Assembly (NCBI RefSeq): GCF_000497125.1
Contig: NC_090604.1
Coordinates: 206,651 to 270,650, forward strand
DNA: 64,000 nucleotides
Direction: 5' to 3'
From: Spironucleus salmonicida
Taxonomy: Eukaryota
Below the pieces are notes generated by a model, which was not told where the DNA came from, did not search any database, and worked only from the letters and a program-made list of their open reading frames with translations. This document shows, in pieces, positions 1 through 64,000 of the stretch. Each line of letters opens with the position of its first letter. The first letter of the stretch is position 1. A program made the translations under genes and the position numbers.

Positions 1-29
1 CCGAGGCGGGCGGTGCGCGAGAAAGATAA

Positions 30-146
30 AATTCGGCACAGCTCTTTCCCTCGTAGTCTCCCAGCGAAGTACTCAATACTGCAGGTCAGGCTTCACTTCA
101 CAATTTGGAACAAGATGTGGTGTTTAACTGACTGTATGACCGAATC
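30..146 (-). rRNA. 5S: 5S rRNA (1-nt deletion versus other copies)
   Basis: Same sequence as the array 5S copies, lacking one base in tactgccagg. Confidence 0.8.
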
Positions 147-238
147 GAGAGTACTGGGGCGTGGCGCGGACCCGGGCGCTGGGCGGGTGCTGGAAGCGGG
201 CCGCCCATCCCGAGGCGGGCGGTGCGCGAGAAAGATAA

Positions 239-347
239 AATTCGGCACAGCTGTAGTCTCCCAGCGAAGTACTCAATACTGCCAGGTCAGGCTTCACTTC
301 ACAATTTGGAACAAGATGTGGTGTTTAACTGACTGTATGACCGAATC
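239..347 (-). rRNA. 5S: 5S rRNA copy with 9-nt deletion (pseudogene or consensus error)
   Basis: Lacks ctttccctc relative to the other copies. Confidence 0.7.
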
Positions 348-778
348 GAGAGTACTGGGACGGCCGGAAAGAAGGGGCGCCTCGCGCTGTTACTTTGCGA
401 CGCTCCCGTGAGGCGCTAGCTCGAAGTGGGCCACGAGATGCTTCAGCTACCGCCCTGGGAAGCCAAGGTGAAAGTGCGTGGCTAAAGGTTGGGACGTACC
501 AAGCCACTACGAAGTGGGAGTGAGACAGCATACTTAGGGGAGGCGCTGTGAAGGCAGATGACGGAGAAGTGACGGCTGCCCTTTCTAGCGTTTGGTTAGC
601 TTGGGTGCATAGCCTCTGCTGGTAGATTTTGTTATAGGTGCAGTTAGTAAAAGCTAATGCTAGGGCTAGGCAATTAATAGAATAAATACTGCCGAAACGT
701 ATAAATAAATCATTAGCATAGCTTATCAGCCAGCTAGAGTGGAGGGACGTGAGGGCGCTATAAATCAAGTAGGGTCAC

Positions 779-2000
779 TCAGATCTCATTCCTCTGCACG
801 AGGGGGAGCTCGGTGTGCATTCTCTGCTTCCTGCTGCGCACGGCGAAGGCCACGACACCGATGACCGCGGTCAGGGCGACGACACCGCCGAGGACGGCAC
901 CGATGGTGGCGGCCTGGGAGGCTCTGTTGGCGGGCGCGACGCACTGGTGGCCTGGAAGAGGTAGCCGGGTCTGCACGCGGCGCAGTAGCGCTCGTCGCAG
1001 GACAGGCACCCCTCGGGGCAGGCGGCGCACTGGCCGGTGGTGGTCTGGCGGAAGCCGACCTCGCACTCGTTGCAGGAGTCGCCGCTCTGGACCTTGCAGT
1101 TGGCGATGCCGCCGGGGACGACTGGTGGAGGCGTGGGAGGGTTCACCGAGCCGCAGGAGCTGGCGTCGGCACAGACCCCGGCTGGGGTGAGGTAGAAGCC
1201 GAGCCCGCAACCGAGGCACTCGGAGGTGCTGCAGATGGCGCAGCCTCGGCGCAGGGGACGCAGAGCCCGTTGGTGAGGGCGTGACCGGGGTGGCACACGA
1301 GGCAGCCGTCGGCGCCCTCGATCTGACAGGAGTTGGGCTTGGGCACGCATACGTTGTCCTGGACGGCGAGGCCTTCCTTGCACACGACGCACTTTTCTTC
1401 GTACTGGAAGTCGCAGTTGGCGACGGCGGCGAAGCAGTTGCCGCCTGCTGACGAAGCCTGGGATGCAAGTGGTGCAGCCGGAGGCATCGGAGGATGCGCA
1501 GAGGGAAGGGTTGGTGACGCAGGTGTTGTTCATGACGGCGAAGCCCTCGCGGCAGTTGACACACTTCTCCTCGTACTGGAAGTCGCAGTTCTTCACGCCG
1601 GCGAAGCAGTTGCCGTTGGTGTTGGAGTAGCCAGGCTTGCAGCTGATGCAGCCCTCGGGGTGTTGGTCTCGCAGAAGGCGGGGTTGGTGACGCACTTGTT
1701 GCCGGCGTTGGCCATGCCGTCCTTGCACACGACGCACTTCTCCTCGTACTGGAACTCGCAGTTGGCGACAGCCGCGAAGCAGTTGCCGTCCTGTTCGACG
1801 TGGCCGGGCTTGCAGGTGGCGCAGCCGTCGATGCCCTGAACGGAGCAGAGGGCGGGGTTGGTGACGCACTTGTTGTCGGCGACGGCGAAGCCCTCGCGGC
1901 AGTTGACGCAGGTGGCCTCGTACTGGAACTCGCAGTTCTTGATGTTGGGGATGCAGGTGTTGTTCTCACGGTGGGTGTTGGTCGGGCAGGTCGCGCTCAT
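779..2000 (-). pseudogene. CRMP array copy 1, frameshifted by five 1-nt deletions (probably sequencing error)
   Basis: 1222 bp versus 1227 bp for intact copies; deletions fall in G/C runs. Confidence 0.75.
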
Positions 2001-2186
2001 TGGTAGTGGAGTGGGCGGGTCGGATCGGGGGTATAATACGGTATTAGGCCGATAATCTATTTCGGGCCGAGTTAGAATAGGTGGAGCGGAGTTGGATTGC
2101 CTTGGGTATCCGCGCCATCGTGCAGAATACCCGGCCGGGTGGAAGGGCGGACCCATCCCGAGGCGGGCGGTGCGCGAGAAAGATAA

Positions 2187-2304
2187 AATTCGGCACAGCT
2201 CTTTCCCTCGTAGTCTCCCAGCGAAGTACTCAATACTGCCAGGTCAGGCTTCACTTCACAATTTGGAACAAGATGTGGTGTTTAACTGACTGTATGACCG
2301 AATC
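2187..2304 (-). rRNA. 5S: 5S rRNA
   Basis: Minus strand reads GATTCGGTCATACAGTCAGTTAAACACCACATCTTGTTCCAAATTGTGAAGTGAAGCCTGACCTGGCAGTATTGAGTACTTCGCTGGGAGACTACGAGGGAAAGAGCTGTGCCGAATT (118 nt). It has the eukaryotic 5S hallmarks CGG(T/C)CATAC, GAAG..AAGC (box A) and AGTACTT...TGGGAGAC....GGGAA (box C), a terminal stem GATTCGGT/GCCGAATT and a T4 terminator. Confidence 0.92.
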
Positions 2305-2736
2305 GAGAGTACTGGGACGGCCGGAAAGAAGGGGCGCCTCGCGCTGTTACTTTGCGACGCTTCCCGTGAGGCGCTAGCTCGAAGTGGGCCACGAGATGCT
2401 TCAGCTACCGCCCTGGGAAGCCAAGGTGAAAGTGCGTGGCTAAAGTTTGGGACGTACCAAGCCACTACGAAGTGGGAGTGAGACAGCATACTTAGGGGAG
2501 GCGCTGTGAAGGCAGATGACGGAGAAGTGACGGCTGCCCTTTCTAGCGTTTGGTTAGCTTCGGTGCATAGCCTCTGCTGGCAGATTTTGTTATAGGTGCA
2601 GTTAGTAAAAGCTAATGCTAGGGCTAGGCAATTAATAGAATAAATACTGCCGAAACGTATAAATAAATCATTAGCATAGCTTATCAGCCAGCTAGAGTGG
2701 AGGGACGTGAGGGCGCTATAAATCAAGTAGGGTCAC

Positions 2737-3962
2737 TCAGATCTCATTCCTCTGCACGAGGGGGAGCTCGGTGTGCATTCTCTGCTTCCTGCTGCGCACG
2801 GCGAAGGCCACGACACCGATGACCGCGGTCAGGGCGACGACACCGCCGAGGACGGCACCGATGGTGGCGGCCTGGGAGGCTCTGTTGGCGGGCGCGACGC
2901 ACTGGTGGGCCTGGAAGAGGTAGCCGGGTCTGCACGCGGCGCAGTAGCGCTCGTCGCAGGACAGGCACCCCTCGGGGCAGGCGGCGCACTGGCCGGTGGT
3001 GGTCTGGCGGAAGCCGACCTCGCACTCGCTGCAGGAGTCGCCGCTCTGGACCTTGCAGTTGGCGATGCCGCCGGGGACGACTGGTGGAGGCGTGGGAGGG
3101 TTCACCGAGCCGCAGGAGCTGGCGTCGGCACAGACCCCGGCTGGGGTGAGGTAGAAGCCGAGCCCGCAACCGAGGCACTCGGAGTGCTGCAGATGGCGCA
3201 GCCCTCGGCGCAGGGGACGCAGAGCCCGTTGGTGAGGGCGTGACCGGGGTGGCACACGAGGCAGCCGTCGGCGCCCTCGATCTGGCAGGAGTTGGGCTTG
3301 GGCACGCATACGTTGTCCTGGACGGCGAGGCCTTCCTTGCACACGACGCACTTTTCTTCGTACTGGAAGTCGCAGTTGGCGACGGCGGCGAAGCAGTTGC
3401 CGCCCTGCTGGACGAAGCCTGGGATGCAAGTGGTGCAGCCGGAGGCATCGGAGGATGCGCAGAGGGAAGGGTTGGTGACGCAGGTGTTGTTCATGACGGC
3501 GAAGCCCTCGCGGCAGTTGACACACTTCTCCTCGTACTGGAAGTCGCAGTTCTTCACGCCGGCGAAGCAGTTGCCGTTGGTGTTGGAGTAGCCAGGCTTG
3601 CAGCTGATGCAGCCCTCGGGGGTGTTGGTCTCGCAGAAGGCGGGGTTGGTGACGCACTTGTTGCCGGCGTTGGCCATGCCGTCCTTGCACACGACGCACT
3701 TCTCCTCGTACTGGAACTCGCAGTTGGCGACAGCCGCGAAGCAGTTGCCGTCCTGTTCGACGTGGCCGGGCTTGCAGGTGGCGCAGCCGTCGATGCCCTG
3801 AACGGAGCAGAGGGCGGGGTTGGTGACGCACTTGTTGTCGGCGACGGCGAAGCCCTCGCGGCAGTTGACGCAGGTGGCCTCGTACTGGAACTCGCAGTTC
3901 TTGATGTTGGGGATGCAGGTGTTGTTCTCACGGTGGGTGTTGGTCGGGCAGGTCGCGCTCAT
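2737..3962 (-). pseudogene. CRMP array copy 2, one 1-nt deletion frameshift near 3184 (probably sequencing error)
   Basis: ggagtgctg versus ggaggtgctg in intact copies; 1226 bp. Confidence 0.75.
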
Positions 3963-4148
3963 TGGTAGTGGAGTGGGCGGGTCGGATCGGGGGTATAATA
4001 CGGTATTAGGCCGATAATCTATTTCGGGCCGAGTTAGAATAGGTGGAGCGGAGTTGGATTGCCTTGGGTATCCGCGCCATCGTGCAGAATACCCGGCCGG
4101 GTGGAAGGGCGGACCCATCCCGAGGCGGGCGGTGCGCGAGAAAGATAA

Positions 4149-4266
4149 AATTCGGCACAGCTCTTTCCCTCGTAGTCTCCCAGCGAAGTACTCAATACTG
4201 CCAGGTCAGGCTTCACTTCACAATTTGGAACAAGATGTGGTGTTTAACTGACTGTATGACCGAATC
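4149..4266 (-). rRNA. 5S: 5S rRNA
   Basis: Identical to 2187..2304. Confidence 0.92.
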
Positions 4267-4698
4267 GAGAGTACTGGGACGGCCGGAAAGAAGGGGCGCC
4301 TCGCGCTGTTACTTTGCGACGCTTCCCGTGAGGCGCTAGCTCGAAGTGGGCCACGAGATGCTTCAGCTACCGCCCTGGGAAGCCAAGGTGAAAGTGCGTG
4401 GCTAAAGTTTGGGACGTACCAAGCCACTACGAAGTGGGAGTGAGACAGCATACTTAGGGGAGGCGCTGTGAAGGCAGATGACGGAGAAGTGACGGCTGCC
4501 CTTTCTAGCGTTTGGTTAGCTTGGGTGCATAGCCTCTGCTGGTAGATTTTGTTATAGGTGCAGTTAGTAAAAGCTAATGCTAGGGCTAGGCAATTAATAG
4601 AATAAATACTGCCGAAACGTATAAATAAATCATTAGCATAGCTTATCAGCCAGCTAGAGTGGAGGGACGTGAGGGCGCTATAAATCAAGTAGGGTCAC

Positions 4699-5925
4699 TC
4701 AGATCTCATTCCTCTGCACGAGGGGGAGCTCGGTGTGCATTCTCTGCTTCCTGCTGCGCACGGCGAAGGCCACGACACCGATGACCGCGGTCAGGGCGAC
4801 GACACCGCCGAGGACGGCACCGATGGTGGCGGCCTGGGAGGCTCTGTTGGCGGGCGCGACGCACTGGTGGGCCTGGAAGAGGTAGCCGGGTCTGCACGCG
4901 GCGCAGTAGCGCTCGTCGCAGGACAGGCACCCCTCGGGGCAGGCGGCGCACTGGCCGGTGGTGGTCTGGCGGAAGCCGACCTCGCACTCGCTGCAGGAGT
5001 CGCCGCTCTGGACCTTGCAGTTGGCGATGCCGCCGGGGACGACTGGTGGAGGCGTGGGAGGGTTCACCGAGCCGCAGGAGCTGGCGTCGGCACAGACCCC
5101 GGCTGGGGTGAGGTAGAAGCCGAGCCCGCAACCGAGGCACTCGGAGGTGCTGCAGATGGCGCAGCCCTCGGCGCAGGGGACGCAGAGCCCGTTGGTGAGG
5201 GCGTGACCGGGGTGGCACACGAGGCAGCCGTCGGCGCCCTCGATCTGGCAGGAGTTGGGCTTGGGCACGCATACGTTGTCCTGGACGGCGAGGCCTTCCT
5301 TGCACACGACGCACTTTTCTTCGTACTGGAAGTCGCAGTTGGCGACGGCGGCGAAGCAGTTGCCGCCCTGCTGGACGAAGCCTGGGATGCAAGTGGTGCA
5401 GCCGGAGGCATCGGAGGATGCGCAGAGGGAAGGGTTGGTGACGCAGGTGTTGTTCATGACGGCGAAGCCCTCGCGGCAGTTGACACACTTCTCCTCGTAC
5501 TGGTAGTCGCAGTTCTTCACGCCGGCGTAGCAGTTGCCGTTGGTGTTGGAGTAGCCAGGCTTGCAGCTGATGCAGCCCTCGGGGGTGTTGGTCTCGCAGA
5601 AGGCGGGGTTGGTGACGCACTTGTTGCCGGCGTTGGCCATGCCGTCCTTGCACACGACGCACTTCTCCTCGTACTGGAACTCGCAGTTGGCGACAGCCGC
5701 GAAGCAGTTGCCGTCCTGTTCGACGTGGCCGGGCTTGCAGGTGGCGCAGCCGTCGATGCCCTGAACGGAGCAGAGGGCGGGGTTGGTGACGCACTTGTTG
5801 TCGGCGACGGCGAAGCCCTCGCGGCAGTTGATGCAGGTGGCCTCGTACTGGAACGCGCAGTTCTTGATGTTGGGGATGCAGGTGTTGTTCTCACGGTGGG
5901 TGTTGGTCGGGCAGGTCGCGCTCAT
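4699..5925 (-). CDS. Cysteine-rich membrane protein (CRMP/VSP-like), 408 aa, array copy 3
   Basis: MSATCPTN... has four 58-aa CXXC repeats, a C-terminal TM (IGAVLGGVVALTAVIGVVAFAV) and a basic tail RSRKQR...NEI. C-rich tract before the ATG; TGAGTGA at the stop. Confidence 0.92.
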   Translation of the reverse strand: MSATCPTNTHRENNTCIPNIKNCAFQYEATCINCREGFAVADNKCVTNPALCSVQGIDGCATCKPGHVEQDGNCFAAVANCEFQYEEKCVVCKDGMANAGNKCVTNPAFCETNTPEGCISCKPGYSNTNGNCYAGVKNCDYQYEEKCVNCREGFAVMNNTCVTNPSLCASSDASGCTTCIPGFVQQGGNCFAAVANCDFQYEEKCVVCKEGLAVQDNVCVPKPNSCQIEGADGCLVCHPGHALTNGLCVPCAEGCAICSTSECLGCGLGFYLTPAGVCADASSCGSVNPPTPPPVVPGGIANCKVQSGDSCSECEVGFRQTTTGQCAACPEGCLSCDERYCAACRPGYLFQAHQCVAPANRASQAATIGAVLGGVVALTAVIGVVAFAVRSRKQRMHTELPLVQRNEI

Positions 5926-5965
5926 TGGTAGTGGAGTGGGCGGGTCGGATCGGGGGTATAATACG
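5926..5965 (-). promoter_or_regulatory. C-rich upstream motif preceded by TATTATA (present in every array unit)
   Basis: Minus strand ccgtattatacccccgatccgacccgcccactccactaccaATG resembles the C-rich promoter motif described for Spironucleus. Confidence 0.5.
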
Positions 5966-6111
5966 GTATTAGGCCGATAATCTATTTCGGGCCGAGTTAG
6001 AATAGGTGGAGCGGAGTTGGATTGCCTTGGGTATCCGCGCCATCGTGCAGAATACCCGGCCGGGTGGAAGGGCGGACCCATCCCGAGGCGGGCGGTGCGC
6101 GAGAAAGATAA

Positions 6112-6229
6112 AATTCGGCACAGCTCTTTCCCTCGTAGTCTCCCAGCGAAGTACTCAATACTGCCAGGTCAGGCTTCACTTCACAATTTGGAACAAGATG
6201 TGGTGTTTAACTGACTGTATGACCGAATC
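6112..6229 (-). rRNA. 5S: 5S rRNA
   Basis: Identical array copy. Confidence 0.92.
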
Positions 6230-6661
6230 GAGAGTACTGGGACGGCCGGAAAGAAGGGGCGCCTCGCGCTGTTACTTTGCGACGCTTCCCGTGAGGCGCT
6301 AGCTCGAAGTGGGCCACGAGATGCTTCAGCTACCGCCCTGGGAAGCCAAGGTGAAAGTGCGTGGCTAAAGTTTGGGACGTACCAAGCCACTACGAAGTGG
6401 GAGTGAGACAGCATACTTAGGGGAGGCGCTGTGAAGGCAGATGACGGAGAAGTGACGGCTGCCCTTTCTAGCGTTTGGTTAGCTTGGGTGCATAGCCTCT
6501 GCTGGTAGATTTTGTTATAGGTGCAGTTAGTAAAAGCTAATGCTAGGGCTAGGCAATTAATAGAATAAATACTGCCGAAACGTATAAATAAATCATTAGC
6601 ATAGCTTATCAGCCAGCTAGAGTGGAGGGACGTGAGGGCGCTATAAATCAAGTAGGGTCAC

Positions 6662-7888
6662 TCAGATCTCATTCCTCTGCACGAGGGGGAGCTCGGTGTG
6701 CATTCTCTGCTTCCTGCTGCGCACGGCGAAGGCCACGACACCGATGACCGCGGTCAGGGCGACGACACCGCCGAGGACGGCACCGATGGTGGCGGCCTGG
6801 GAGGCTCTGTTGGCGGGCGCGACGCACTGGTGGGCCTGGAAGAGGTAGCCGGGTCTGCACGCGGCGCAGTAGCGCTCGTCGCAGGACAGGCACCCCTCGG
6901 GGCAGGCGGCGCACTGGCCGGTGGTGGTCTGGCGGAAGCCGACCTCGCACTCGCTGCAGGAGTCGCCGCTCTGGACCTTGCAGTTGGCGATGCCGCCGGG
7001 GACGACTGGTGGAGGCGTGGGAGGGTTCACCGAGCCGCAGGAGCTGGCGTCGGCACAGACCCCGGCTGGGGTGAGGTAGAAGCCGAGCCCGCAACCGAGG
7101 CACTCGGAGGTGCTGCAGATGGCGCAGCCCTCGGCGCAGGGGACGCAGAGCCCGTTGGTGAGGGCGTGACCGGGGTGGCACACGAGGCAGCCGTCGGCGC
7201 CCTCGATCTGGCAGGAGTTGGGCTTGGGCACGCATACGTTGTCCTGGACGGCGAGGCCTTCCTTGCACACGACGCACTTTTCTTCGTACTGGAAGTCGCA
7301 GTTGGCGACGGCGGCGAAGCAGTTGCCGCCCTGCTGGACGAAGCCTGGGATGCAAGTGGTGCAGCCGGAGGCATCGGAGGATGCGCAGAGGGAAGGGTTG
7401 GTGACGCAGGTGTTGTTCATGACGGCGAAGCCCTCGCGGCAGTTGACACACTTCTCCTCGTACTGGTAGTCGCAGTTCTTCACGCCGGCGTAGCAGTTGC
7501 CGTTGGTGTTGGAGTAGCCAGGCTTGCAGCTGATGCAGCCCTCGGGGGTGTTGGTCTCGCAGAAGGCGGGGTTGGTGACGCACTTGTTGCCGGCGTTGGC
7601 CATGCCGTCCTTGCACACGACGCACTTCTCCTCGTACTGGAACTCGCAGTTGGCGACAGCCGCGAAGCAGTTGCCGTCCTGTTCGACGTGGCCGGGCTTG
7701 CAGGTGGCGCAGCCGTCGATGCCCTGAACGGAGCAGAGGGCGGGGTTGGTGACGCACTTGTTGTCGGCGACGGCGAAGCCCTCGCGGCAGTTGATGCAGG
7801 TGGCCTCGTACTGGAACTCGCAGTTCTTGATGTTGGGGATGCAGGTGTTGTTCTCGCGGTGGGTGTTGGTCGGGCAGGTCGCGCTCAT
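6662..7888 (-). CDS. CRMP array copy 4 (408 aa)
   Basis: Intact near-identical copy. Confidence 0.92.
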   Translation of the reverse strand: MSATCPTNTHRENNTCIPNIKNCEFQYEATCINCREGFAVADNKCVTNPALCSVQGIDGCATCKPGHVEQDGNCFAAVANCEFQYEEKCVVCKDGMANAGNKCVTNPAFCETNTPEGCISCKPGYSNTNGNCYAGVKNCDYQYEEKCVNCREGFAVMNNTCVTNPSLCASSDASGCTTCIPGFVQQGGNCFAAVANCDFQYEEKCVVCKEGLAVQDNVCVPKPNSCQIEGADGCLVCHPGHALTNGLCVPCAEGCAICSTSECLGCGLGFYLTPAGVCADASSCGSVNPPTPPPVVPGGIANCKVQSGDSCSECEVGFRQTTTGQCAACPEGCLSCDERYCAACRPGYLFQAHQCVAPANRASQAATIGAVLGGVVALTAVIGVVAFAVRSRKQRMHTELPLVQRNEI

Positions 7889-8074
7889 TGGTAGTGGAGT
7901 GGGCGGGTCGGATCGGGGGTATAATACGGTATTAGGCCGATAATCTATTTCGGGCCGAGTTAGAATAGGTGGAGCGGAGTTGGATTGCCTTGGGTATCCG
8001 CGCCATCGTGCAGAATACCCGGCCGGGTGGAAGGGCGGACCCATCCCGAGGCGGGCGGTGCGCGAGAAAGATAA

Positions 8075-8192
8075 AATTCGGCACAGCTCTTTCCCTCGTA
8101 GTCTCCCAGCGAAGTACTCAATACTGCCAGGTCAGGCTTCACTTCACAATTTGGAACAAGATGTGGTGTTTAACTGACTGTATGACCGAATC
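8075..8192 (-). rRNA. 5S: 5S rRNA (doublet, CRMP-proximal)
   Basis: Identical array copy. Confidence 0.92.
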
Positions 8193-8287
8193 GAGAGTAC
8201 TGGGGCGTGGCCGCGGACCCGGGCGCTGGGCGGGTGCTGGGAAGCGGGCCCGCCCATCCCGAGGCGGGCGGTGCGCGAGAAAGATAA

Positions 8288-8405
8288 AATTCGGCACAGC
8301 TCTTTCCCTCGTAGTCTCCCAGCGAAGTACTCAATACTGCCAGGTCAGGCTTCACTTCACAATTTGGAACAAGATGTGGTGTTTAACTGACTGTATGACC
8401 GAATC
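8288..8405 (-). rRNA. 5S: 5S rRNA (doublet, second copy, 213 bp away)
   Basis: Identical array copy. Confidence 0.92.
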
Positions 8406-8837
8406 GAGAGTACTGGGACGGCCGGAAAGAAGGGGCGCCTCGCGCTGTTACTTTGCGACGCTTCCCGTGAGGCGCTAGCTCGAAGTGGGCCACGAGATGC
8501 TTCAGCTACCGCCCTGGGAAGCCAAGGTGAACGTGCGTGGCTAAAGGTTGGGACGTACCAAGCCACTACGAAGTGGGAGTGAGACAGCATACTTAGGGGA
8601 GGCGCTGTGAAGGCAGATGACGGAGAAGTGACGGCTGCCCTTTCTAGCGTTTGGTTAGCTTGGGTGCATAGCCTCTGCTGGTAGATTTTGTTATAGGTGC
8701 AGTTAGTAAAAGCTAATGCTAGGGCTAGGCAATTAATAGAATAAATACTGCCGAAACGTATAAATAAATCATTAGCATAGCTTATCAGCCAGCTAGAGTG
8801 GAGGGACGTGAGGGCGCTATAAATCAAGTAGGGTCAC

Positions 8838-10064
8838 TCAGATCTCATTCCTCTGCACGAGGGGGAGCTCGGTGTGCATTCTCTGCTTCCTGCTGCGCAC
8901 GGCGAAGGCCACGACACCGATGACCGCGGTCAGGGCGACGACACCGCCGAGGACGGCACCGATGGTGGCGGCCTGGGAGGCTCTGTTGGCGGGCGCGACG
9001 CACTGGTGGGCCTGGAAGAGGTAGCCGGGTCTGCACGCGGCGCAGTAGCGCTCGTCGCAGGACAGGCACCCCTCGGGGCAGGCGGCGCACTGGCCGGTGG
9101 TGGTCTGGCGGAAGCCGACCTCGCACTCGTTGCAGGAGTCGCCGCTCTGGACCTTGCAGTTGGCGATGCCGCCGGGGACGACTGGTGGAGGCGTGGGAGG
9201 GTTCACCGAGCCGCAGGAGCTGGCGTCGGCACAGACCCCGGCTGGGGTGAGGTAGAAGCCGAGCCCGCAACCGAGGCACTCGGAGGTGCTGCAGATGGCG
9301 CAGCCCTCGGCGCAGGGGACGCAGAGCCCGTTGGTGAGGGCGTGACCGGGGTGGCACACGAGGCAGCCGTCGGCGCCCTCGATCTGACAGGAGTTGGGCT
9401 TGGGCACGCATACGTTGTCCTGGACGGCGAGGCCTTCCTTGCACACGACGCACTTTTCTTCGTACTGGAAGTCGCAGTTGGCGACGGCGGCGAAGCAGTT
9501 GCCGCCCTGCTGGACGAAGCCTGGGATGCAAGTGGTGCAGCCGGAGGCATCGGAGGATGCGCAGAGGGAAGGGTTGGTGACGCAGGTGTTGTTCATGACG
9601 GCGAAGCCCTCGCGGCAGTTGACACACTTCTCCTCGTACTGGTAGTCGCAGTTCTTCACGCCGGCGTAGCAGTTGCCGTTGGTGTTGGAGTAGCCAGGCT
9701 TGCAGCTGATGCAGCCCTCGGGGGTGTTGGTCTCGCAGAAGGCGGGGTTGGTGACGCACTTGTTGCCGGCGTTGGCCATGCCGTCCTTGCACACGACGCA
9801 CTTCTCCTCGTACTGGAACTCGCAGTTGGCGACAGCCGCGAAGCAGTTGCCGTCCTGTTCGACGTGGCCGGGCTTGCAGGTGGCGCAGCCGTCGATGCCC
9901 TGAACGGAGCAGAGGGCGGGGTTGGTGACGCACTTGTTGTCGGCGACGGCGAAGCCCTCGCGGCAGTTGACGCAGGTGGCCTCGTACTGGAACTCGCAGT
10001 TCTTGATGTTGGGGATGCAGGTGTTGTTCTCGCGGTGGGTGTTGGTCGGGCAGGTCGCGCTCAT
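8838..10064 (-). CDS. CRMP array copy 5 (408 aa)
   Basis: Intact near-identical copy. Confidence 0.92.
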   Translation of the reverse strand: MSATCPTNTHRENNTCIPNIKNCEFQYEATCVNCREGFAVADNKCVTNPALCSVQGIDGCATCKPGHVEQDGNCFAAVANCEFQYEEKCVVCKDGMANAGNKCVTNPAFCETNTPEGCISCKPGYSNTNGNCYAGVKNCDYQYEEKCVNCREGFAVMNNTCVTNPSLCASSDASGCTTCIPGFVQQGGNCFAAVANCDFQYEEKCVVCKEGLAVQDNVCVPKPNSCQIEGADGCLVCHPGHALTNGLCVPCAEGCAICSTSECLGCGLGFYLTPAGVCADASSCGSVNPPTPPPVVPGGIANCKVQSGDSCNECEVGFRQTTTGQCAACPEGCLSCDERYCAACRPGYLFQAHQCVAPANRASQAATIGAVLGGVVALTAVIGVVAFAVRSRKQRMHTELPLVQRNEI

Positions 10065-10250
10065 TGGTAGTGGAGTGGGCGGGTCGGATCGGGGGTATAA
10101 TACGGTATTAGGCCGATAATCTATTTCGGGCCGAGTTAGAATAGGTGGAGCGGAGTTGGATTGCCTTGGGTATCCGCGCCATCGTGCAGAATACCCGGCC
10201 GGGTGGAAGGGCGGACCCATCCCGAGGCGGGCGGTGCGCGAGAAAGATAA

Positions 10251-10368
10251 AATTCGGCACAGCTCTTTCCCTCGTAGTCTCCCAGCGAAGTACTCAATAC
10301 TGCCAGGTCAGGCTTCACTTCACAATTTGGAACAAGATGTGGTGTTTAACTGACTGTATGACCGAATC
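10251..10368 (-). rRNA. 5S: 5S rRNA
   Basis: Identical array copy. Confidence 0.92.
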
Positions 10369-10800
10369 GAGAGTACTGGGACGGCCGGAAAGAAGGGGCG
10401 CCTCGCGCTGTTACTTTGCGACGCTTCCCGTGAGGCGCTAGCTCGAAGTGGGCCACGAGATGCTTCAGCTACCGCCCTGGGAAGCCAAGGTGAAAGTGCG
10501 TGGCTAAAGGTTGGGACGTACCAAGCCACTACGAAGTGGGAGTGAGACAGCATACTTAGGGGAGGCGCTGTGAAGGCAGATGACGGAGAAGTGACGGCTG
10601 CCCTTTCTAGCGTTTGGTTAGCTTGGGTGCATAGCCTCTGCTGGTAGATTTTGTTATAGGTGCAGTTAGTAAAAGCTAATGCTAGGGCTAGGCAATTAAT
10701 AGAATAAATACTGCCGAAACGTATAAATAAATCATTAGCATAGCTTATCAGCCAGCTAGAGTGGAGGGACGTGAGGGCGCTATAAATCAAGTAGGGTCAC

Positions 10801-12027
10801 TCAGATCTCATTCCTCTGCACGAGGGGGAGCTCGGTGTGCATTCTCTGCTTCCTGCTGCGCACGGCGAAGGCCACGACACCGATGACCGCGGTCAGGGCG
10901 ACGACACCGCCGAGGACGGCACCGATGGTGGCGGCCTGGGAGGCTCTGTTGGCGGGCGCGACGCACTGGTGGGCCTGGAAGAGGTAGCCGGGTCTGCACG
11001 CGGCGCAGTAGCGCTCGTCGCAGGACAGGCACCCCTCGGGGCAGGCGGCGCACTGGCCGGTGGTGGTCTGGCGGAAGCCGACCTCGCACTCGTTGCAGGA
11101 GTCGCCGCTCTGGACCTTGCAGTTGGCGATGCCGCCGGGGACGACTGGTGGAGGCGTGGGAGGGTTCACCGAGCCGCAGGAGCTGGCGTCGGCACAGACC
11201 CCGGCTGGGGTGAGGTAGAAGCCGAGCCCGCAACCGAGGCACTCGGAGGTGCTGCAGATGGCGCAGCCCTCGGCGCAGGGGACGCAGAGCCCGTTGGTGA
11301 GGGCGTGACCGGGGTGGCACACGAGGCAGCCGTCGGCGCCCTCGATCTGACAGGAGTTGGGCTTGGGCACGCATACGTTGTCCTGGACGGCGAGGCCTTC
11401 CTTGCACACGACGCACTTTTCTTCGTACTGGAAGTCGCAGTTGGCGACGGCGGCGAAGCAGTTGCCGCCCTGCTGGACGAAGCCTGGGATGCAAGTGGTG
11501 CAGCCGGAGGCATCGGAGGATGCGCAGAGGGAAGGGTTGGTGACGCAGGTGTTGTTCATGACGGCGAAGCCCTCGCGGCAGTTGACACACTTCTCCTCGT
11601 ACTGGTAGTCGCAGTTCTTCACGCCGGCGTAGCAGTTGCCGTTGGTGTTGGAGTAGCCAGGCTTGCAGCTGATGCAGCCCTCGGGGGTGTTGGTCTCGCA
11701 GAAGGCGGGGTTGGTGACGCACTTGTTGCCGGCGTTGGCCATGCCGTCCTTGCACACGACGCACTTCTCCTCGTACTGGAACTCGCAGTTGGCGACAGCC
11801 GCGAAGCAGTTGCCGTCCTGTTCGACGTGGCCGGGCTTGCAGGTGGCGCAGCCGTCGATGCCCTGAACGGAGCAGAGGGCGGGGTTGGTGACGCACTTGT
11901 TGTCGGCGACGGCGAAGCCCTCGCGGCAGTTGATGCAGGTGGCCTCGTACTGGAACTCGCAGTTCTTGATGTTGGGGATGCAGGTGTTGTTCTCACGGTG
12001 GGTGTTGGTCGGGCAGGTCGCGCTCAT
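10801..12027 (-). CDS. CRMP array copy 6 (408 aa)
   Basis: Intact near-identical copy. Confidence 0.92.
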   Translation of the reverse strand: MSATCPTNTHRENNTCIPNIKNCEFQYEATCINCREGFAVADNKCVTNPALCSVQGIDGCATCKPGHVEQDGNCFAAVANCEFQYEEKCVVCKDGMANAGNKCVTNPAFCETNTPEGCISCKPGYSNTNGNCYAGVKNCDYQYEEKCVNCREGFAVMNNTCVTNPSLCASSDASGCTTCIPGFVQQGGNCFAAVANCDFQYEEKCVVCKEGLAVQDNVCVPKPNSCQIEGADGCLVCHPGHALTNGLCVPCAEGCAICSTSECLGCGLGFYLTPAGVCADASSCGSVNPPTPPPVVPGGIANCKVQSGDSCNECEVGFRQTTTGQCAACPEGCLSCDERYCAACRPGYLFQAHQCVAPANRASQAATIGAVLGGVVALTAVIGVVAFAVRSRKQRMHTELPLVQRNEI

Positions 12028-12213
12028 TGGTAGTGGAGTGGGCGGGTCGGATCGGGGGTATAATACGGTATTAGGCCGATAATCTATTTCGGGCCGAGTT
12101 AGAATAGGTGGAGCGGAGTTGGATTGCCTTGGGTATCCGCGCCATCGTGCAGAATACCCGGCCGGGTGGAAGGGCGGACCCATCCCGAGGCGGGCGGTGC
12201 GCGAGAAAGATAA

Positions 12214-12331
12214 AATTCGGCACAGCTCTTTCCCTCGTAGTCTCCCAGCGAAGTACTCAATACTGCCAGGTCAGGCTTCACTTCACAATTTGGAACAAGA
12301 TGTGGTGTTTAACTGACTGTATGACCGAATC
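12214..12331 (-). rRNA. 5S: 5S rRNA
   Basis: Identical array copy. Confidence 0.92.
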
Positions 12332-12763
12332 GAGAGTACTGGGACGGCCGGAAAGAAGGGGCGCCTCGCGCTGTTACTTTGCGACGCTTCCCGTGAGGCG
12401 CTAGCTCGAAGTGGGCCACGAGATGCTTCAGCTACCGCCCTGGGAAGCCAAGGTGAAAGTGCGTGGCTAAAGGTTGGGACGTACCAAGCCACTACGAAGT
12501 GGGAGTGAGACAGCATACTTAGGGGAGGCGCTGTGAAGGCAGATGACGGAGAAGTGACGGCTGCCCTTTCTAGCGTTTGGTTAGCTTGGGTGCATAGCCT
12601 CTGCTGGCAGATTTTGTTATAGGTGCAGTTAGTAAAAGCTAATGCTAGGGCTAGGCAATTAATAGAATAAATACTGCCGAAACGTATAAATAAATCATTA
12701 GCATAGCTTATCAGCCAGCTAGAGTGGAGGGACGTGAGGGCGCTATAAATCAAGTAGGGTCAC

Positions 12764-13990
12764 TCAGATCTCATTCCTCTGCACGAGGGGGAGCTCGGTG
12801 TGCATTCTCTGCTTCCTGCTGCGCACGGCGAAGGCCACGACACCGATGACCGCGGTCAGGGCGACGACACCGCCGAGGACGGCACCGATGGTGGCGGCCT
12901 GGGAGGCTCTGTTGGCGGGCGCGACGCACTGGTGGGCCTGGAAGAGGTAGCCGGGTCTGCACGCGGCGCAGTAGCGCTCGTCGCAGGACAGGCACCCCTC
13001 GGGGCAGGCGGCGCACTGGCCGGTGGTGGTCTGGCGGAAGCCGACCTCGCACTCGCTGCAGGAGTCGCCGCTCTGGACCTTGCAGTTGGCGATGCCGCCG
13101 GGGACGACTGGTGGAGGCGTGGGAGGGTTCACCGAGCCGCAGGAGCTGGCGTCGGCACAGACCCCGGCTGGGGTGAGGTAGAAGCCGAGCCCGCAACCGA
13201 GGCACTCGGAGGTGCTGCAGATGGCGCAGCCCTCGGCGCAGGGGACGCAGAGCCCGTTGGTGAGGGCGTGACCGGGGTGGCACACGAGGCAGCCGTCGGC
13301 GCCCTCGATCTGACAGGAGTTGGGCTTGGGCACGCATACGTTGTCCTGGACGGCGAGGCCTTCCTTGCACACGACGCACTTTTCTTCGTACTGGAAGTCG
13401 CAGTTGGCGACGGCGGCGAAGCAGTTGCCGCCCTGCTGGACGAAGCCTGGGATGCAAGTGGTGCAGCCGGAGGCATCGGAGGATGCGCAGAGGGAAGGGT
13501 TGGTGACGCAGGTGTTGTTCATGACGGCGAAGCCCTCGCGGCAGTTGACACACTTCTCCTCGTACTGGTAGTCGCAGTTCTTCACGCCGGCGTAGCAGTT
13601 GCCGTTGGTGTTGGAGTAGCCAGGCTTGCAGCTGATGCAGCCCTCGGGGGTGTTGGTCTCGCAGAAGGCGGGGTTGGTGACGCACTTGTTGCCGGCGTTG
13701 GCCATGCCGTCCTTGCACACGACGCACTTCTCCTCGTACTGGAACTCGCAGTTGGCGACAGCCGCGAAGCAGTTGCCGTCCTGTTCGACGTGGCCGGGCT
13801 TGCAGGTGGCGCAGCCGTCGATGCCCTGAACGGAGCAGAGGGCGGGGTTGGTGACGCACTTGTTGTCGGCGACGGCGAAGCCCTCGCGGCAGTTGATGCA
13901 GGTGGCCTCGTACTGGAACTCGCAGTTCTTGATGTTGGGGATGCAGGTGTTGTTCTCACGGTGGGTGTTGGTCGGGCAGGTCGCGCTCAT
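12764..13990 (-). CDS. CRMP array copy 7 (408 aa)
   Basis: Intact near-identical copy. Confidence 0.92.
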   Translation of the reverse strand: MSATCPTNTHRENNTCIPNIKNCEFQYEATCINCREGFAVADNKCVTNPALCSVQGIDGCATCKPGHVEQDGNCFAAVANCEFQYEEKCVVCKDGMANAGNKCVTNPAFCETNTPEGCISCKPGYSNTNGNCYAGVKNCDYQYEEKCVNCREGFAVMNNTCVTNPSLCASSDASGCTTCIPGFVQQGGNCFAAVANCDFQYEEKCVVCKEGLAVQDNVCVPKPNSCQIEGADGCLVCHPGHALTNGLCVPCAEGCAICSTSECLGCGLGFYLTPAGVCADASSCGSVNPPTPPPVVPGGIANCKVQSGDSCSECEVGFRQTTTGQCAACPEGCLSCDERYCAACRPGYLFQAHQCVAPANRASQAATIGAVLGGVVALTAVIGVVAFAVRSRKQRMHTELPLVQRNEI

Positions 13991-14176
13991 TGGTAGTGGA
14001 GTGGGCGGGTCGGATCGGGGGTATAATACGGTATTAGGCCGATAATCTATTTCGGGCCGAGTTAGAATAGGTGGAGCGGAGTTGGATTGCCTTGGGTATC
14101 CGCGCCATCGTGCAGAATACCCGGCCGGGTGGAAGGGCGGACCCATCCCGAGGCGGGCGGTGCGCGAGAAAGATAA

Positions 14177-14294
14177 AATTCGGCACAGCTCTTTCCCTCG
14201 TAGTCTCCCAGCGAAGTACTCAATACTGCCAGGTCAGGCTTCACTTCACAATTTGGAACAAGATGTGGTGTTTAACTGACTGTATGACCGAATC
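14177..14294 (-). rRNA. 5S: 5S rRNA (doublet)
   Basis: Identical array copy. Confidence 0.92.
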
Positions 14295-14389
14295 GAGAGT
14301 ACTGGGGCGTGGCCGCGGACCCGGGCGCTGGGCGGGTGCTGGGAAGCGGGCCCGCCCATCCCGAGGCGGGCGGTGCGCGAGAAAGATAA

Positions 14390-14507
14390 AATTCGGCACA
14401 GCTCTTTCCCTCGTAGTCTCCCAGCGAAGTACTCAATACTGCCAGGTCAGGCTTCACTTCACAATTTGGAACAAGATGTGGTGTTTAACTGACTGTATGA
14501 CCGAATC
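14390..14507 (-). rRNA. 5S: 5S rRNA (doublet)
   Basis: Identical array copy. Confidence 0.92.
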
Positions 14508-14939
14508 GAGAGTACTGGGACGGCCGGAAAGAAGGGGCGCCTCGCGCTGTTACTTTGCGACGCTTCCCGTGAGGCGCTAGCTCGAAGTGGGCCACGAGAT
14601 GCTTCAGCTACCGCCCTGGGAAGCCAAGGTGAACGTGCGTGGCTAAAGGTTGGGACGTACCAAGCCACTACGAAGTGGGAGTGAGACAGCATACTTAGGG
14701 GAGGCGCTGTGAAGGCAGATGACGGAGAAGTGACGGCTGCCCTTTCTAGCGTTTGGTTAGCTTGGGTGCATAGCCTCTGCTGGTAGATTTTGTTATAGGT
14801 GCAGTTAGTAAAAGCTAATGCTAGGGCTAGGCAATTAATAGAATAAATACTGCCGAAACGTATAAATAAATCATTAGCATAGCTTATCAGCCAGCTAGAG
14901 TGGAGGGACGTGAGGGCGCTATAAATCAAGTAGGGTCAC

Positions 14940-16166
14940 TCAGATCTCATTCCTCTGCACGAGGGGGAGCTCGGTGTGCATTCTCTGCTTCCTGCTGCGC
15001 ACGGCGAAGGCCACGACACCGATGACCGCGGTCAGGGCGACGACACCGCCGAGGACGGCACCGATGGTGGCGGCCTGGGAGGCTCTGTTGGCGGGCGCGA
15101 CGCACTGGTGGGCCTGGAAGAGGTAGCCGGGTCTGCACGCGGCGCAGTAGCGCTCGTCGCAGGACAGGCACCCCTCGGGGCAGGCGGCGCACTGGCCGGT
15201 GGTGGTCTGGCGGAAGCCGACCTCGCACTCGTTGCAGGAGTCGCCGCTCTGGACCTTGCAGTTGGCGATGCCGCCGGGGACGACTGGTGGAGGCGTGGGA
15301 GGGTTCACCGAGCCGCAGGAGCTGGCGTCGGCACAGACCCCGGCTGGGGTGAGGTAGAAGCCGAGCCCGCAACCGAGGCACTCGGAGGTGCTGCAGATGG
15401 CGCAGCCCTCGGCGCAGGGGACGCAGAGCCCGTTGGTGAGGGCGTGACCGGGGTGGCACACGAGGCAGCCGTCGGCGCCCTCGATCTGACAGGAGTTGGG
15501 CTTGGGCACGCATACGTTGTCCTGGACGGCGAGGCCTTCCTTGCACACGACGCACTTTTCTTCGTACTGGAAGTCGCAGTTGGCGACGGCGGCGAAGCAG
15601 TTGCCGCCCTGCTGGACGAAGCCTGGGATGCAAGTGGTGCAGCCGGAGGCATCGGAGGATGCGCAGAGGGAAGGGTTGGTGACGCAGGTGTTGTTCATGA
15701 CGGCGAAGCCCTCGCGGCAGTTGACACACTTCTCCTCGTACTGGTAGTCGCAGTTCTTCACGCCGGCGTAGCAGTTGCCGTTGGTGTTGGAGTAGCCAGG
15801 CTTGCAGCTGATGCAGCCCTCGGGGGTGTTGGTCTCGCAGAAGGCGGGGTTGGTGACGCACTTGTTGCCGGCGTTGGCCATGCCGTCCTTGCACACGACG
15901 CACTTCTCCTCGTACTGGAACTCGCAGTTGGCGACAGCCGCGAAGCAGTTGCCGTCCTGTTCGACGTGGCCGGGCTTGCAGGTGGCGCAGCCGTCGATGC
16001 CCTGAACGGAGCAGAGGGCGGGGTTGGTGACGCACTTGTTGTCGGCGACGGCGAAGCCCTCGCGGCAGTTGACGCAGGTGGCCTCGTACTGGAACTCGCA
16101 GTTCTTGATGTTGGGGATGCAGGTGTTGTTCTCGCGGTGGGTGTTGGTCGGGCAGGTCGCGCTCAT
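14940..16166 (-). CDS. CRMP array copy 8 (408 aa)
   Basis: Intact near-identical copy. Confidence 0.92.
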   Translation of the reverse strand: MSATCPTNTHRENNTCIPNIKNCEFQYEATCVNCREGFAVADNKCVTNPALCSVQGIDGCATCKPGHVEQDGNCFAAVANCEFQYEEKCVVCKDGMANAGNKCVTNPAFCETNTPEGCISCKPGYSNTNGNCYAGVKNCDYQYEEKCVNCREGFAVMNNTCVTNPSLCASSDASGCTTCIPGFVQQGGNCFAAVANCDFQYEEKCVVCKEGLAVQDNVCVPKPNSCQIEGADGCLVCHPGHALTNGLCVPCAEGCAICSTSECLGCGLGFYLTPAGVCADASSCGSVNPPTPPPVVPGGIANCKVQSGDSCNECEVGFRQTTTGQCAACPEGCLSCDERYCAACRPGYLFQAHQCVAPANRASQAATIGAVLGGVVALTAVIGVVAFAVRSRKQRMHTELPLVQRNEI

Positions 16167-16352
16167 TGGTAGTGGAGTGGGCGGGTCGGATCGGGGGTAT
16201 AATACGGTATTAGGCCGATAATCTATTTCGGGCCGAGTTAGAATAGGTGGAGCGGAGTTGGATTGCCTTGGGTATCCGCGCCATCGTGCAGAATACCCGG
16301 CCGGGTGGAAGGGCGGACCCATCCCGAGGCGGGCGGTGCGCGAGAAAGATAA

Positions 16353-16470
16353 AATTCGGCACAGCTCTTTCCCTCGTAGTCTCCCAGCGAAGTACTCAAT
16401 ACTGCCAGGTCAGGCTTCACTTCACAATTTGGAACAAGATGTGGTGTTTAACTGACTGTATGACCGAATC
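16353..16470 (-). rRNA. 5S: 5S rRNA (doublet)
   Basis: Identical array copy. Confidence 0.92.
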
Positions 16471-16565
16471 GAGAGTACTGGGGCGTGGCCGCGGACCCGG
16501 GCGCTGGGCGGGTGCTGGGAAGCGGGCCCGCCCATCCCGAGGCGGGCGGTGCGCGAGAAAGATAA

Positions 16566-16683
16566 AATTCGGCACAGCTCTTTCCCTCGTAGTCTCCCAG
16601 CGAAGTACTCAATACTGCCAGGTCAGGCTTCACTTCACAATTTGGAACAAGATGTGGTGTTTAACTGACTGTATGACCGAATC
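16566..16683 (-). rRNA. 5S: 5S rRNA (doublet)
   Basis: Identical array copy. Confidence 0.92.
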
Positions 16684-17115
16684 GAGAGTACTGGGACGGC
16701 CGGAAAGAAGGGGCGCCTCGCGCTGTTACTTTGCGACGCTTCCCGTGAGGCGCTAGCTCGAAGTGGGCCACGAGATGCTTCAGCTACCGCCCTGGGAAGC
16801 CAAGGTGAAAGTGCGTGGCTAAAGGTTGGGACGTACCAAGCCACTACGAAGTGGGAGTGAGACAGCATACTTAGGGGAGGCGCTGTGAAGGCAGATGACG
16901 GAGAAGTGACGGCTGCCCTTTCTAGCGTTTGGTTAGCTTGGGTGCATAGCCTCTGCTGGTAGATTTTGTTATAGGTGCAGTTAGTAAAAGCTAATGCTAG
17001 GGCTAGGCAATTAATAGAATAAATACTGCCGAAACGTATAAATAAATCATTAGCATAGCTTATCAGCCAGCTAGAGTGGAGGGACGTGAGGGCGCTATAA
17101 ATCAAGTAGGGTCAC

Positions 17116-18342
17116 TCAGATCTCATTCCTCTGCACGAGGGGGAGCTCGGTGTGCATTCTCTGCTTCCTGCTGCGCACGGCGAAGGCCACGACACCGATG
17201 ACCGCGGTCAGGGCGACGACACCGCCGAGGACGGCACCGATGGTGGCGGCCTGGGAGGCTCTGTTGGCGGGCGCGACGCACTGGTGGGCCTGGAAGAGGT
17301 AGCCGGGTCTGCACGCGGCGCAGTAGCGCTCGTCGCAGGACAGGCACCCCTCGGGGCAGGCGGCGCACTGGCCGGTGGTGGTCTGGCGGAAGCCGACCTC
17401 GCACTCGTTGCAGGAGTCGCCGCTCTGGACCTTGCAGTTGGCGATGCCGCCGGGGACGACTGGTGGAGGCGTGGGAGGGTTCACCGAGCCGCAGGAGCTG
17501 GCGTCGGCACAGACCCCGGCTGGGGTGAGGTAGAAGCCGAGCCCGCAACCGAGGCACTCGGAGGTGCTGCAGATGGCGCAGCCCTCGGCGCAGGGGACGC
17601 AGAGCCCGTTGGTGAGGGCGTGACCGGGGTGGCACACGAGGCAGCCGTCGGCGCCCTCGATCTGACAGGAGTTGGGCTTGGGCACGCATACGTTGTCCTG
17701 GACGGCGAGGCCTTCCTTGCACACGACGCACTTTTCTTCGTACTGGAAGTCGCAGTTGGCGACGGCGGCGAAGCAGTTGCCGCCCTGCTGGACGAAGCCT
17801 GGGATGCAAGTGGTGCAGCCGGAGGCATCGGAGGATGCGCAGAGGGAAGGGTTGGTGACGCAGGTGTTGTTCATGACGGCGAAGCCCTCGCGGCAGTTGA
17901 CACACTTCTCCTCGTACTGGTAGTCGCAGTTCTTCACGCCGGCGTAGCAGTTGCCGTTGGTGTTGGAGTAGCCAGGCTTGCAGCTGATGCAGCCCTCGGG
18001 GGTGTTGGTCTCGCAGAAGGCGGGGTTGGTGACGCACTTGTTGCCGGCGTTGGCCATGCCGTCCTTGCACACGACGCACTTCTCCTCGTACTGGAACTCG
18101 CAGTTGGCGACAGCCGCGAAGCAGTTGCCGTCCTGTTCGACGTGGCCGGGCTTGCAGGTGGCGCAGCCGTCGATGCCCTGAACGGAGCAGAGGGCGGGGT
18201 TGGTGACGCACTTGTTGTCGGCGACGGCGAAGCCCTCGCGGCAGTTGATGCAGGTGGCCTCGTACTGGAACTCGCAGTTCTTGATGTTGGGGATGCAGGT
18301 GTTGTTCTCACGGTGGGTGTTGGTCGGGCAGGTCGCGCTCAT
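17116..18342 (-). CDS. CRMP array copy 9 (408 aa)
   Basis: Intact near-identical copy. Confidence 0.92.
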   Translation of the reverse strand: MSATCPTNTHRENNTCIPNIKNCEFQYEATCINCREGFAVADNKCVTNPALCSVQGIDGCATCKPGHVEQDGNCFAAVANCEFQYEEKCVVCKDGMANAGNKCVTNPAFCETNTPEGCISCKPGYSNTNGNCYAGVKNCDYQYEEKCVNCREGFAVMNNTCVTNPSLCASSDASGCTTCIPGFVQQGGNCFAAVANCDFQYEEKCVVCKEGLAVQDNVCVPKPNSCQIEGADGCLVCHPGHALTNGLCVPCAEGCAICSTSECLGCGLGFYLTPAGVCADASSCGSVNPPTPPPVVPGGIANCKVQSGDSCNECEVGFRQTTTGQCAACPEGCLSCDERYCAACRPGYLFQAHQCVAPANRASQAATIGAVLGGVVALTAVIGVVAFAVRSRKQRMHTELPLVQRNEI

Positions 18343-18528
18343 TGGTAGTGGAGTGGGCGGGTCGGATCGGGGGTATAATACGGTATTAGGCCGATAATCT
18401 ATTTCGGGCCGAGTTAGAATAGGTGGAGCGGAGTTGGATTGCCTTGGGTATCCGCGCCATCGTGCAGAATACCCGGCCGGGTGGAAGGGCGGACCCATCC
18501 CGAGGCGGGCGGTGCGCGAGAAAGATAA

Positions 18529-18646
18529 AATTCGGCACAGCTCTTTCCCTCGTAGTCTCCCAGCGAAGTACTCAATACTGCCAGGTCAGGCTTCACTTCA
18601 CAATTTGGAACAAGATGTGGTGTTTAACTGACTGTATGACCGAATC
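18529..18646 (-). rRNA. 5S: 5S rRNA
   Basis: Identical array copy. Confidence 0.92.
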
Positions 18647-19078
18647 GAGAGTACTGGGACGGCCGGAAAGAAGGGGCGCCTCGCGCTGTTACTTTGCGAC
18701 GCTTCCCGTGAGGCGCTAGCTCGAAGTGGGCCACGAGATGCTTCAGCTACCGCCCTGGGAAGCCAAGGTGAACGTGCGTGGCTAAAGGTTGGGACGTACC
18801 AAGCCACTACGAAGTGGGAGTGAGACAGCATACTTAGGGGAGGCGCTGTGAAGGCAGATGACGGAGAAGTGACGGCTGCCCTTTCTAGCGTTTGGTTAGC
18901 TTGGGTGCATAGCCTCTGCTGGTAGATTTTGTTATAGGTGCAGTTAGTAAAAGCTAATGCTAGGGCTAGGCAATTAATAGAATAAATACTGCCGAAACGT
19001 ATAAATAAATCATTAGCATAGCTTATCAGCCAGCTAGAGTGGAGGGACGTGAGGGCGCTATAAATCAAGTAGGGTCAC

Positions 19079-20305
19079 TCAGATCTCATTCCTCTGCACG
19101 AGGGGGAGCTCGGTGTGCATTCTCTGCTTCCTGCTGCGCACGGCGAAGGCCACGACACCGATGACCGCGGTCAGGGCGACGACACCGCCGAGGACGGCAC
19201 CGATGGTGGCGGCCTGGGAGGCTCTGTTGGCGGGCGCGACGCACTGGTGGGCCTGGAAGAGGTAGCCGGGTCTGCACGCGGCGCAGTAGCGCTCGTCGCA
19301 GGACAGGCACCCCTCGGGGCAGGCGGCGCACTGGCCGGTGGTGGTCTGGCGGAAGCCGACCTCGCACTCGTTGCAGGAGTCGCCGCTCTGGACCTTGCAG
19401 TTGGCGATGCCGCCGGGGACGACTGGTGGAGGCGTGGGAGGGTTCACCGAGCCGCAGGAGCTGGCGTCGGCACAGACCCCGGCTGGGGTGAGGTAGAAGC
19501 CGAGCCCGCAACCGAGGCACTCGGAGGTGCTGCAGATGGCGCAGCCCTCGGCGCAGGGGACGCAGAGCCCGTTGGTGAGGGCGTGACCGGGGTGGCACAC
19601 GAGGCAGCCGTCGGCGCCCTCGATCTGACAGGAGTTGGGCTTGGGCACGCATACGTTGTCCTGGACGGCGAGGCCTTCCTTGCACACGACGCACTTTTCT
19701 TCGTACTGGAAGTCGCAGTTGGCGACGGCGGCGAAGCAGTTGCCGCCCTGCTGGACGAAGCCTGGGATGCAAGTGGTGCAGCCGGAGGCATCGGAGGATG
19801 CGCAGAGGGAAGGGTTGGTGACGCAGGTGTTGTTCATGACGGCGAAGCCCTCGCGGCAGTTGACACACTTCTCCTCGTACTGGAAGTCGCAGTTCTTCAC
19901 GCCGGCGTAGCAGTTGCCGTTGGTGTTGGAGTAGCCAGGCTTGCAGCTGATGCAGCCCTCGGGGGTGTTGGTCTCGCAGAAGGCGGGGTTGGTGACGCAC
20001 TTGTTGCCGGCGTTGGCCATGCCGTCCTTGCACACGACGCACTTCTCCTCGTACTGGAACTCGCAGTTGGCGACAGCCGCGAAGCAGTTGCCGTCCTGTT
20101 CGACGTGGCCGGGCTTGCAGGTGGCGCAGCCGTCGATGCCCTGAACGGAGCAGAGGGCGGGGTTGGTGACGCACTTGTTGTCGGCGACGGCGAAGCCCTC
20201 GCGGCAGTTGACGCAGGTGGCCTCGTACTGGAACTCGCAGTTCTTGATGTTGGGGATGCAGGTGTTGTTCTCACGGTGGGTGTTGGTCGGGCAGGTCGCG
20301 CTCAT
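19079..20305 (-). CDS. CRMP array copy 10 (408 aa; mosaic Y/F haplotype)
   Basis: Intact; reads NCYAGVKNCDFQY. Confidence 0.92.
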   Translation of the reverse strand: MSATCPTNTHRENNTCIPNIKNCEFQYEATCVNCREGFAVADNKCVTNPALCSVQGIDGCATCKPGHVEQDGNCFAAVANCEFQYEEKCVVCKDGMANAGNKCVTNPAFCETNTPEGCISCKPGYSNTNGNCYAGVKNCDFQYEEKCVNCREGFAVMNNTCVTNPSLCASSDASGCTTCIPGFVQQGGNCFAAVANCDFQYEEKCVVCKEGLAVQDNVCVPKPNSCQIEGADGCLVCHPGHALTNGLCVPCAEGCAICSTSECLGCGLGFYLTPAGVCADASSCGSVNPPTPPPVVPGGIANCKVQSGDSCNECEVGFRQTTTGQCAACPEGCLSCDERYCAACRPGYLFQAHQCVAPANRASQAATIGAVLGGVVALTAVIGVVAFAVRSRKQRMHTELPLVQRNEI

Positions 20306-20491
20306 TGGTAGTGGAGTGGGCGGGTCGGATCGGGGGTATAATACGGTATTAGGCCGATAATCTATTTCGGGCCGAGTTAGAATAGGTGGAGCGGAGTTGG
20401 ATTGCCTTGGGTATCCGCGCCATCGTGCAGAATACCCGGCCGGGTGGAAGGGCGGACCCATCCCGAGGCGGGCGGTGCGCGAGAAAGATAA

Positions 20492-20609
20492 AATTCGGCA
20501 CAGCTCTTTCCCTCGTAGTCTCCCAGCGAAGTACTCAATACTGCCAGGTCAGGCTTCACTTCACAATTTGGAACAAGATGTGGTGTTTAACTGACTGTAT
20601 GACCGAATC
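20492..20609 (-). rRNA. 5S: 5S rRNA
   Basis: Identical array copy. Confidence 0.92.
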
Positions 20610-21041
20610 GAGAGTACTGGGACGGCCGGAAAGAAGGGGCGCCTCGCGCTGTTACTTTGCGACGCTTCCCGTGAGGCGCTAGCTCGAAGTGGGCCACGAG
20701 ATGCTTCAGCTACCGCCCTGGGAAGCCAAGGTGAAAGTGCGTGGCTAAAGTTTGGGACGTACCAAGCCACTACGAAGTGGGAGTGAGACAGCATACTTAG
20801 GGGAGGCGCTGTGAAGGCAGATGACGGAGAAGTGACGGCTGCCCTTTCTAGCGTTTGGTTAGCTTGGGTGCATAGCCTCTGCTGGTAGATTTTGTTATAG
20901 GTGCAGTTAGTAAAAGCTAATGCTAGGGCTAGGCAATTAATAGAATAAATACTGCCGAAACGTATAAATAAATCATTAGCATAGCTTATCAGCCAGCTAG
21001 AGTGGAGGGACGTGAGGGCGCTATAAATCAAGTAGGGTCAC

Positions 21042-22268
21042 TCAGATCTCATTCCTCTGCACGAGGGGGAGCTCGGTGTGCATTCTCTGCTTCCTGCTGC
21101 GCACGGCGAAGGCCACGACACCGATGACCGCGGTCAGGGCGACGACACCGCCGAGGACGGCACCGATGGTGGCGGCCTGGGAGGCTCTGTTGGCGGGCGC
21201 GACGCACTGGTGGGCCTGGAAGAGGTAGCCGGGTCTGCACGCGGCGCAGTAGCGCTCGTCGCAGGACAGGCACCCCTCGGGGCAGGCGGCGCACTGGCCG
21301 GTGGTGGTCTGGCGGAAGCCGACCTCGCACTCGCTGCAGGAGTCGCCGCTCTGGACCTTGCAGTTGGCGATGCCGCCGGGGACGACTGGTGGAGGCGTGG
21401 GAGGGTTCACCGAGCCGCAGGAGCTGGCGTCGGCACAGACCCCGGCTGGGGTGAGGTAGAAGCCGAGCCCGCAACCGAGGCACTCGGAGGTGCTGCAGAT
21501 GGCGCAGCCCTCGGCGCAGGGGACGCAGAGCCCGTTGGTGAGGGCGTGACCGGGGTGGCACACGAGGCAGCCGTCGGCGCCCTCGATCTGACAGGAGTTG
21601 GGCTTGGGCACGCATACGTTGTCCTGGACGGCGAGGCCTTCCTTGCACACGACGCACTTTTCTTCGTACTGGAAGTCGCAGTTGGCGACGGCGGCGAAGC
21701 AGTTGCCGCCCTGCTGGACGAAGCCTGGGATGCAAGTGGTGCAGCCGGAGGCATCGGAGGATGCGCAGAGGGAAGGGTTGGTGACGCAGGTGTTGTTCAT
21801 GACGGCGAAGCCCTCGCGGCAGTTGACACACTTCTCCTCGTACTGGAAGTCGCAGTTCTTCACGCCGGCGAAGCAGTTGCCGTTGGTGTTGGAGTAGCCA
21901 GGCTTGCAGCTGATGCAGCCCTCGGGGGTGTTGGTCTCGCAGAAGGCGGGGTTGGTGACGCACTTGTTGCCGGCGTTGGCCATGCCGTCCTTGCACACGA
22001 CGCACTTCTCCTCGTACTGGAACTCGCAGTTGGCGACAGCCGCGAAGCAGTTGCCGTCCTGTTCGACGTGGCCGGGCTTGCAGGTGGCGCAGCCGTCGAT
22101 GCCCTGAACGGAGCAGAGGGCGGGGTTGGTGACGCACTTGTTGTCGGCGACGGCGAAGCCCTCGCGGCAGTTGACGCAGGTGGCCTCGTACTGGAACTCG
22201 CAGTTCTTGATGTTGGGGATGCAGGTGTTGTTCTCACGGTGGGTGTTGGTCGGGCAGGTCGCGCTCAT
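21042..22268 (-). CDS. CRMP array copy 11 (408 aa)
   Basis: Intact near-identical copy. Confidence 0.92.
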   Translation of the reverse strand: MSATCPTNTHRENNTCIPNIKNCEFQYEATCVNCREGFAVADNKCVTNPALCSVQGIDGCATCKPGHVEQDGNCFAAVANCEFQYEEKCVVCKDGMANAGNKCVTNPAFCETNTPEGCISCKPGYSNTNGNCFAGVKNCDFQYEEKCVNCREGFAVMNNTCVTNPSLCASSDASGCTTCIPGFVQQGGNCFAAVANCDFQYEEKCVVCKEGLAVQDNVCVPKPNSCQIEGADGCLVCHPGHALTNGLCVPCAEGCAICSTSECLGCGLGFYLTPAGVCADASSCGSVNPPTPPPVVPGGIANCKVQSGDSCSECEVGFRQTTTGQCAACPEGCLSCDERYCAACRPGYLFQAHQCVAPANRASQAATIGAVLGGVVALTAVIGVVAFAVRSRKQRMHTELPLVQRNEI

Positions 22269-22454
22269 TGGTAGTGGAGTGGGCGGGTCGGATCGGGGGT
22301 ATAATACGGTATTAGGCCGATAATCTATTTCGGGCCGAGTTAGAATAGGTGGAGCGGAGTTGGATTGCCTTGGGTATCCGCGCCATCGTGCAGAATACCC
22401 GGCCGGGTGGAAGGGCGGACCCATCCCGAGGCGGGCGGTGCGCGAGAAAGATAA

Positions 22455-22572
22455 AATTCGGCACAGCTCTTTCCCTCGTAGTCTCCCAGCGAAGTACTCA
22501 ATACTGCCAGGTCAGGCTTCACTTCACAATTTGGAACAAGATGTGGTGTTTAACTGACTGTATGACCGAATC
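22455..22572 (-). rRNA. 5S: 5S rRNA
   Basis: Identical array copy. Confidence 0.92.
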
Positions 22573-23003
22573 GAGAGTACTGGGACGGCCGGAAAGAAGG
22601 GGCGCCTCGCGCTGTTACTTTGCGACGCTTCCCGTGAGGCGCTAGCTCGAAGTGGGCCACGAGATGCTTCAGCTACCGCCCTGGGAAGCCAAGGTGAAAG
22701 TGCGTGGCTAAAGTTGGGACGTACCAAGCCACTACGAAGTGGGAGTGAGACAGCATACTTAGGGGAGGCGCTGTGAAGGCAGATGACGGAGAAGTGACGG
22801 CTGCCCTTTCTAGCGTTTGGTTAGCTTGGGTGCATAGCCTCTGCTGGTAGATTTTGTTATAGGTGCAGTTAGTAAAAGCTAATGCTAGGGCTAGGCAATT
22901 AATAGAATAAATACTGCCGAAACGTATAAATAAATCATTAGCATAGCTTATCAGCCAGCTAGAGTGGAGGGACGTGAGGGCGCTATAAATCAAGTAGGGT
23001 CAC

Positions 23004-24230
23004 TCAGATCTCATTCCTCTGCACGAGGGGGAGCTCGGTGTGCATTCTCTGCTTCCTGCTGCGCACGGCGAAGGCCACGACACCGATGACCGCGGTCAGG
23101 GCGACGACACCGCCGAGGACGGCACCGATGGTGGCGGCCTGGGAGGCTCTGTTGGCGGGCGCGACGCACTGGTGGGCCTGGAAGAGGTAGCCGGGTCTGC
23201 ACGCGGCGCAGTAGCGCTCGTCGCAGGACAGGCACCCCTCGGGGCAGGCGGCGCACTGGCCGGTGGTGGTCTGGCGGAAGCCGACCTCGCACTCGCTGCA
23301 GGAGTCGCCGCTCTGGACCTTGCAGTTGGCGATGCCGCCGGGGACGACTGGTGGAGGCGTGGGAGGGTTCACCGAGCCGCAGGAGCTGGCGTCGGCACAG
23401 ACCCCGGCTGGGGTGAGGTAGAAGCCGAGCCCGCAACCGAGGCACTCGGAGGTGCTGCAGATGGCGCAGCCCTCGGCGCAGGGGACGCAGAGCCCGTTGG
23501 TGAGGGCGTGACCGGGGTGGCACACGAGGCAGCCGTCGGCGCCCTCGATCTGACAGGAGTTGGGCTTGGGCACGCATACGTTGTCCTGGACGGCGAGGCC
23601 TTCCTTGCACACGACGCACTTTTCTTCGTACTGGAAGTCGCAGTTGGCGACGGCGGCGAAGCAGTTGCCGCCCTGCTGGACGAAGCCTGGGATGCAAGTG
23701 GTGCAGCCGGAGGCATCGGAGGATGCGCAGAGGGAAGGGTTGGTGACGCAGGTGTTGTTCATGACGGCGAAGCCCTCGCGGCAGTTGACACACTTCTCCT
23801 CGTACTGGAAGTCGCAGTTCTTCACGCCGGCGAAGCAGTTGCCGTTGGTGTTGGAGTAGCCAGGCTTGCAGCTGATGCAGCCCTCGGGGGTGTTGGTCTC
23901 GCAGAAGGCGGGGTTGGTGACGCACTTGTTGCCGGCGTTGGCCATGCCGTCCTTGCACACGACGCACTTCTCCTCGTACTGGAACTCGCAGTTGGCGACA
24001 GCCGCGAAGCAGTTGCCGTCCTGTTCGACGTGGCCGGGCTTGCAGGTGGCGCAGCCGTCGATGCCCTGAACGGAGCAGAGGGCGGGGTTGGTGACGCACT
24101 TGTTGTCGGCGACGGCGAAGCCCTCGCGGCAGTTGACGCAGGTGGCCTCGTACTGGAACTCGCAGTTCTTGATGTTGGGGATGCAGGTGTTGTTCTCACG
24201 GTGGGTGTTGGTCGGGCAGGTCGCGCTCAT
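23004..24230 (-). CDS. CRMP array copy 12 (408 aa)
   Basis: Intact near-identical copy. Confidence 0.92.
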   Translation of the reverse strand: MSATCPTNTHRENNTCIPNIKNCEFQYEATCVNCREGFAVADNKCVTNPALCSVQGIDGCATCKPGHVEQDGNCFAAVANCEFQYEEKCVVCKDGMANAGNKCVTNPAFCETNTPEGCISCKPGYSNTNGNCFAGVKNCDFQYEEKCVNCREGFAVMNNTCVTNPSLCASSDASGCTTCIPGFVQQGGNCFAAVANCDFQYEEKCVVCKEGLAVQDNVCVPKPNSCQIEGADGCLVCHPGHALTNGLCVPCAEGCAICSTSECLGCGLGFYLTPAGVCADASSCGSVNPPTPPPVVPGGIANCKVQSGDSCSECEVGFRQTTTGQCAACPEGCLSCDERYCAACRPGYLFQAHQCVAPANRASQAATIGAVLGGVVALTAVIGVVAFAVRSRKQRMHTELPLVQRNEI

Positions 24231-24416
24231 TGGTAGTGGAGTGGGCGGGTCGGATCGGGGGTATAATACGGTATTAGGCCGATAATCTATTTCGGGCCGA
24301 GTTAGAATAGGTGGAGCGGAGTTGGATTGCCTTGGGTATCCGCGCCATCGTGCAGAATACCCGGCCGGGTGGAAGGGCGGACCCATCCCGAGGCGGGCGG
24401 TGCGCGAGAAAGATAA

Positions 24417-24534
24417 AATTCGGCACAGCTCTTTCCCTCGTAGTCTCCCAGCGAAGTACTCAATACTGCCAGGTCAGGCTTCACTTCACAATTTGGAACA
24501 AGATGTGGTGTTTAACTGACTGTATGACCGAATC
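24417..24534 (-). rRNA. 5S: 5S rRNA
   Basis: Identical array copy. Confidence 0.92.
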
Positions 24535-24966
24535 GAGAGTACTGGGACGGCCGGAAAGAAGGGGCGCCTCGCGCTGTTACTTTGCGACGCTTCCCGTGAG
24601 GCGCTAGCTCGAAGTGGGCCACGAGATGCTTCAGCTACCGCCCTGGGAAGCCAAGGTGAAAGTGCGTGGCTAAAGGTTGGGACGTACCAAGCCACTACGA
24701 AGTGGGAGTGAGACAGCATACTTAGGGGAGGCGCTGTGAAGGCAGATGACGGAGAAGTGACGGCTGCCCTTTCTAGCGTTTGGTTAGCTTGGGTGCATAG
24801 CCTCTGCTGGTAGATTTTGTTATAGGTGCAGTTAGTAAAAGCTAATGCTAGGGCTAGGCAATTAATAGAATAAATACTGCCGAAACGTATAAATAAATCA
24901 TTAGCATAGCTTATCAGCCAGCTAGAGTGGAGGGACGTGAGGGCGCTATAAATCAAGTAGGGTCAC

Positions 24967-26193
24967 TCAGATCTCATTCCTCTGCACGAGGGGGAGCTCG
25001 GTGTGCATTCTCTGCTTCCTGCTGCGCACGGCGAAGGCCACGACACCGATGACCGCGGTCAGGGCGACGACACCGCCGAGGACGGCACCGATGGTGGCGG
25101 CCTGGGAGGCTCTGTTGGCGGGCGCGACGCACTGGTGGGCCTGGAAGAGGTAGCCGGGTCTGCACGCGGCGCAGTAGCGCTCGTCGCAGGACAGGCACCC
25201 CTCGGGGCAGGCGGCGCACTGGCCGGTGGTGGTCTGGCGGAAGCCGACCTCGCACTCGCTGCAGGAGTCGCCGCTCTGGACCTTGCAGTTGGCGATGCCG
25301 CCGGGGACGACTGGTGGAGGCGTGGGAGGGTTCACCGAGCCGCAGGAGCTGGCGTCGGCACAGACCCCGGCTGGGGTGAGGTAGAAGCCGAGCCCGCAAC
25401 CGAGGCACTCGGAGGTGCTGCAGATGGCGCAGCCCTCGGCGCAGGGGACGCAGAGCCCGTTGGTGAGGGCGTGACCGGGGTGGCACACGAGGCAGCCGTC
25501 GGCGCCCTCGATCTGACAGGAGTTGGGCTTGGGCACGCATACGTTGTCCTGGACGGCGAGGCCTTCCTTGCACACGACGCACTTTTCTTCGTACTGGAAG
25601 TCGCAGTTGGCGACGGCGGCGAAGCAGTTGCCGCCCTGCTGGACGAAGCCTGGGATGCAAGTGGTGCAGCCGGAGGCATCGGAGGATGCGCAGAGGGAAG
25701 GGTTGGTGACGCAGGTGTTGTTCATGACGGCGAAGCCCTCGCGGCAGTTGACACACTTCTCCTCGTACTGGAAGTCGCAGTTCTTCACGCCGGCGAAGCA
25801 GTTGCCGTTGGTGTTGGAGTAGCCAGGCTTGCAGCTGATGCAGCCCTCGGGGGTGTTGGTCTCGCAGAAGGCGGGGTTGGTGACGCACTTGTTGCCGGCG
25901 TTGGCCATGCCGTCCTTGCACACGACGCACTTCTCCTCGTACTGGAACTCGCAGTTGGCGACAGCCGCGAAGCAGTTGCCGTCCTGTTCGACGTGGCCGG
26001 GCTTGCAGGTGGCGCAGCCGTCGATGCCCTGAACGGAGCAGAGGGCGGGGTTGGTGACGCACTTGTTGTCGGCGACGGCGAAGCCCTCGCGGCAGTTGAC
26101 GCAGGTGGCCTCGTACTGGAACTCGCAGTTCTTGATGTTGGGGATGCAGGTGTTGTTCTCGCGGTGGGTGTTGGTCGGGCAGGTCGCGCTCAT
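24967..26193 (-). CDS. CRMP array copy 13 (408 aa)
   Basis: Intact near-identical copy. Confidence 0.92.
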   Translation of the reverse strand: MSATCPTNTHRENNTCIPNIKNCEFQYEATCVNCREGFAVADNKCVTNPALCSVQGIDGCATCKPGHVEQDGNCFAAVANCEFQYEEKCVVCKDGMANAGNKCVTNPAFCETNTPEGCISCKPGYSNTNGNCFAGVKNCDFQYEEKCVNCREGFAVMNNTCVTNPSLCASSDASGCTTCIPGFVQQGGNCFAAVANCDFQYEEKCVVCKEGLAVQDNVCVPKPNSCQIEGADGCLVCHPGHALTNGLCVPCAEGCAICSTSECLGCGLGFYLTPAGVCADASSCGSVNPPTPPPVVPGGIANCKVQSGDSCSECEVGFRQTTTGQCAACPEGCLSCDERYCAACRPGYLFQAHQCVAPANRASQAATIGAVLGGVVALTAVIGVVAFAVRSRKQRMHTELPLVQRNEI

Positions 26194-26379
26194 TGGTAGT
26201 GGAGTGGGCGGGTCGGATCGGGGGTATAATACGGTATTAGGCCGATAATCTATTTCGGGCCGAGTTAGAATAGGTGGAGCGGAGTTGGATTGCCTTGGGT
26301 ATCCGCGCCATCGTGCAGAATACCCGGCCGGGTGGAAGGGCGGACCCATCCCGAGGCGGGCGGTGCGCGAGAAAGATAA

Positions 26380-26497
26380 AATTCGGCACAGCTCTTTCCC
26401 TCGTAGTCTCCCAGCGAAGTACTCAATACTGCCAGGTCAGGCTTCACTTCACAATTTGGAACAAGATGTGGTGTTTAACTGACTGTATGACCGAATC
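26380..26497 (-). rRNA. 5S: 5S rRNA
   Basis: Identical array copy. Confidence 0.92.
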
Positions 26498-26929
26498 GAG
26501 AGTACTGGGACGGCCGGAAAGAAGGGGTGCCTCGCGCTGTTACTTTGCGACGCTTCCCGTGAGGCGCTAGCTCGAAGTGGGCCACGAGATGCTTCAGCTA
26601 CCGCCCTGGGAAGCCAAGGTGAAAGTGCGTGGCTAAAGTTTGGGACGTACCAAGCCACTACGAAGTGGGAGTGAGACAGCATACTTAGGGGAGGCGCTGT
26701 GAAGGCAGATGACGGAGAAGTGACGGCTGCCCTTTCTAGCGTTTGGTTAGCTTGGGTGCATAGCCTCTGCTGGTAGATTTTGTTATAGGTGCAGTTAGTA
26801 AAAGCTAATGCTAGGGCTAGGCAATTAATAGAATAAATACTGCCGAAACGTATAAATAAATCATTAGCATAGCTTATCAGCCAGCTAGAGTGGAGGGACG
26901 TGAGGGCGCTATAAATCAAGTAGGGTCAC

Positions 26930-28156
26930 TCAGATCTCATTCCTCTGCACGAGGGGGAGCTCGGTGTGCATTCTCTGCTTCCTGCTGCGCACGGCGAAGG
27001 CCACGACACCGATGACCGCGGTCAGGGCGACGACACCGCCGAGGACGGCACCGATGGTGGCGGCCTGGGAGGCTCTGTTGGCGGGCGCGACGCACTGGTG
27101 GGCCTGGAAGAGGTAGCCGGGTCTGCACGCGGCGCAGTAGCGCTCGTCGCAGGACAGGCACCCCTCGGGGCAGGCGGCGCACTGGCCGGTGGTGGTCTGG
27201 CGGAAGCCGACCTCGCACTCGCTGCAGGAGTCGCCGCTCTGGACCTTGCAGTTGGCGATGCCGCCGGGGACGACTGGTGGAGGCGTGGGAGGGTTCACCG
27301 AGCCGCAGGAGCTGGCGTCGGCACAGACCCCGGCTGGGGTGAGGTAGAAGCCGAGCCCGCAACCGAGGCACTCGGAGGTGCTGCAGATGGCGCAGCCCTC
27401 GGCGCAGGGGACGCAGAGCCCGTTGGTGAGGGCGTGACCGGGGTGGCACACGAGGCAGCCGTCGGCGCCCTCGATCTGACAGGAGTTGGGCTTGGGCACG
27501 CATACGTTGTCCTGGACGGCGAGGCCTTCCTTGCACACGACGCACTTTTCTTCGTACTGGAAGTCGCAGTTGGCGACGGCGGCGAAGCAGTTGCCGCCCT
27601 GCTGGACGAAGCCTGGGATGCAAGTGGTGCAGCCGGAGGCATCGGAGGATGCGCAGAGGGAAGGGTTGGTGACGCAGGTGTTGTTCATGACGGCGAAGCC
27701 CTCGCGGCAGTTGACACACTTCTCCTCGTACTGGAAGTCGCAGTTCTTCACGCCGGCGAAGCAGTTGCCGTTGGTGTTGGAGTAGCCAGGCTTGCAGCTG
27801 ATGCAGCCCTCGGGGGTGTTGGTCTCGCAGAAGGCGGGGTTGGTGACGCACTTGTTGCCGGCGTTGGCCATGCCGTCCTTGCACACGACGCACTTCTCCT
27901 CGTACTGGAACTCGCAGTTGGCGACAGCCGCGAAGCAGTTGCCGTCCTGTTCGACGTGGCCGGGCTTGCAGGTGGCGCAGCCGTCGATGCCCTGAACGGA
28001 GCAGAGGGCGGGGTTGGTGACGCACTTGTTGTCGGCGACGGCGAAGCCCTCGCGGCAGTTGACGCAGGTGGCCTCGTACTGGAACTCGCAGTTCTTGATG
28101 TTGGGGATGCAGGTGTTGTTCTCGCGGTGGGTGTTGGTCGGGCAGGTCGCGCTCAT
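26930..28156 (-). CDS. CRMP array copy 14 (408 aa)
   Basis: Intact near-identical copy. Confidence 0.92.
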   Translation of the reverse strand: MSATCPTNTHRENNTCIPNIKNCEFQYEATCVNCREGFAVADNKCVTNPALCSVQGIDGCATCKPGHVEQDGNCFAAVANCEFQYEEKCVVCKDGMANAGNKCVTNPAFCETNTPEGCISCKPGYSNTNGNCFAGVKNCDFQYEEKCVNCREGFAVMNNTCVTNPSLCASSDASGCTTCIPGFVQQGGNCFAAVANCDFQYEEKCVVCKEGLAVQDNVCVPKPNSCQIEGADGCLVCHPGHALTNGLCVPCAEGCAICSTSECLGCGLGFYLTPAGVCADASSCGSVNPPTPPPVVPGGIANCKVQSGDSCSECEVGFRQTTTGQCAACPEGCLSCDERYCAACRPGYLFQAHQCVAPANRASQAATIGAVLGGVVALTAVIGVVAFAVRSRKQRMHTELPLVQRNEI

Positions 28157-28342
28157 TGGTAGTGGAGTGGGCGGGTCGGATCGGGGGTATAATACGGTAT
28201 TAGGCCGATAATCTATTTCGGGCCGAGTTAGAATAGGTGGAGCGGAGTTGGATTGCCTTGGGTATCCGCGCCATCGTGCAGAATACCCGGCCGGGTGGAA
28301 GGGCGGACCCATCCCGAGGCGGGCGGTGCGCGAGAAAGATAA

Positions 28343-28460
28343 AATTCGGCACAGCTCTTTCCCTCGTAGTCTCCCAGCGAAGTACTCAATACTGCCAGGT
28401 CAGGCTTCACTTCACAATTTGGAACAAGATGTGGTGTTTAACTGACTGTATGACCGAATC
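28343..28460 (-). rRNA. 5S: 5S rRNA
   Basis: Identical array copy. Confidence 0.92.
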
Positions 28461-28892
28461 GAGAGTACTGGGACGGCCGGAAAGAAGGGGCGCCTCGCGC
28501 TGTTACTTTGCGACGCTTCCCGTGAGGCGCTAGCTCGAAGTGGGCCACGAGATGCTTCAGCTACCGCCCTGGGAAGCCAAGGTGAACGTGCGTGGCTAAA
28601 GGTTGGGACGTACCAAGCCACTACGAAGTGGGAGTGAGACAGCATACTTAGGGGAGGCGCTGTGAAGGCAGATGACGGAGAAGTGACGGCTGCCCTTTCT
28701 AGCGTTTGGTTAGCTTGGGTGCATAGCCTCTGCTGGCAGATTTTGTTATAGGTGCAGTTAGTAAAAGCTAATGCTAGGGCTAGGCAATTAATAGAATAAA
28801 TACTGCCGAAACGTATAAATAAATCATTAGCATAGCTTATCAGCCAGCTAGAGTGGAGGGACGTGAGGGCGCTATAAATCAAGTAGGGTCAC

Positions 28893-30119
28893 TCAGATCT
28901 CATTCCTCTGCACGAGGGGGAGCTCGGTGTGCATTCTCTGCTTCCTGCTGCGCACGGCGAAGGCCACGACACCGATGACCGCGGTCAGGGCGACGACACC
29001 GCCGAGGACGGCACCGATGGTGGCGGCCTGGGAGGCTCTGTTGGCGGGCGCGACGCACTGGTGGGCCTGGAAGAGGTAGCCGGGTCTGCACGCGGCGCAG
29101 TAGCGCTCGTCGCAGGACAGGCACCCCTCGGGGCAGGCGGCGCACTGGCCGGTGGTGGTCTGGCGGAAGCCGACCTCGCACTCGCTGCAGGAGTCGCCGC
29201 TCTGGACCTTGCAGTTGGCGATGCCGCCGGGGACGACTGGTGGAGGCGTGGGAGGGTTCACCGAGCCGCAGGAGCTGGCGTCGGCACAGACCCCGGCTGG
29301 GGTGAGGTAGAAGCCGAGCCCGCAACCGAGGCACTCGGAGGTGCTGCAGATGGCGCAGCCCTCGGCGCAGGGGACGCAGAGCCCGTTGGTGAGGGCGTGA
29401 CCGGGGTGGCACACGAGGCAGCCGTCGGCGCCCTCGATCTGACAGGAGTTGGGCTTGGGCACGCATACGTTGTCCTGGACGGCGAGGCCTTCCTTGCACA
29501 CGACGCACTTTTCTTCGTACTGGAAGTCGCAGTTGGCGACGGCGGCGAAGCAGTTGCCGCCCTGCTGGACGAAGCCTGGGATGCAAGTGGTGCAGCCGGA
29601 GGCATCGGAGGATGCGCAGAGGGAAGGGTTGGTGACGCAGGTGTTGTTCATGACGGCGAAGCCCTCGCGGCAGTTGACACACTTCTCCTCGTACTGGAAG
29701 TCGCAGTTCTTCACGCCGGCGAAGCAGTTGCCGTTGGTGTTGGAGTAGCCAGGCTTGCAGCTGATGCAGCCCTCGGGGGTGTTGGTCTCGCAGAAGGCGG
29801 GGTTGGTGACGCACTTGTTGCCGGCGTTGGCCATGCCGTCCTTGCACACGACGCACTTCTCCTCGTACTGGAACTCGCAGTTGGCGACAGCCGCGAAGCA
29901 GTTGCCGTCCTGTTCGACGTGGCCGGGCTTGCAGGTGGCGCAGCCGTCGATGCCCTGAACGGAGCAGAGGGCGGGGTTGGTGACGCACTTGTTGTCGGCG
30001 ACGGCGAAGCCCTCGCGGCAGTTGACGCAGGTGGCCTCGTACTGGAACTCGCAGTTCTTGATGTTGGGGATGCAGGTGTTGTTCTCGCGGTGGGTGTTGG
30101 TCGGGCAGGTCGCGCTCAT
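28893..30119 (-). CDS. CRMP array copy 15 (408 aa)
   Basis: Intact near-identical copy. Confidence 0.92.
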   Translation of the reverse strand: MSATCPTNTHRENNTCIPNIKNCEFQYEATCVNCREGFAVADNKCVTNPALCSVQGIDGCATCKPGHVEQDGNCFAAVANCEFQYEEKCVVCKDGMANAGNKCVTNPAFCETNTPEGCISCKPGYSNTNGNCFAGVKNCDFQYEEKCVNCREGFAVMNNTCVTNPSLCASSDASGCTTCIPGFVQQGGNCFAAVANCDFQYEEKCVVCKEGLAVQDNVCVPKPNSCQIEGADGCLVCHPGHALTNGLCVPCAEGCAICSTSECLGCGLGFYLTPAGVCADASSCGSVNPPTPPPVVPGGIANCKVQSGDSCSECEVGFRQTTTGQCAACPEGCLSCDERYCAACRPGYLFQAHQCVAPANRASQAATIGAVLGGVVALTAVIGVVAFAVRSRKQRMHTELPLVQRNEI

Positions 30120-30305
30120 TGGTAGTGGAGTGGGCGGGTCGGATCGGGGGTATAATACGGTATTAGGCCGATAATCTATTTCGGGCCGAGTTAGAATAGG
30201 TGGAGCGGAGTTGGATTGCCTTGGGTATCCGCGCCATCGTGCAGAATACCCGGCCGGGTGGAAGGGCGGACCCATCCCGAGGCGGGCGGTGCGCGAGAAA
30301 GATAA

Positions 30306-30423
30306 AATTCGGCACAGCTCTTTCCCTCGTAGTCTCCCAGCGAAGTACTCAATACTGCCAGGTCAGGCTTCACTTCACAATTTGGAACAAGATGTGGTGT
30401 TTAACTGACTGTATGACCGAATC
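30306..30423 (-). rRNA. 5S: 5S rRNA
   Basis: Identical array copy. Confidence 0.92.
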
Positions 30424-30855
30424 GAGAGTACTGGGACGGCCGGAAAGAAGGGGCGCCTCGCGCTGTTACTTTGCGACGCTTCCCGTGAGGCGCTAGCTCG
30501 AAGTGGGCCACGAGATGCTTCAGCTACCGCCCTGGGAAGCCAAGGTGAAAGTGCGTGGCTAAAGGTTGGGACGTACCAAGCCACTACGAAGTGGGAGTGA
30601 GACAGCATACTTAGGGGAGGCGCTGTGAAGGCAGATGACGGAGAAGTGACGGCTGCCCTTTCTAGCGTTTGGTTAGCTTGGGTGCATAGCCTCTGCTGGC
30701 AGATTTTGTTATAGGTGCAGTTAGTAAAAGCTAATGCTAGGGCTAGGCAATTAATAGAATAAATACTGCCGAAACGTATAAATAAATCATTAGCATAGCT
30801 TATCAGCCAGCTAGAGTGGAGGGACGTGAGGGCGCTATAAATCAAGTAGGGTCAC

Positions 30856-32082
30856 TCAGATCTCATTCCTCTGCACGAGGGGGAGCTCGGTGTGCATTCT
30901 CTGCTTCCTGCTGCGCACGGCGAAGGCCACGACACCGATGACCGCGGTCAGGGCGACGACACCGCCGAGGACGGCACCGATGGTGGCGGCCTGGGAGGCT
31001 CTGTTGGCGGGCGCGACGCACTGGTGGGCCTGGAAGAGGTAGCCGGGTCTGCACGCGGCGCAGTAGCGCTCGTCGCAGGACAGGCACCCCTCGGGGCAGG
31101 CGGCGCACTGGCCGGTGGTGGTCTGGCGGAAGCCGACCTCGCACTCGCTGCAGGAGTCGCCGCTCTGGACCTTGCAGTTGGCGATGCCGCCGGGGACGAC
31201 TGGTGGAGGCGTGGGAGGGTTCACCGAGCCGCAGGAGCTGGCGTCGGCACAGACCCCGGCTGGGGTGAGGTAGAAGCCGAGCCCGCAACCGAGGCACTCG
31301 GAGGTGCTGCAGATGGCGCAGCCCTCGGCGCAGGGGACGCAGAGCCCGTTGGTGAGGGCGTGACCGGGGTGGCACACGAGGCAGCCGTCGGCGCCCTCGA
31401 TCTGACAGGAGTTGGGCTTGGGCACGCATACGTTGTCCTGGACGGCGAGGCCTTCCTTGCACACGACGCACTTTTCTTCGTACTGGAAGTCGCAGTTGGC
31501 GACGGCGGCGAAGCAGTTGCCGCCCTGCTGGACGAAGCCTGGGATGCAAGTGGTGCAGCCGGAGGCATCGGAGGATGCGCAGAGGGAAGGGTTGGTGACG
31601 CAGGTGTTGTTCATGACGGCGAAGCCCTCGCGGCAGTTGACACACTTCTCCTCGTACTGGAAGTCGCAGTTCTTCACGCCGGCGAAGCAGTTGCCGTTGG
31701 TGTTGGAGTAGCCAGGCTTGCAGCTGATGCAGCCCTCGGGGGTGTTGGTCTCGCAGAAGGCGGGGTTGGTGACGCACTTGTTGCCGGCGTTGGCCATGCC
31801 GTCCTTGCACACGACGCACTTCTCCTCGTACTGGAACTCGCAGTTGGCGACAGCCGCGAAGCAGTTGCCGTCCTGTTCGACGTGGCCGGGCTTGCAGGTG
31901 GCGCAGCCGTCGATGCCCTGAACGGAGCAGAGGGCGGGGTTGGTGACGCACTTGTTGTCGGCGACGGCGAAGCCCTCGCGGCAGTTGACGCAGGTGGCCT
32001 CGTACTGGAACTCGCAGTTCTTGATGTTGGGGATGCAGGTGTTGTTCTCGCGGTGGGTGTTGGTCGGGCAGGTCGCGCTCAT
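30856..32082 (-). CDS. CRMP array copy 16 (408 aa)
   Basis: Intact near-identical copy. Confidence 0.92.
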   Translation of the reverse strand: MSATCPTNTHRENNTCIPNIKNCEFQYEATCVNCREGFAVADNKCVTNPALCSVQGIDGCATCKPGHVEQDGNCFAAVANCEFQYEEKCVVCKDGMANAGNKCVTNPAFCETNTPEGCISCKPGYSNTNGNCFAGVKNCDFQYEEKCVNCREGFAVMNNTCVTNPSLCASSDASGCTTCIPGFVQQGGNCFAAVANCDFQYEEKCVVCKEGLAVQDNVCVPKPNSCQIEGADGCLVCHPGHALTNGLCVPCAEGCAICSTSECLGCGLGFYLTPAGVCADASSCGSVNPPTPPPVVPGGIANCKVQSGDSCSECEVGFRQTTTGQCAACPEGCLSCDERYCAACRPGYLFQAHQCVAPANRASQAATIGAVLGGVVALTAVIGVVAFAVRSRKQRMHTELPLVQRNEI

Positions 32083-32268
32083 TGGTAGTGGAGTGGGCGG
32101 GTCGGATCGGGGGTATAATACGGTATTAGGCCGATAATCTATTTCGGGCCGAGTTAGAATAGGTGGAGCGGAGTTGGATTGCCTTGGGTATCCGCGCCAT
32201 CGTGCAGAATACCCGGCCGGGTGGAAGGGCGGACCCATCCCGAGGCGGGCGGTGCGCGAGAAAGATAA

Positions 32269-32386
32269 AATTCGGCACAGCTCTTTCCCTCGTAGTCTCC
32301 CAGCGAAGTACTCAATACTGCCAGGTCAGGCTTCACTTCACAATTTGGAACAAGATGTGGTGTTTAACTGACTGTATGACCGAATC
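32269..32386 (-). rRNA. 5S: 5S rRNA
   Basis: Identical array copy. Confidence 0.92.
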
Positions 32387-32818
32387 GAGAGTACTGGGAC
32401 GGCCGGAAAGAAGGGGCGCCTCGCGCTGTTACTTTGCGACGCTTCCCGTGAGGCGCTAGCTCGAAGTGGGCCACGAGATGCTTCAGCTACCGCCCTGGGA
32501 AGCCAAGGTGAAAGTGCGTGGCTAAAGTTTGGGACGTACCAAGCCACTACGAAGTGGGAGTGAGACAGCATACTTAGGGGAGGCGCTGTGAAGGCAGATG
32601 ACGGAGAAGTGACGGCTGCCCTTTCTAGCGTTTGGTTAGCTTGGGTGCATAGCCTCTGCTGGTAGATTTTGTTATAGGTGCAGTTAGTAAAAGCTAATGC
32701 TAGGGCTAGGCAATTAATAGAATAAATACTGCCGAAACGTATAAATAAATCATTAGCATAGCTTATCAGCCAGCTAGAGTGGAGGGACGTGAGGGCGCTA
32801 TAAATCAAGTAGGGTCAC

Positions 32819-34045
32819 TCAGATCTCATTCCTCTGCACGAGGGGGAGCTCGGTGTGCATTCTCTGCTTCCTGCTGCGCACGGCGAAGGCCACGACACCG
32901 ATGACCGCGGTCAGGGCGACGACACCGCCGAGGACGGCACCGATGGTGGCGGCCTGGGAGGCTCTGTTGGCGGGCGCGACGCACTGGTGGGCCTGGAAGA
33001 GGTAGCCGGGTCTGCACGCGGCGCAGTAGCGCTCGTCGCAGGACAGGCACCCCTCGGGGCAGGCGGCGCACTGGCCGGTGGTGGTCTGGCGGAAGCCGAC
33101 CTCGCACTCGCTGCAGGAGTCGCCGCTCTGGACCTTGCAGTTGGCGATGCCGCCGGGGACGACTGGTGGAGGCGTGGTAGGGTTCACCGAGCCGCAGGAG
33201 CTGGCGTCGGCACAGACCCCGGCTGGGGTGAGGTAGAAGCCGAGCCCGCAACCGAGGCACTCGGAGGTGCTGCAGATGGCGCAGCCCTCGGCGCAGGGGA
33301 CGCAGAGCCCGTTGGTGAGGGCGTGACCGGGGTGGCACACGAGGCAGCCGTCGGCGCCCTCGATCTGGCAGGAGTTGGGCTTGGGCACGCATACGTTGTC
33401 CTGGACGGCGAGGCCTTCCTTGCACACGACGCACTTTTCTTCGTACTGGAAGTCGCAGTTGGCGACGGCGGCGAAGCAGTTGCCGCCCTGCTGGACGAAG
33501 CCTGGGATGCAAGTGGTGCAGCCGGAGGCATCGGAGGATGCGCAGAGGGAAGGGTTGGTGACGCAGGTGTTGTTCATGACGGCGAAGCCCTCGCGGCAGT
33601 TGACACACTTCTCCTCGTACTGGAAGTCGCAGTTCTTCACGCCGGCGAAGCAGTTGCCGTTGGTGTTGGAGTAGCCAGGCTTGCAGCTGATGCAGCCCTC
33701 GGGGGTGTTGGTCTCGCAGAAGGCGGGGTTGGTGACGCACTTGTTGCCGGCGTTGGCCATGCCGTCCTTGCACACGACGCACTTCTCCTCGTACTGGAAC
33801 TCGCAGTTGGCGACAGCCGCGAAGCAGTTGCCGTCCTGTTCGACGTGGCCGGGCTTGCAGGTGGCGCAGCCGTCGATGCCCTGAACGGAGCAGAGGGCGG
33901 GGTTGGTGACGCACTTGTTGTCGGCGACGGCGAAGCCCTCGCGGCAGTTGACGCAGGTGGCCTCGTACTGGAACTCGCAGTTCTTGATGTTGGGGATGCA
34001 GGTGTTGTTCTCGCGGTGGGTGTTGGTCGGGCAGGTCGCGCTCAT
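32819..34045 (-). CDS. CRMP array copy 17 (408 aa; private P>T change)
   Basis: Intact; reads NPTTPPP. Confidence 0.92.
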   Translation of the reverse strand: MSATCPTNTHRENNTCIPNIKNCEFQYEATCVNCREGFAVADNKCVTNPALCSVQGIDGCATCKPGHVEQDGNCFAAVANCEFQYEEKCVVCKDGMANAGNKCVTNPAFCETNTPEGCISCKPGYSNTNGNCFAGVKNCDFQYEEKCVNCREGFAVMNNTCVTNPSLCASSDASGCTTCIPGFVQQGGNCFAAVANCDFQYEEKCVVCKEGLAVQDNVCVPKPNSCQIEGADGCLVCHPGHALTNGLCVPCAEGCAICSTSECLGCGLGFYLTPAGVCADASSCGSVNPTTPPPVVPGGIANCKVQSGDSCSECEVGFRQTTTGQCAACPEGCLSCDERYCAACRPGYLFQAHQCVAPANRASQAATIGAVLGGVVALTAVIGVVAFAVRSRKQRMHTELPLVQRNEI

Positions 34046-34231
34046 TGGTAGTGGAGTGGGCGGGTCGGATCGGGGGTATAATACGGTATTAGGCCGATAA
34101 TCTATTTCGGGCCGAGTTAGAATAGGTGGAGCGGAGTTGGATTGCCTTGGGTATCCGCGCCATCGTGCAGAATACCCGGCCGGGTGGAAGGGCGGACCCA
34201 TCCCGAGGCGGGCGGTGCGCGAGAAAGATAA

Positions 34232-34349
34232 AATTCGGCACAGCTCTTTCCCTCGTAGTCTCCCAGCGAAGTACTCAATACTGCCAGGTCAGGCTTCACT
34301 TCACAATTTGGAACAAGATGTGGTGTTTAACTGACTGTATGACCGAATC
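34232..34349 (-). rRNA. 5S: 5S rRNA
   Basis: Identical array copy. Confidence 0.92.
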
Positions 34350-34781
34350 GAGAGTACTGGGACGGCCGGAAAGAAGGGGCGCCTCGCGCTGTTACTTTGC
34401 GACGCTTCCCGTGAGGCGCTAGCTCGAAGTGGGCCACGAGATGCTTCAGCTACCGCCCTGGGAAGCCAAGGTGAAAGTGCGTGGCTAAAGTTTGGGACGT
34501 ACCAAGCCACTACGAAGTGGGAGTGAGACAGCATACTTAGGGGAGGCGCTGTGAAGGCAGATGACGGAGAAGTGACGGCTGCCCTTTCTAGCGTTTGGTT
34601 AGCTTGGGTGCATAGCCTCTGCTGGTAGATTTTGTTATAGGTGCAGTTAGTAAAAGCTAATGCTAGGGCTAGGCAATTAATAGAATAAATACTGCCGAAA
34701 CGTATAAATAAATCATTAGCATAGCTTATCAGCCAGCTAGAGTGGAGGGACGTGAGGGCGCTATAAATCAAGTAGGGTCAC

Positions 34782-36008
34782 TCAGATCTCATTCCTCTGC
34801 ACGAGGGGGAGCTCGGTGTGCATTCTCTGCTTCCTGCTGCGCACGGCGAAGGCCACGACACCGATGACCGCGGTCAGGGCGACGACACCGCCGAGGACGG
34901 CACCGATGGTGGCGGCCTGGGAGGCTCTGTTGGCGGGCGCGACGCACTGGTGGGCCTGGAAGAGGTAGCCGGGTCTGCACGCGGCGCAGTAGCGCTCGTC
35001 GCAGGACAGGCACCCCTCGGGGCAGGCGGCGCACTGGCCGGTGGTGGTCTGGCGGAAGCCGACCTCGCACTCGCTGCAGGAGTCGCCGCTCTGGACCTTG
35101 CAGTTGGCGATGCCGCCGGGGACGACTGGTGGAGGCGTGGGAGGGTTCACCGAGCCGCAGGAGCTGGCGTCGGCACAGACCCCGGCTGGGGTGAGGTAGA
35201 AGCCGAGCCCGCAACCGAGGCACTCGGAGGTGCTGCAGATGGCGCAGCCCTCGGCGCAGGGGACGCAGAGCCCGTTGGTGAGGGCGTGACCGGGGTGGCA
35301 CACGAGGCAGCCGTCGGCGCCCTCGATCTGACAGGAGTTGGGCTTGGGCACGCATACGTTGTCCTGGACGGCGAGGCCTTCCTTGCACACGACGCACTTT
35401 TCTTCGTACTGGAAGTCGCAGTTGGCGACGGCGGCGAAGCAGTTGCCGCCCTGCTGGACGAAGCCTGGGATGCAAGTGGTGCAGCCGGAGGCATCGGAGG
35501 ATGCGCAGAGGGAAGGGTTGGTGACGCAGGTGTTGTTCATGACGGCGAAGCCCTCGCGGCAGTTGACACACTTCTCCTCGTACTGGAAGTCGCAGTTCTT
35601 CACGCCGGCGAAGCAGTTGCCGTTGGTGTTGGAGTAGCCAGGCTTGCAGCTGATGCAGCCCTCGGGGGTGTTGGTCTCGCAGAAGGCGGGGTTGGTGACG
35701 CACTTGTTGCCGGCGTTGGCCATGCCGTCCTTGCACACGACGCACTTCTCCTCGTACTGGAACTCGCAGTTGGCGACAGCCGCGAAGCAGTTGCCGTCCT
35801 GTTCGACGTGGCCGGGCTTGCAGGTGGCGCAGCCGTCGATGCCCTGAACGGAGCAGAGGGCGGGGTTGGTGACGCACTTGTTGTCGGCGACGGCGAAGCC
35901 CTCGCGGCAGTTGACGCAGGTGGCCTCGTACTGGAACTCGCAGTTCTTGATGTTGGGGATGCAGGTGTTGTTCTCGCGGTGGGTGTTGGTCGGGCAGGTC
36001 GCGCTCAT
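34782..36008 (-). CDS. CRMP array copy 18 (408 aa)
   Basis: Intact near-identical copy. Confidence 0.92.
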   Translation of the reverse strand: MSATCPTNTHRENNTCIPNIKNCEFQYEATCVNCREGFAVADNKCVTNPALCSVQGIDGCATCKPGHVEQDGNCFAAVANCEFQYEEKCVVCKDGMANAGNKCVTNPAFCETNTPEGCISCKPGYSNTNGNCFAGVKNCDFQYEEKCVNCREGFAVMNNTCVTNPSLCASSDASGCTTCIPGFVQQGGNCFAAVANCDFQYEEKCVVCKEGLAVQDNVCVPKPNSCQIEGADGCLVCHPGHALTNGLCVPCAEGCAICSTSECLGCGLGFYLTPAGVCADASSCGSVNPPTPPPVVPGGIANCKVQSGDSCSECEVGFRQTTTGQCAACPEGCLSCDERYCAACRPGYLFQAHQCVAPANRASQAATIGAVLGGVVALTAVIGVVAFAVRSRKQRMHTELPLVQRNEI

Positions 36009-36194
36009 TGGTAGTGGAGTGGGCGGGTCGGATCGGGGGTATAATACGGTATTAGGCCGATAATCTATTTCGGGCCGAGTTAGAATAGGTGGAGCGGAGT
36101 TGGATTGCCTTGGGTATCCGCGCCATCGTGCAGAATACCCGGCCGGGTGGAAGGGCGGACCCATCCCGAGGCGGGCGGTGCGCGAGAAAGATAA

Positions 36195-36312
36195 AATTCG
36201 GCACAGCTCTTTCCCTCGTAGTCTCCCAGCGAAGTACTCAATACTGCCAGGTCAGGCTTCACTTCACAATTTGGAACAAGATGTGGTGTTTAACTGACTG
36301 TATGACCGAATC
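36195..36312 (-). rRNA. 5S: 5S rRNA
   Basis: Identical array copy. Confidence 0.92.
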
Positions 36313-36744
36313 GAGAGTACTGGGACGGCCGGAAAGAAGGGGTGCCTCGCGCTGTTACTTTGCGACGCTTCCCGTGAGGCGCTAGCTCGAAGTGGGCCAC
36401 GAGATGCTTCAGCTACCGCCCTGGGAAGCCAAGGTGAAAGTGCGTGGCTAAAGGTTGGGACGTACCAAGCCACTACGAAGTGGGAGTGAGACAGCATACT
36501 TAGGGGAGGCGCTGTGAAGGCAGATGACGGAGAAGTGACGGCTGCCCTTTCTAGCGTTTGGTTAGCTTGGGTGCATAGCCTCTGCTGGTAGATTTTGTTA
36601 TAGGTGCAGTTAGTAAAAGCTAATGCTAGGGCTAGGCAATTAATAGAATAAATACTGCCGAAACGTATAAATAAATCATTAGCATAGCTTATCAGCCAGC
36701 TAGAGTGGAGGGACGTGAGGGCGCTATAAATCAAGTAGGGTCAC

Positions 36745-37971
36745 TCAGATCTCATTCCTCTGCACGAGGGGGAGCTCGGTGTGCATTCTCTGCTTCCTGC
36801 TGCGCACGGCGAACGCCACGACACCGATGACCGCGGTCAGGGCGACGACACCGCCGAGGACGGCACCGATGGTGGCGGCCTGGGAGGCTCTGTTGGCGGG
36901 CGCGACGCACTGGTGGGCCTGGAAGAGGTAGCCGGGTCTGCACGCGGCGCAGTAGCGCTCGTCGCAGGACAGGCACCCCTCGGGGCAGGCGGCGCACTGG
37001 CCGGTGGTGGTCTGGCGGAAGCCGACCTCGCACTCGTTGCAGGAGTCGCCGCTCTGGACCTTGCAGTTGGCGATGCCGCCGGGGACGACTGGTGGAGGCG
37101 TGGGAGGGTTCACCGAGCCGCAGGAGCTGGCGTCGGCACAGACCCCGGCTGGGGTGAGGTAGAAGCCGAGCCCGCAACCGAGGCACTCGGAGGTGCTGCA
37201 GATGGCGCAGCCCTCGGCGCAGGGGACGCAGAGCCCGTTGGTGAGGGCGTGACCGGGGTGGCACACGAGGCAGCCGTCGGCGCCCTCGATCTGACAGGAG
37301 TTGGGCTTGGGCACGCATACGTTGTCCTGGACGGCGAGGCCTTCCTTGCACACGACGCACTTTTCTTCGTACTGGAAGTCGCAGTTGGCGACGGCGGCGA
37401 AGCAGTTGCCGCCCTGCTGGACGAAGCCTGGGATGCAAGTGGTGCAGCCGGAGGCATCGGAGGATGCGCAGAGGGAAGGGTTGGTGACGCAGGTGTTGTT
37501 CATGACGGCGAAGCCCTCGCGGCAGTTGACACACTTCTCCTCGTACTGGAAGTCGCAGTTCTTCACGCCGGCGAAGCAGTTGCCGTTGGTGTTGGAGTAG
37601 CCAGGCTTGCAGCTGATGCAGCCCTCGGGGGTGTTGGTCTCGCAGAAGGCGGGGTTGGTGACGCACTTGTTGCCGGCGTTGGCCATGCCGTCCTTGCACA
37701 CGACGCACTTCTCCTCGTACTGGAACTCGCAGTTGGCGACAGCCGCGAAGCAGTTGCCGTCCTGTTCGACGTGGCCGGGCTTGCAGGTGGCGCAGCCGTC
37801 GATGCCCTGAACGGAGCAGAGGGCGGGGTTGGTGACGCACTTGTTGTCGGCGACGGCGAAGCCCTCGCGGCAGTTGACGCAGGTGGCCTCGTACTGGAAC
37901 TCGCAGTTCTTGATGTTGGGGATGCAGGTGTTGTTCTCGCGGTGGGTGTTGGTCGGGCAGGTCGCGCTCAT
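36745..37971 (-). CDS. CRMP array copy 19 (408 aa)
   Basis: Intact near-identical copy. Confidence 0.92.
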   Translation of the reverse strand: MSATCPTNTHRENNTCIPNIKNCEFQYEATCVNCREGFAVADNKCVTNPALCSVQGIDGCATCKPGHVEQDGNCFAAVANCEFQYEEKCVVCKDGMANAGNKCVTNPAFCETNTPEGCISCKPGYSNTNGNCFAGVKNCDFQYEEKCVNCREGFAVMNNTCVTNPSLCASSDASGCTTCIPGFVQQGGNCFAAVANCDFQYEEKCVVCKEGLAVQDNVCVPKPNSCQIEGADGCLVCHPGHALTNGLCVPCAEGCAICSTSECLGCGLGFYLTPAGVCADASSCGSVNPPTPPPVVPGGIANCKVQSGDSCNECEVGFRQTTTGQCAACPEGCLSCDERYCAACRPGYLFQAHQCVAPANRASQAATIGAVLGGVVALTAVIGVVAFAVRSRKQRMHTELPLVQRNEI

Positions 37972-38157
37972 TGGTAGTGGAGTGGGCGGGTCGGATCGGG
38001 GGTATAATACGGTATTAGGCCGATAATCTATTTCGGGCCGAGTTAGAATAGGTGGAGCGGAGTTGGATTGCCTTGGGTATCCGCGCCATCGTGCAGAATA
38101 CCCGGCCGGGTGGAAGGGCGGACCCATCCCGAGGCGGGCGGTGCGCGAGAAAGATAA

Positions 38158-38275
38158 AATTCGGCACAGCTCTTTCCCTCGTAGTCTCCCAGCGAAGTAC
38201 TCAATACTGCCAGGTCAGGCTTCACTTCACAATTTGGAACAAGATGTGGTGTTTAACTGACTGTATGACCGAATC
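38158..38275 (-). rRNA. 5S: 5S rRNA (terminal copy of the array)
   Basis: Identical array copy; array homology ends about 50 bp upstream of it. Confidence 0.92.
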
Positions 38276-39112
38276 GAGAGTACTGGGACGGCCGGAAAGA
38301 AGGGGCGCCTAACGCTGTTACTTTGCAATCGCTGCGCCGTTTCCAGCGGAAATTCGCTAGAACGAAAATCCGGATCGCAGGTTGCGCTTCGCGGATGGCC
38401 AATTTGTCAGTTTCTTGCGCAGAACGTGAAGCAGAAATGTGCTAATAATAAGGTGATATAACGATTGACTTTTTAGCTGATATAACGTTTACTGCGTTTT
38501 GGGTGATGACCGCATCGCACGCTGCTTAGCGCGAGGGTGAAAGCAGCATTATTCATAATATTCATATTAGTATATAATAATAACTATATATTTTTAGGGA
38601 GTAAATTGGGGTTGCGATTTTTATGTTATAATTGAGTTACGTATTCGTTACAGAATAGAAACAAAAATAATTATAATCATCATAATAATGAAATAACGTT
38701 AAAATAATATATTTTACGGTTTGTGTATTCGCATAAGTTTTTCAAATTTATCTTACTGTAAATATTGTAATAATATGGATATGCGCATAAGTATTTTTAA
38801 ATTTATTTGTAGAACATGAGAATTATTGGAAAATAATCATATATAATATATTGAAAATATTGTCAGTTTTTATCCATTGATATATTGTTAATATATTCAT
38901 GGTTTCATTTTAATTAAATCTTTTTCGTAATAATTAGTTGTATATATGGTTAACATGAAGGTATAAGAAAACGTATTTGCCATACTTATAATTTGAGAAT
39001 GGTATTTTTGGGTTTATTTAGTACGAGTTATATTTTTAAGTAAGAAATTAGACGATGCAAAGATAAATATTTCATATTAATAATTAAAGTATGTAAAGGA
39101 AATTATTTCAAA

Positions 39113-40402
39113 ATGGATAAATATATATGCAAAACACACCCTTGCCCATCTGGGATGTATTGTGAAGGTTCTTCAGCTTCACTGATTGGTACTATATGCA
39201 AAAACTGTCTAAGAAGTAATTGTGATATTTGTGATCCAAAATAACCATGGAATTGCTTAAGATGCAAGGAAGGTTTCTACTTTGATCTCTTGTAATGTGT
39301 CCCCTGTTCAGATAATTGTAAATATTGTTATCACGAGCCAGCTTGCAGTGTTTGCAAATCTGGTTTTTATTTGTAAAACAGATAATGTATATAGGGGGAT
39401 GTGAACTGTGCTGACTAATATGATGACAAGAACTGCAAGAGGTGTGAACCTAACTATTTCCTAGGAAAGAAGTTTACCTGTGAAGCGTGTATTAATGGCT
39501 GCAAAACTTGTTCCACTAATACTGACTGCTCATCATGTTAAGAAGGCTTCTTTATGAACGGAAATACTTGCGATGCATGCTCAGCTAACTGTCTCAATTG
39601 CTCTAGTAGCTCAGTTTGCTAAACATGCTAAAGTGGATTTTAGTTAAACGGAAATGCATGCATGGCCTGTCCAGAAAACTGCTTAACCTGTACTAATTCC
39701 AATACTTGTACTAAATGTGCATTCAATATTACATTGAAAGATGGAAAGTGTACTATATGCGACGAATAATGCATTTTTTGTTTGGGAGCCGATAGATGTT
39801 TCTTTTGCAAAGAAGGTTATTAGATAGTTGATTATAAGTGTGCCAAATTCTAGTGCAACGAGTTTAGTAAATGCCCTGAAGGTTAGTTCTGTTAAACCTA
39901 CCAAAATGTAAGTAAGTGCTATAAATAGGTGGAGAATTGTAGGTTATATAACACTTCAGGAGACTGTATTAGCTGTAACCCCAAATTTGCGTTATTTGAG
40001 CAGCGTAGGTGTGACCCTTGCGAAGAATTTTGCGAACACTGTCATTCAGGTACGTAATGCAGTAAATGTTTAAAAGGATACTATTTAGAAGGTGAAAAAT
40101 GTTAAAAATGTACGGTAGGTTGTACTAACTGTCTAAATTCTGGAAAATGTACTGAGTGCGAGGCTGATTTACACCTGATTGACCATACCTGCTAAGAATT
40201 AACATTAATGAGCACAGGCTCAATTATTGGTATAGTAGTCGCGGCGATAATACTAACTATCTGCGTAGTTGCTGGATTAACGATTTTCATTATCAAGAGG
40301 AAGAAGAAAACAGTAGTCGTAGCGAAGTAAGACCTCGTAAAGAATAACTCCAGAAGCTAGATAAATCGTTCAATGTCGTGGAATAATTCAAAAATTCAAT
40401 GA
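39113..40402 (+). CDS. Cysteine-rich membrane protein, 429 aa (TAA/TAG=Gln)
   Basis: MDKYICKTHPCPSGMYC... with many CXXC motifs, TM IIGIVVAAIILTICVVAGLTIFII and tail KRKKK...SKIQ*. The frame is open only when TAA/TAG are read through; single TGA at the end. Confidence 0.9.
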
Positions 40403-41009
40403 ACCCAATCTGAACTAATTTTTTTAATTAGTATTAACATTAATAAGGTCAACGCGCAAAAATATATATAATAGTATTGTATAATAATAACTATAAGACT
40501 CAATTTTTTCTTATCAGCACATATTAGGCCATATTAATCAAGTCGCCCAAAATCTCTGCTATCCTGAGCTCACTTTCTTTGTCACTATCTCACTACGCAT
40601 TACCACATCCCATCCCGACCACGCAAACCTCACAATCTGGACCTTCCTTACGACTTAAAATTCACACATTATCCAATTCAAGCCATATTTCCACCACGCA
40701 GTAATTCTAATTTTAACTTTAATTATTATACGTCAACTATCGATTCGAATATCGTTTAACGAGCTGTGTCTCAGCTGTAGAAAACATAAGAATTACTTAA
40801 CGACCGAATTTACTATTTTTAACACCCAAAATCGTCTTGTACAAATACCAACCTATCCACTATCTACATGCTATAACACTAACTAAACCATCCCCACCAG
40901 CGCCATATCACCACTAGCCTCAACTCAAACACTTATATCACTTCCCCAAAACCTTTTAAATTAGTCTTTCCAATTCAAATTCAATTTTCCACTCCAAGTT
41001 TTTACTAAC

Positions 41010-41984
41010 TCACCACACCGTTTTCTCGATCTTCAGCGGCTCAGCGTTGCCCAAATTGCGCTTTCCGACGCAGCGCCTGACAAGGAAAATGCCGCCTACG
41101 CAGAGGCCTCCTAGCACCAAAAAGACGGCGATAACGACCCCAGCAACGCCACCAGCGGAGAGGCTAACTGCGTGCAAGAGGATGCAGTTCTCGGCGTCGA
41201 GTTTGTAGTTTCCGAGGCAGGCCGAGCAGCGCGAAGTCTCGCACTTATAGTAGTTGGCGAGAGCTCCGCATTTGAATTCTACGGTTTGGCTTATATCACC
41301 ACAATTCGTTGGAACTTCTTATGCGCAAAATTGGCCGTCTGTTATCGCCAACTTGCAGCTATACGTGCAGATTCCGTTAAGCATTTAGTAGCCCGCTTAG
41401 CATATATTACATTTGCTTATATCAGTTGAATCGCAAGTTGAGCAATTTATAGAAATTCCGCAGTTACAGCTCTCGTTGTCGGTTTCGCTGCAGGGCTGGC
41501 AGACGCCATTTTTGAGCTAAAAGCTGTCCCTGCAATTCGAGCATTTCGTTATATCAGTTGAGCAATCTTGACAATGCTCAACTGTGCACTCCGTGCATTT
41601 TTGGACGTGTCCATGGTGAATCCGGGGTCACAGTCGACGCAGCTGCCTTTTTCGTTCGCCTTATAGCTTTTCAGGCAGCTTCCGCAGGTGCTGGGCAACG
41701 CTGGATGCATAATTCGCAGTTTTTGGAGAATCAGCATGTGCAATTTTGCGTATTTCTAGCCGCATAAGTCTGGCAGGTGTTTTTGGAGGCTAGGAAGTAG
41801 TTGTTCATGCATTTGGTGCAGCGGGTATTATCTGAATCGAATATGGTGCAGGTCGTTTATGTGCACGGCGGGTAGGTAGTTTTGTCGGTGGAAATTGTCT
41901 TACAGTAGCCGTCCGTGCCGTTGTTGTATTAACTGGCGAAGTAGTAAGCAGCCGTTGTAAACCACGAAATATCACATAAGTCAT
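41010..41984 (-). pseudogene. CRMP pseudogene
   Basis: CXXC-rich; intact TM/tail (GGVAGVVIAVFLVLGGLCVGGIFLVRRC...KTVW*). Frameshifts near 41600 and 41705 and an in-frame TGA near 41731. Confidence 0.75.
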
Positions 41985-41994
41985 TTTCAAAATT

Positions 41995-43269
41995 TCAAAA
42001 GTTAAGTCAGAAAACTAATAATACAAAAGAAATTATAAAAAAAACAAGAAATACAGTTAAAATATTTACATATAGAAAACAAAGACATATAAAAGAGAAG
42101 AAATACATGATCATCAGATACCCGTTATAGGGGGCCTAAACGCAGTATTTTAACAATAATTGATCCGATATAAGGAGAAGCTATTTTAAGTAAGATTATT
42201 ATTTTATAAACATAGAAAACATCATAAAAGATCACACAATACATTACAAAATCATCAAAGGGTACCACCACCGATCAATATAATACAAAAACCAAAAGCA
42301 CTTTTTTTACTTATAACAAATGGAGAACTTCATAAATGCAAGAGACTTAATTAAAAATAATAATTGTAAAGAATTGGTGTACATCGAAGTAGTCGTAAAT
42401 AAAATGATACCAGAGGTTAAAATAAATTTAGTAAAGGTGAGCAAATAAGATTACTGAATAACTCAAATGAGGAGATAAAAGTATTCCCTTAGGGAAATGA
42501 AAACAAATACTTCTAACACAAACCGGATGCACTTAAAAGCAATCAAGAATATTACAAGTATCTAATACCTAACAAGGAACTAACGTATAAAAATAAAACA
42601 TACTATTAACAAACATAATATCTATTAAAGGAGTATGAGTAGAATCTACTAAAAAGATTTAACTAATTGCTAGAGATTTGTATTTCTGGTTAATTATAAA
42701 ATAACTATAAAGTAACTATTTTTTTAATAAATAAAACTGGATCGATAAGCAGTAGTTAAGGATCAAGAATCAAAACCAAACTACAAAGAAGCGATATCAG
42801 TTATATAAAATAAGATACCTTAGAGGAGTACTCAAAAGAGGTTATCAAGAATACTGACTCAAGTAAGGTAAACTTTAGTTAAGCTAATTATAATAATATG
42901 CAATCGTCTTTATTAAAGTGTGAAAAGGATAGTAACAATGCTAAGTTTGGACACTATAGTTAAATATTAATGGCAAGATACATTTCCTTAGAGCTAAGAT
43001 ACATATTATTGCATGACATGGTTGAATACGTTGTAGCGTTATCAGAGTACTGTTTTAAGGGTAAGAAATAGGGCGACGTCAGACTGTACAACACGATGAT
43101 TATTTTAGATACGATTCAGTAAGAGGACTAATCAACTTTATCTAAGGTATGTAAGATTTACTTATAAGAATTACTTAATAGAATTTTGAAAAACAATAAA
43201 CGAAAAGATCTCATTAAGTTAGTTGAGAATCTATTTTAAATAGTAACAAAACGTTAACATGGTGTATGA
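41995..43269 (+). other. Long TGA-free frame (>420 codons) with no early ATG; hypothetical protein or 5'-truncated retroelement-like remnant
   Basis: Frame 1 is free of TGA from 41836 to 43267; first in-frame ATG at 42898; contains HKPD...ELTY...K..Y...VTIFLINKTG. Confidence 0.45.
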
Positions 43270-44372
43270 TGTGAATCTATTTTAAAATTAGTAATAAATT
43301 TTATTTTTTACTTCTATAATATTTTTTTTATTTTTTAAACTCAATAATAAATGAGAGATACTATTTTTTCTGTTAATGGAAGAATGATTTTATATGCTCT
43401 TCGCTGCTGTAGCTTACCCCATTGATCTATTCCTATCAGAAATCATGGTCTTTGACTTCGAGTAAGTTAAATTGTTATCTGAGATGGTTTTCTAAAAAGT
43501 TAGATATTTTGTGCTCATATTTTGAATCATAAAATTGTGGTCCTCTTTATAGATAGGTTGTTTTAATTTTTAATATACTGTAACAACCAATTGTTGATCT
43601 TGCTCGGGGTTTCTTACTGCTAGTAGATAGGCACCATTAAGTTCCAAATGAAATTATGTTTAGTGGTTTTAGAAAAACTTAGGTATTTTATAGTAGCAGC
43701 ACGAATTATAAAATATTTGATATTTTAAAAAATCTTCAAATAAACTTCATACAGTGCACAATGATTGATACTATCGAACTGCTATAAAAATTGCTAGCTG
43801 AAATTAAAATTATTTTACCTTTGATCTATAAAAGTTCACACTATAAGTTTGTCTTAATAAAGTTAATATTTATAATTTTACCTTTTTAATAATACTAAAA
43901 ATATACAGTCCGTGTTATTACTTTTTATTTAAAACTTATTTACTGAAGTTAATCAATCAACTTAAGTATTAAAAGTGATATTTGAATGAAACTGAGCATT
44001 TAATAATGTAAATTTACTCGAGAGGACATTTTATAAAATTAGGTTATTTTTACTATTATAGTTAAAAACTTCAAAACAATAAATTTATAGAATGGTAAAA
44101 ATGCATAACATGCTTTAAAACTAATTCTAATTAACTACTTATTTGTATTGTGCTTTGTTTCTAGTCATATTTATTAATCTTCAAAATAATTTTTAATCAT
44201 ATTCCACGAAATGTGCTAATATTTTGTAATTCTTTATCAAACTCAGATTTAATGAAGTAACTTAATATAATATTCAAGATAAATAGTTTGGAAATGAAGT
44301 AAATTGAACAAAAAGGATAAGATTAAATTTTAAAATACTCATACTACTATCCTGCTAACTGGAAAATGGCTA

Positions 44373-45248
44373 TCACTTCTTGGCCTTCTTGACAAAATAA
44401 TAAGCTAAACCACCACCTACTACTCCAACCACAATCAATGCTGCTACTACAATGCCTGCTACAGCCCCTCCTGAAAAATTAGAACTTTCGCCAGAGGATG
44501 ATAATGGTAAACAGATTCCAGCAACTGGTTCATATCCATATGCACAGTCAGTACAATTACCTTGATCATTAATAGTGTATCCCGCTAAACATGTTGCACA
44601 TTAGGTTTTACTATCATTACATGTAGCGCATCTAGTCATCCTACCACATTTGAACTAAGAAGTAGAGGATGTACTGCAAGGAGTTGAAGCGCCATTATCG
44701 CAGAATTGCCCATCAGCAATACCAACACAAGCAGTAATACATTTTCCATCGATAGTGGTAACAGGTTTTGCTTTGTGTCCTTCGCATTCTAAGCAAAAGG
44801 TAGCAGATGTACAGTAAGCACAGTCTTCTTAGCAAGGCTTGCAATGTTTAACAGAGAAATCACAATATCCAAGATGCTAAGCATTACAGTCTTTATGATT
44901 AGAACATGATTTTACACAGGTTTTAGATGTTGGTTCTACAATAAATCCAGCTTTGCACGTAGTACATTTGTTTTCCTATCCTTCACAAGATTCACAGTTA
45001 CTGTTGCATATGGTGCATTTTTCTGTAGTATCTAAGAAATAGTTAGCTATACAAACGGAGCATGTTCCATCTTTACACTATTAACAATTTTTAGTCGATA
45101 CATTTTCTTTACAATTACAACCGTATCCAGTAATAATTGCATTATCAGCACAAGGCTTACAAGCAACGAGATCGTTATCGTTCGTAGGACAATACGTATC
45201 TATTTTGCACTTATTATCACCGTCTTTACACTGACCACTTTCTGCCAT
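44373..45248 (-). CDS. CRMP1-type cysteine-rich membrane protein, 291 aa
   Basis: MAESGQCKDGDNKC... with CXXC motifs, [28 protein letters not shown] and pentapeptide tail KKAKK*; AAGTGA at the stop. Confidence 0.92.
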
Positions 45249-46843
45249 TTTATATTTGAGATATTTTTACAGATGTATAATATTGTATATATTGAGGTTT
45301 ATACTATTCATTTACAAATATTGATTTAATTATAAACAAATGCATATTACTGTATTTTAAAAAAACTTCGATCAGTTATTCTTTTATCAATTTATATGTA
45401 TATCTAACATATATTTCAAAAAATTATTGAATGCATTTAAATATTAATTAAATTGTAAAATCGGAATAATATATATTATTATGAGTAATATGCTAAAATT
45501 ATAAAAGCTTAATACATTAATTCAATTTCTATTCATATTCAATATACTTTGTTCACACATTTCCAAATCTGAAAATAAATAAGTAATTGATATTATTTTA
45601 TATTACTCCATGTTAATTTCTCAGGAAAATCAGAATTTATAATAAACTCTAGTAGTACGTAACCAAGACTAAAAGCAACTTTCTGTTGACTCTAGTTTAA
45701 AAACCGCAAGACAAGTTATGATCACATCGCTATCATGAAAATGGGCGGACGGTGTTGAAACTAAAGCTACCGGAAAGTTGATTTTAGTACGTATTACTTA
45801 CTAGTTTTACAATAATGAACATTTCTTAAAATGATGATTAGAAAACGTATTAGAAGGAAGAATATTAAAATATTTATTTAAAAACATAAAAAAGTATGTG
45901 CGTGAAATATGGAGATGCCATTTCAGTGCTGTTTTACATTTTATACTATCACCTTTTTATACCATCACACATTCAACGGTTCTTATAATTTCTTTAAATA
46001 TTTTTAAGATAATTTTCCATCGGAAAATATGACTTGTAAAAGCAAGCATAACACCTTAAGACCGAATTTAACTTATTTTGAAATAATTGCCTTTTTGCAT
46101 CTCTAAAAGATGTCTGATTTGGCTAGGGCGTCAAATTAAACGACAATCTCGAAACACATAATATTCGAATTTGAATGCTACCGCGACGCGCCTTGACAAG
46201 GTATTTTTTAATCTCTAAAAAATGCAGAATGAAATGTAAATCAAATATATGTTTTCCTCAAAGAGAAACAATCGCTTTCTCAAAATTATAATTCTGTAAT
46301 ATTTTATCCTAGCAAACACTATTCAGACCTGTGTAAAATTGATTTAATGGCTTTCAAAATATTAGTTATTTTATATTTCGCAACGCGAAGTATAAAGGGC
46401 TGATCTTTTAAAATAATCACTCAAATTTGGCTGGGCTGAATGGTGACTTGCTGCTGACTGATTTCTGCTAATAATTATCTAGAGCTCTATTTCATATAGG
46501 AGCTATCGAAACTGCTTCCAAACATATCAAAACTCGGCCTAGCGTTACTAATTAAGCCAAAAATATAATTTCACTTTTTATTTTTGTGCTGCTAAATATA
46601 AGTGCAAATCACACACCTTATTGAATTTACAGAATTAGTTATATTGGCTATTACTAAATTATACTATTTACAATATCAGGTTGGTGCAGATAGTGCTTCA
46701 TCAGCCATAGAAATATTTTCTGTCGTTTTTTAAAAATCTAAGTCGGTTCAGAAATATAGTACTAATTTGTAATGTGTCTATCTGAAATAGTTTCCACTCG
46801 CAGTCCGCCTTACCATCCATATACTCCAATTCAATGTAAATTC

Positions 46844-49237
46844 TCACTGCATGTTGAAGTTCTGCTTCTCCACCTCCTAGTTGGCCTTGGACTTCTTCAT
46901 GTACCAGAAAGCGGCACCGGCGACTCCCCCAGCAACGACCAGGACGGCTATGACGATGCCCGCAACGGCGCCGCTGGAGAGGTTGGTGCTGAGCGTGTCG
47001 CCTTGTAGGAAGCAGAACGAGCCCACGGCGGTGGCCCCGTCTGCGCAGGTGGAGCACTGCTGATTTGTAAATTTGTAGCCTGGCATGCAGGACGCGCACT
47101 TTGCAGCATCCGAACTATCGCATTAGAGGCAGTTTGCAGTATTACTACATTTATACGCAGTTACCTGGCTGCTGCTCCCGCAGTCCATAGGCTGGTCGGC
47201 AATGCAGGCCTAGTTATCTGTCAGTTAAGTCGTGCAATTCTTCTCGCATGTTTAATTGATGCTCATGGTGTGCGAAGTGGCGCAGGTATCGCACTTTTCG
47301 AGGCTTTCGGAGCACGTGGCGCACTTGGCCTCGCATTTCTCGCAGGTTATTCCAACCATCAGGTTGCCGTCGGCACAGGCGGAGCAGGTTTCATTTGTGG
47401 CCTTTTTGTAGCCGGTGATGCAGGTGGCGCACTTTCCTTTATCAGAAGCATCGCAGGTCGCGCAGTTCGTTGCTGTACCGCACGTGCACTGCTCTGTGGT
47501 GTTTGAAGTACAAGCTGTGCAGGCGTTATCTTTGGCGAAAAAGTCGTCCTTGCAAACCTTGCAGATGTCTTTATTGTCGACGCAGTTCGCGCAGCCAGCA
47601 GAGCACGCTGTACATTTATCGCCTGCTAAAATGAACCCAGATTTGCAGGTCACGCACTTGTCGACAGCTTCCTTACACGTGGCACAGTTACTGGTGCAGT
47701 CTTTGCAGATCGTATCGCAGATTTGGTTCGGGGCGCAGGTGTCGTCACCTGCTGTACATTTTTTCTCACATTTATTATTTTTCACAGAAAATCCATCTTT
47801 GCACACCGTGCAGGTTTCTTTGTTAGCTGTGCAGGTCGTGCAGTTTGGGTCTGTGCAGGCTACGCACTAGTTATTTTAGATCGAAAACCCATCCTTGCAA
47901 GCTGTGCAAGCTGAACTAGAAGAGCAGGTTGTGCAGTTCTCAGAGCAGGCCGTACATGTATTCGGACTAGAAGCGGTATCCTTGAAAAATCCTGGTAAGC
48001 AATTCTCGCAAGCAGTGGTTCCAGAGGGGTCAAAGTTTCCTATGCATGTATTGCATTTTCCCGTATCGGTAGTATCACATGTTTAGCAGTTTTTGGCGGT
48101 TGAACATGTGCAAGGAGTAATTTAATTTGTCGTGCAGGCAGTGCAGGCTGTTCCGCTTAGAGTATTACCGTTTGCGCAGGTTTGGCAGGTGTCTTCTGCG
48201 GTGCAGGTTGCGCAGGTTACTGGGCATTTTGTGCAGGTTTTTGGGGTTTCAGAAGTCTCAAAGTACCCTGCCTTGCATTTTGAGCAAGGTGGAGTCGCAG
48301 ACATATCATATTCACCCGTGCACATTTTACATTTTGTCATATCAGCAGAATCGCAAGTAGAGCAGTTAACAGCAGCACCGCACGTGCAAGCATTCATTTA
48401 ATTATCTAAGCATGTCGTACAATTTTCTCCGGACAGGAAATATCCATTCGCGCAGACGTCGCATTTGCTCATATCACTAGAATTACAAATCGAGCAGTTC
48501 TAAGATGTCCCGCAGGTGCATTTCATGGTTTATCCAGAAACGCAGGTGGCGCAGGTGGTTTCGCTTAAAACGTTCCCGTTTGCGCAGGTTTGGCAGATGT
48601 CTTTTGCGGTGCAGGTTGCGCATTTCTCATCGCATTTTGTGCAGGTTTTTGGGTTATTAGTATTCTCAAAATACCCGGCTTTGCATTTTGAGCAAGGAGG
48701 AGTGGCAGAGAAATCATATTCACCGTTGCAGGTAGCGCAGGTTGTCATATCAGTAGAGCAAGTTCCGCAGTTAACAGCGGCAGTACACGTGCACGGGGCC
48801 ATTTGATTAGCTACACAAGCCGTGCAGGTAGTCTCAGACATGAAATTTCCATTTGCGCAGATGCCACATTTAGTCGGATCAGCAGCATCGCAAGTTTAGC
48901 AATTCTCTGCGGAACCGCAGGTGCACTTCATGGTGGTTCCGGAAACGCAGGTGGCGCAGGTGGTTCCGCTTAAAACGTTCCCATTAGTGCAGGTTTGACA
49001 CGTGTTCTCTGCTGTGCAGGTTGCGCATTTTGCGTTACATGCTGTACAGGCTCCACTGTCAAGATACTTTCCATCGGCGCAGGTTAAACACGTTGCAGCT
49101 TCTGCGGATTCTCCTGTGCAGGTGGCGCACTCTTTTTTGCATGTAAGACACGCTGTGTCATCAGATGTTACGTTTGATGGGCAGAAAGTCCCTTCACTGC
49201 AGGTAGATTAATCAGAAGTAGTACACTTATTGGTCAT
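46844..49237 (-). CDS. Large cysteine-rich membrane protein, 797 aa (alternative ATG at 49243)
   Basis: Track fragments 46877-47086, 47252-47806, 48122-48397 and 48530-48841 share one frame joined by TAA/TAG. TM GAVAGIVIAVLVVAGGVAGAAFWYM, tail KKSKANQEVEKQNFNMQ*, CAGTGA stop. Confidence 0.92.
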
Positions 49238-50051
49238 TTTCATAGAAGTGAAAATATAACTACAGTATAACTGTGAATATTACCGAGGATTGCAGTTTCG
49301 TGTTTTTGGGTATTGAAGTGGAAGTAAAATCTTTTATGGATAGCGTTTGCTATTAAATGAGGAATTGATATTGTGCAAATAAGTATAATTTAGTAAATTT
49401 TACTTAAAGTAGTTGTAGAGAAATCGCAGTAGATTTAACAAAAGAAATGGTGATGTTATTGTTATTATAGGCATGAATGGTGTTATAATAGTTTAAGTAA
49501 AATATGTAATAACTTATAATCTTTAAAACACGCAAATCTTTAAATTGAGTTTAATAATAGTTGCGCATACTAATATAATACTGCAAAAACTAAAAGTGAA
49601 AAAATCCATATATTATATAATACTCCTGTTATTGCAGAAATAGCAGTAAGTTTACTAAATACCCGATTGCTGGTGATAGTTGGACTTATGGGTATTTAAA
49701 CATAACTACTACTCAAACCAACTTTATGCTGACCGAAGCTAACAATATTATTCTAGTATAATAAAATAATTCATATTTTAAAATAGTAGTGAATAATTTG
49801 TTCATATAGTATTTATACTTACATGGCTGCAAAACTCAAAAATATTTACGTCATTCTAATATGCTAAACTGAAAGAATGGTGAAAATGGCTAATATGGTT
49901 TCCATTACTTCTTCTCGGCTAGCCTGATGCCTAAATACGCGGGCCATACCAGCCACTCCGGACCGTACCAGAGCCCGTGCTAGTATCCATGCTCGATACT
50001 CCCGAGGTATCAGAAGTTTATCCGGTACGATATTCTTCTGTTGGTATGTTT

Positions 50052-50465
50052 TCACTGATAGCATCCTAAATTCTACTTTCCCACCGCTAATATGCAGGTT
50101 TCTACTTATGGTTCAGGTAACATACCGTAATAGGTGTTGACACCACTTCTATTCAGATCCCAGCTGTCCCACTAATCAGCCTTGAGTCTATACATGCATT
50201 CACCTTGCAACACAGTATGCCAGAATATTACTAAACCTTACTTTATCATTAGCTTATCTATTACATGCTTTCCTAAAGTAGCAGTGCTAGCATTAACTAA
50301 ATTTAGTATTTCTATGACCTGTAGTGAGAGAGATAGGTTTTGTTCATTGACTACATTATTGGGTAAGAACTTTACTTTCCACTATCCTTATACCATCTAT
50401 GATATGATCTAAGGCTTAATAACTAAATTAGTAAAATTTAAGTAATAGACATTTTAATCTGTCAT
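50052..50465 (-). CDS. Hypothetical protein, 137 aa
   Basis: MTDQNVYYLN... open with TAA/TAG=Gln and ends CAGTGA; no recognisable domain. Confidence 0.3.
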
Positions 50466-50879
50466 AGCCTTACCTAAGAATGACTAACTTCAATTAGATG
50501 AAAAAATATTTTTATTTTAATATTATATTCATTAGTTATCATAACACTTTTAGGATTAAACGTGATTTTTTTTGATAATACATACAATTTACCTTTACAT
50601 TTTTCATCATATTATGTATTAACCTATTATGCAGAAACTTGGTAAATTAATTAATATATAACTATTATAGTTTCAGTTTAATATAAGCAAACCTTCAGTT
50701 ATTGATTTTTATTTTTATAGCAGATGCATATATTATATTAATCAGTATTTACTTGGGAATGAGTAGTAAATATTTTACTACTTATAATTGTATTAGGAAA
50801 TATTATCTAAATACTAAATAGCTAGCTAAATACAACTATTAAAACCTAAAAACTATTCAAACAACATCATAATACAATA

Positions 50880-51742
50880 AAGTAAACGACTGCATTCAAT
50901 ATAACACTGAAGCTAACCTTGGTAGCATTTCCTGCACAGAGGTAGTAATTGCACATGCACTAGCAAGATCAAATTAATACTTAGTTCCTATTTCAGCAGA
51001 GTCTATGCATGTTCTGTTAATACTACAGCATGCGGTAGTACGCAAAATGCACAGCTTTCGTGTTCCGGTTTAAAGCTGTATACGGCAAAAGAATAAAATC
51101 TGCAGATATTGCGCGCTTGTGGTCCCAGACAATTTTTCGATTCCTCTAGCTTTGCGAATTAAAGCCACTGGGAATCCCTAGATTGCCTTCCAGCACATGC
51201 GAGGCTTGCCGCAGCTGGAGAAATCCTCAAATGCAAAAATCCCAACCAGATAGCACAGCATACATAAGTAAACATGATGCAGTCGCCTTATTCAACACCA
51301 TGCTTGTACTAATAGTACTTGCGTTGACTGCAGTTAGGATGACCAGACACCACGACGCAGGTGTGGTCCAGGAGCACCTAATTGCCTTATTTGTCAAACA
51401 ATTTAAGAAATAAGAGAGAGGCCCTGTACTGATCCATTATGCATATATTCTGATGAAGATAATGGGAATGCACGGGCTGCATAGACTCTAGGAACTATCT
51501 GCTCTCTAGACATTCATGAGCCCTAAATTGTTAATCTAGTGGAAGTTATAGTCTTTCTGGGGTATTTACCCAAATACTAACAATGCTGAGAATGCATAGA
51601 ATGTGCTGAGAAAGGTGGAAATATCTGCTTTTTGATGAAATGCATAACGGTAGGTTATCCACAGTTGGTGTGACATGGATATTAACACTATGTGCCGTCG
51701 GGGTGGACTTGCATTTACTTCCTCAAGAAAAGGAAGAAGTGA
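50880..51742 (+). pseudogene. Heavily decayed CRMP1 pseudogene (5' limit approximate)
   Basis: Ends ...GGLA/YFLKKRKK* with AAGTGA; scattered broken Cys motifs upstream. Confidence 0.5.
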
Positions 51743-54546
51743 TGGTACCAGTTGTGAAAGAATACATGGCCAAAATTCTAAGTGAACTTAAATGTTAATT
51801 AGCGATGCATTACTCTTCGCGATACTTAGCTGACAGCAGCTCGTTACGGAATACTTGAACCCACCTTACTACGTTTTAATTTGTTAGAACTATTCAGATA
51901 GTAATAGATAACCTGAGATAAAATCAGCATGAGGTCAAAGCAAGGCATCGATAGATCGATTTACCACATGTAATAAAAATAGCACCATATGAGCAATTAG
52001 TAATATATTTTAGTTCAAAAGCCTTAGCAGTTCTGCAAAACTTAACTAAACCCATGCTTTCCACGAGGTTACGTAACAGCAATGATAGTAATACTTTAAG
52101 CTATAAATTTAGAATCTGGCCTATTTCATGAAATTTAATTCACTATCTTTAGAGTGATTCTATATTGTATAGTATTATTAAATATTACAGCTTCAGTTTT
52201 GCATACATTAGTTATTTTCAGAATCGGACTGCATAATATGCATATGTAGCAGTATGGCATGTTATTGTATCCTAATTTTAAAATTACCTTAAAGGTTAAG
52301 TGCGTATTCCTGCGTATGGTAAGATATCGATATTCCAAATTCATCCAAACTATAGCTACTACAACTACTATACCACCAAATTATCTCTAAATAAGCAAAT
52401 ACAATCCACCACCACCACCTCTAAAACGTTATGACCTGAAAATAGTAGTTATTGCAGCAACACAAAATTCTCAAGCCCCCTTCTCGCCTAACATCTACCA
52501 TTCCATAACTATTAAGACTGTACAAACTAAACACGCCTAATCCACATGAGTGCAATACCCTCATTACCGCATCCAACCCATTCCTTAAATCATCACCTTA
52601 ACATCTCTTATACGATGCTAACTACCATCTCAGAATTATTATCAAATACTCATTTCAACCTCGAATAGCGCACAACGAGATTTAAGGAAAATGATTATTT
52701 TCTGCCCCACTAGCACTGAAAGGCTTTCCCACAACCAAATTTGCAACTTCCCGTGCGGAGCATCTGTGTGCAAGGGGGACCATGGCATACATCAAAGGGT
52801 AAGAAATGTTTTTGCGCCCTAATAGGGTACGCCACGGTGATGTTACGCACCTATTCCGAGCGTGCACGTCCCGTTGAATAGTTGAATAGTAGCTAGTCGC
52901 AAAGAGGCAGAATTGCTGGTGTAGAAAGCACGCTTGCAACCTTCCACTGGTATTGTATTGCAAAACGGGGCATGCAGCCAGGCGGAAACTATGGCCTATT
53001 TGTAATAATTTGACAGCAGGGATCTTGCTTAACGTATCGTCTAGAGGGTGAAATTGTATTTTTGCTGTTTTTAAACGCTACTTTGCAAAGCTTAATTTTG
53101 AAAAGCCGTTGGCAAAGTCCCTAACTGGCCCTTAGCAGTAGAAGGCGATGGGTGTCAGTACTCAGAATATGAGTTTAATTTGATGCTAAAATTCAAAATT
53201 TCATAGTTTGTAGTCAGAATAATACATAGAGTAGTAAATCCGTATTGTATGAACCACATAATTAGAATTAGTATCTTTAAAAAATTTTAAAGTTAACTAT
53301 TTTGACCCAATTTATTGGTCGCCCTTGGTGAGTAACCGTTTTGAATTTTTAAATAGGAAAAATATTTTTTCTTGGCCCCTCTCTGGGATACTATCTACTA
53401 TATCAGATTTTATCATTCGCATTGCGAGTAATAAAACAATAGTCCATTTTCAAAATTCAAATATTCTGTGTGCGCCTTCTTGATGGTGACTTACTACTTG
53501 CTTACTATTTGATTTCTTCAAACATGTTTTCCTTGTAGTCTATATTTATATTGATACTAACATTATTCTTTTACTTTTGGTAATTGGATTTATTCAATGT
53601 GATATTTTTATAATACATCGTTTGATAGATTATTCAAGACTCTGGTATGAGATTTATCCTTGAACTCATTTAATTGTAAATTTTACTATTTAATTGTATT
53701 GTATATTAGTTAAAACTTTTATAATTGGTTTAATCTAATTAATTTATTAGAATAAATTATTTAGTATTTGTTTTATTACATTTATTATATATAAGCGATA
53801 TCTAACTATATTCGTTTTTGTATTACTTAATATTCATATTTAGATCATTGCATTATAGTTTTGATTTATTATTTTATATACTTGATTTACTATTTTAAAA
53901 GCTTTACTTTTATAAAATCAAAAACATATTCTAGTATCTGTAATAGATCTTATTTGAATTATTATATTTTTTGAATTTATAATTTTATCTTGTTTGAATA
54001 TTACTTCTCTGTCATGGCTGATAAAGGTTTGTTAATAACATCTAAATATAAAAACACCAGTTATGTATTTTAAAAAATACGATATTAAAAATTAAAATAT
54101 AATTATGAATTTGATATATTCGATTTGGGCGACCCAATGGAAATACAATCTCTAAAGAGATCATATTTCCCTTGACCTGCTCACGCTGAGGGTGGTTAGC
54201 AAGATTATTTAATATGGAAGACACAAACTATTTTTAAAAATGACTTGTTTTAAGTATCGAAGCTTTCTTTTTTAAAAATTATATAAACACTGATATGCTT
54301 GTAGAGTAGTAGGTATACTAGCAAATATATGAAATATGATTATGAAATATGTAATTGAATGATATAAATTCTTTCTCAATTTAATGAAATGATGTTTCGT
54401 ATTTCAATATGGCTTTTCATATTTTTGCTAAGCATACTTAGCACTGAGTTCGGTTACTTACCTATTTCATTATCCCGAGCACCGAACCTAGCTGATAACG
54501 CGGTTAGAGCCAGCCTGAAGTCAAGACGGGCAGTAAAACTACTGCA

Positions 54547-55630
54547 GCGCGGCCCAGACCAACTTCCAGGAGGTTGCCTAGCTCAATGAGGCCCTTGAGG
54601 GGATACCTTGCGTAAATTCTTAGGAGCATGCTAGGCTGTCTGGGAAGCGCACTTATTTATTAGCATCGTTGGGCGTGGTAAGAGCCCCCAAAGCCGGAGT
54701 GCTGCCGTGCAGAGTGAGCTTTCGGGAGGTGTTTTGCGGTGTACCTGCATATCCCAGTTCCCTGCTCCAAGGCCCTCTCGGTGCACCGCGCTGATACCAG
54801 TACGCATGGTAGCCTCATGCAGTTCCGGTCCAGGGCTCCATTCGGAGACGTAGCATATCTACATAAACAAGCAATAAACACTGGAAAAACTGTTCTCACA
54901 AATATATACTTTATAGATATAAATACGTTATTCCATTTTTAGTTTATGCATATAATAACTTCTATACCATATCAAGCAATATTCAATAAATTCGAAACTG
55001 GTAAGTTATTCTATACCACGGTTATTCTACTATAATGCGTGGATCCATTCAAAATGACCGACGCCGGAACATGTAGTAGATCGAGCACCAAATGCAAGGC
55101 AGGATATTACTGCCCGACTGTAGAGGATACTGAAGTGAGCTGCATCGCTTGCTCCGATGACATAAAACTCGGCTAAGGCTGCTACTGTGTGAGCAATACA
55201 GTTAATACCCATTGTAGAGAGTGCACAAATAATACGTGCTCAAAATGCATCCCCGGAAGTTTTCTAGATGGGGATGGGTGCACTATATGCTCAAAAGGGT
55301 GCGGCAAGTGTAAGAGCTCTGATAAGTGCGACGCTTGCGCTGAGGGGTACACCATGGAAAAGAATATATGCGTTAGAGTTTGCAATTCTTTATAAGACTG
55401 TGAACAAGAACGTATGACCTTCTGCAACCTGTCAGCAAATCGCTGTGAGCCATGCGAATCAAATTGTCTTTTTTGCTCCTCAAAAACAGTGTGCAACTTC
55501 TGTAATTCAAGCTCACATACTACTACTATAGACGGAACGTGCACGACCAGCTGCAATAGCCTCCAAGATGGATAATACTGCAAGAATGGAGTTCCCACAT
55601 TGTGCGCGGAAGGGCTTGATTCGGCCTGCA
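54547..55630 (+). repeat. Left arm of inverted repeat (pairs with 62917..64000)
   Basis: Matching ORFs on opposite strands with coordinate sum 118547 (55030/63517, 54660/63887, 55189/63358). Confidence 0.93.
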
Positions 55631-55638
55631 AATGCTGA
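55054..55638 (+). pseudogene. Truncated CRMP1 paralogue (194 aa, no TM)
   Basis: [14 protein letters not shown]... is near-identical to 62639..63493 but has a premature TGA at 55636, and its 3' end is replaced by the array fragment. Confidence 0.8.
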
Positions 55639-55716
55639 AATACTGCAAGCTGTACCTCCTGCGATAACACTAATACTGCATGTGCGACATGTTTTCCCAC
55701 TACGATGGATGCCGAG

Positions 55717-55985
55717 GACACCGCCGAGGACGGCACCGATGGTGGCGGCCTGGGAGGCTCTGTTGGCGGGCGCGACGCACTGGTGGGCCTGGAAGAGGTA
55801 GCCGGGTCTGCACGCGGCGCAGTAGCGCTCGTCGCAGGACAGGCACCCCTCGGGGCAGGCGGCGCACTGGCCGGTGGTGGTCTGGCGGAAGCCGACCTCG
55901 CACTCGTTGCAGGAGTCGCCGCTCTGGACCTTGCAGTTGGCGATTCCGCCGGGCGGCTGGTGGAGGCGTGGGGGGTTCACGGAGC
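55717..55985 (-). pseudogene. Orphan ~270-bp fragment of the array CRMP gene
   Basis: Matches the array CDS (GGIANCKVQSGDSCNEC...AATIGAVLGGV) exactly to about 55944, then diverges. Confidence 0.92.
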
Positions 55986-56151
55986 TGTCGACATTGTCGT
56001 AGTGATGTGGAGTGGGCTTTGGGTTATTTTTATATATACACTTATATTATATAATAATAGTAATTTCCTAATTGCAGAAACGGCGAATTTTTTAATTTAT
56101 AGGCTCTGCCGACAAGTTTCTACTACTTTAGCATATTCCTCAGAATTACAG

Positions 56152-57666
56152 TCACTCAACATCGTCGTTGATCGTTTTCGCAGCCCGAAGCCTCCGAACT
56201 CTCACCCTGCGCTTGCAGAACACGCTCAGGGCCCCAATAATGGCGTTACCTATAGCAACCAGCACCATCACCCCCAGCTGATAGACCAAAAGTGTCGTTC
56301 TGCGTCGGAACTGAAACACCGGTTCGAAGCTATCATAATAGTCCCCGTTTCGCCTCTAGACCAATATTCTGTGGTGAAACGCCTGCCTTATCTGCGCGAT
56401 CTCGTGCGCTGTGAGGTTCCTAAACGCAATTTCGAGCTATAACAACAACTAGAAGTTCAACTTTGCAATGGGCTCCGAAAAGTCGTTAAAATAGTCAGTT
56501 TCAGTTGCATACACCAAAATTGTAACCACCGCGGCATCGCCCAGCTACGCGCACACACCGGTTCCCCGGATGACGATCTCACTATCTACAAGCTCCATAC
56601 TGATGTTCTTATAGCAAATCTGCTGCAGCGGCACAGCAGCGAAACTGAGCCTGTTAATCGGCACCTTTTTGGCGTCAAAGAACGTGAAAGCAGCGCTAAC
56701 AGTTCCCACGCGTCCCGCAACGTCCTAGCACGCGCTAAACTGCATTTCAGTCCCATTGAACACGGATTTCGCGATATTGGCCGTAAAATTCGCGTTTTTC
56801 AGGATGTTTTCCCTAAACTGCGCAGCCGAAAACTCAGCGCGCAGCGCGCAGCTGTCATTATTGACCGCCAGCAGCATCGCAACGCTCTCCGCGCCCGCCA
56901 GCACCTCGTCGAAGTACGCGCTCTGGCGCAGTTTCAGGAAAATCGACTCTGAGTAAGCGCTAAACCCGTCCAACACGCCAACAGACGGCTAATCCTTATA
57001 AACAAGCCTATTCGTTACCGCCTCGCCGTTCGCCTGCACGCTACCGCCGATTACGGCCCGGAAAGCGACGTAACTCACTCCGGAGACGTACAGAGGCCCC
57101 GAAAGCTCGGGAGCGTGAAAATTAACCTCTAGAACTGATCCAACGAGCTCCGTTATATCAGAATTCTACAGCAAAAACGAGTTTTCAAAAGTCGTTATTT
57201 TCAGCTCAGCGGCAGAAATTTTTTGGCCGGCGAAATTCTTCGGGAACGCGGCCCGCGCGGCGAAGGTTTTCTGGTCGTACGAAACCGTAAAATCGCTGAA
57301 AATCAAATCCGCCGCAAACCGCGTCAGTGTGACCTGCTGGATCTGCTGCGTGAAGCTTTCGCTGTAGCTCGAAATTACGATTTCCGCTCCGCTCAGCGCG
57401 AGGTAATTTGACAAATTCGGAACGGAAATCTCAATTTCGCGCGTCGAATTTTAAAGAAAATTCGTAAGAATCTATTGCACATCAAGTTTCTGGTTCGTAA
57501 ACTTGATCTGCACAAGAACTGCGGAAGGGAGTTTCTCGCAGTTCAAGTTTGCGGTTGGAGTGAGGTGAATGATTAGCATATTTTTTGGTTGGGATACTTG
57601 AAGTGTTGTAGTTTCTGTGTAGCAGGAGGGGAGGGGGGTGAGTAGCGTTAGTGTTAGGATTAGCAT
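56152..57666 (-). CDS. Type I transmembrane protein, 504 aa, hypothetical
   Basis: MLILTLTLLTPLPSCY... has a hydrophobic N-terminus. Track fragments join across TAA/TAG. C-terminal TM LGVMVLVAIGNAIIGALSVF with a basic tail; GAGTGA stop. Confidence 0.85.
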
Positions 57667-57695
57667 TTGGGGAGGGGAGGAGAGGGGAGTAAGGG
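57667..57695 (-). promoter_or_regulatory. C-rich upstream motif
   Basis: Minus strand cccttactcccctctcctcccctccccaaATG. Confidence 0.55.
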
Positions 57696-58359
57696 ATATG
57701 ATATGAAATGTGATATGATGAAGTGGGGACGATTTTGGAGTGCAGAAAAAACGTTTTTTGAGATTTAAATAGTTAATATAAAGATATAATAATGAATATG
57801 GAAAGAAAAAGTGGTAGAAATTTTGTTTGCAGAAACTCGTAGAAAATGCATTTTTGGAGGGAAAATGTGAAATTTGCGAGTAAAAAGAAGTGGAAAGTGG
57901 AGCGGAATGGTTTCTTGTGCGGTAGAGTCATGCGAAATAGAGTAGGGCGCTGAGGAAAAGTATACATGGAAATAGCAGAATGAAGCTAAAGTTGAAAAGG
58001 CAGTTATGAAAAGTGGAGTGGAAATTCGTTTCTTTTTAAATTTGTATTTAATTATATAATAATAATAAAATTTATTTGCCGTAGAAACATTTGGATATGG
58101 TGGCGCAGCAAGCGATTCAGTTCTCATAGGCTAGTTTACAGGTCAGAAAGAGATAAGTTTAGGGGATTTAGGTAGTTATGGTATGCAGGAATTTGAAAAT
58201 ATAGAATTAGCGCTATAATTCGCTGTATTAGCAAATCATGTTTTCAATATATAATAATGATATATCAAAAATGTATTGTGCGTAAATTTTATATATTTTT
58301 ATTATATTCATATAATATCAGGTTAATTTAATGCTATTTTAAATTTTCGTAAAACTAAT

Positions 58360-58626
58360 TCACTTCAACACGAACTGCATGCTGGGCCTGACGAGCCCCA
58401 GCTTCAGCATCTGCTCCGACCGCGCGATGCTTCTTTGTGGAGACCTTGTGACCTTACGTACCGGCAGGTCCGGCAGGGGGTACATCTCAGAGATCGGCTT
58501 CTGCGTAGACACCGCCTCGAAGGACGTGCTCTACCTTGCTAGTGTGGAGTATAACGGCCGGTAGAACTTCTTGAAGTAGACCCTGGTGTAGTCCAGCTGC
58601 CTCTTCTCGTACTCCACCTCCGCCAT
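58360..58626 (-). CDS. Hypothetical protein, 88 aa
   Basis: MAEVEYEKRQLDYTRVYFKKFYRPLYSTLARQSTSF...QFVLK*; GC-richer than its flanks; AAGTGA stop. Confidence 0.65.
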
Positions 58627-58733
58627 TGTATTCGCGGAGTGTGGTAATAACGTAAATAAGTAATACTGTATGATTACATGTTTTTTCATAATACATCCAA
58701 TATGACAATCTTTTTGCCTGGCTCCGAAAAATT

Positions 58734-58815
58734 CGACACCTATGGGATTTGAACCCATGCGCACAACGTGCAAAAGATTTCTAGTCTTTCGCCTTAACCA
58801 CTCGGCCAAAGTGTC
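58734..58815 (-). tRNA. trnS-AGA: tRNA-Ser(AGA)
   Basis: GACACTTTGGCCGAGTGGTTAAGGCG-AAAGA-CTAGAAA-TCTTT-long variable arm-CATGGGTTCAAATCCCAT-AGGTGTC-G; 82 nt; followed by T5. Confidence 0.95.
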
Positions 58816-59840
58816 ATAGAATACGAGCAGTTGTAGGGCAATGTATAATTTTCCCAGCTTACCAAAATGAAAATTTGGCACGGAAGCTGTGCGCCTGACT
58901 CCCATTACCTGATTACGCCGCATTATGCTTGGCAAGCACAATATAGTAGAACCCCAGGATACTTTCGCCACTCCAACACATGAGTCAGTGCGTTTCTGAT
59001 TTATTATACATTATAACGATATTAAACCTGAAAGTGATGCCAAATTAACTCCTCCTAGACCCAAACTATACCTTTAAAAATCTATTTCCAAGCAGCTCGA
59101 CGTGAAAAGTTAACGCCGCTAAAGACATTAATTGCTCAAATTCTGGGCTTTTCGCACCTTCAAATTAACTGGAAAAGCCAATTCGCATTCTTAGGAATTT
59201 GCAAAATGGGTCGTAAAATTGCTGCTAATTTTAAGGTGGTGCGGTGACAAAATTTTGGTGTGTTTTTGCTAATATTGCGCTGGGAGCATTTGCGGTAATT
59301 TAGGATTAAATTTTGGCGGTGTTCTGTTTCTGATATAAAGGATCGTTTTGTAGTAAATTATAGTGTTGTTGTGGTATTAAGAGCGGTAATTTGTCGTTAA
59401 AATACGTGACGTATCAGTAAGGAAGTTTTATGGTTTTGGGCATTTGCAGAAAATTATGATTATTAATGTATAATAATTATATAATAGTATTTTGGAATTG
59501 AAGATGTGGAAGGGGTTTTCGTTGAGTGAAATGATTGAAGGGTTGGGTTTATAAGAAAAAGGTTAAAGCTAAAAATATTGTAGGATTATGTGCGGTAGGA
59601 GTGGGTTGGGTATGTTGTGCATAGTCTGATGGCAGCTTTGGAAGAATGCGCTGATTGTTTCGCTAAATTTGTGATTTGCGTCTCTACTTGCAGTTCAGGT
59701 ATATCCGTTTATAATAGTATGCATTGATATATAAAATTATATTTAGATGTTCCTAACGTGAAAAGTTACGTCCTTAATGTATTAGTATATTAATATACAA
59801 GAATAAAAGGGCAATATCCAAAAACGCCAATCACATGAAG

Positions 59841-60071
59841 TCATACATCTTACCCTAGCGCCAGCTGGCCGTCCAGCCACTCTAACCGCTCGCCCAGCCC
59901 GTATAGCTCCACTTTCATCTTGGAGTGGGCCTCGAAGAACGGTTTGGCGATGGAAAACGGGATCACACGCCTCGTGGTGTGCCTAGCGTCATGACTTAAG
60001 TTTATGCATGAACTGTGGTGCTACAGGTTCATCTCGCGGTGTAGGTACATTCCAGCAGCGTGGAACGTCAT
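59841..60071 (-). CDS. Hypothetical protein, 76 aa
   Basis: MTFHAAGMYLHREMNLQ...LALGQDV* in a GC-richer island. Confidence 0.3.
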
Positions 60072-61339
60072 TCTCAATAACTTCAATGAGCTGATATTGT
60101 TAATTATATGGTTATGACTGGTTTATGCTTTATTTTTTTCTTGGTTAGTTTTACTATTAAATTCACCTTGCTGAAGTCGCAAAAAAAATTTAAGTAAAAA
60201 TACAAAAAAATATTATTATATATAAATTACATTGCTAGATTTCCTAAATTAAACAAGGTTTATAGCAATCCTGCGCTAGGCAGCTGCAGATGTAAACGAT
60301 TAATATTTAATAATGTCCAGATTTAGTATTAAAACTTAACTTGTTAGGTGCCTCCAGAGAGAACTACAGTTGGCTCCAAGCTACCTATTTAGTTATTATG
60401 GCAGAGCCCGGACCCTATGAGAAAGCCCTGCAGCATTATTACGCAACTTACAGCAAATTAAGGATGCAAGGTATTTCTTCATTATTCTATATCCATGCTA
60501 TAAGCGCGTATTACTTCATACGAATTTTTGATTTTATGTGCTGGTGGCTAGCACTTTCAATCTCTAAAGTTCAACATGACAAGGGTATATTTTACTATTC
60601 TCTTCTCGATCACGCATACTAATTAGCAGCCAAAGAACCCAAATATTACATGATGGGATAGGCACTATTCGCTTGTTTGACGATCGGCCACCCTTATTTT
60701 AATCTTGAAGCACACGGAAGCGTAATGCGTTGCATGCAATGGTAAGCAGGATACGAAGTGCATGATGGCAGGCAGGTTGCTTATGCAAGATTTCGTAACA
60801 AACTAAATATCCATATAGGTATATGAATATAATAGCCAGAAAAATGAAAATTGCGTATTACTTGCCTGGGCGAGTGCCTGACATTGGTTGGGCTTGAACA
60901 ACGATTCTCTTACCGAGAGAATCTACTAAAGTTATTTGATGGCACCAGCTTATTGATAATGCTTGGTAGAATCACGAGCGAATCAAATTTATCCACCTGA
61001 AGAGCCCACTGGCATACAATTACTATCGTATTACTGTCTGGTAATGCCCACCTGGCGCATATCCACTTAGTCTAGAATCTTGTTTCACCCTGTATGCATT
61101 CGGTACAGTAGCTAGAAAACTAGCTCCCTGAGATGTTTACTATGTTAACCTAAGACAAGGAGAGCTTTCTGCTAGAATATTAAAGTAAGCACATTTCACT
61201 GCTACTTAATTCATCTAGTGCAATATATACCACAGTCCAGGTACCTGCATTTTACGTGCTACGCCTAGACGCTAAATACACTCACAGACTGCTAGCAAAG
61301 TTGTTCGTAAATCGTGAAATTTCTAACAATTACCGAGGG

Positions 61340-62050
61340 ATTAGTTGCATAGCTGTTAATATAGTAGTACGCTAACCTTACCCAACAACTCCAATTACTC
61401 CCAACACGCGAACCACACGGCCAGAAATCGCCCACGACCTATTAGATTCACCTAAGTATCCCTCTAAATCTTCCAGCACATACCCGCTATTATTTTATCG
61501 TCCTCTGCACATTTCTCCTCATCTCCATAAGGACATTCAGCAAACCTCCCTTGCCGCCGTCCTGACCGTCGCTGCAGGAAGTGCCTTTTCTGCGGCATCG
61601 CACTCACATGCGGGGGAAATACCTTCCAGATAAGTAGTTGGTCCTCCCTCCTAAAAAGAGTTGCAGTTCGCGGTTCCGTCACCGTGTATGGTGGTACTGT
61701 AGCCGTTGTCATCGCGGGAATTGCAAAATGCAACAGAAGCGTAAACATAACATTTTGACTCGCACAGGCGCAGCACTTCGTTGGAGCGGCATAGCATGCC
61801 TTTGCGCCATTTGCTCAGCACTCTCGATACGTCGAACAATCGAATATACTATTTTGGGCTCCCCTTCATTCCACCAGAATGTATATTATGTAAGGTTGTG
61901 CGCATGCGGTGTACGGGATTCTGTCTAGAAAGGCCCAGGAGGGCCCTCAGCCCAGGCAGCGAATCCGTATTTCTTGCCGTCTACTGTCTCCCTGTCGTCG
62001 GCATACCATCCCAGGTCCAGCTTCGTGTCGTAGGTGCACGGGACGCAGCT
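61340..62050 (-). pseudogene. Decayed CRMP1 pseudogene (limits approximate)
   Basis: KCAEDDKIIAGMCWK and a downstream LAYYY echo [16 protein letters not shown]...LAYYF of 62639..63493; multiple frameshifts. Confidence 0.55.
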
Positions 62051-62638
62051 CTTAGAGCCTACGCGGGTGACTGGCAGATATGACCGACCTAGCATGGTTT
62101 TGCAGTGCCTTACAGCTTGCGGGTGGTCTTCTGTTTCGAACTGAGGAACTGTAGCATGATTCTCCTAAAGAGCGCAAATTGGTTTTCATGTTTTTCTATT
62201 TTGCTAAGTTGGGACTAGGTTGGGTATCCAGAGCTAAGCTCATGATGCGATTAGTATCCTGCATATTATATAAACTAGATACCAAAATTAAAATTCCGCT
62301 CCAATTAATATTAGACACTAACGTATTAGATTGAATATGACACCCTATGACGACAATATGAGTCCACTGACGGCCAGCACTCGCCCTGTGCGGTCGGCTA
62401 TCCCAACAGCAGCATGTGCAAAGGATGCAAAGCCAGATACAAGGCAAGGTGTGATCGATATCTAGCGGTGCCAGCCCGCTAGCAGGATATTTATGTCTCT
62501 CCGGAGCACAGTTGTACCCAGTACGATAATTTCCACTTTCCCTTATTCCCCACGTCTGCTGCTCAAATCCGTACGACCTCCGCTCCCGGATCGCTAAATA
62601 GCACCTGCGGCCATCTAGCCATATTATGCCAAATTCTA

Positions 62639-63493
62639 TCACTTCCTGGCCTTCTTGATGAAGTAGTATGCCAAGCCGCCACCAACTGCACCAGCAACCA
62701 CCAATACCCCTATGATAATGCCGGCAATCGCACCACCACCTATTTTATTCTGCTAGCCTGCGTCCTACTTGGCCCAGCACATTCCAGCTAGAATTTCATA
62801 CCCTTCCGCACATTCACTGCACGTACCGTCTTTCGCCTTCACTGTATTGGGCAAACATGTCTCGCAGGCAGTCTTTTTATCATTACAGGAGGCACAGCTT
62901 CTAACCGCTCCGCATCTGCAGGCCGAATCAAGCCCTTCCGCGCACAATGTGGGAACTCCATTCTTGCAGTATTATCCATCTTGGAGGCTATTGCAGCTGG
63001 CCGTGCACTTTCCGTCTATCGTAGTAGTATAAGCGCCTGGAGTACAGAAGTTGCACACTGTTTTTGAGGAGCAAAAAAGACAATTTTACTCGCATGGCTC
63101 ACAGCGATTTGCTGACAAGTTGCAGAAGGTCATGCGTTCTTGTTCACAGTCTTATAAAGAATTGCAAACTCTAACGCATATATTCTTTTCCATGGTGTAC
63201 CCCTCAGCGCAAGCGTCGCACTTATCAGAGCTCTTACACTTGCCGCACCCTTTTGAGCATATAGTGCACCCATCCCCATCTAGAAAACTTCCTGGGATGC
63301 ATTTTGAGCACGTATTATTTGTGCACTCTCTACAATGGGTATTAACTGTATTGCTCACACAGTAGCAGCCTTAGCCGAGTTTTATGTCATCGGAGCAAGC
63401 GATGCAGCTCACTTCAGTATCCTCTACAGTCGGGCAGTAATATCCTGCCTTGCATTTGGTGCTCGATCTACTACATGTTCCGGCGTCGGGCAT
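62639..63493 (-). CDS. CRMP1-type cysteine-rich membrane protein, 284 aa
   Basis: [14 protein letters not shown]... with CXXC motifs, [28 protein letters not shown] and tail KKARK*; AAGTGA stop. Confidence 0.92.
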
Positions 63494-64000
63494 TTTGAAT
63501 GGATGCACGTATTATAGTAGAATAACCGTGGTATAGAATAACTTACCAGTTTCGAATTTATTGAATATTGCTTGATATGGTATAGAAGTTATTATATGCA
63601 TAAACTAAAAATGGAATAACGTATTTATATCTATAAAGTATATATTTGTGAGAACAGTTTTTCCAGTGTTTATTGCTTGTTTATGTAGATATGCTACGTC
63701 TCCGAATGGAGCCCTGGACCGGAACTGCATGAGGCTACCATGCGTACTGGTATCAGCGCGGTGCACCGAGAGGGCCTTGGAGCAGGGAACTGGGATATGC
63801 AGGTACACCGCAAAACACCTCCCGAAAGCTCACTCTGCACGGCAGCACTCCGGCTTTGGGGGCTCTTACCACGCCCAACGATGTTAAGAAATAAGTGCGC
63901 TTCCCAGACAGCCTAGCATGCTCCTAAGAATTTACGCAAGGTATCCCCTCAAGGGCCTCATTGAGCTAGGCAACCTCCTGGAAGTTGGTCTGGGCCGCGC
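62917..64000 (-). repeat. Right arm of inverted repeat (runs off the window)
   Basis: Reverse complement of 54547..55630. Confidence 0.93.

Follow-up and report, generated by a model that had tools for sequence, protein, structure and literature searches.

A cysteine-rich membrane-protein gene within the tandem 5S rRNA repeat of Spironucleus salmonicida: a probable passenger of the array, seemingly transcribed mainly at the array edge

Almost every repeat of the 5S rRNA gene array of S. salmonicida was found to hold a complete gene for a cysteine-rich membrane protein (CRMP), which is an unusual passenger of a 5S array. Our preferred reading, to which we give a probability of about 0.6, is that this gene resides in the spacer of the 5S repeat, with which it was amplified and is passively homogenized, and that the RNA produced from the array comes mainly from the copy at its boundary.

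The window (the whole 64 000 nt stretch of DNA that was analysed) carries on its minus strand, from position 1 to 38 326, a tandem array of 19 full units of 1963 bp and several 5S-only mini-units (Table 1). When a reference unit (4268–6230) was compared with the window by blast, 19 full-length 1963 bp copies were recovered between 349 and 38 276, all on the minus strand and all with 99.34–100 % identity to it, as had been proposed from the sequence. The left side of the array is cut by the window, whilst its right end, at 38 326, is 50 nt upstream from the final 5S gene. The GC content was 55–67 % in the array and 26–53 % in the flank; duplicated parts of the genome of S. salmonicida are reported to be GC-richer in general (44.7 versus 30.7 %; PMC9509377). 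According to the chromosome-scale genome paper, there are 40 5S copies in tandem, all of them placed in one array, a 64 kb repeat with a 2 kb period on chromosome 9, and 59 CRMP1 and 41 CRMP2 genes on that chromosome (PMC9509377). The first 38.3 kb of the window very probably represents the right-hand part of this published 5S array and 64 kb repeat. With 40 copies reported (PMC9509377) and 24 seen here, about 16 more 5S copies lie beyond the window.

Table 1. Positions of the array units and associated features in the window
Feature	Position	Strand	Evidence or remarks
Full units 1–6	349–2305, 2306–4267, 4268–6230, 6231–8193, 8407–10369, 10370–12332	(-)	blast
Full units 7–12	12333–14295, 14509–16471, 16685–18647, 18648–20610, 20611–22573, 22574–24535	(-)	blast
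Full units 13–19	24536–26498, 26499–28461, 28462–30424, 30425–32387, 32388–34350, 34351–36313, 36314–38276	(-)	blast
5S-only mini-units, three, identical	8194–8406, 14296–14508, 16472–16684	(-)	213 bp: 5S plus 92 nt spacer
Degenerate 5S-only mini-units, two	within 1–348	(-)	homopolymer deletions in both 5S copies
5S rRNA gene, reference unit	6110–6230	(-)	RF00001, 66.8 bits, model positions 1–120; 121 nt including TTTT terminator
Upstream in-frame ATG	6079–6081	(-)	would lengthen the ORF to 460 aa
Linker, 5S to CDS	5926–6109	(-)	promoter-like region; GC 0.598
CDS, putative CRMP-2-class cysteine-rich single-pass membrane protein	4699–5925	(-)	408 codons, stop within coordinates; in every long unit
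Candidate poly(A) signal AGTGA	4695–4699	(-)	overlaps TGA stop, context TGAGTGA
Spacer, stop codon to next 5S gene	4268–4698	(-)	431 bp, GC 0.515, no recognized gene
Boundary unit 19, repeat end and flank	36314–38349	(-)	repeat end 38277–38326 (50 nt); unique flank 38327–38349 (23 nt)
Stray fragment of array CDS	55713–55985	(-)	273 bp, 97 % identical to 4797–5072, 17 kb from array

The 5S genes are genuine. Rfam model RF00001 gave 24 matches, without exception on the minus strand and within 28–38 276, of which 22 scored 66.8 bits (E = 7.1e-12), one 70.4 and one 47.5, against a gathering cut-off of 38 bits; 22 of the 24 genes were identical 121 nt sequences with a terminal TTTT. The minimum free energy fold had the three-arm shape, with a z-score (−0.42) that was not significant. 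The spacer of unit 19 (36 314–36 744) had no match at E ≤ 1 in an Rfam scan of 36 314–39 000. One-to-one pairing of 5S and CRMP genes had been claimed; this is correct for the 19 full units and incorrect for the array as a whole, where 24 5S genes stand against 19 ORF-bearing units, the excess being five interspersed 5S-only mini-units with a length of 213 bp or approximately 209 bp. Mini-units and long units shared an identical stretch of 33 nt directly following the 5S gene and another of 11 nt directly preceding it, and the remainder of the short spacer was diverged, yet alignable to the terminal parts of the long unit; at the place of the 92 nt spacer the long units have a gene-bearing segment of approximately 1.75 kb. 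The 213 bp units could equally be deletion derivatives of long units. Deletions in homopolymers, of the kind that long-read consensus errors typically produce, were present in both 5S copies at 1–348.

The expectation that the CRMP gene shares the repeat unit and the homogenization of the 5S gene was borne out. Only 13 variable sites were found among the 17 intact units, four of them in the 431 bp spacer that follows the stop codon, and none in the 305 positions of the 5S gene and linker in units 3–19, a deficit that was not significant (Fisher, P = 0.24). Adjacent intact units differed at a mean of 2.9 sites, compared with 6.1 for units at least eight apart, and similarity fell with distance (Spearman r = 0.625, with none of 2000 permutations as high).

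In each full unit the ORF is co-oriented with the 5S gene and can be read as 460 aa from the first ATG (e.g. 4699–6081) or as 408 aa from the ATG at 5925. The latter lies 184 nt past the T-run of the 5S gene, or 187 nt, as predicted, if the 5S gene is taken as 118 nt. The CDS was intact in 17 of the 19 units and broken in units 1 and 2 (349–4267); since all eight single-base gaps in units 1, 2 and 12 fall within runs of two to five identical bases, they may be long-read consensus errors. Differences between units comprised six nonsynonymous and three synonymous changes, which neither support nor exclude constraint, and no cysteine was altered by any of the six amino-acid differences. The GC contents at the three codon positions were 0.545, 0.523 and 0.924, and all 18 glutamine codons were CAG.

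Promoter-like and poly(A)-like elements were present in all units. Promoters of S. salmonicida genes are described as having a TATA element at −60 to −20 and a C-rich motif around −10, and the poly(A) signal as AGTGA, with polyadenylation approximately 14 bp downstream (PMC3916229). In the linker, 20 of the 30 positions from −60 to −31 were A or T, including TATTATA, and 18 of the 30 from −30 to −1 were C; this layout appears to match the described architecture, the C-rich part by composition and not by the published 11 nt logo. The upstream ATG is probably not the normal start. Its counterpart in the boundary unit (38 127) is the first ATG downstream of 38 420 on the minus strand. The other CRMPs in the window start M-x(3–6)-C, like the 408 aa form, and the CRMP family lacks detectable signal peptides (PMC3916229), so that the shorter start fits the family.

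The 408 aa protein contains 51 cysteines (12.5 %) and 15 CXXC motifs, and its residues 365–389 form a hydrophobic stretch. The AlphaFold model (mean pLDDT 83.5) shows a β-hairpin rod followed by a helix at 364–396, suggesting a product composed of a disulfide-rich β-hairpin repeat rod, a Pro-rich hinge, a single transmembrane helix and a 19-residue tail. hmmer found 284 relatives at E ≤ 1e-3; in an alignment with 40 relatives, 29 of the 51 cysteines fell in conserved columns (10 invariant and 19 at least 90 % conserved). The best non-self relatives were 24–34 % identical, with no close paralogue, and the neighbouring CRMPs were indeed as diverse as had been stated, with 24–31 % identity to the array protein. 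The protein had also been called a VSP-like surface antigen, which was not upheld. No Pfam VSP match was obtained even at E ≤ 10, when a neighbouring 976 aa CRMP scored 36.9 bits, and the [KR][KR]X[KR][KR] motif of CRMP-1 was missing; a CRGKA motif was likewise absent when the protein was read directly. An older-assembly protein record, a frameshifted copy of the array ORF, is named CRMP-2, and the sequence features of the array protein fit that class better than VSPs or CRMP-1.

Contigs covering 4690–6230 were available from four runs of one study (X1–X4), unstranded and of no usable depth, whose type, RNA, was only guessed. At site 4768 both covering runs had C, which occurs in one of the 17 intact units, and at site 4991 all three covering runs had T, which occurs in six of the 17. 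The eight-site contig haplotype, CTAAACTG, was that of unit 19 and of no other intact unit of the 17. The X2 and X3 contigs extend from the ORF across the 5S gene and the 50 nt upstream of it, reach 23 letters exactly matching the unique flank, and bear both upstream substitutions of unit 19. The X1 contig ends at 4690, 9 nt beyond the stop codon and beside AGTGA, and an X3 contig leaves the array ORF at 4797 and continues with the letters of 55 683–55 712. Within the same tandem unit the X1 depths were 950–1698 for 5S-only contigs and 60 for the ORF contig, and at 6115 and 6215 Illumina adapter letters adjoined the 5S pieces. The runs are probably RNA, on the indirect grounds of this gap in depth, the adapters at the 5S gene and the minority C at 4768, an allele that would not prevail in DNA. 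The CRMP gene therefore seems to be transcribed mainly from the array-edge copy, unit 19; some RNA would come from other units too, as the X4 contigs break at 4991 and 5195. Units beyond the window could share the haplotype of unit 19.

High dosage had been expected of the hitchhiking gene. Because the contigs carry the boundary-unit haplotype and run into unique flank, DNA dosage is apparently not RNA dosage. S. salmonicida genes with high expression are reported to have a GC3s of about 0.4, and high-GC3 genes to make up a class with weak expression located in GC-rich regions (PMC1805757); with a GC3 of 0.92, the array gene does not have the codon usage described for strongly expressed genes.

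Under the preferred reading, the 1963 bp repeat would consist of a normal Pol III-type 5S gene ending in a T4 terminator and, downstream, a Pol II-type CRMP gene, the assignment of the polymerases being ours. The CRMP gene would have joined the 5S repeat unit, the presumed direction of capture, and would then have shared in its amplification. The processes that homogenize the 5S genes, local unequal exchange and gene conversion, would hold the CRMP gene near-identical by hitchhiking, as had been proposed. The high GC3 may stem from GC-biased conversion in a recombining array and not from codon selection for expression. Interior copies would be relatively silent, so that approximately 30 DNA copies would exist without proportional RNA. 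Because the repeat has its outer junction 50 nt upstream of the 5S gene, the first duplication may have copied a pre-existing single 5S–CRMP pair. Selection for the gene would fit as well, since each unit retains an intact ORF together with promoter-like and poly(A)-like signals for it.

Selection for dosage is the strongest of the rival explanations, although we regard it as unlikely. The array would be kept long for an abundant membrane protein, and every copy would fire from a TATA/C-rich promoter of its own, with the 5S gene as co-amplified partner or equal beneficiary. Each unit has AGTGA and a promoter-like region of a type linked to highly expressed genes, the C-rich motif being reported in 71 of 82 ribosomal protein genes (PMC3916229), but the match to that motif in the linker is compositional. 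The ORF is intact in all units except two that may reflect consensus errors, is covered by contigs in all four runs and keeps its cysteines; against this stands the contig haplotype, which is that of a single intact unit and includes, at 4768, an allele in the minority in the DNA. Somewhat less probable still is that the gene is a dead passenger, transcribed incidentally by read-through from the flank or the 5S gene and giving no functional protein. Contigs from all four runs enter the ORF from inside or upstream of the 5S gene and not from the promoter-like region of the ORF, and a transcript from the flank would reach the ATG of the 460 aa form first, adding a Pro/Arg-rich extension of 52 residues. 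The 6 : 3 ratio of nonsynonymous to synonymous changes is compatible with neutrality, and GC-rich DNA read under code 6 gives long ORFs in other frames too (e.g. 445 aa at 6669–8006). Such a loss of function is, however, difficult to reconcile with the strong codon-position signal in frame, the cysteines conserved among the 40 relatives, the confident AlphaFold model and the frame kept open in 17 units; moreover, the X1 contig stops where an mRNA 3′ end would.

Regulatory coupling, in which the Pol III 5S units would activate, insulate or silence the adjacent Pol II gene, by the originally proposed analogy with the RUF6 elements of Plasmodium, is improbable. It would account for the common orientation, the fixed 184 nt spacing and the invariant 5S gene and linker in 17 units, although that low variation was not significant, and the apparent dominance of the edge copy would fit silencing of the interior by dense Pol III chromatin. 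The review passages on this point go no further than allowing that protist rDNAs can be linked among themselves or with other genes (PMC6562748; PMC10161547). Both cite Drouin and Tsang, whose title, ‘a case of nonadaptive evolution’, bears on the cause of such linkage. A mis-assembly of repeats, producing the array length or the interleaving of 5S and CRMP genes, is highly improbable. Units 1 and 2 and the two 5S copies at 1–348 do show homopolymer deletions of the long-read kind, but the independent short-read contigs of X2 and X3 each unite 5S gene, linker and ORF and connect them to unique flank, the older-assembly record copies the same ORF, and the unit variants are ordered and distance-dependent. 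PacBio coverage over the repeat is also reported to be in line with that of its neighbours, with support from an optical map (PMC9509377).

The linkage had been thought undescribed. The 5S array and the 64 kb repeat are published, whereas the text on the array in PMC9509377 makes no mention of a CRMP gene per repeat, of 213 bp units or of an expressed copy, so that the claim stands, as regards that text, for the gene within the unit. A period of approximately 2 kb, a higher GC content of duplicated regions and many CRMPs on chromosome 9 are all reported by Xu et al. 2022, where the 5S array, the 64 kb repeat and the CRMP counts are handled separately (PMC9509377). That paper also describes a tandem array of histone H4 genes interspersed with reverse transcriptase genes on chromosome 3 (PMC9509377). 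Both are composite tandem arrays; the H4 array has other partners and no Pol III gene.

CRMPs are described as combining an ectodomain rich in CXXC with a single C-terminal transmembrane helix and a short basic tail, and as lacking a recognizable signal peptide (PMC3916229). Amongst CRMP-1, CRMP-2 and the VSPs and HCMPs of Giardia, the array protein shares this layout but is set apart by having no [KR][KR]X[KR][KR], CRGKA or Pfam VSP match, and its gene is homogenized in about 30 copies, not diversified. Elsewhere, 5S genes are linked to L-type rDNA units and to histone, SL RNA and snRNA repeats, as in the SL RNA–5S–U2 unit of Diplonema papillatum. The S. salmonicida array resembles these in combining the 5S gene and an unrelated gene in one tandem unit that is homogenized jointly, but its partner is a Pol II CRMP gene, not a high-demand RNA or histone gene, and one without an independent tandem family, and a minority of the units are gene-free. 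Pol III-transcribed RUF6 elements adjoin the var genes of Plasmodium, and there too a Pol III unit stands beside a surface-protein-type gene; in S. salmonicida, unlike in that system, an essential rRNA gene makes up the Pol III unit, and the neighbouring gene is homogenized, not variant.

The tandem array at window positions 1–38326 contained 19 full-length copies of its 1963-bp unit, all on the minus strand between 349 and 38276 and 99.34–100 % identical (blast of the reference unit, 4268–6230, against the window); the left side of the array is cut by the window edge and all counts apply to the part within the window. Screening against Rfam returned 24 matches to the 5S rRNA model RF00001, every one on the minus strand and over model positions 1–120, with scores of 66.8 bits (E 7.1e-12) in 22 of the 24, 70.4 bits in one and 47.5 bits in one. 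All exceeded the gathering cut-off of 38 bits, which confirms the original prediction that these are genuine 5S genes. Twenty-two copies were identical, 121 nt long and closed by TTTT at the 3′ end. In the reference unit this Pol III-type terminator lies at 6110–6113, directly at the 5S 3′ end, and the only other T4 run on the sense strand of the unit is at 4572, 127 nt past the stop codon of the protein-coding gene. The minimum-energy fold of the 5S sequence had the usual three-arm shape, with an energy no better than that of shuffled sequences (z = −0.42).

All 19 full units held both the 5S gene and an ORF bearing the CDS of a cysteine-rich membrane protein (CRMP). The proposed one-to-one pairing of 5S and protein gene was thus found within full units but not across the array, where 24 5S genes accompany 19 ORF-bearing units and five units are 5S-only. 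Distances from one 5S gene to the next were 1962–1963, 213 or 209 bp, apart from a single step of 1948 bp across unit 1, which has homopolymer deletions. The ORF lies on the same strand as the 5S gene and encodes 460 aa from its first ATG or 408 aa from the ATG at 5925; it is present in each full unit, as had been claimed, but is interrupted in units 1 and 2. The predicted 187-nt gap between 5S gene and ATG holds with a 118-nt 5S gene, and is 184 nt when counted from the T-run. The array ends on the right at 38326, 50 nt upstream of the last 5S gene, and is followed by unrelated AT-rich DNA.

Components of the reference unit and 5S-only units of the array (window positions)
Feature	Position	Strand	Length	GC
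5S gene	6230..6110	minus	121 nt	0.46
Linker	6109..5926	minus	184 nt	0.60
CDS	5925..4699	minus	1227 nt	0.66
Spacer	4698..4268	minus	431 nt	0.52
5S-only units, identical	8194-8406, 14296-14508, 16472-16684	minus	213 bp
Two degenerate 5S-only units	1-348	minus

Units 1, 2 and 12 had eight single-base gaps, all of them contractions of runs of 2–5 identical bases, and in the variant 5S copy at 28–147 a GG was contracted to G; consensus errors of long-read sequencing may be the cause. The 5S copy at 237–348 carried a 9-nt deletion that is not of the homopolymer type. Positions 1–348 and 349–4267 may be a patch of low-quality consensus and not units that have really decayed. Unit 19 (36314–38276, the last full unit beside the unique right flank) and the flank itself were scanned against Rfam at a permissive threshold; no RNA gene other than 5S was detected, and a hidden snRNA or SL RNA partner was rejected on this basis. 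A 27-nt stretch of the 5S gene had no match in metagenomes.

The 30 nt at −60 to −31 from the ATG at 5925 were A/T at 20 positions and included TATTATA, whilst the 30 nt at −30 to −1 were C at 18 positions. In S. salmonicida, genes have been described with a TATA motif between −60 and −20 and, near −10, a C-rich one that is commoner in highly expressed genes (PMC3916229), and the layout of the linker, compared by composition, would fit this promoter-like arrangement. The stop codon stands in the context TGAGTGA, which includes the AGTGA motif tied to polyadenylation about 14 bp downstream in this species (PMC3916229). The upstream ATG of the 460-aa form was judged less likely to be the real start, the 52 extra open codons being unremarkable because TGA is the only stop codon. 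Origin of the gene by retroposition of an mRNA was rejected, as the unit has upstream promoter-like sequence and no A-tract after the poly(A) site. A second ORF of 445 aa (6669..8006, with equivalents in many units) was found on the minus strand in another frame under code 6; its translation is Ala/Pro/Arg-rich, like the out-of-frame part of an older, frameshifted protein record of the array gene, and GC-rich DNA in which only TGA is a stop best accounts for it.

The 408-aa protein is a cysteine-rich single-pass membrane protein of the CRMP-2 class. It has 51 Cys residues (12.5 %), 15 CXXC and no CXC motifs, and four clear 58-residue repeats that correspond to the 174-bp periodicity detected by TRF; these are followed by a Pro-rich hinge, a second small Cys-rich module, a hydrophobic stretch at 365–389 that is the predicted C-terminal transmembrane segment (helix 364–396 in the structural model) and a 19-residue basic tail, RSRKQRMHTELPLVQRNEI. 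A regular-expression search of the protein found no [KR][KR]X[KR][KR], the motif that marks CRMP-1 (PMC3916229). CRMP-2 proteins are defined by at least three CXXC/CXC motifs, a C-terminal transmembrane domain and the absence of [KR][KR]X[KR][KR] (PMC3916229); all three hold for the array protein, which, lacking that motif, is therefore CRMP-2 by the published definition. It had neither the C-terminal [KR][KR]X[KR][KR] or CRGKA nor the PF03302 domain by which CRMP-1 and Giardia VSPs are recognized. No Pfam family matched it at E ≤ 0.1 or even at E ≤ 10, whereas a neighbouring CRMP of 976 aa scored 36.9 bits on PF03302 (VSP; cut-off 31.4), and the initial description of the array gene as a ‘VSP-like surface antigen’ is accordingly not supported. 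Only three CRMP-1 proteins have been localized, and the product of the array gene is not among them (PMC3916229). No signal peptide is detectable in the CRMP family as a whole (PMC3916229), so that its absence here is no argument against the gene; other CRMPs in the window start M-x(3-6)-C, like the 408-aa form.

Only one database protein, a 357-aa S. salmonicida record named ‘Cysteine-rich membrane protein 2, partial’, was more than 50 % identical to the array ORF, and it is a frameshifted copy of that ORF; a word-indexed protein search likewise retrieved this record alone. None of the six forms of the protein had an exact match in the protein collection. A full HMMER search returned 284 relatives at E ≤ 1e-3, the best non-self relatives being about 30–34 % identical large Cys-rich proteins, including a Tetrahymena ‘surface protein’; the neighbouring CRMPs in the window were 24–31 % identical. 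A sequence search of PDB gave no matches. The AlphaFold model, a confident one (39 relatives, mean pLDDT 83.5), predicted a rod of beta-hairpins, and a fold search with it against PDB gave weak local likeness to EGF/furin-like repeats (best E 1.8e-4, TM 0.1–0.4). The dN/dS values between the four internal 58-aa repeats (0.8–2.3) are uninformative because GC3 has converged. In metagenomes, 38 pattern matches to the CRMP protein were found, of which none was confirmed.

The array is GC-rich (55–67 %, against 26–53 % in the flank), in a genome with a GC content of 33.5 % (PMC9509377). Values of GC1, GC2 and GC3 in the CDS were 0.545, 0.523 and 0.924, and all 18 Gln codons were CAG; the flanking ORFs stay open only if TAA and TAG are read as Gln, as in the diplomonad code. 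In a 2007 survey, highly expressed S. salmonicida genes had a GC3s of about 0.4 and mostly U-ending preferred codons, and genes of high GC3 were a class apart, weakly expressed and found only in GC-rich regions (PMC1805757). A GC3 of 0.92 is at odds with codon usage linked to expression, and GC is also raised in the non-coding parts of the unit; the composition is therefore ascribed to a process acting on the whole region, the most plausible being GC-biased gene conversion as the array recombines.

The 17 intact units differed at 13 sites, four in the spacer, nine in the CDS and none in the linker and 5S gene (305 nt together), although with 17 units this lack of variation was not significant (p = 0.24). 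Three of the nine CDS differences were synonymous and six were conservative amino-acid changes, none affecting a cysteine; the sample is too small for the 6 : 3 split to show constraint. Nearby units were more alike, with a mean of 2.9 differing sites between adjacent units and 6.1 between units at least eight apart (Spearman r 0.625, reached by 0 of 2000 permutations), the pattern expected of local unequal exchange or conversion. The 213-bp units share with the long units an identical 5S gene, 33 nt after it and 11 nt before it. The remaining part of their 92-nt spacer, though diverged, aligns with both ends of the non-5S part of the long unit, and a gene segment of about 1.75 kb therefore occupies the place of a minimal 5S spacer. 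Insertion into a short unit and deletion giving rise to the short units fit equally. The position of the outer junction (50 nt upstream of the first 5S gene) would also fit an initial duplication in which the two genes were already together.

Four sequencing runs of one study, kept as contigs (X1–X4), contained array sequence. X1 contigs covered 4690–6160 of the reference unit, X2 contigs 4724–6230 plus the next 50 nt, X3 contigs 4797–6230 plus 50 nt, and X4 contigs 4992–5194 and 5199–6144; the spacer at 4318–4690 was without a contig in all four runs and was not counted as evidence. Separate short 5S contigs reached depths of 950–1698 in X1 and 1241 in X4, compared with 60 and 37 for the respective ORF contigs, and Illumina adapter letters adjoined 5S pieces at positions 6115 and 6215. 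Contig depths are not a reliable measure, but near-equal depth would be expected of DNA within one tandem unit, and the runs were therefore taken, by inference, to be RNA. The X1 contig ended 9 nt past the stop codon, beside AGTGA, which fits the 3′ end of a sense mRNA and not the next Pol III terminator a further 127 nt away.

Compared with the reference unit, the contigs differed at eight sites. Their haplotype, CTAAACTG, is that of unit 19 and of no other of the 17 intact units, although units around the some 16 further 5S copies outside the window might have the same alleles. At site 4768, C was present in both covering runs and in one of 17 units; at 4991, T was present in three of three runs and in six of 17 units. 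X2 and X3 also carried the two substitutions of unit 19 upstream of the 5S gene and ran on into 23 letters identical to 38327–38349 in the unique flank, with the proviso that a contig spanning two genes does not prove a single transcript. The breaks in the X4 contigs at 4991 and 5195 indicate that some RNA comes from other units. Within these limits, the contigs are explained most simply if the edge copy is the main source of the steady-state RNA and part of the transcription begins in the flank and crosses the first 5S gene. A transcript of that kind would have the ATG of the 460-aa form as its first.

The X2 and X3 contigs stop (38349) in an AT-rich region between the array and a CRMP-type ORF of 467 aa (38999..40402, plus strand), which lies some 670 bp beyond the array boundary in divergent orientation and has a tail of KRKKK followed by 30 more residues. 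At 55713–55985 (minus strand), 17 kb from the array, lies a fragment of the array CDS (273 bp, 97 % identical to 4797–5072). This fragment faces the 3′ end of a CRMP1-like ORF (54817..55638, plus strand) that is truncated where the fragment starts, and it may have been left by ectopic recombination between the array and a CRMP gene nearby. An X3 contig passes from the array ORF at 4797 directly into sequence that matches 55683–55712 exactly, so that this region is also represented in that run. An inverted repeat (54547–55719 and 62828–64000, 1173 nt, 96 % complementary, 7.1 kb between the arms) carries one CRMP1-type gene in each arm, namely the truncated copy and a complete one (62639..63730) ending in KKARK. 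The gene for the 976-aa CRMP (46844..49774, minus strand) contains a 405-bp tandem repeat (48174–49030, 2.1 copies, 77 % matches). A second Pol III gene, tRNA-Ser (anticodon AGA; 58733–58816, minus strand), is located nearby among the CRMP genes.

These observations are best accounted for by a CRMP-2 gene that, whilst still transcribable, would hitchhike passively in the 5S array and yield RNA mainly from its edge copy, a reading as a whole given a probability of about 0.58. Selection for dosage of the array protein is a good deal less probable. Somewhat more doubtful is a reading in which the array is a silent, homogenized store whose edge forms a single active ‘expression site’. Pol II would then transcribe only the CRMP copy beside the unique flank, from a start some 73 nt ahead of the first 5S gene, which would put a whole 5S sequence in the leader, and dense Pol III/5S chromatin would hold off the interior copies. 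Unequal exchange would decide which variant occupies the active edge, and the array might seed fragments into neighbouring CRMP genes, the patch at 55713–55985 being an example.

About as doubtful is a dead passenger, the ORF being transcribed incidentally only. Regulatory coupling between the Pol III units and the array gene is improbable. An artefact of assembly is very improbable indeed, as the distance-dependent similarity of the units speaks against a collapsed or invented array.

The array itself is already public, and its gene is named CRMP-2 in the older record. All 40 5S copies of the genome have been placed in this array, and a 64-kb tandem repeat on chromosome 9, derived from a 33-kb self-match offset by 2 kb, has been reported with PacBio coverage in line with its neighbours (PMC9509377). 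The same source counted 59 CRMP1 and 41 CRMP2 genes on chromosome 9 and found duplicated regions to be GC-richer (44.7 % versus 30.7 %); its passages on the 5S array, the repeat and the CRMP counts do not connect them or mention a CRMP gene inside each repeat. No description of linkage between 5S and CRMP genes, or between 5S and surface-protein genes, was found in the literature, and the explicit co-array, its two unit types and the edge-copy signal appear to be undescribed.

Known cases have 5S genes as passengers within the repeats of other high-copy genes, for RNAs or histones. The present case is the reverse, an ordinary Pol II membrane-protein gene riding in the apparently sole 5S array of a parasite, in some 30 near-identical copies, while its relatives next door diversify. 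The locus offers a natural test of whether such linkages are neutral accidents of concerted evolution, of how far GC-biased conversion reshapes a coding sequence (GC3 0.92) and of whether Pol II genes between active Pol III genes are expressed or silenced by position. Of the CRMP genes listed for chromosome 9, some 30 are probably copies of the array gene alone, which CRMP family counts and multi-mapping RNA-seq estimates in S. salmonicida have to take into account.

Linked 5S arrays are well known, as in the L-type units of rDNA, histone repeats and SL RNA or snRNA repeats. The 5S arrangements of protists have reportedly been called non-adaptive in a review. Protist rDNAs may be linked to other genes (PMC6562748), and Diplonema has an SL RNA–5S–U2 repeat unit (PMC10161547). 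Among diplomonads, 10 internal 5S genes are given for Giardia WB (Giardia WB genome paper), and the available text of the Hexamita inflata genome paper contains nothing on 5S genes. As in the linked arrays, the 5S gene and its partner form one tandem repeat unit in S. salmonicida. The partner there is a tandem multigene family (rDNA, histones, SL RNA or snRNA), which is not so here because the array gene has no close relative outside the array; it is instead a single divergent member of a dispersed, diversifying family.
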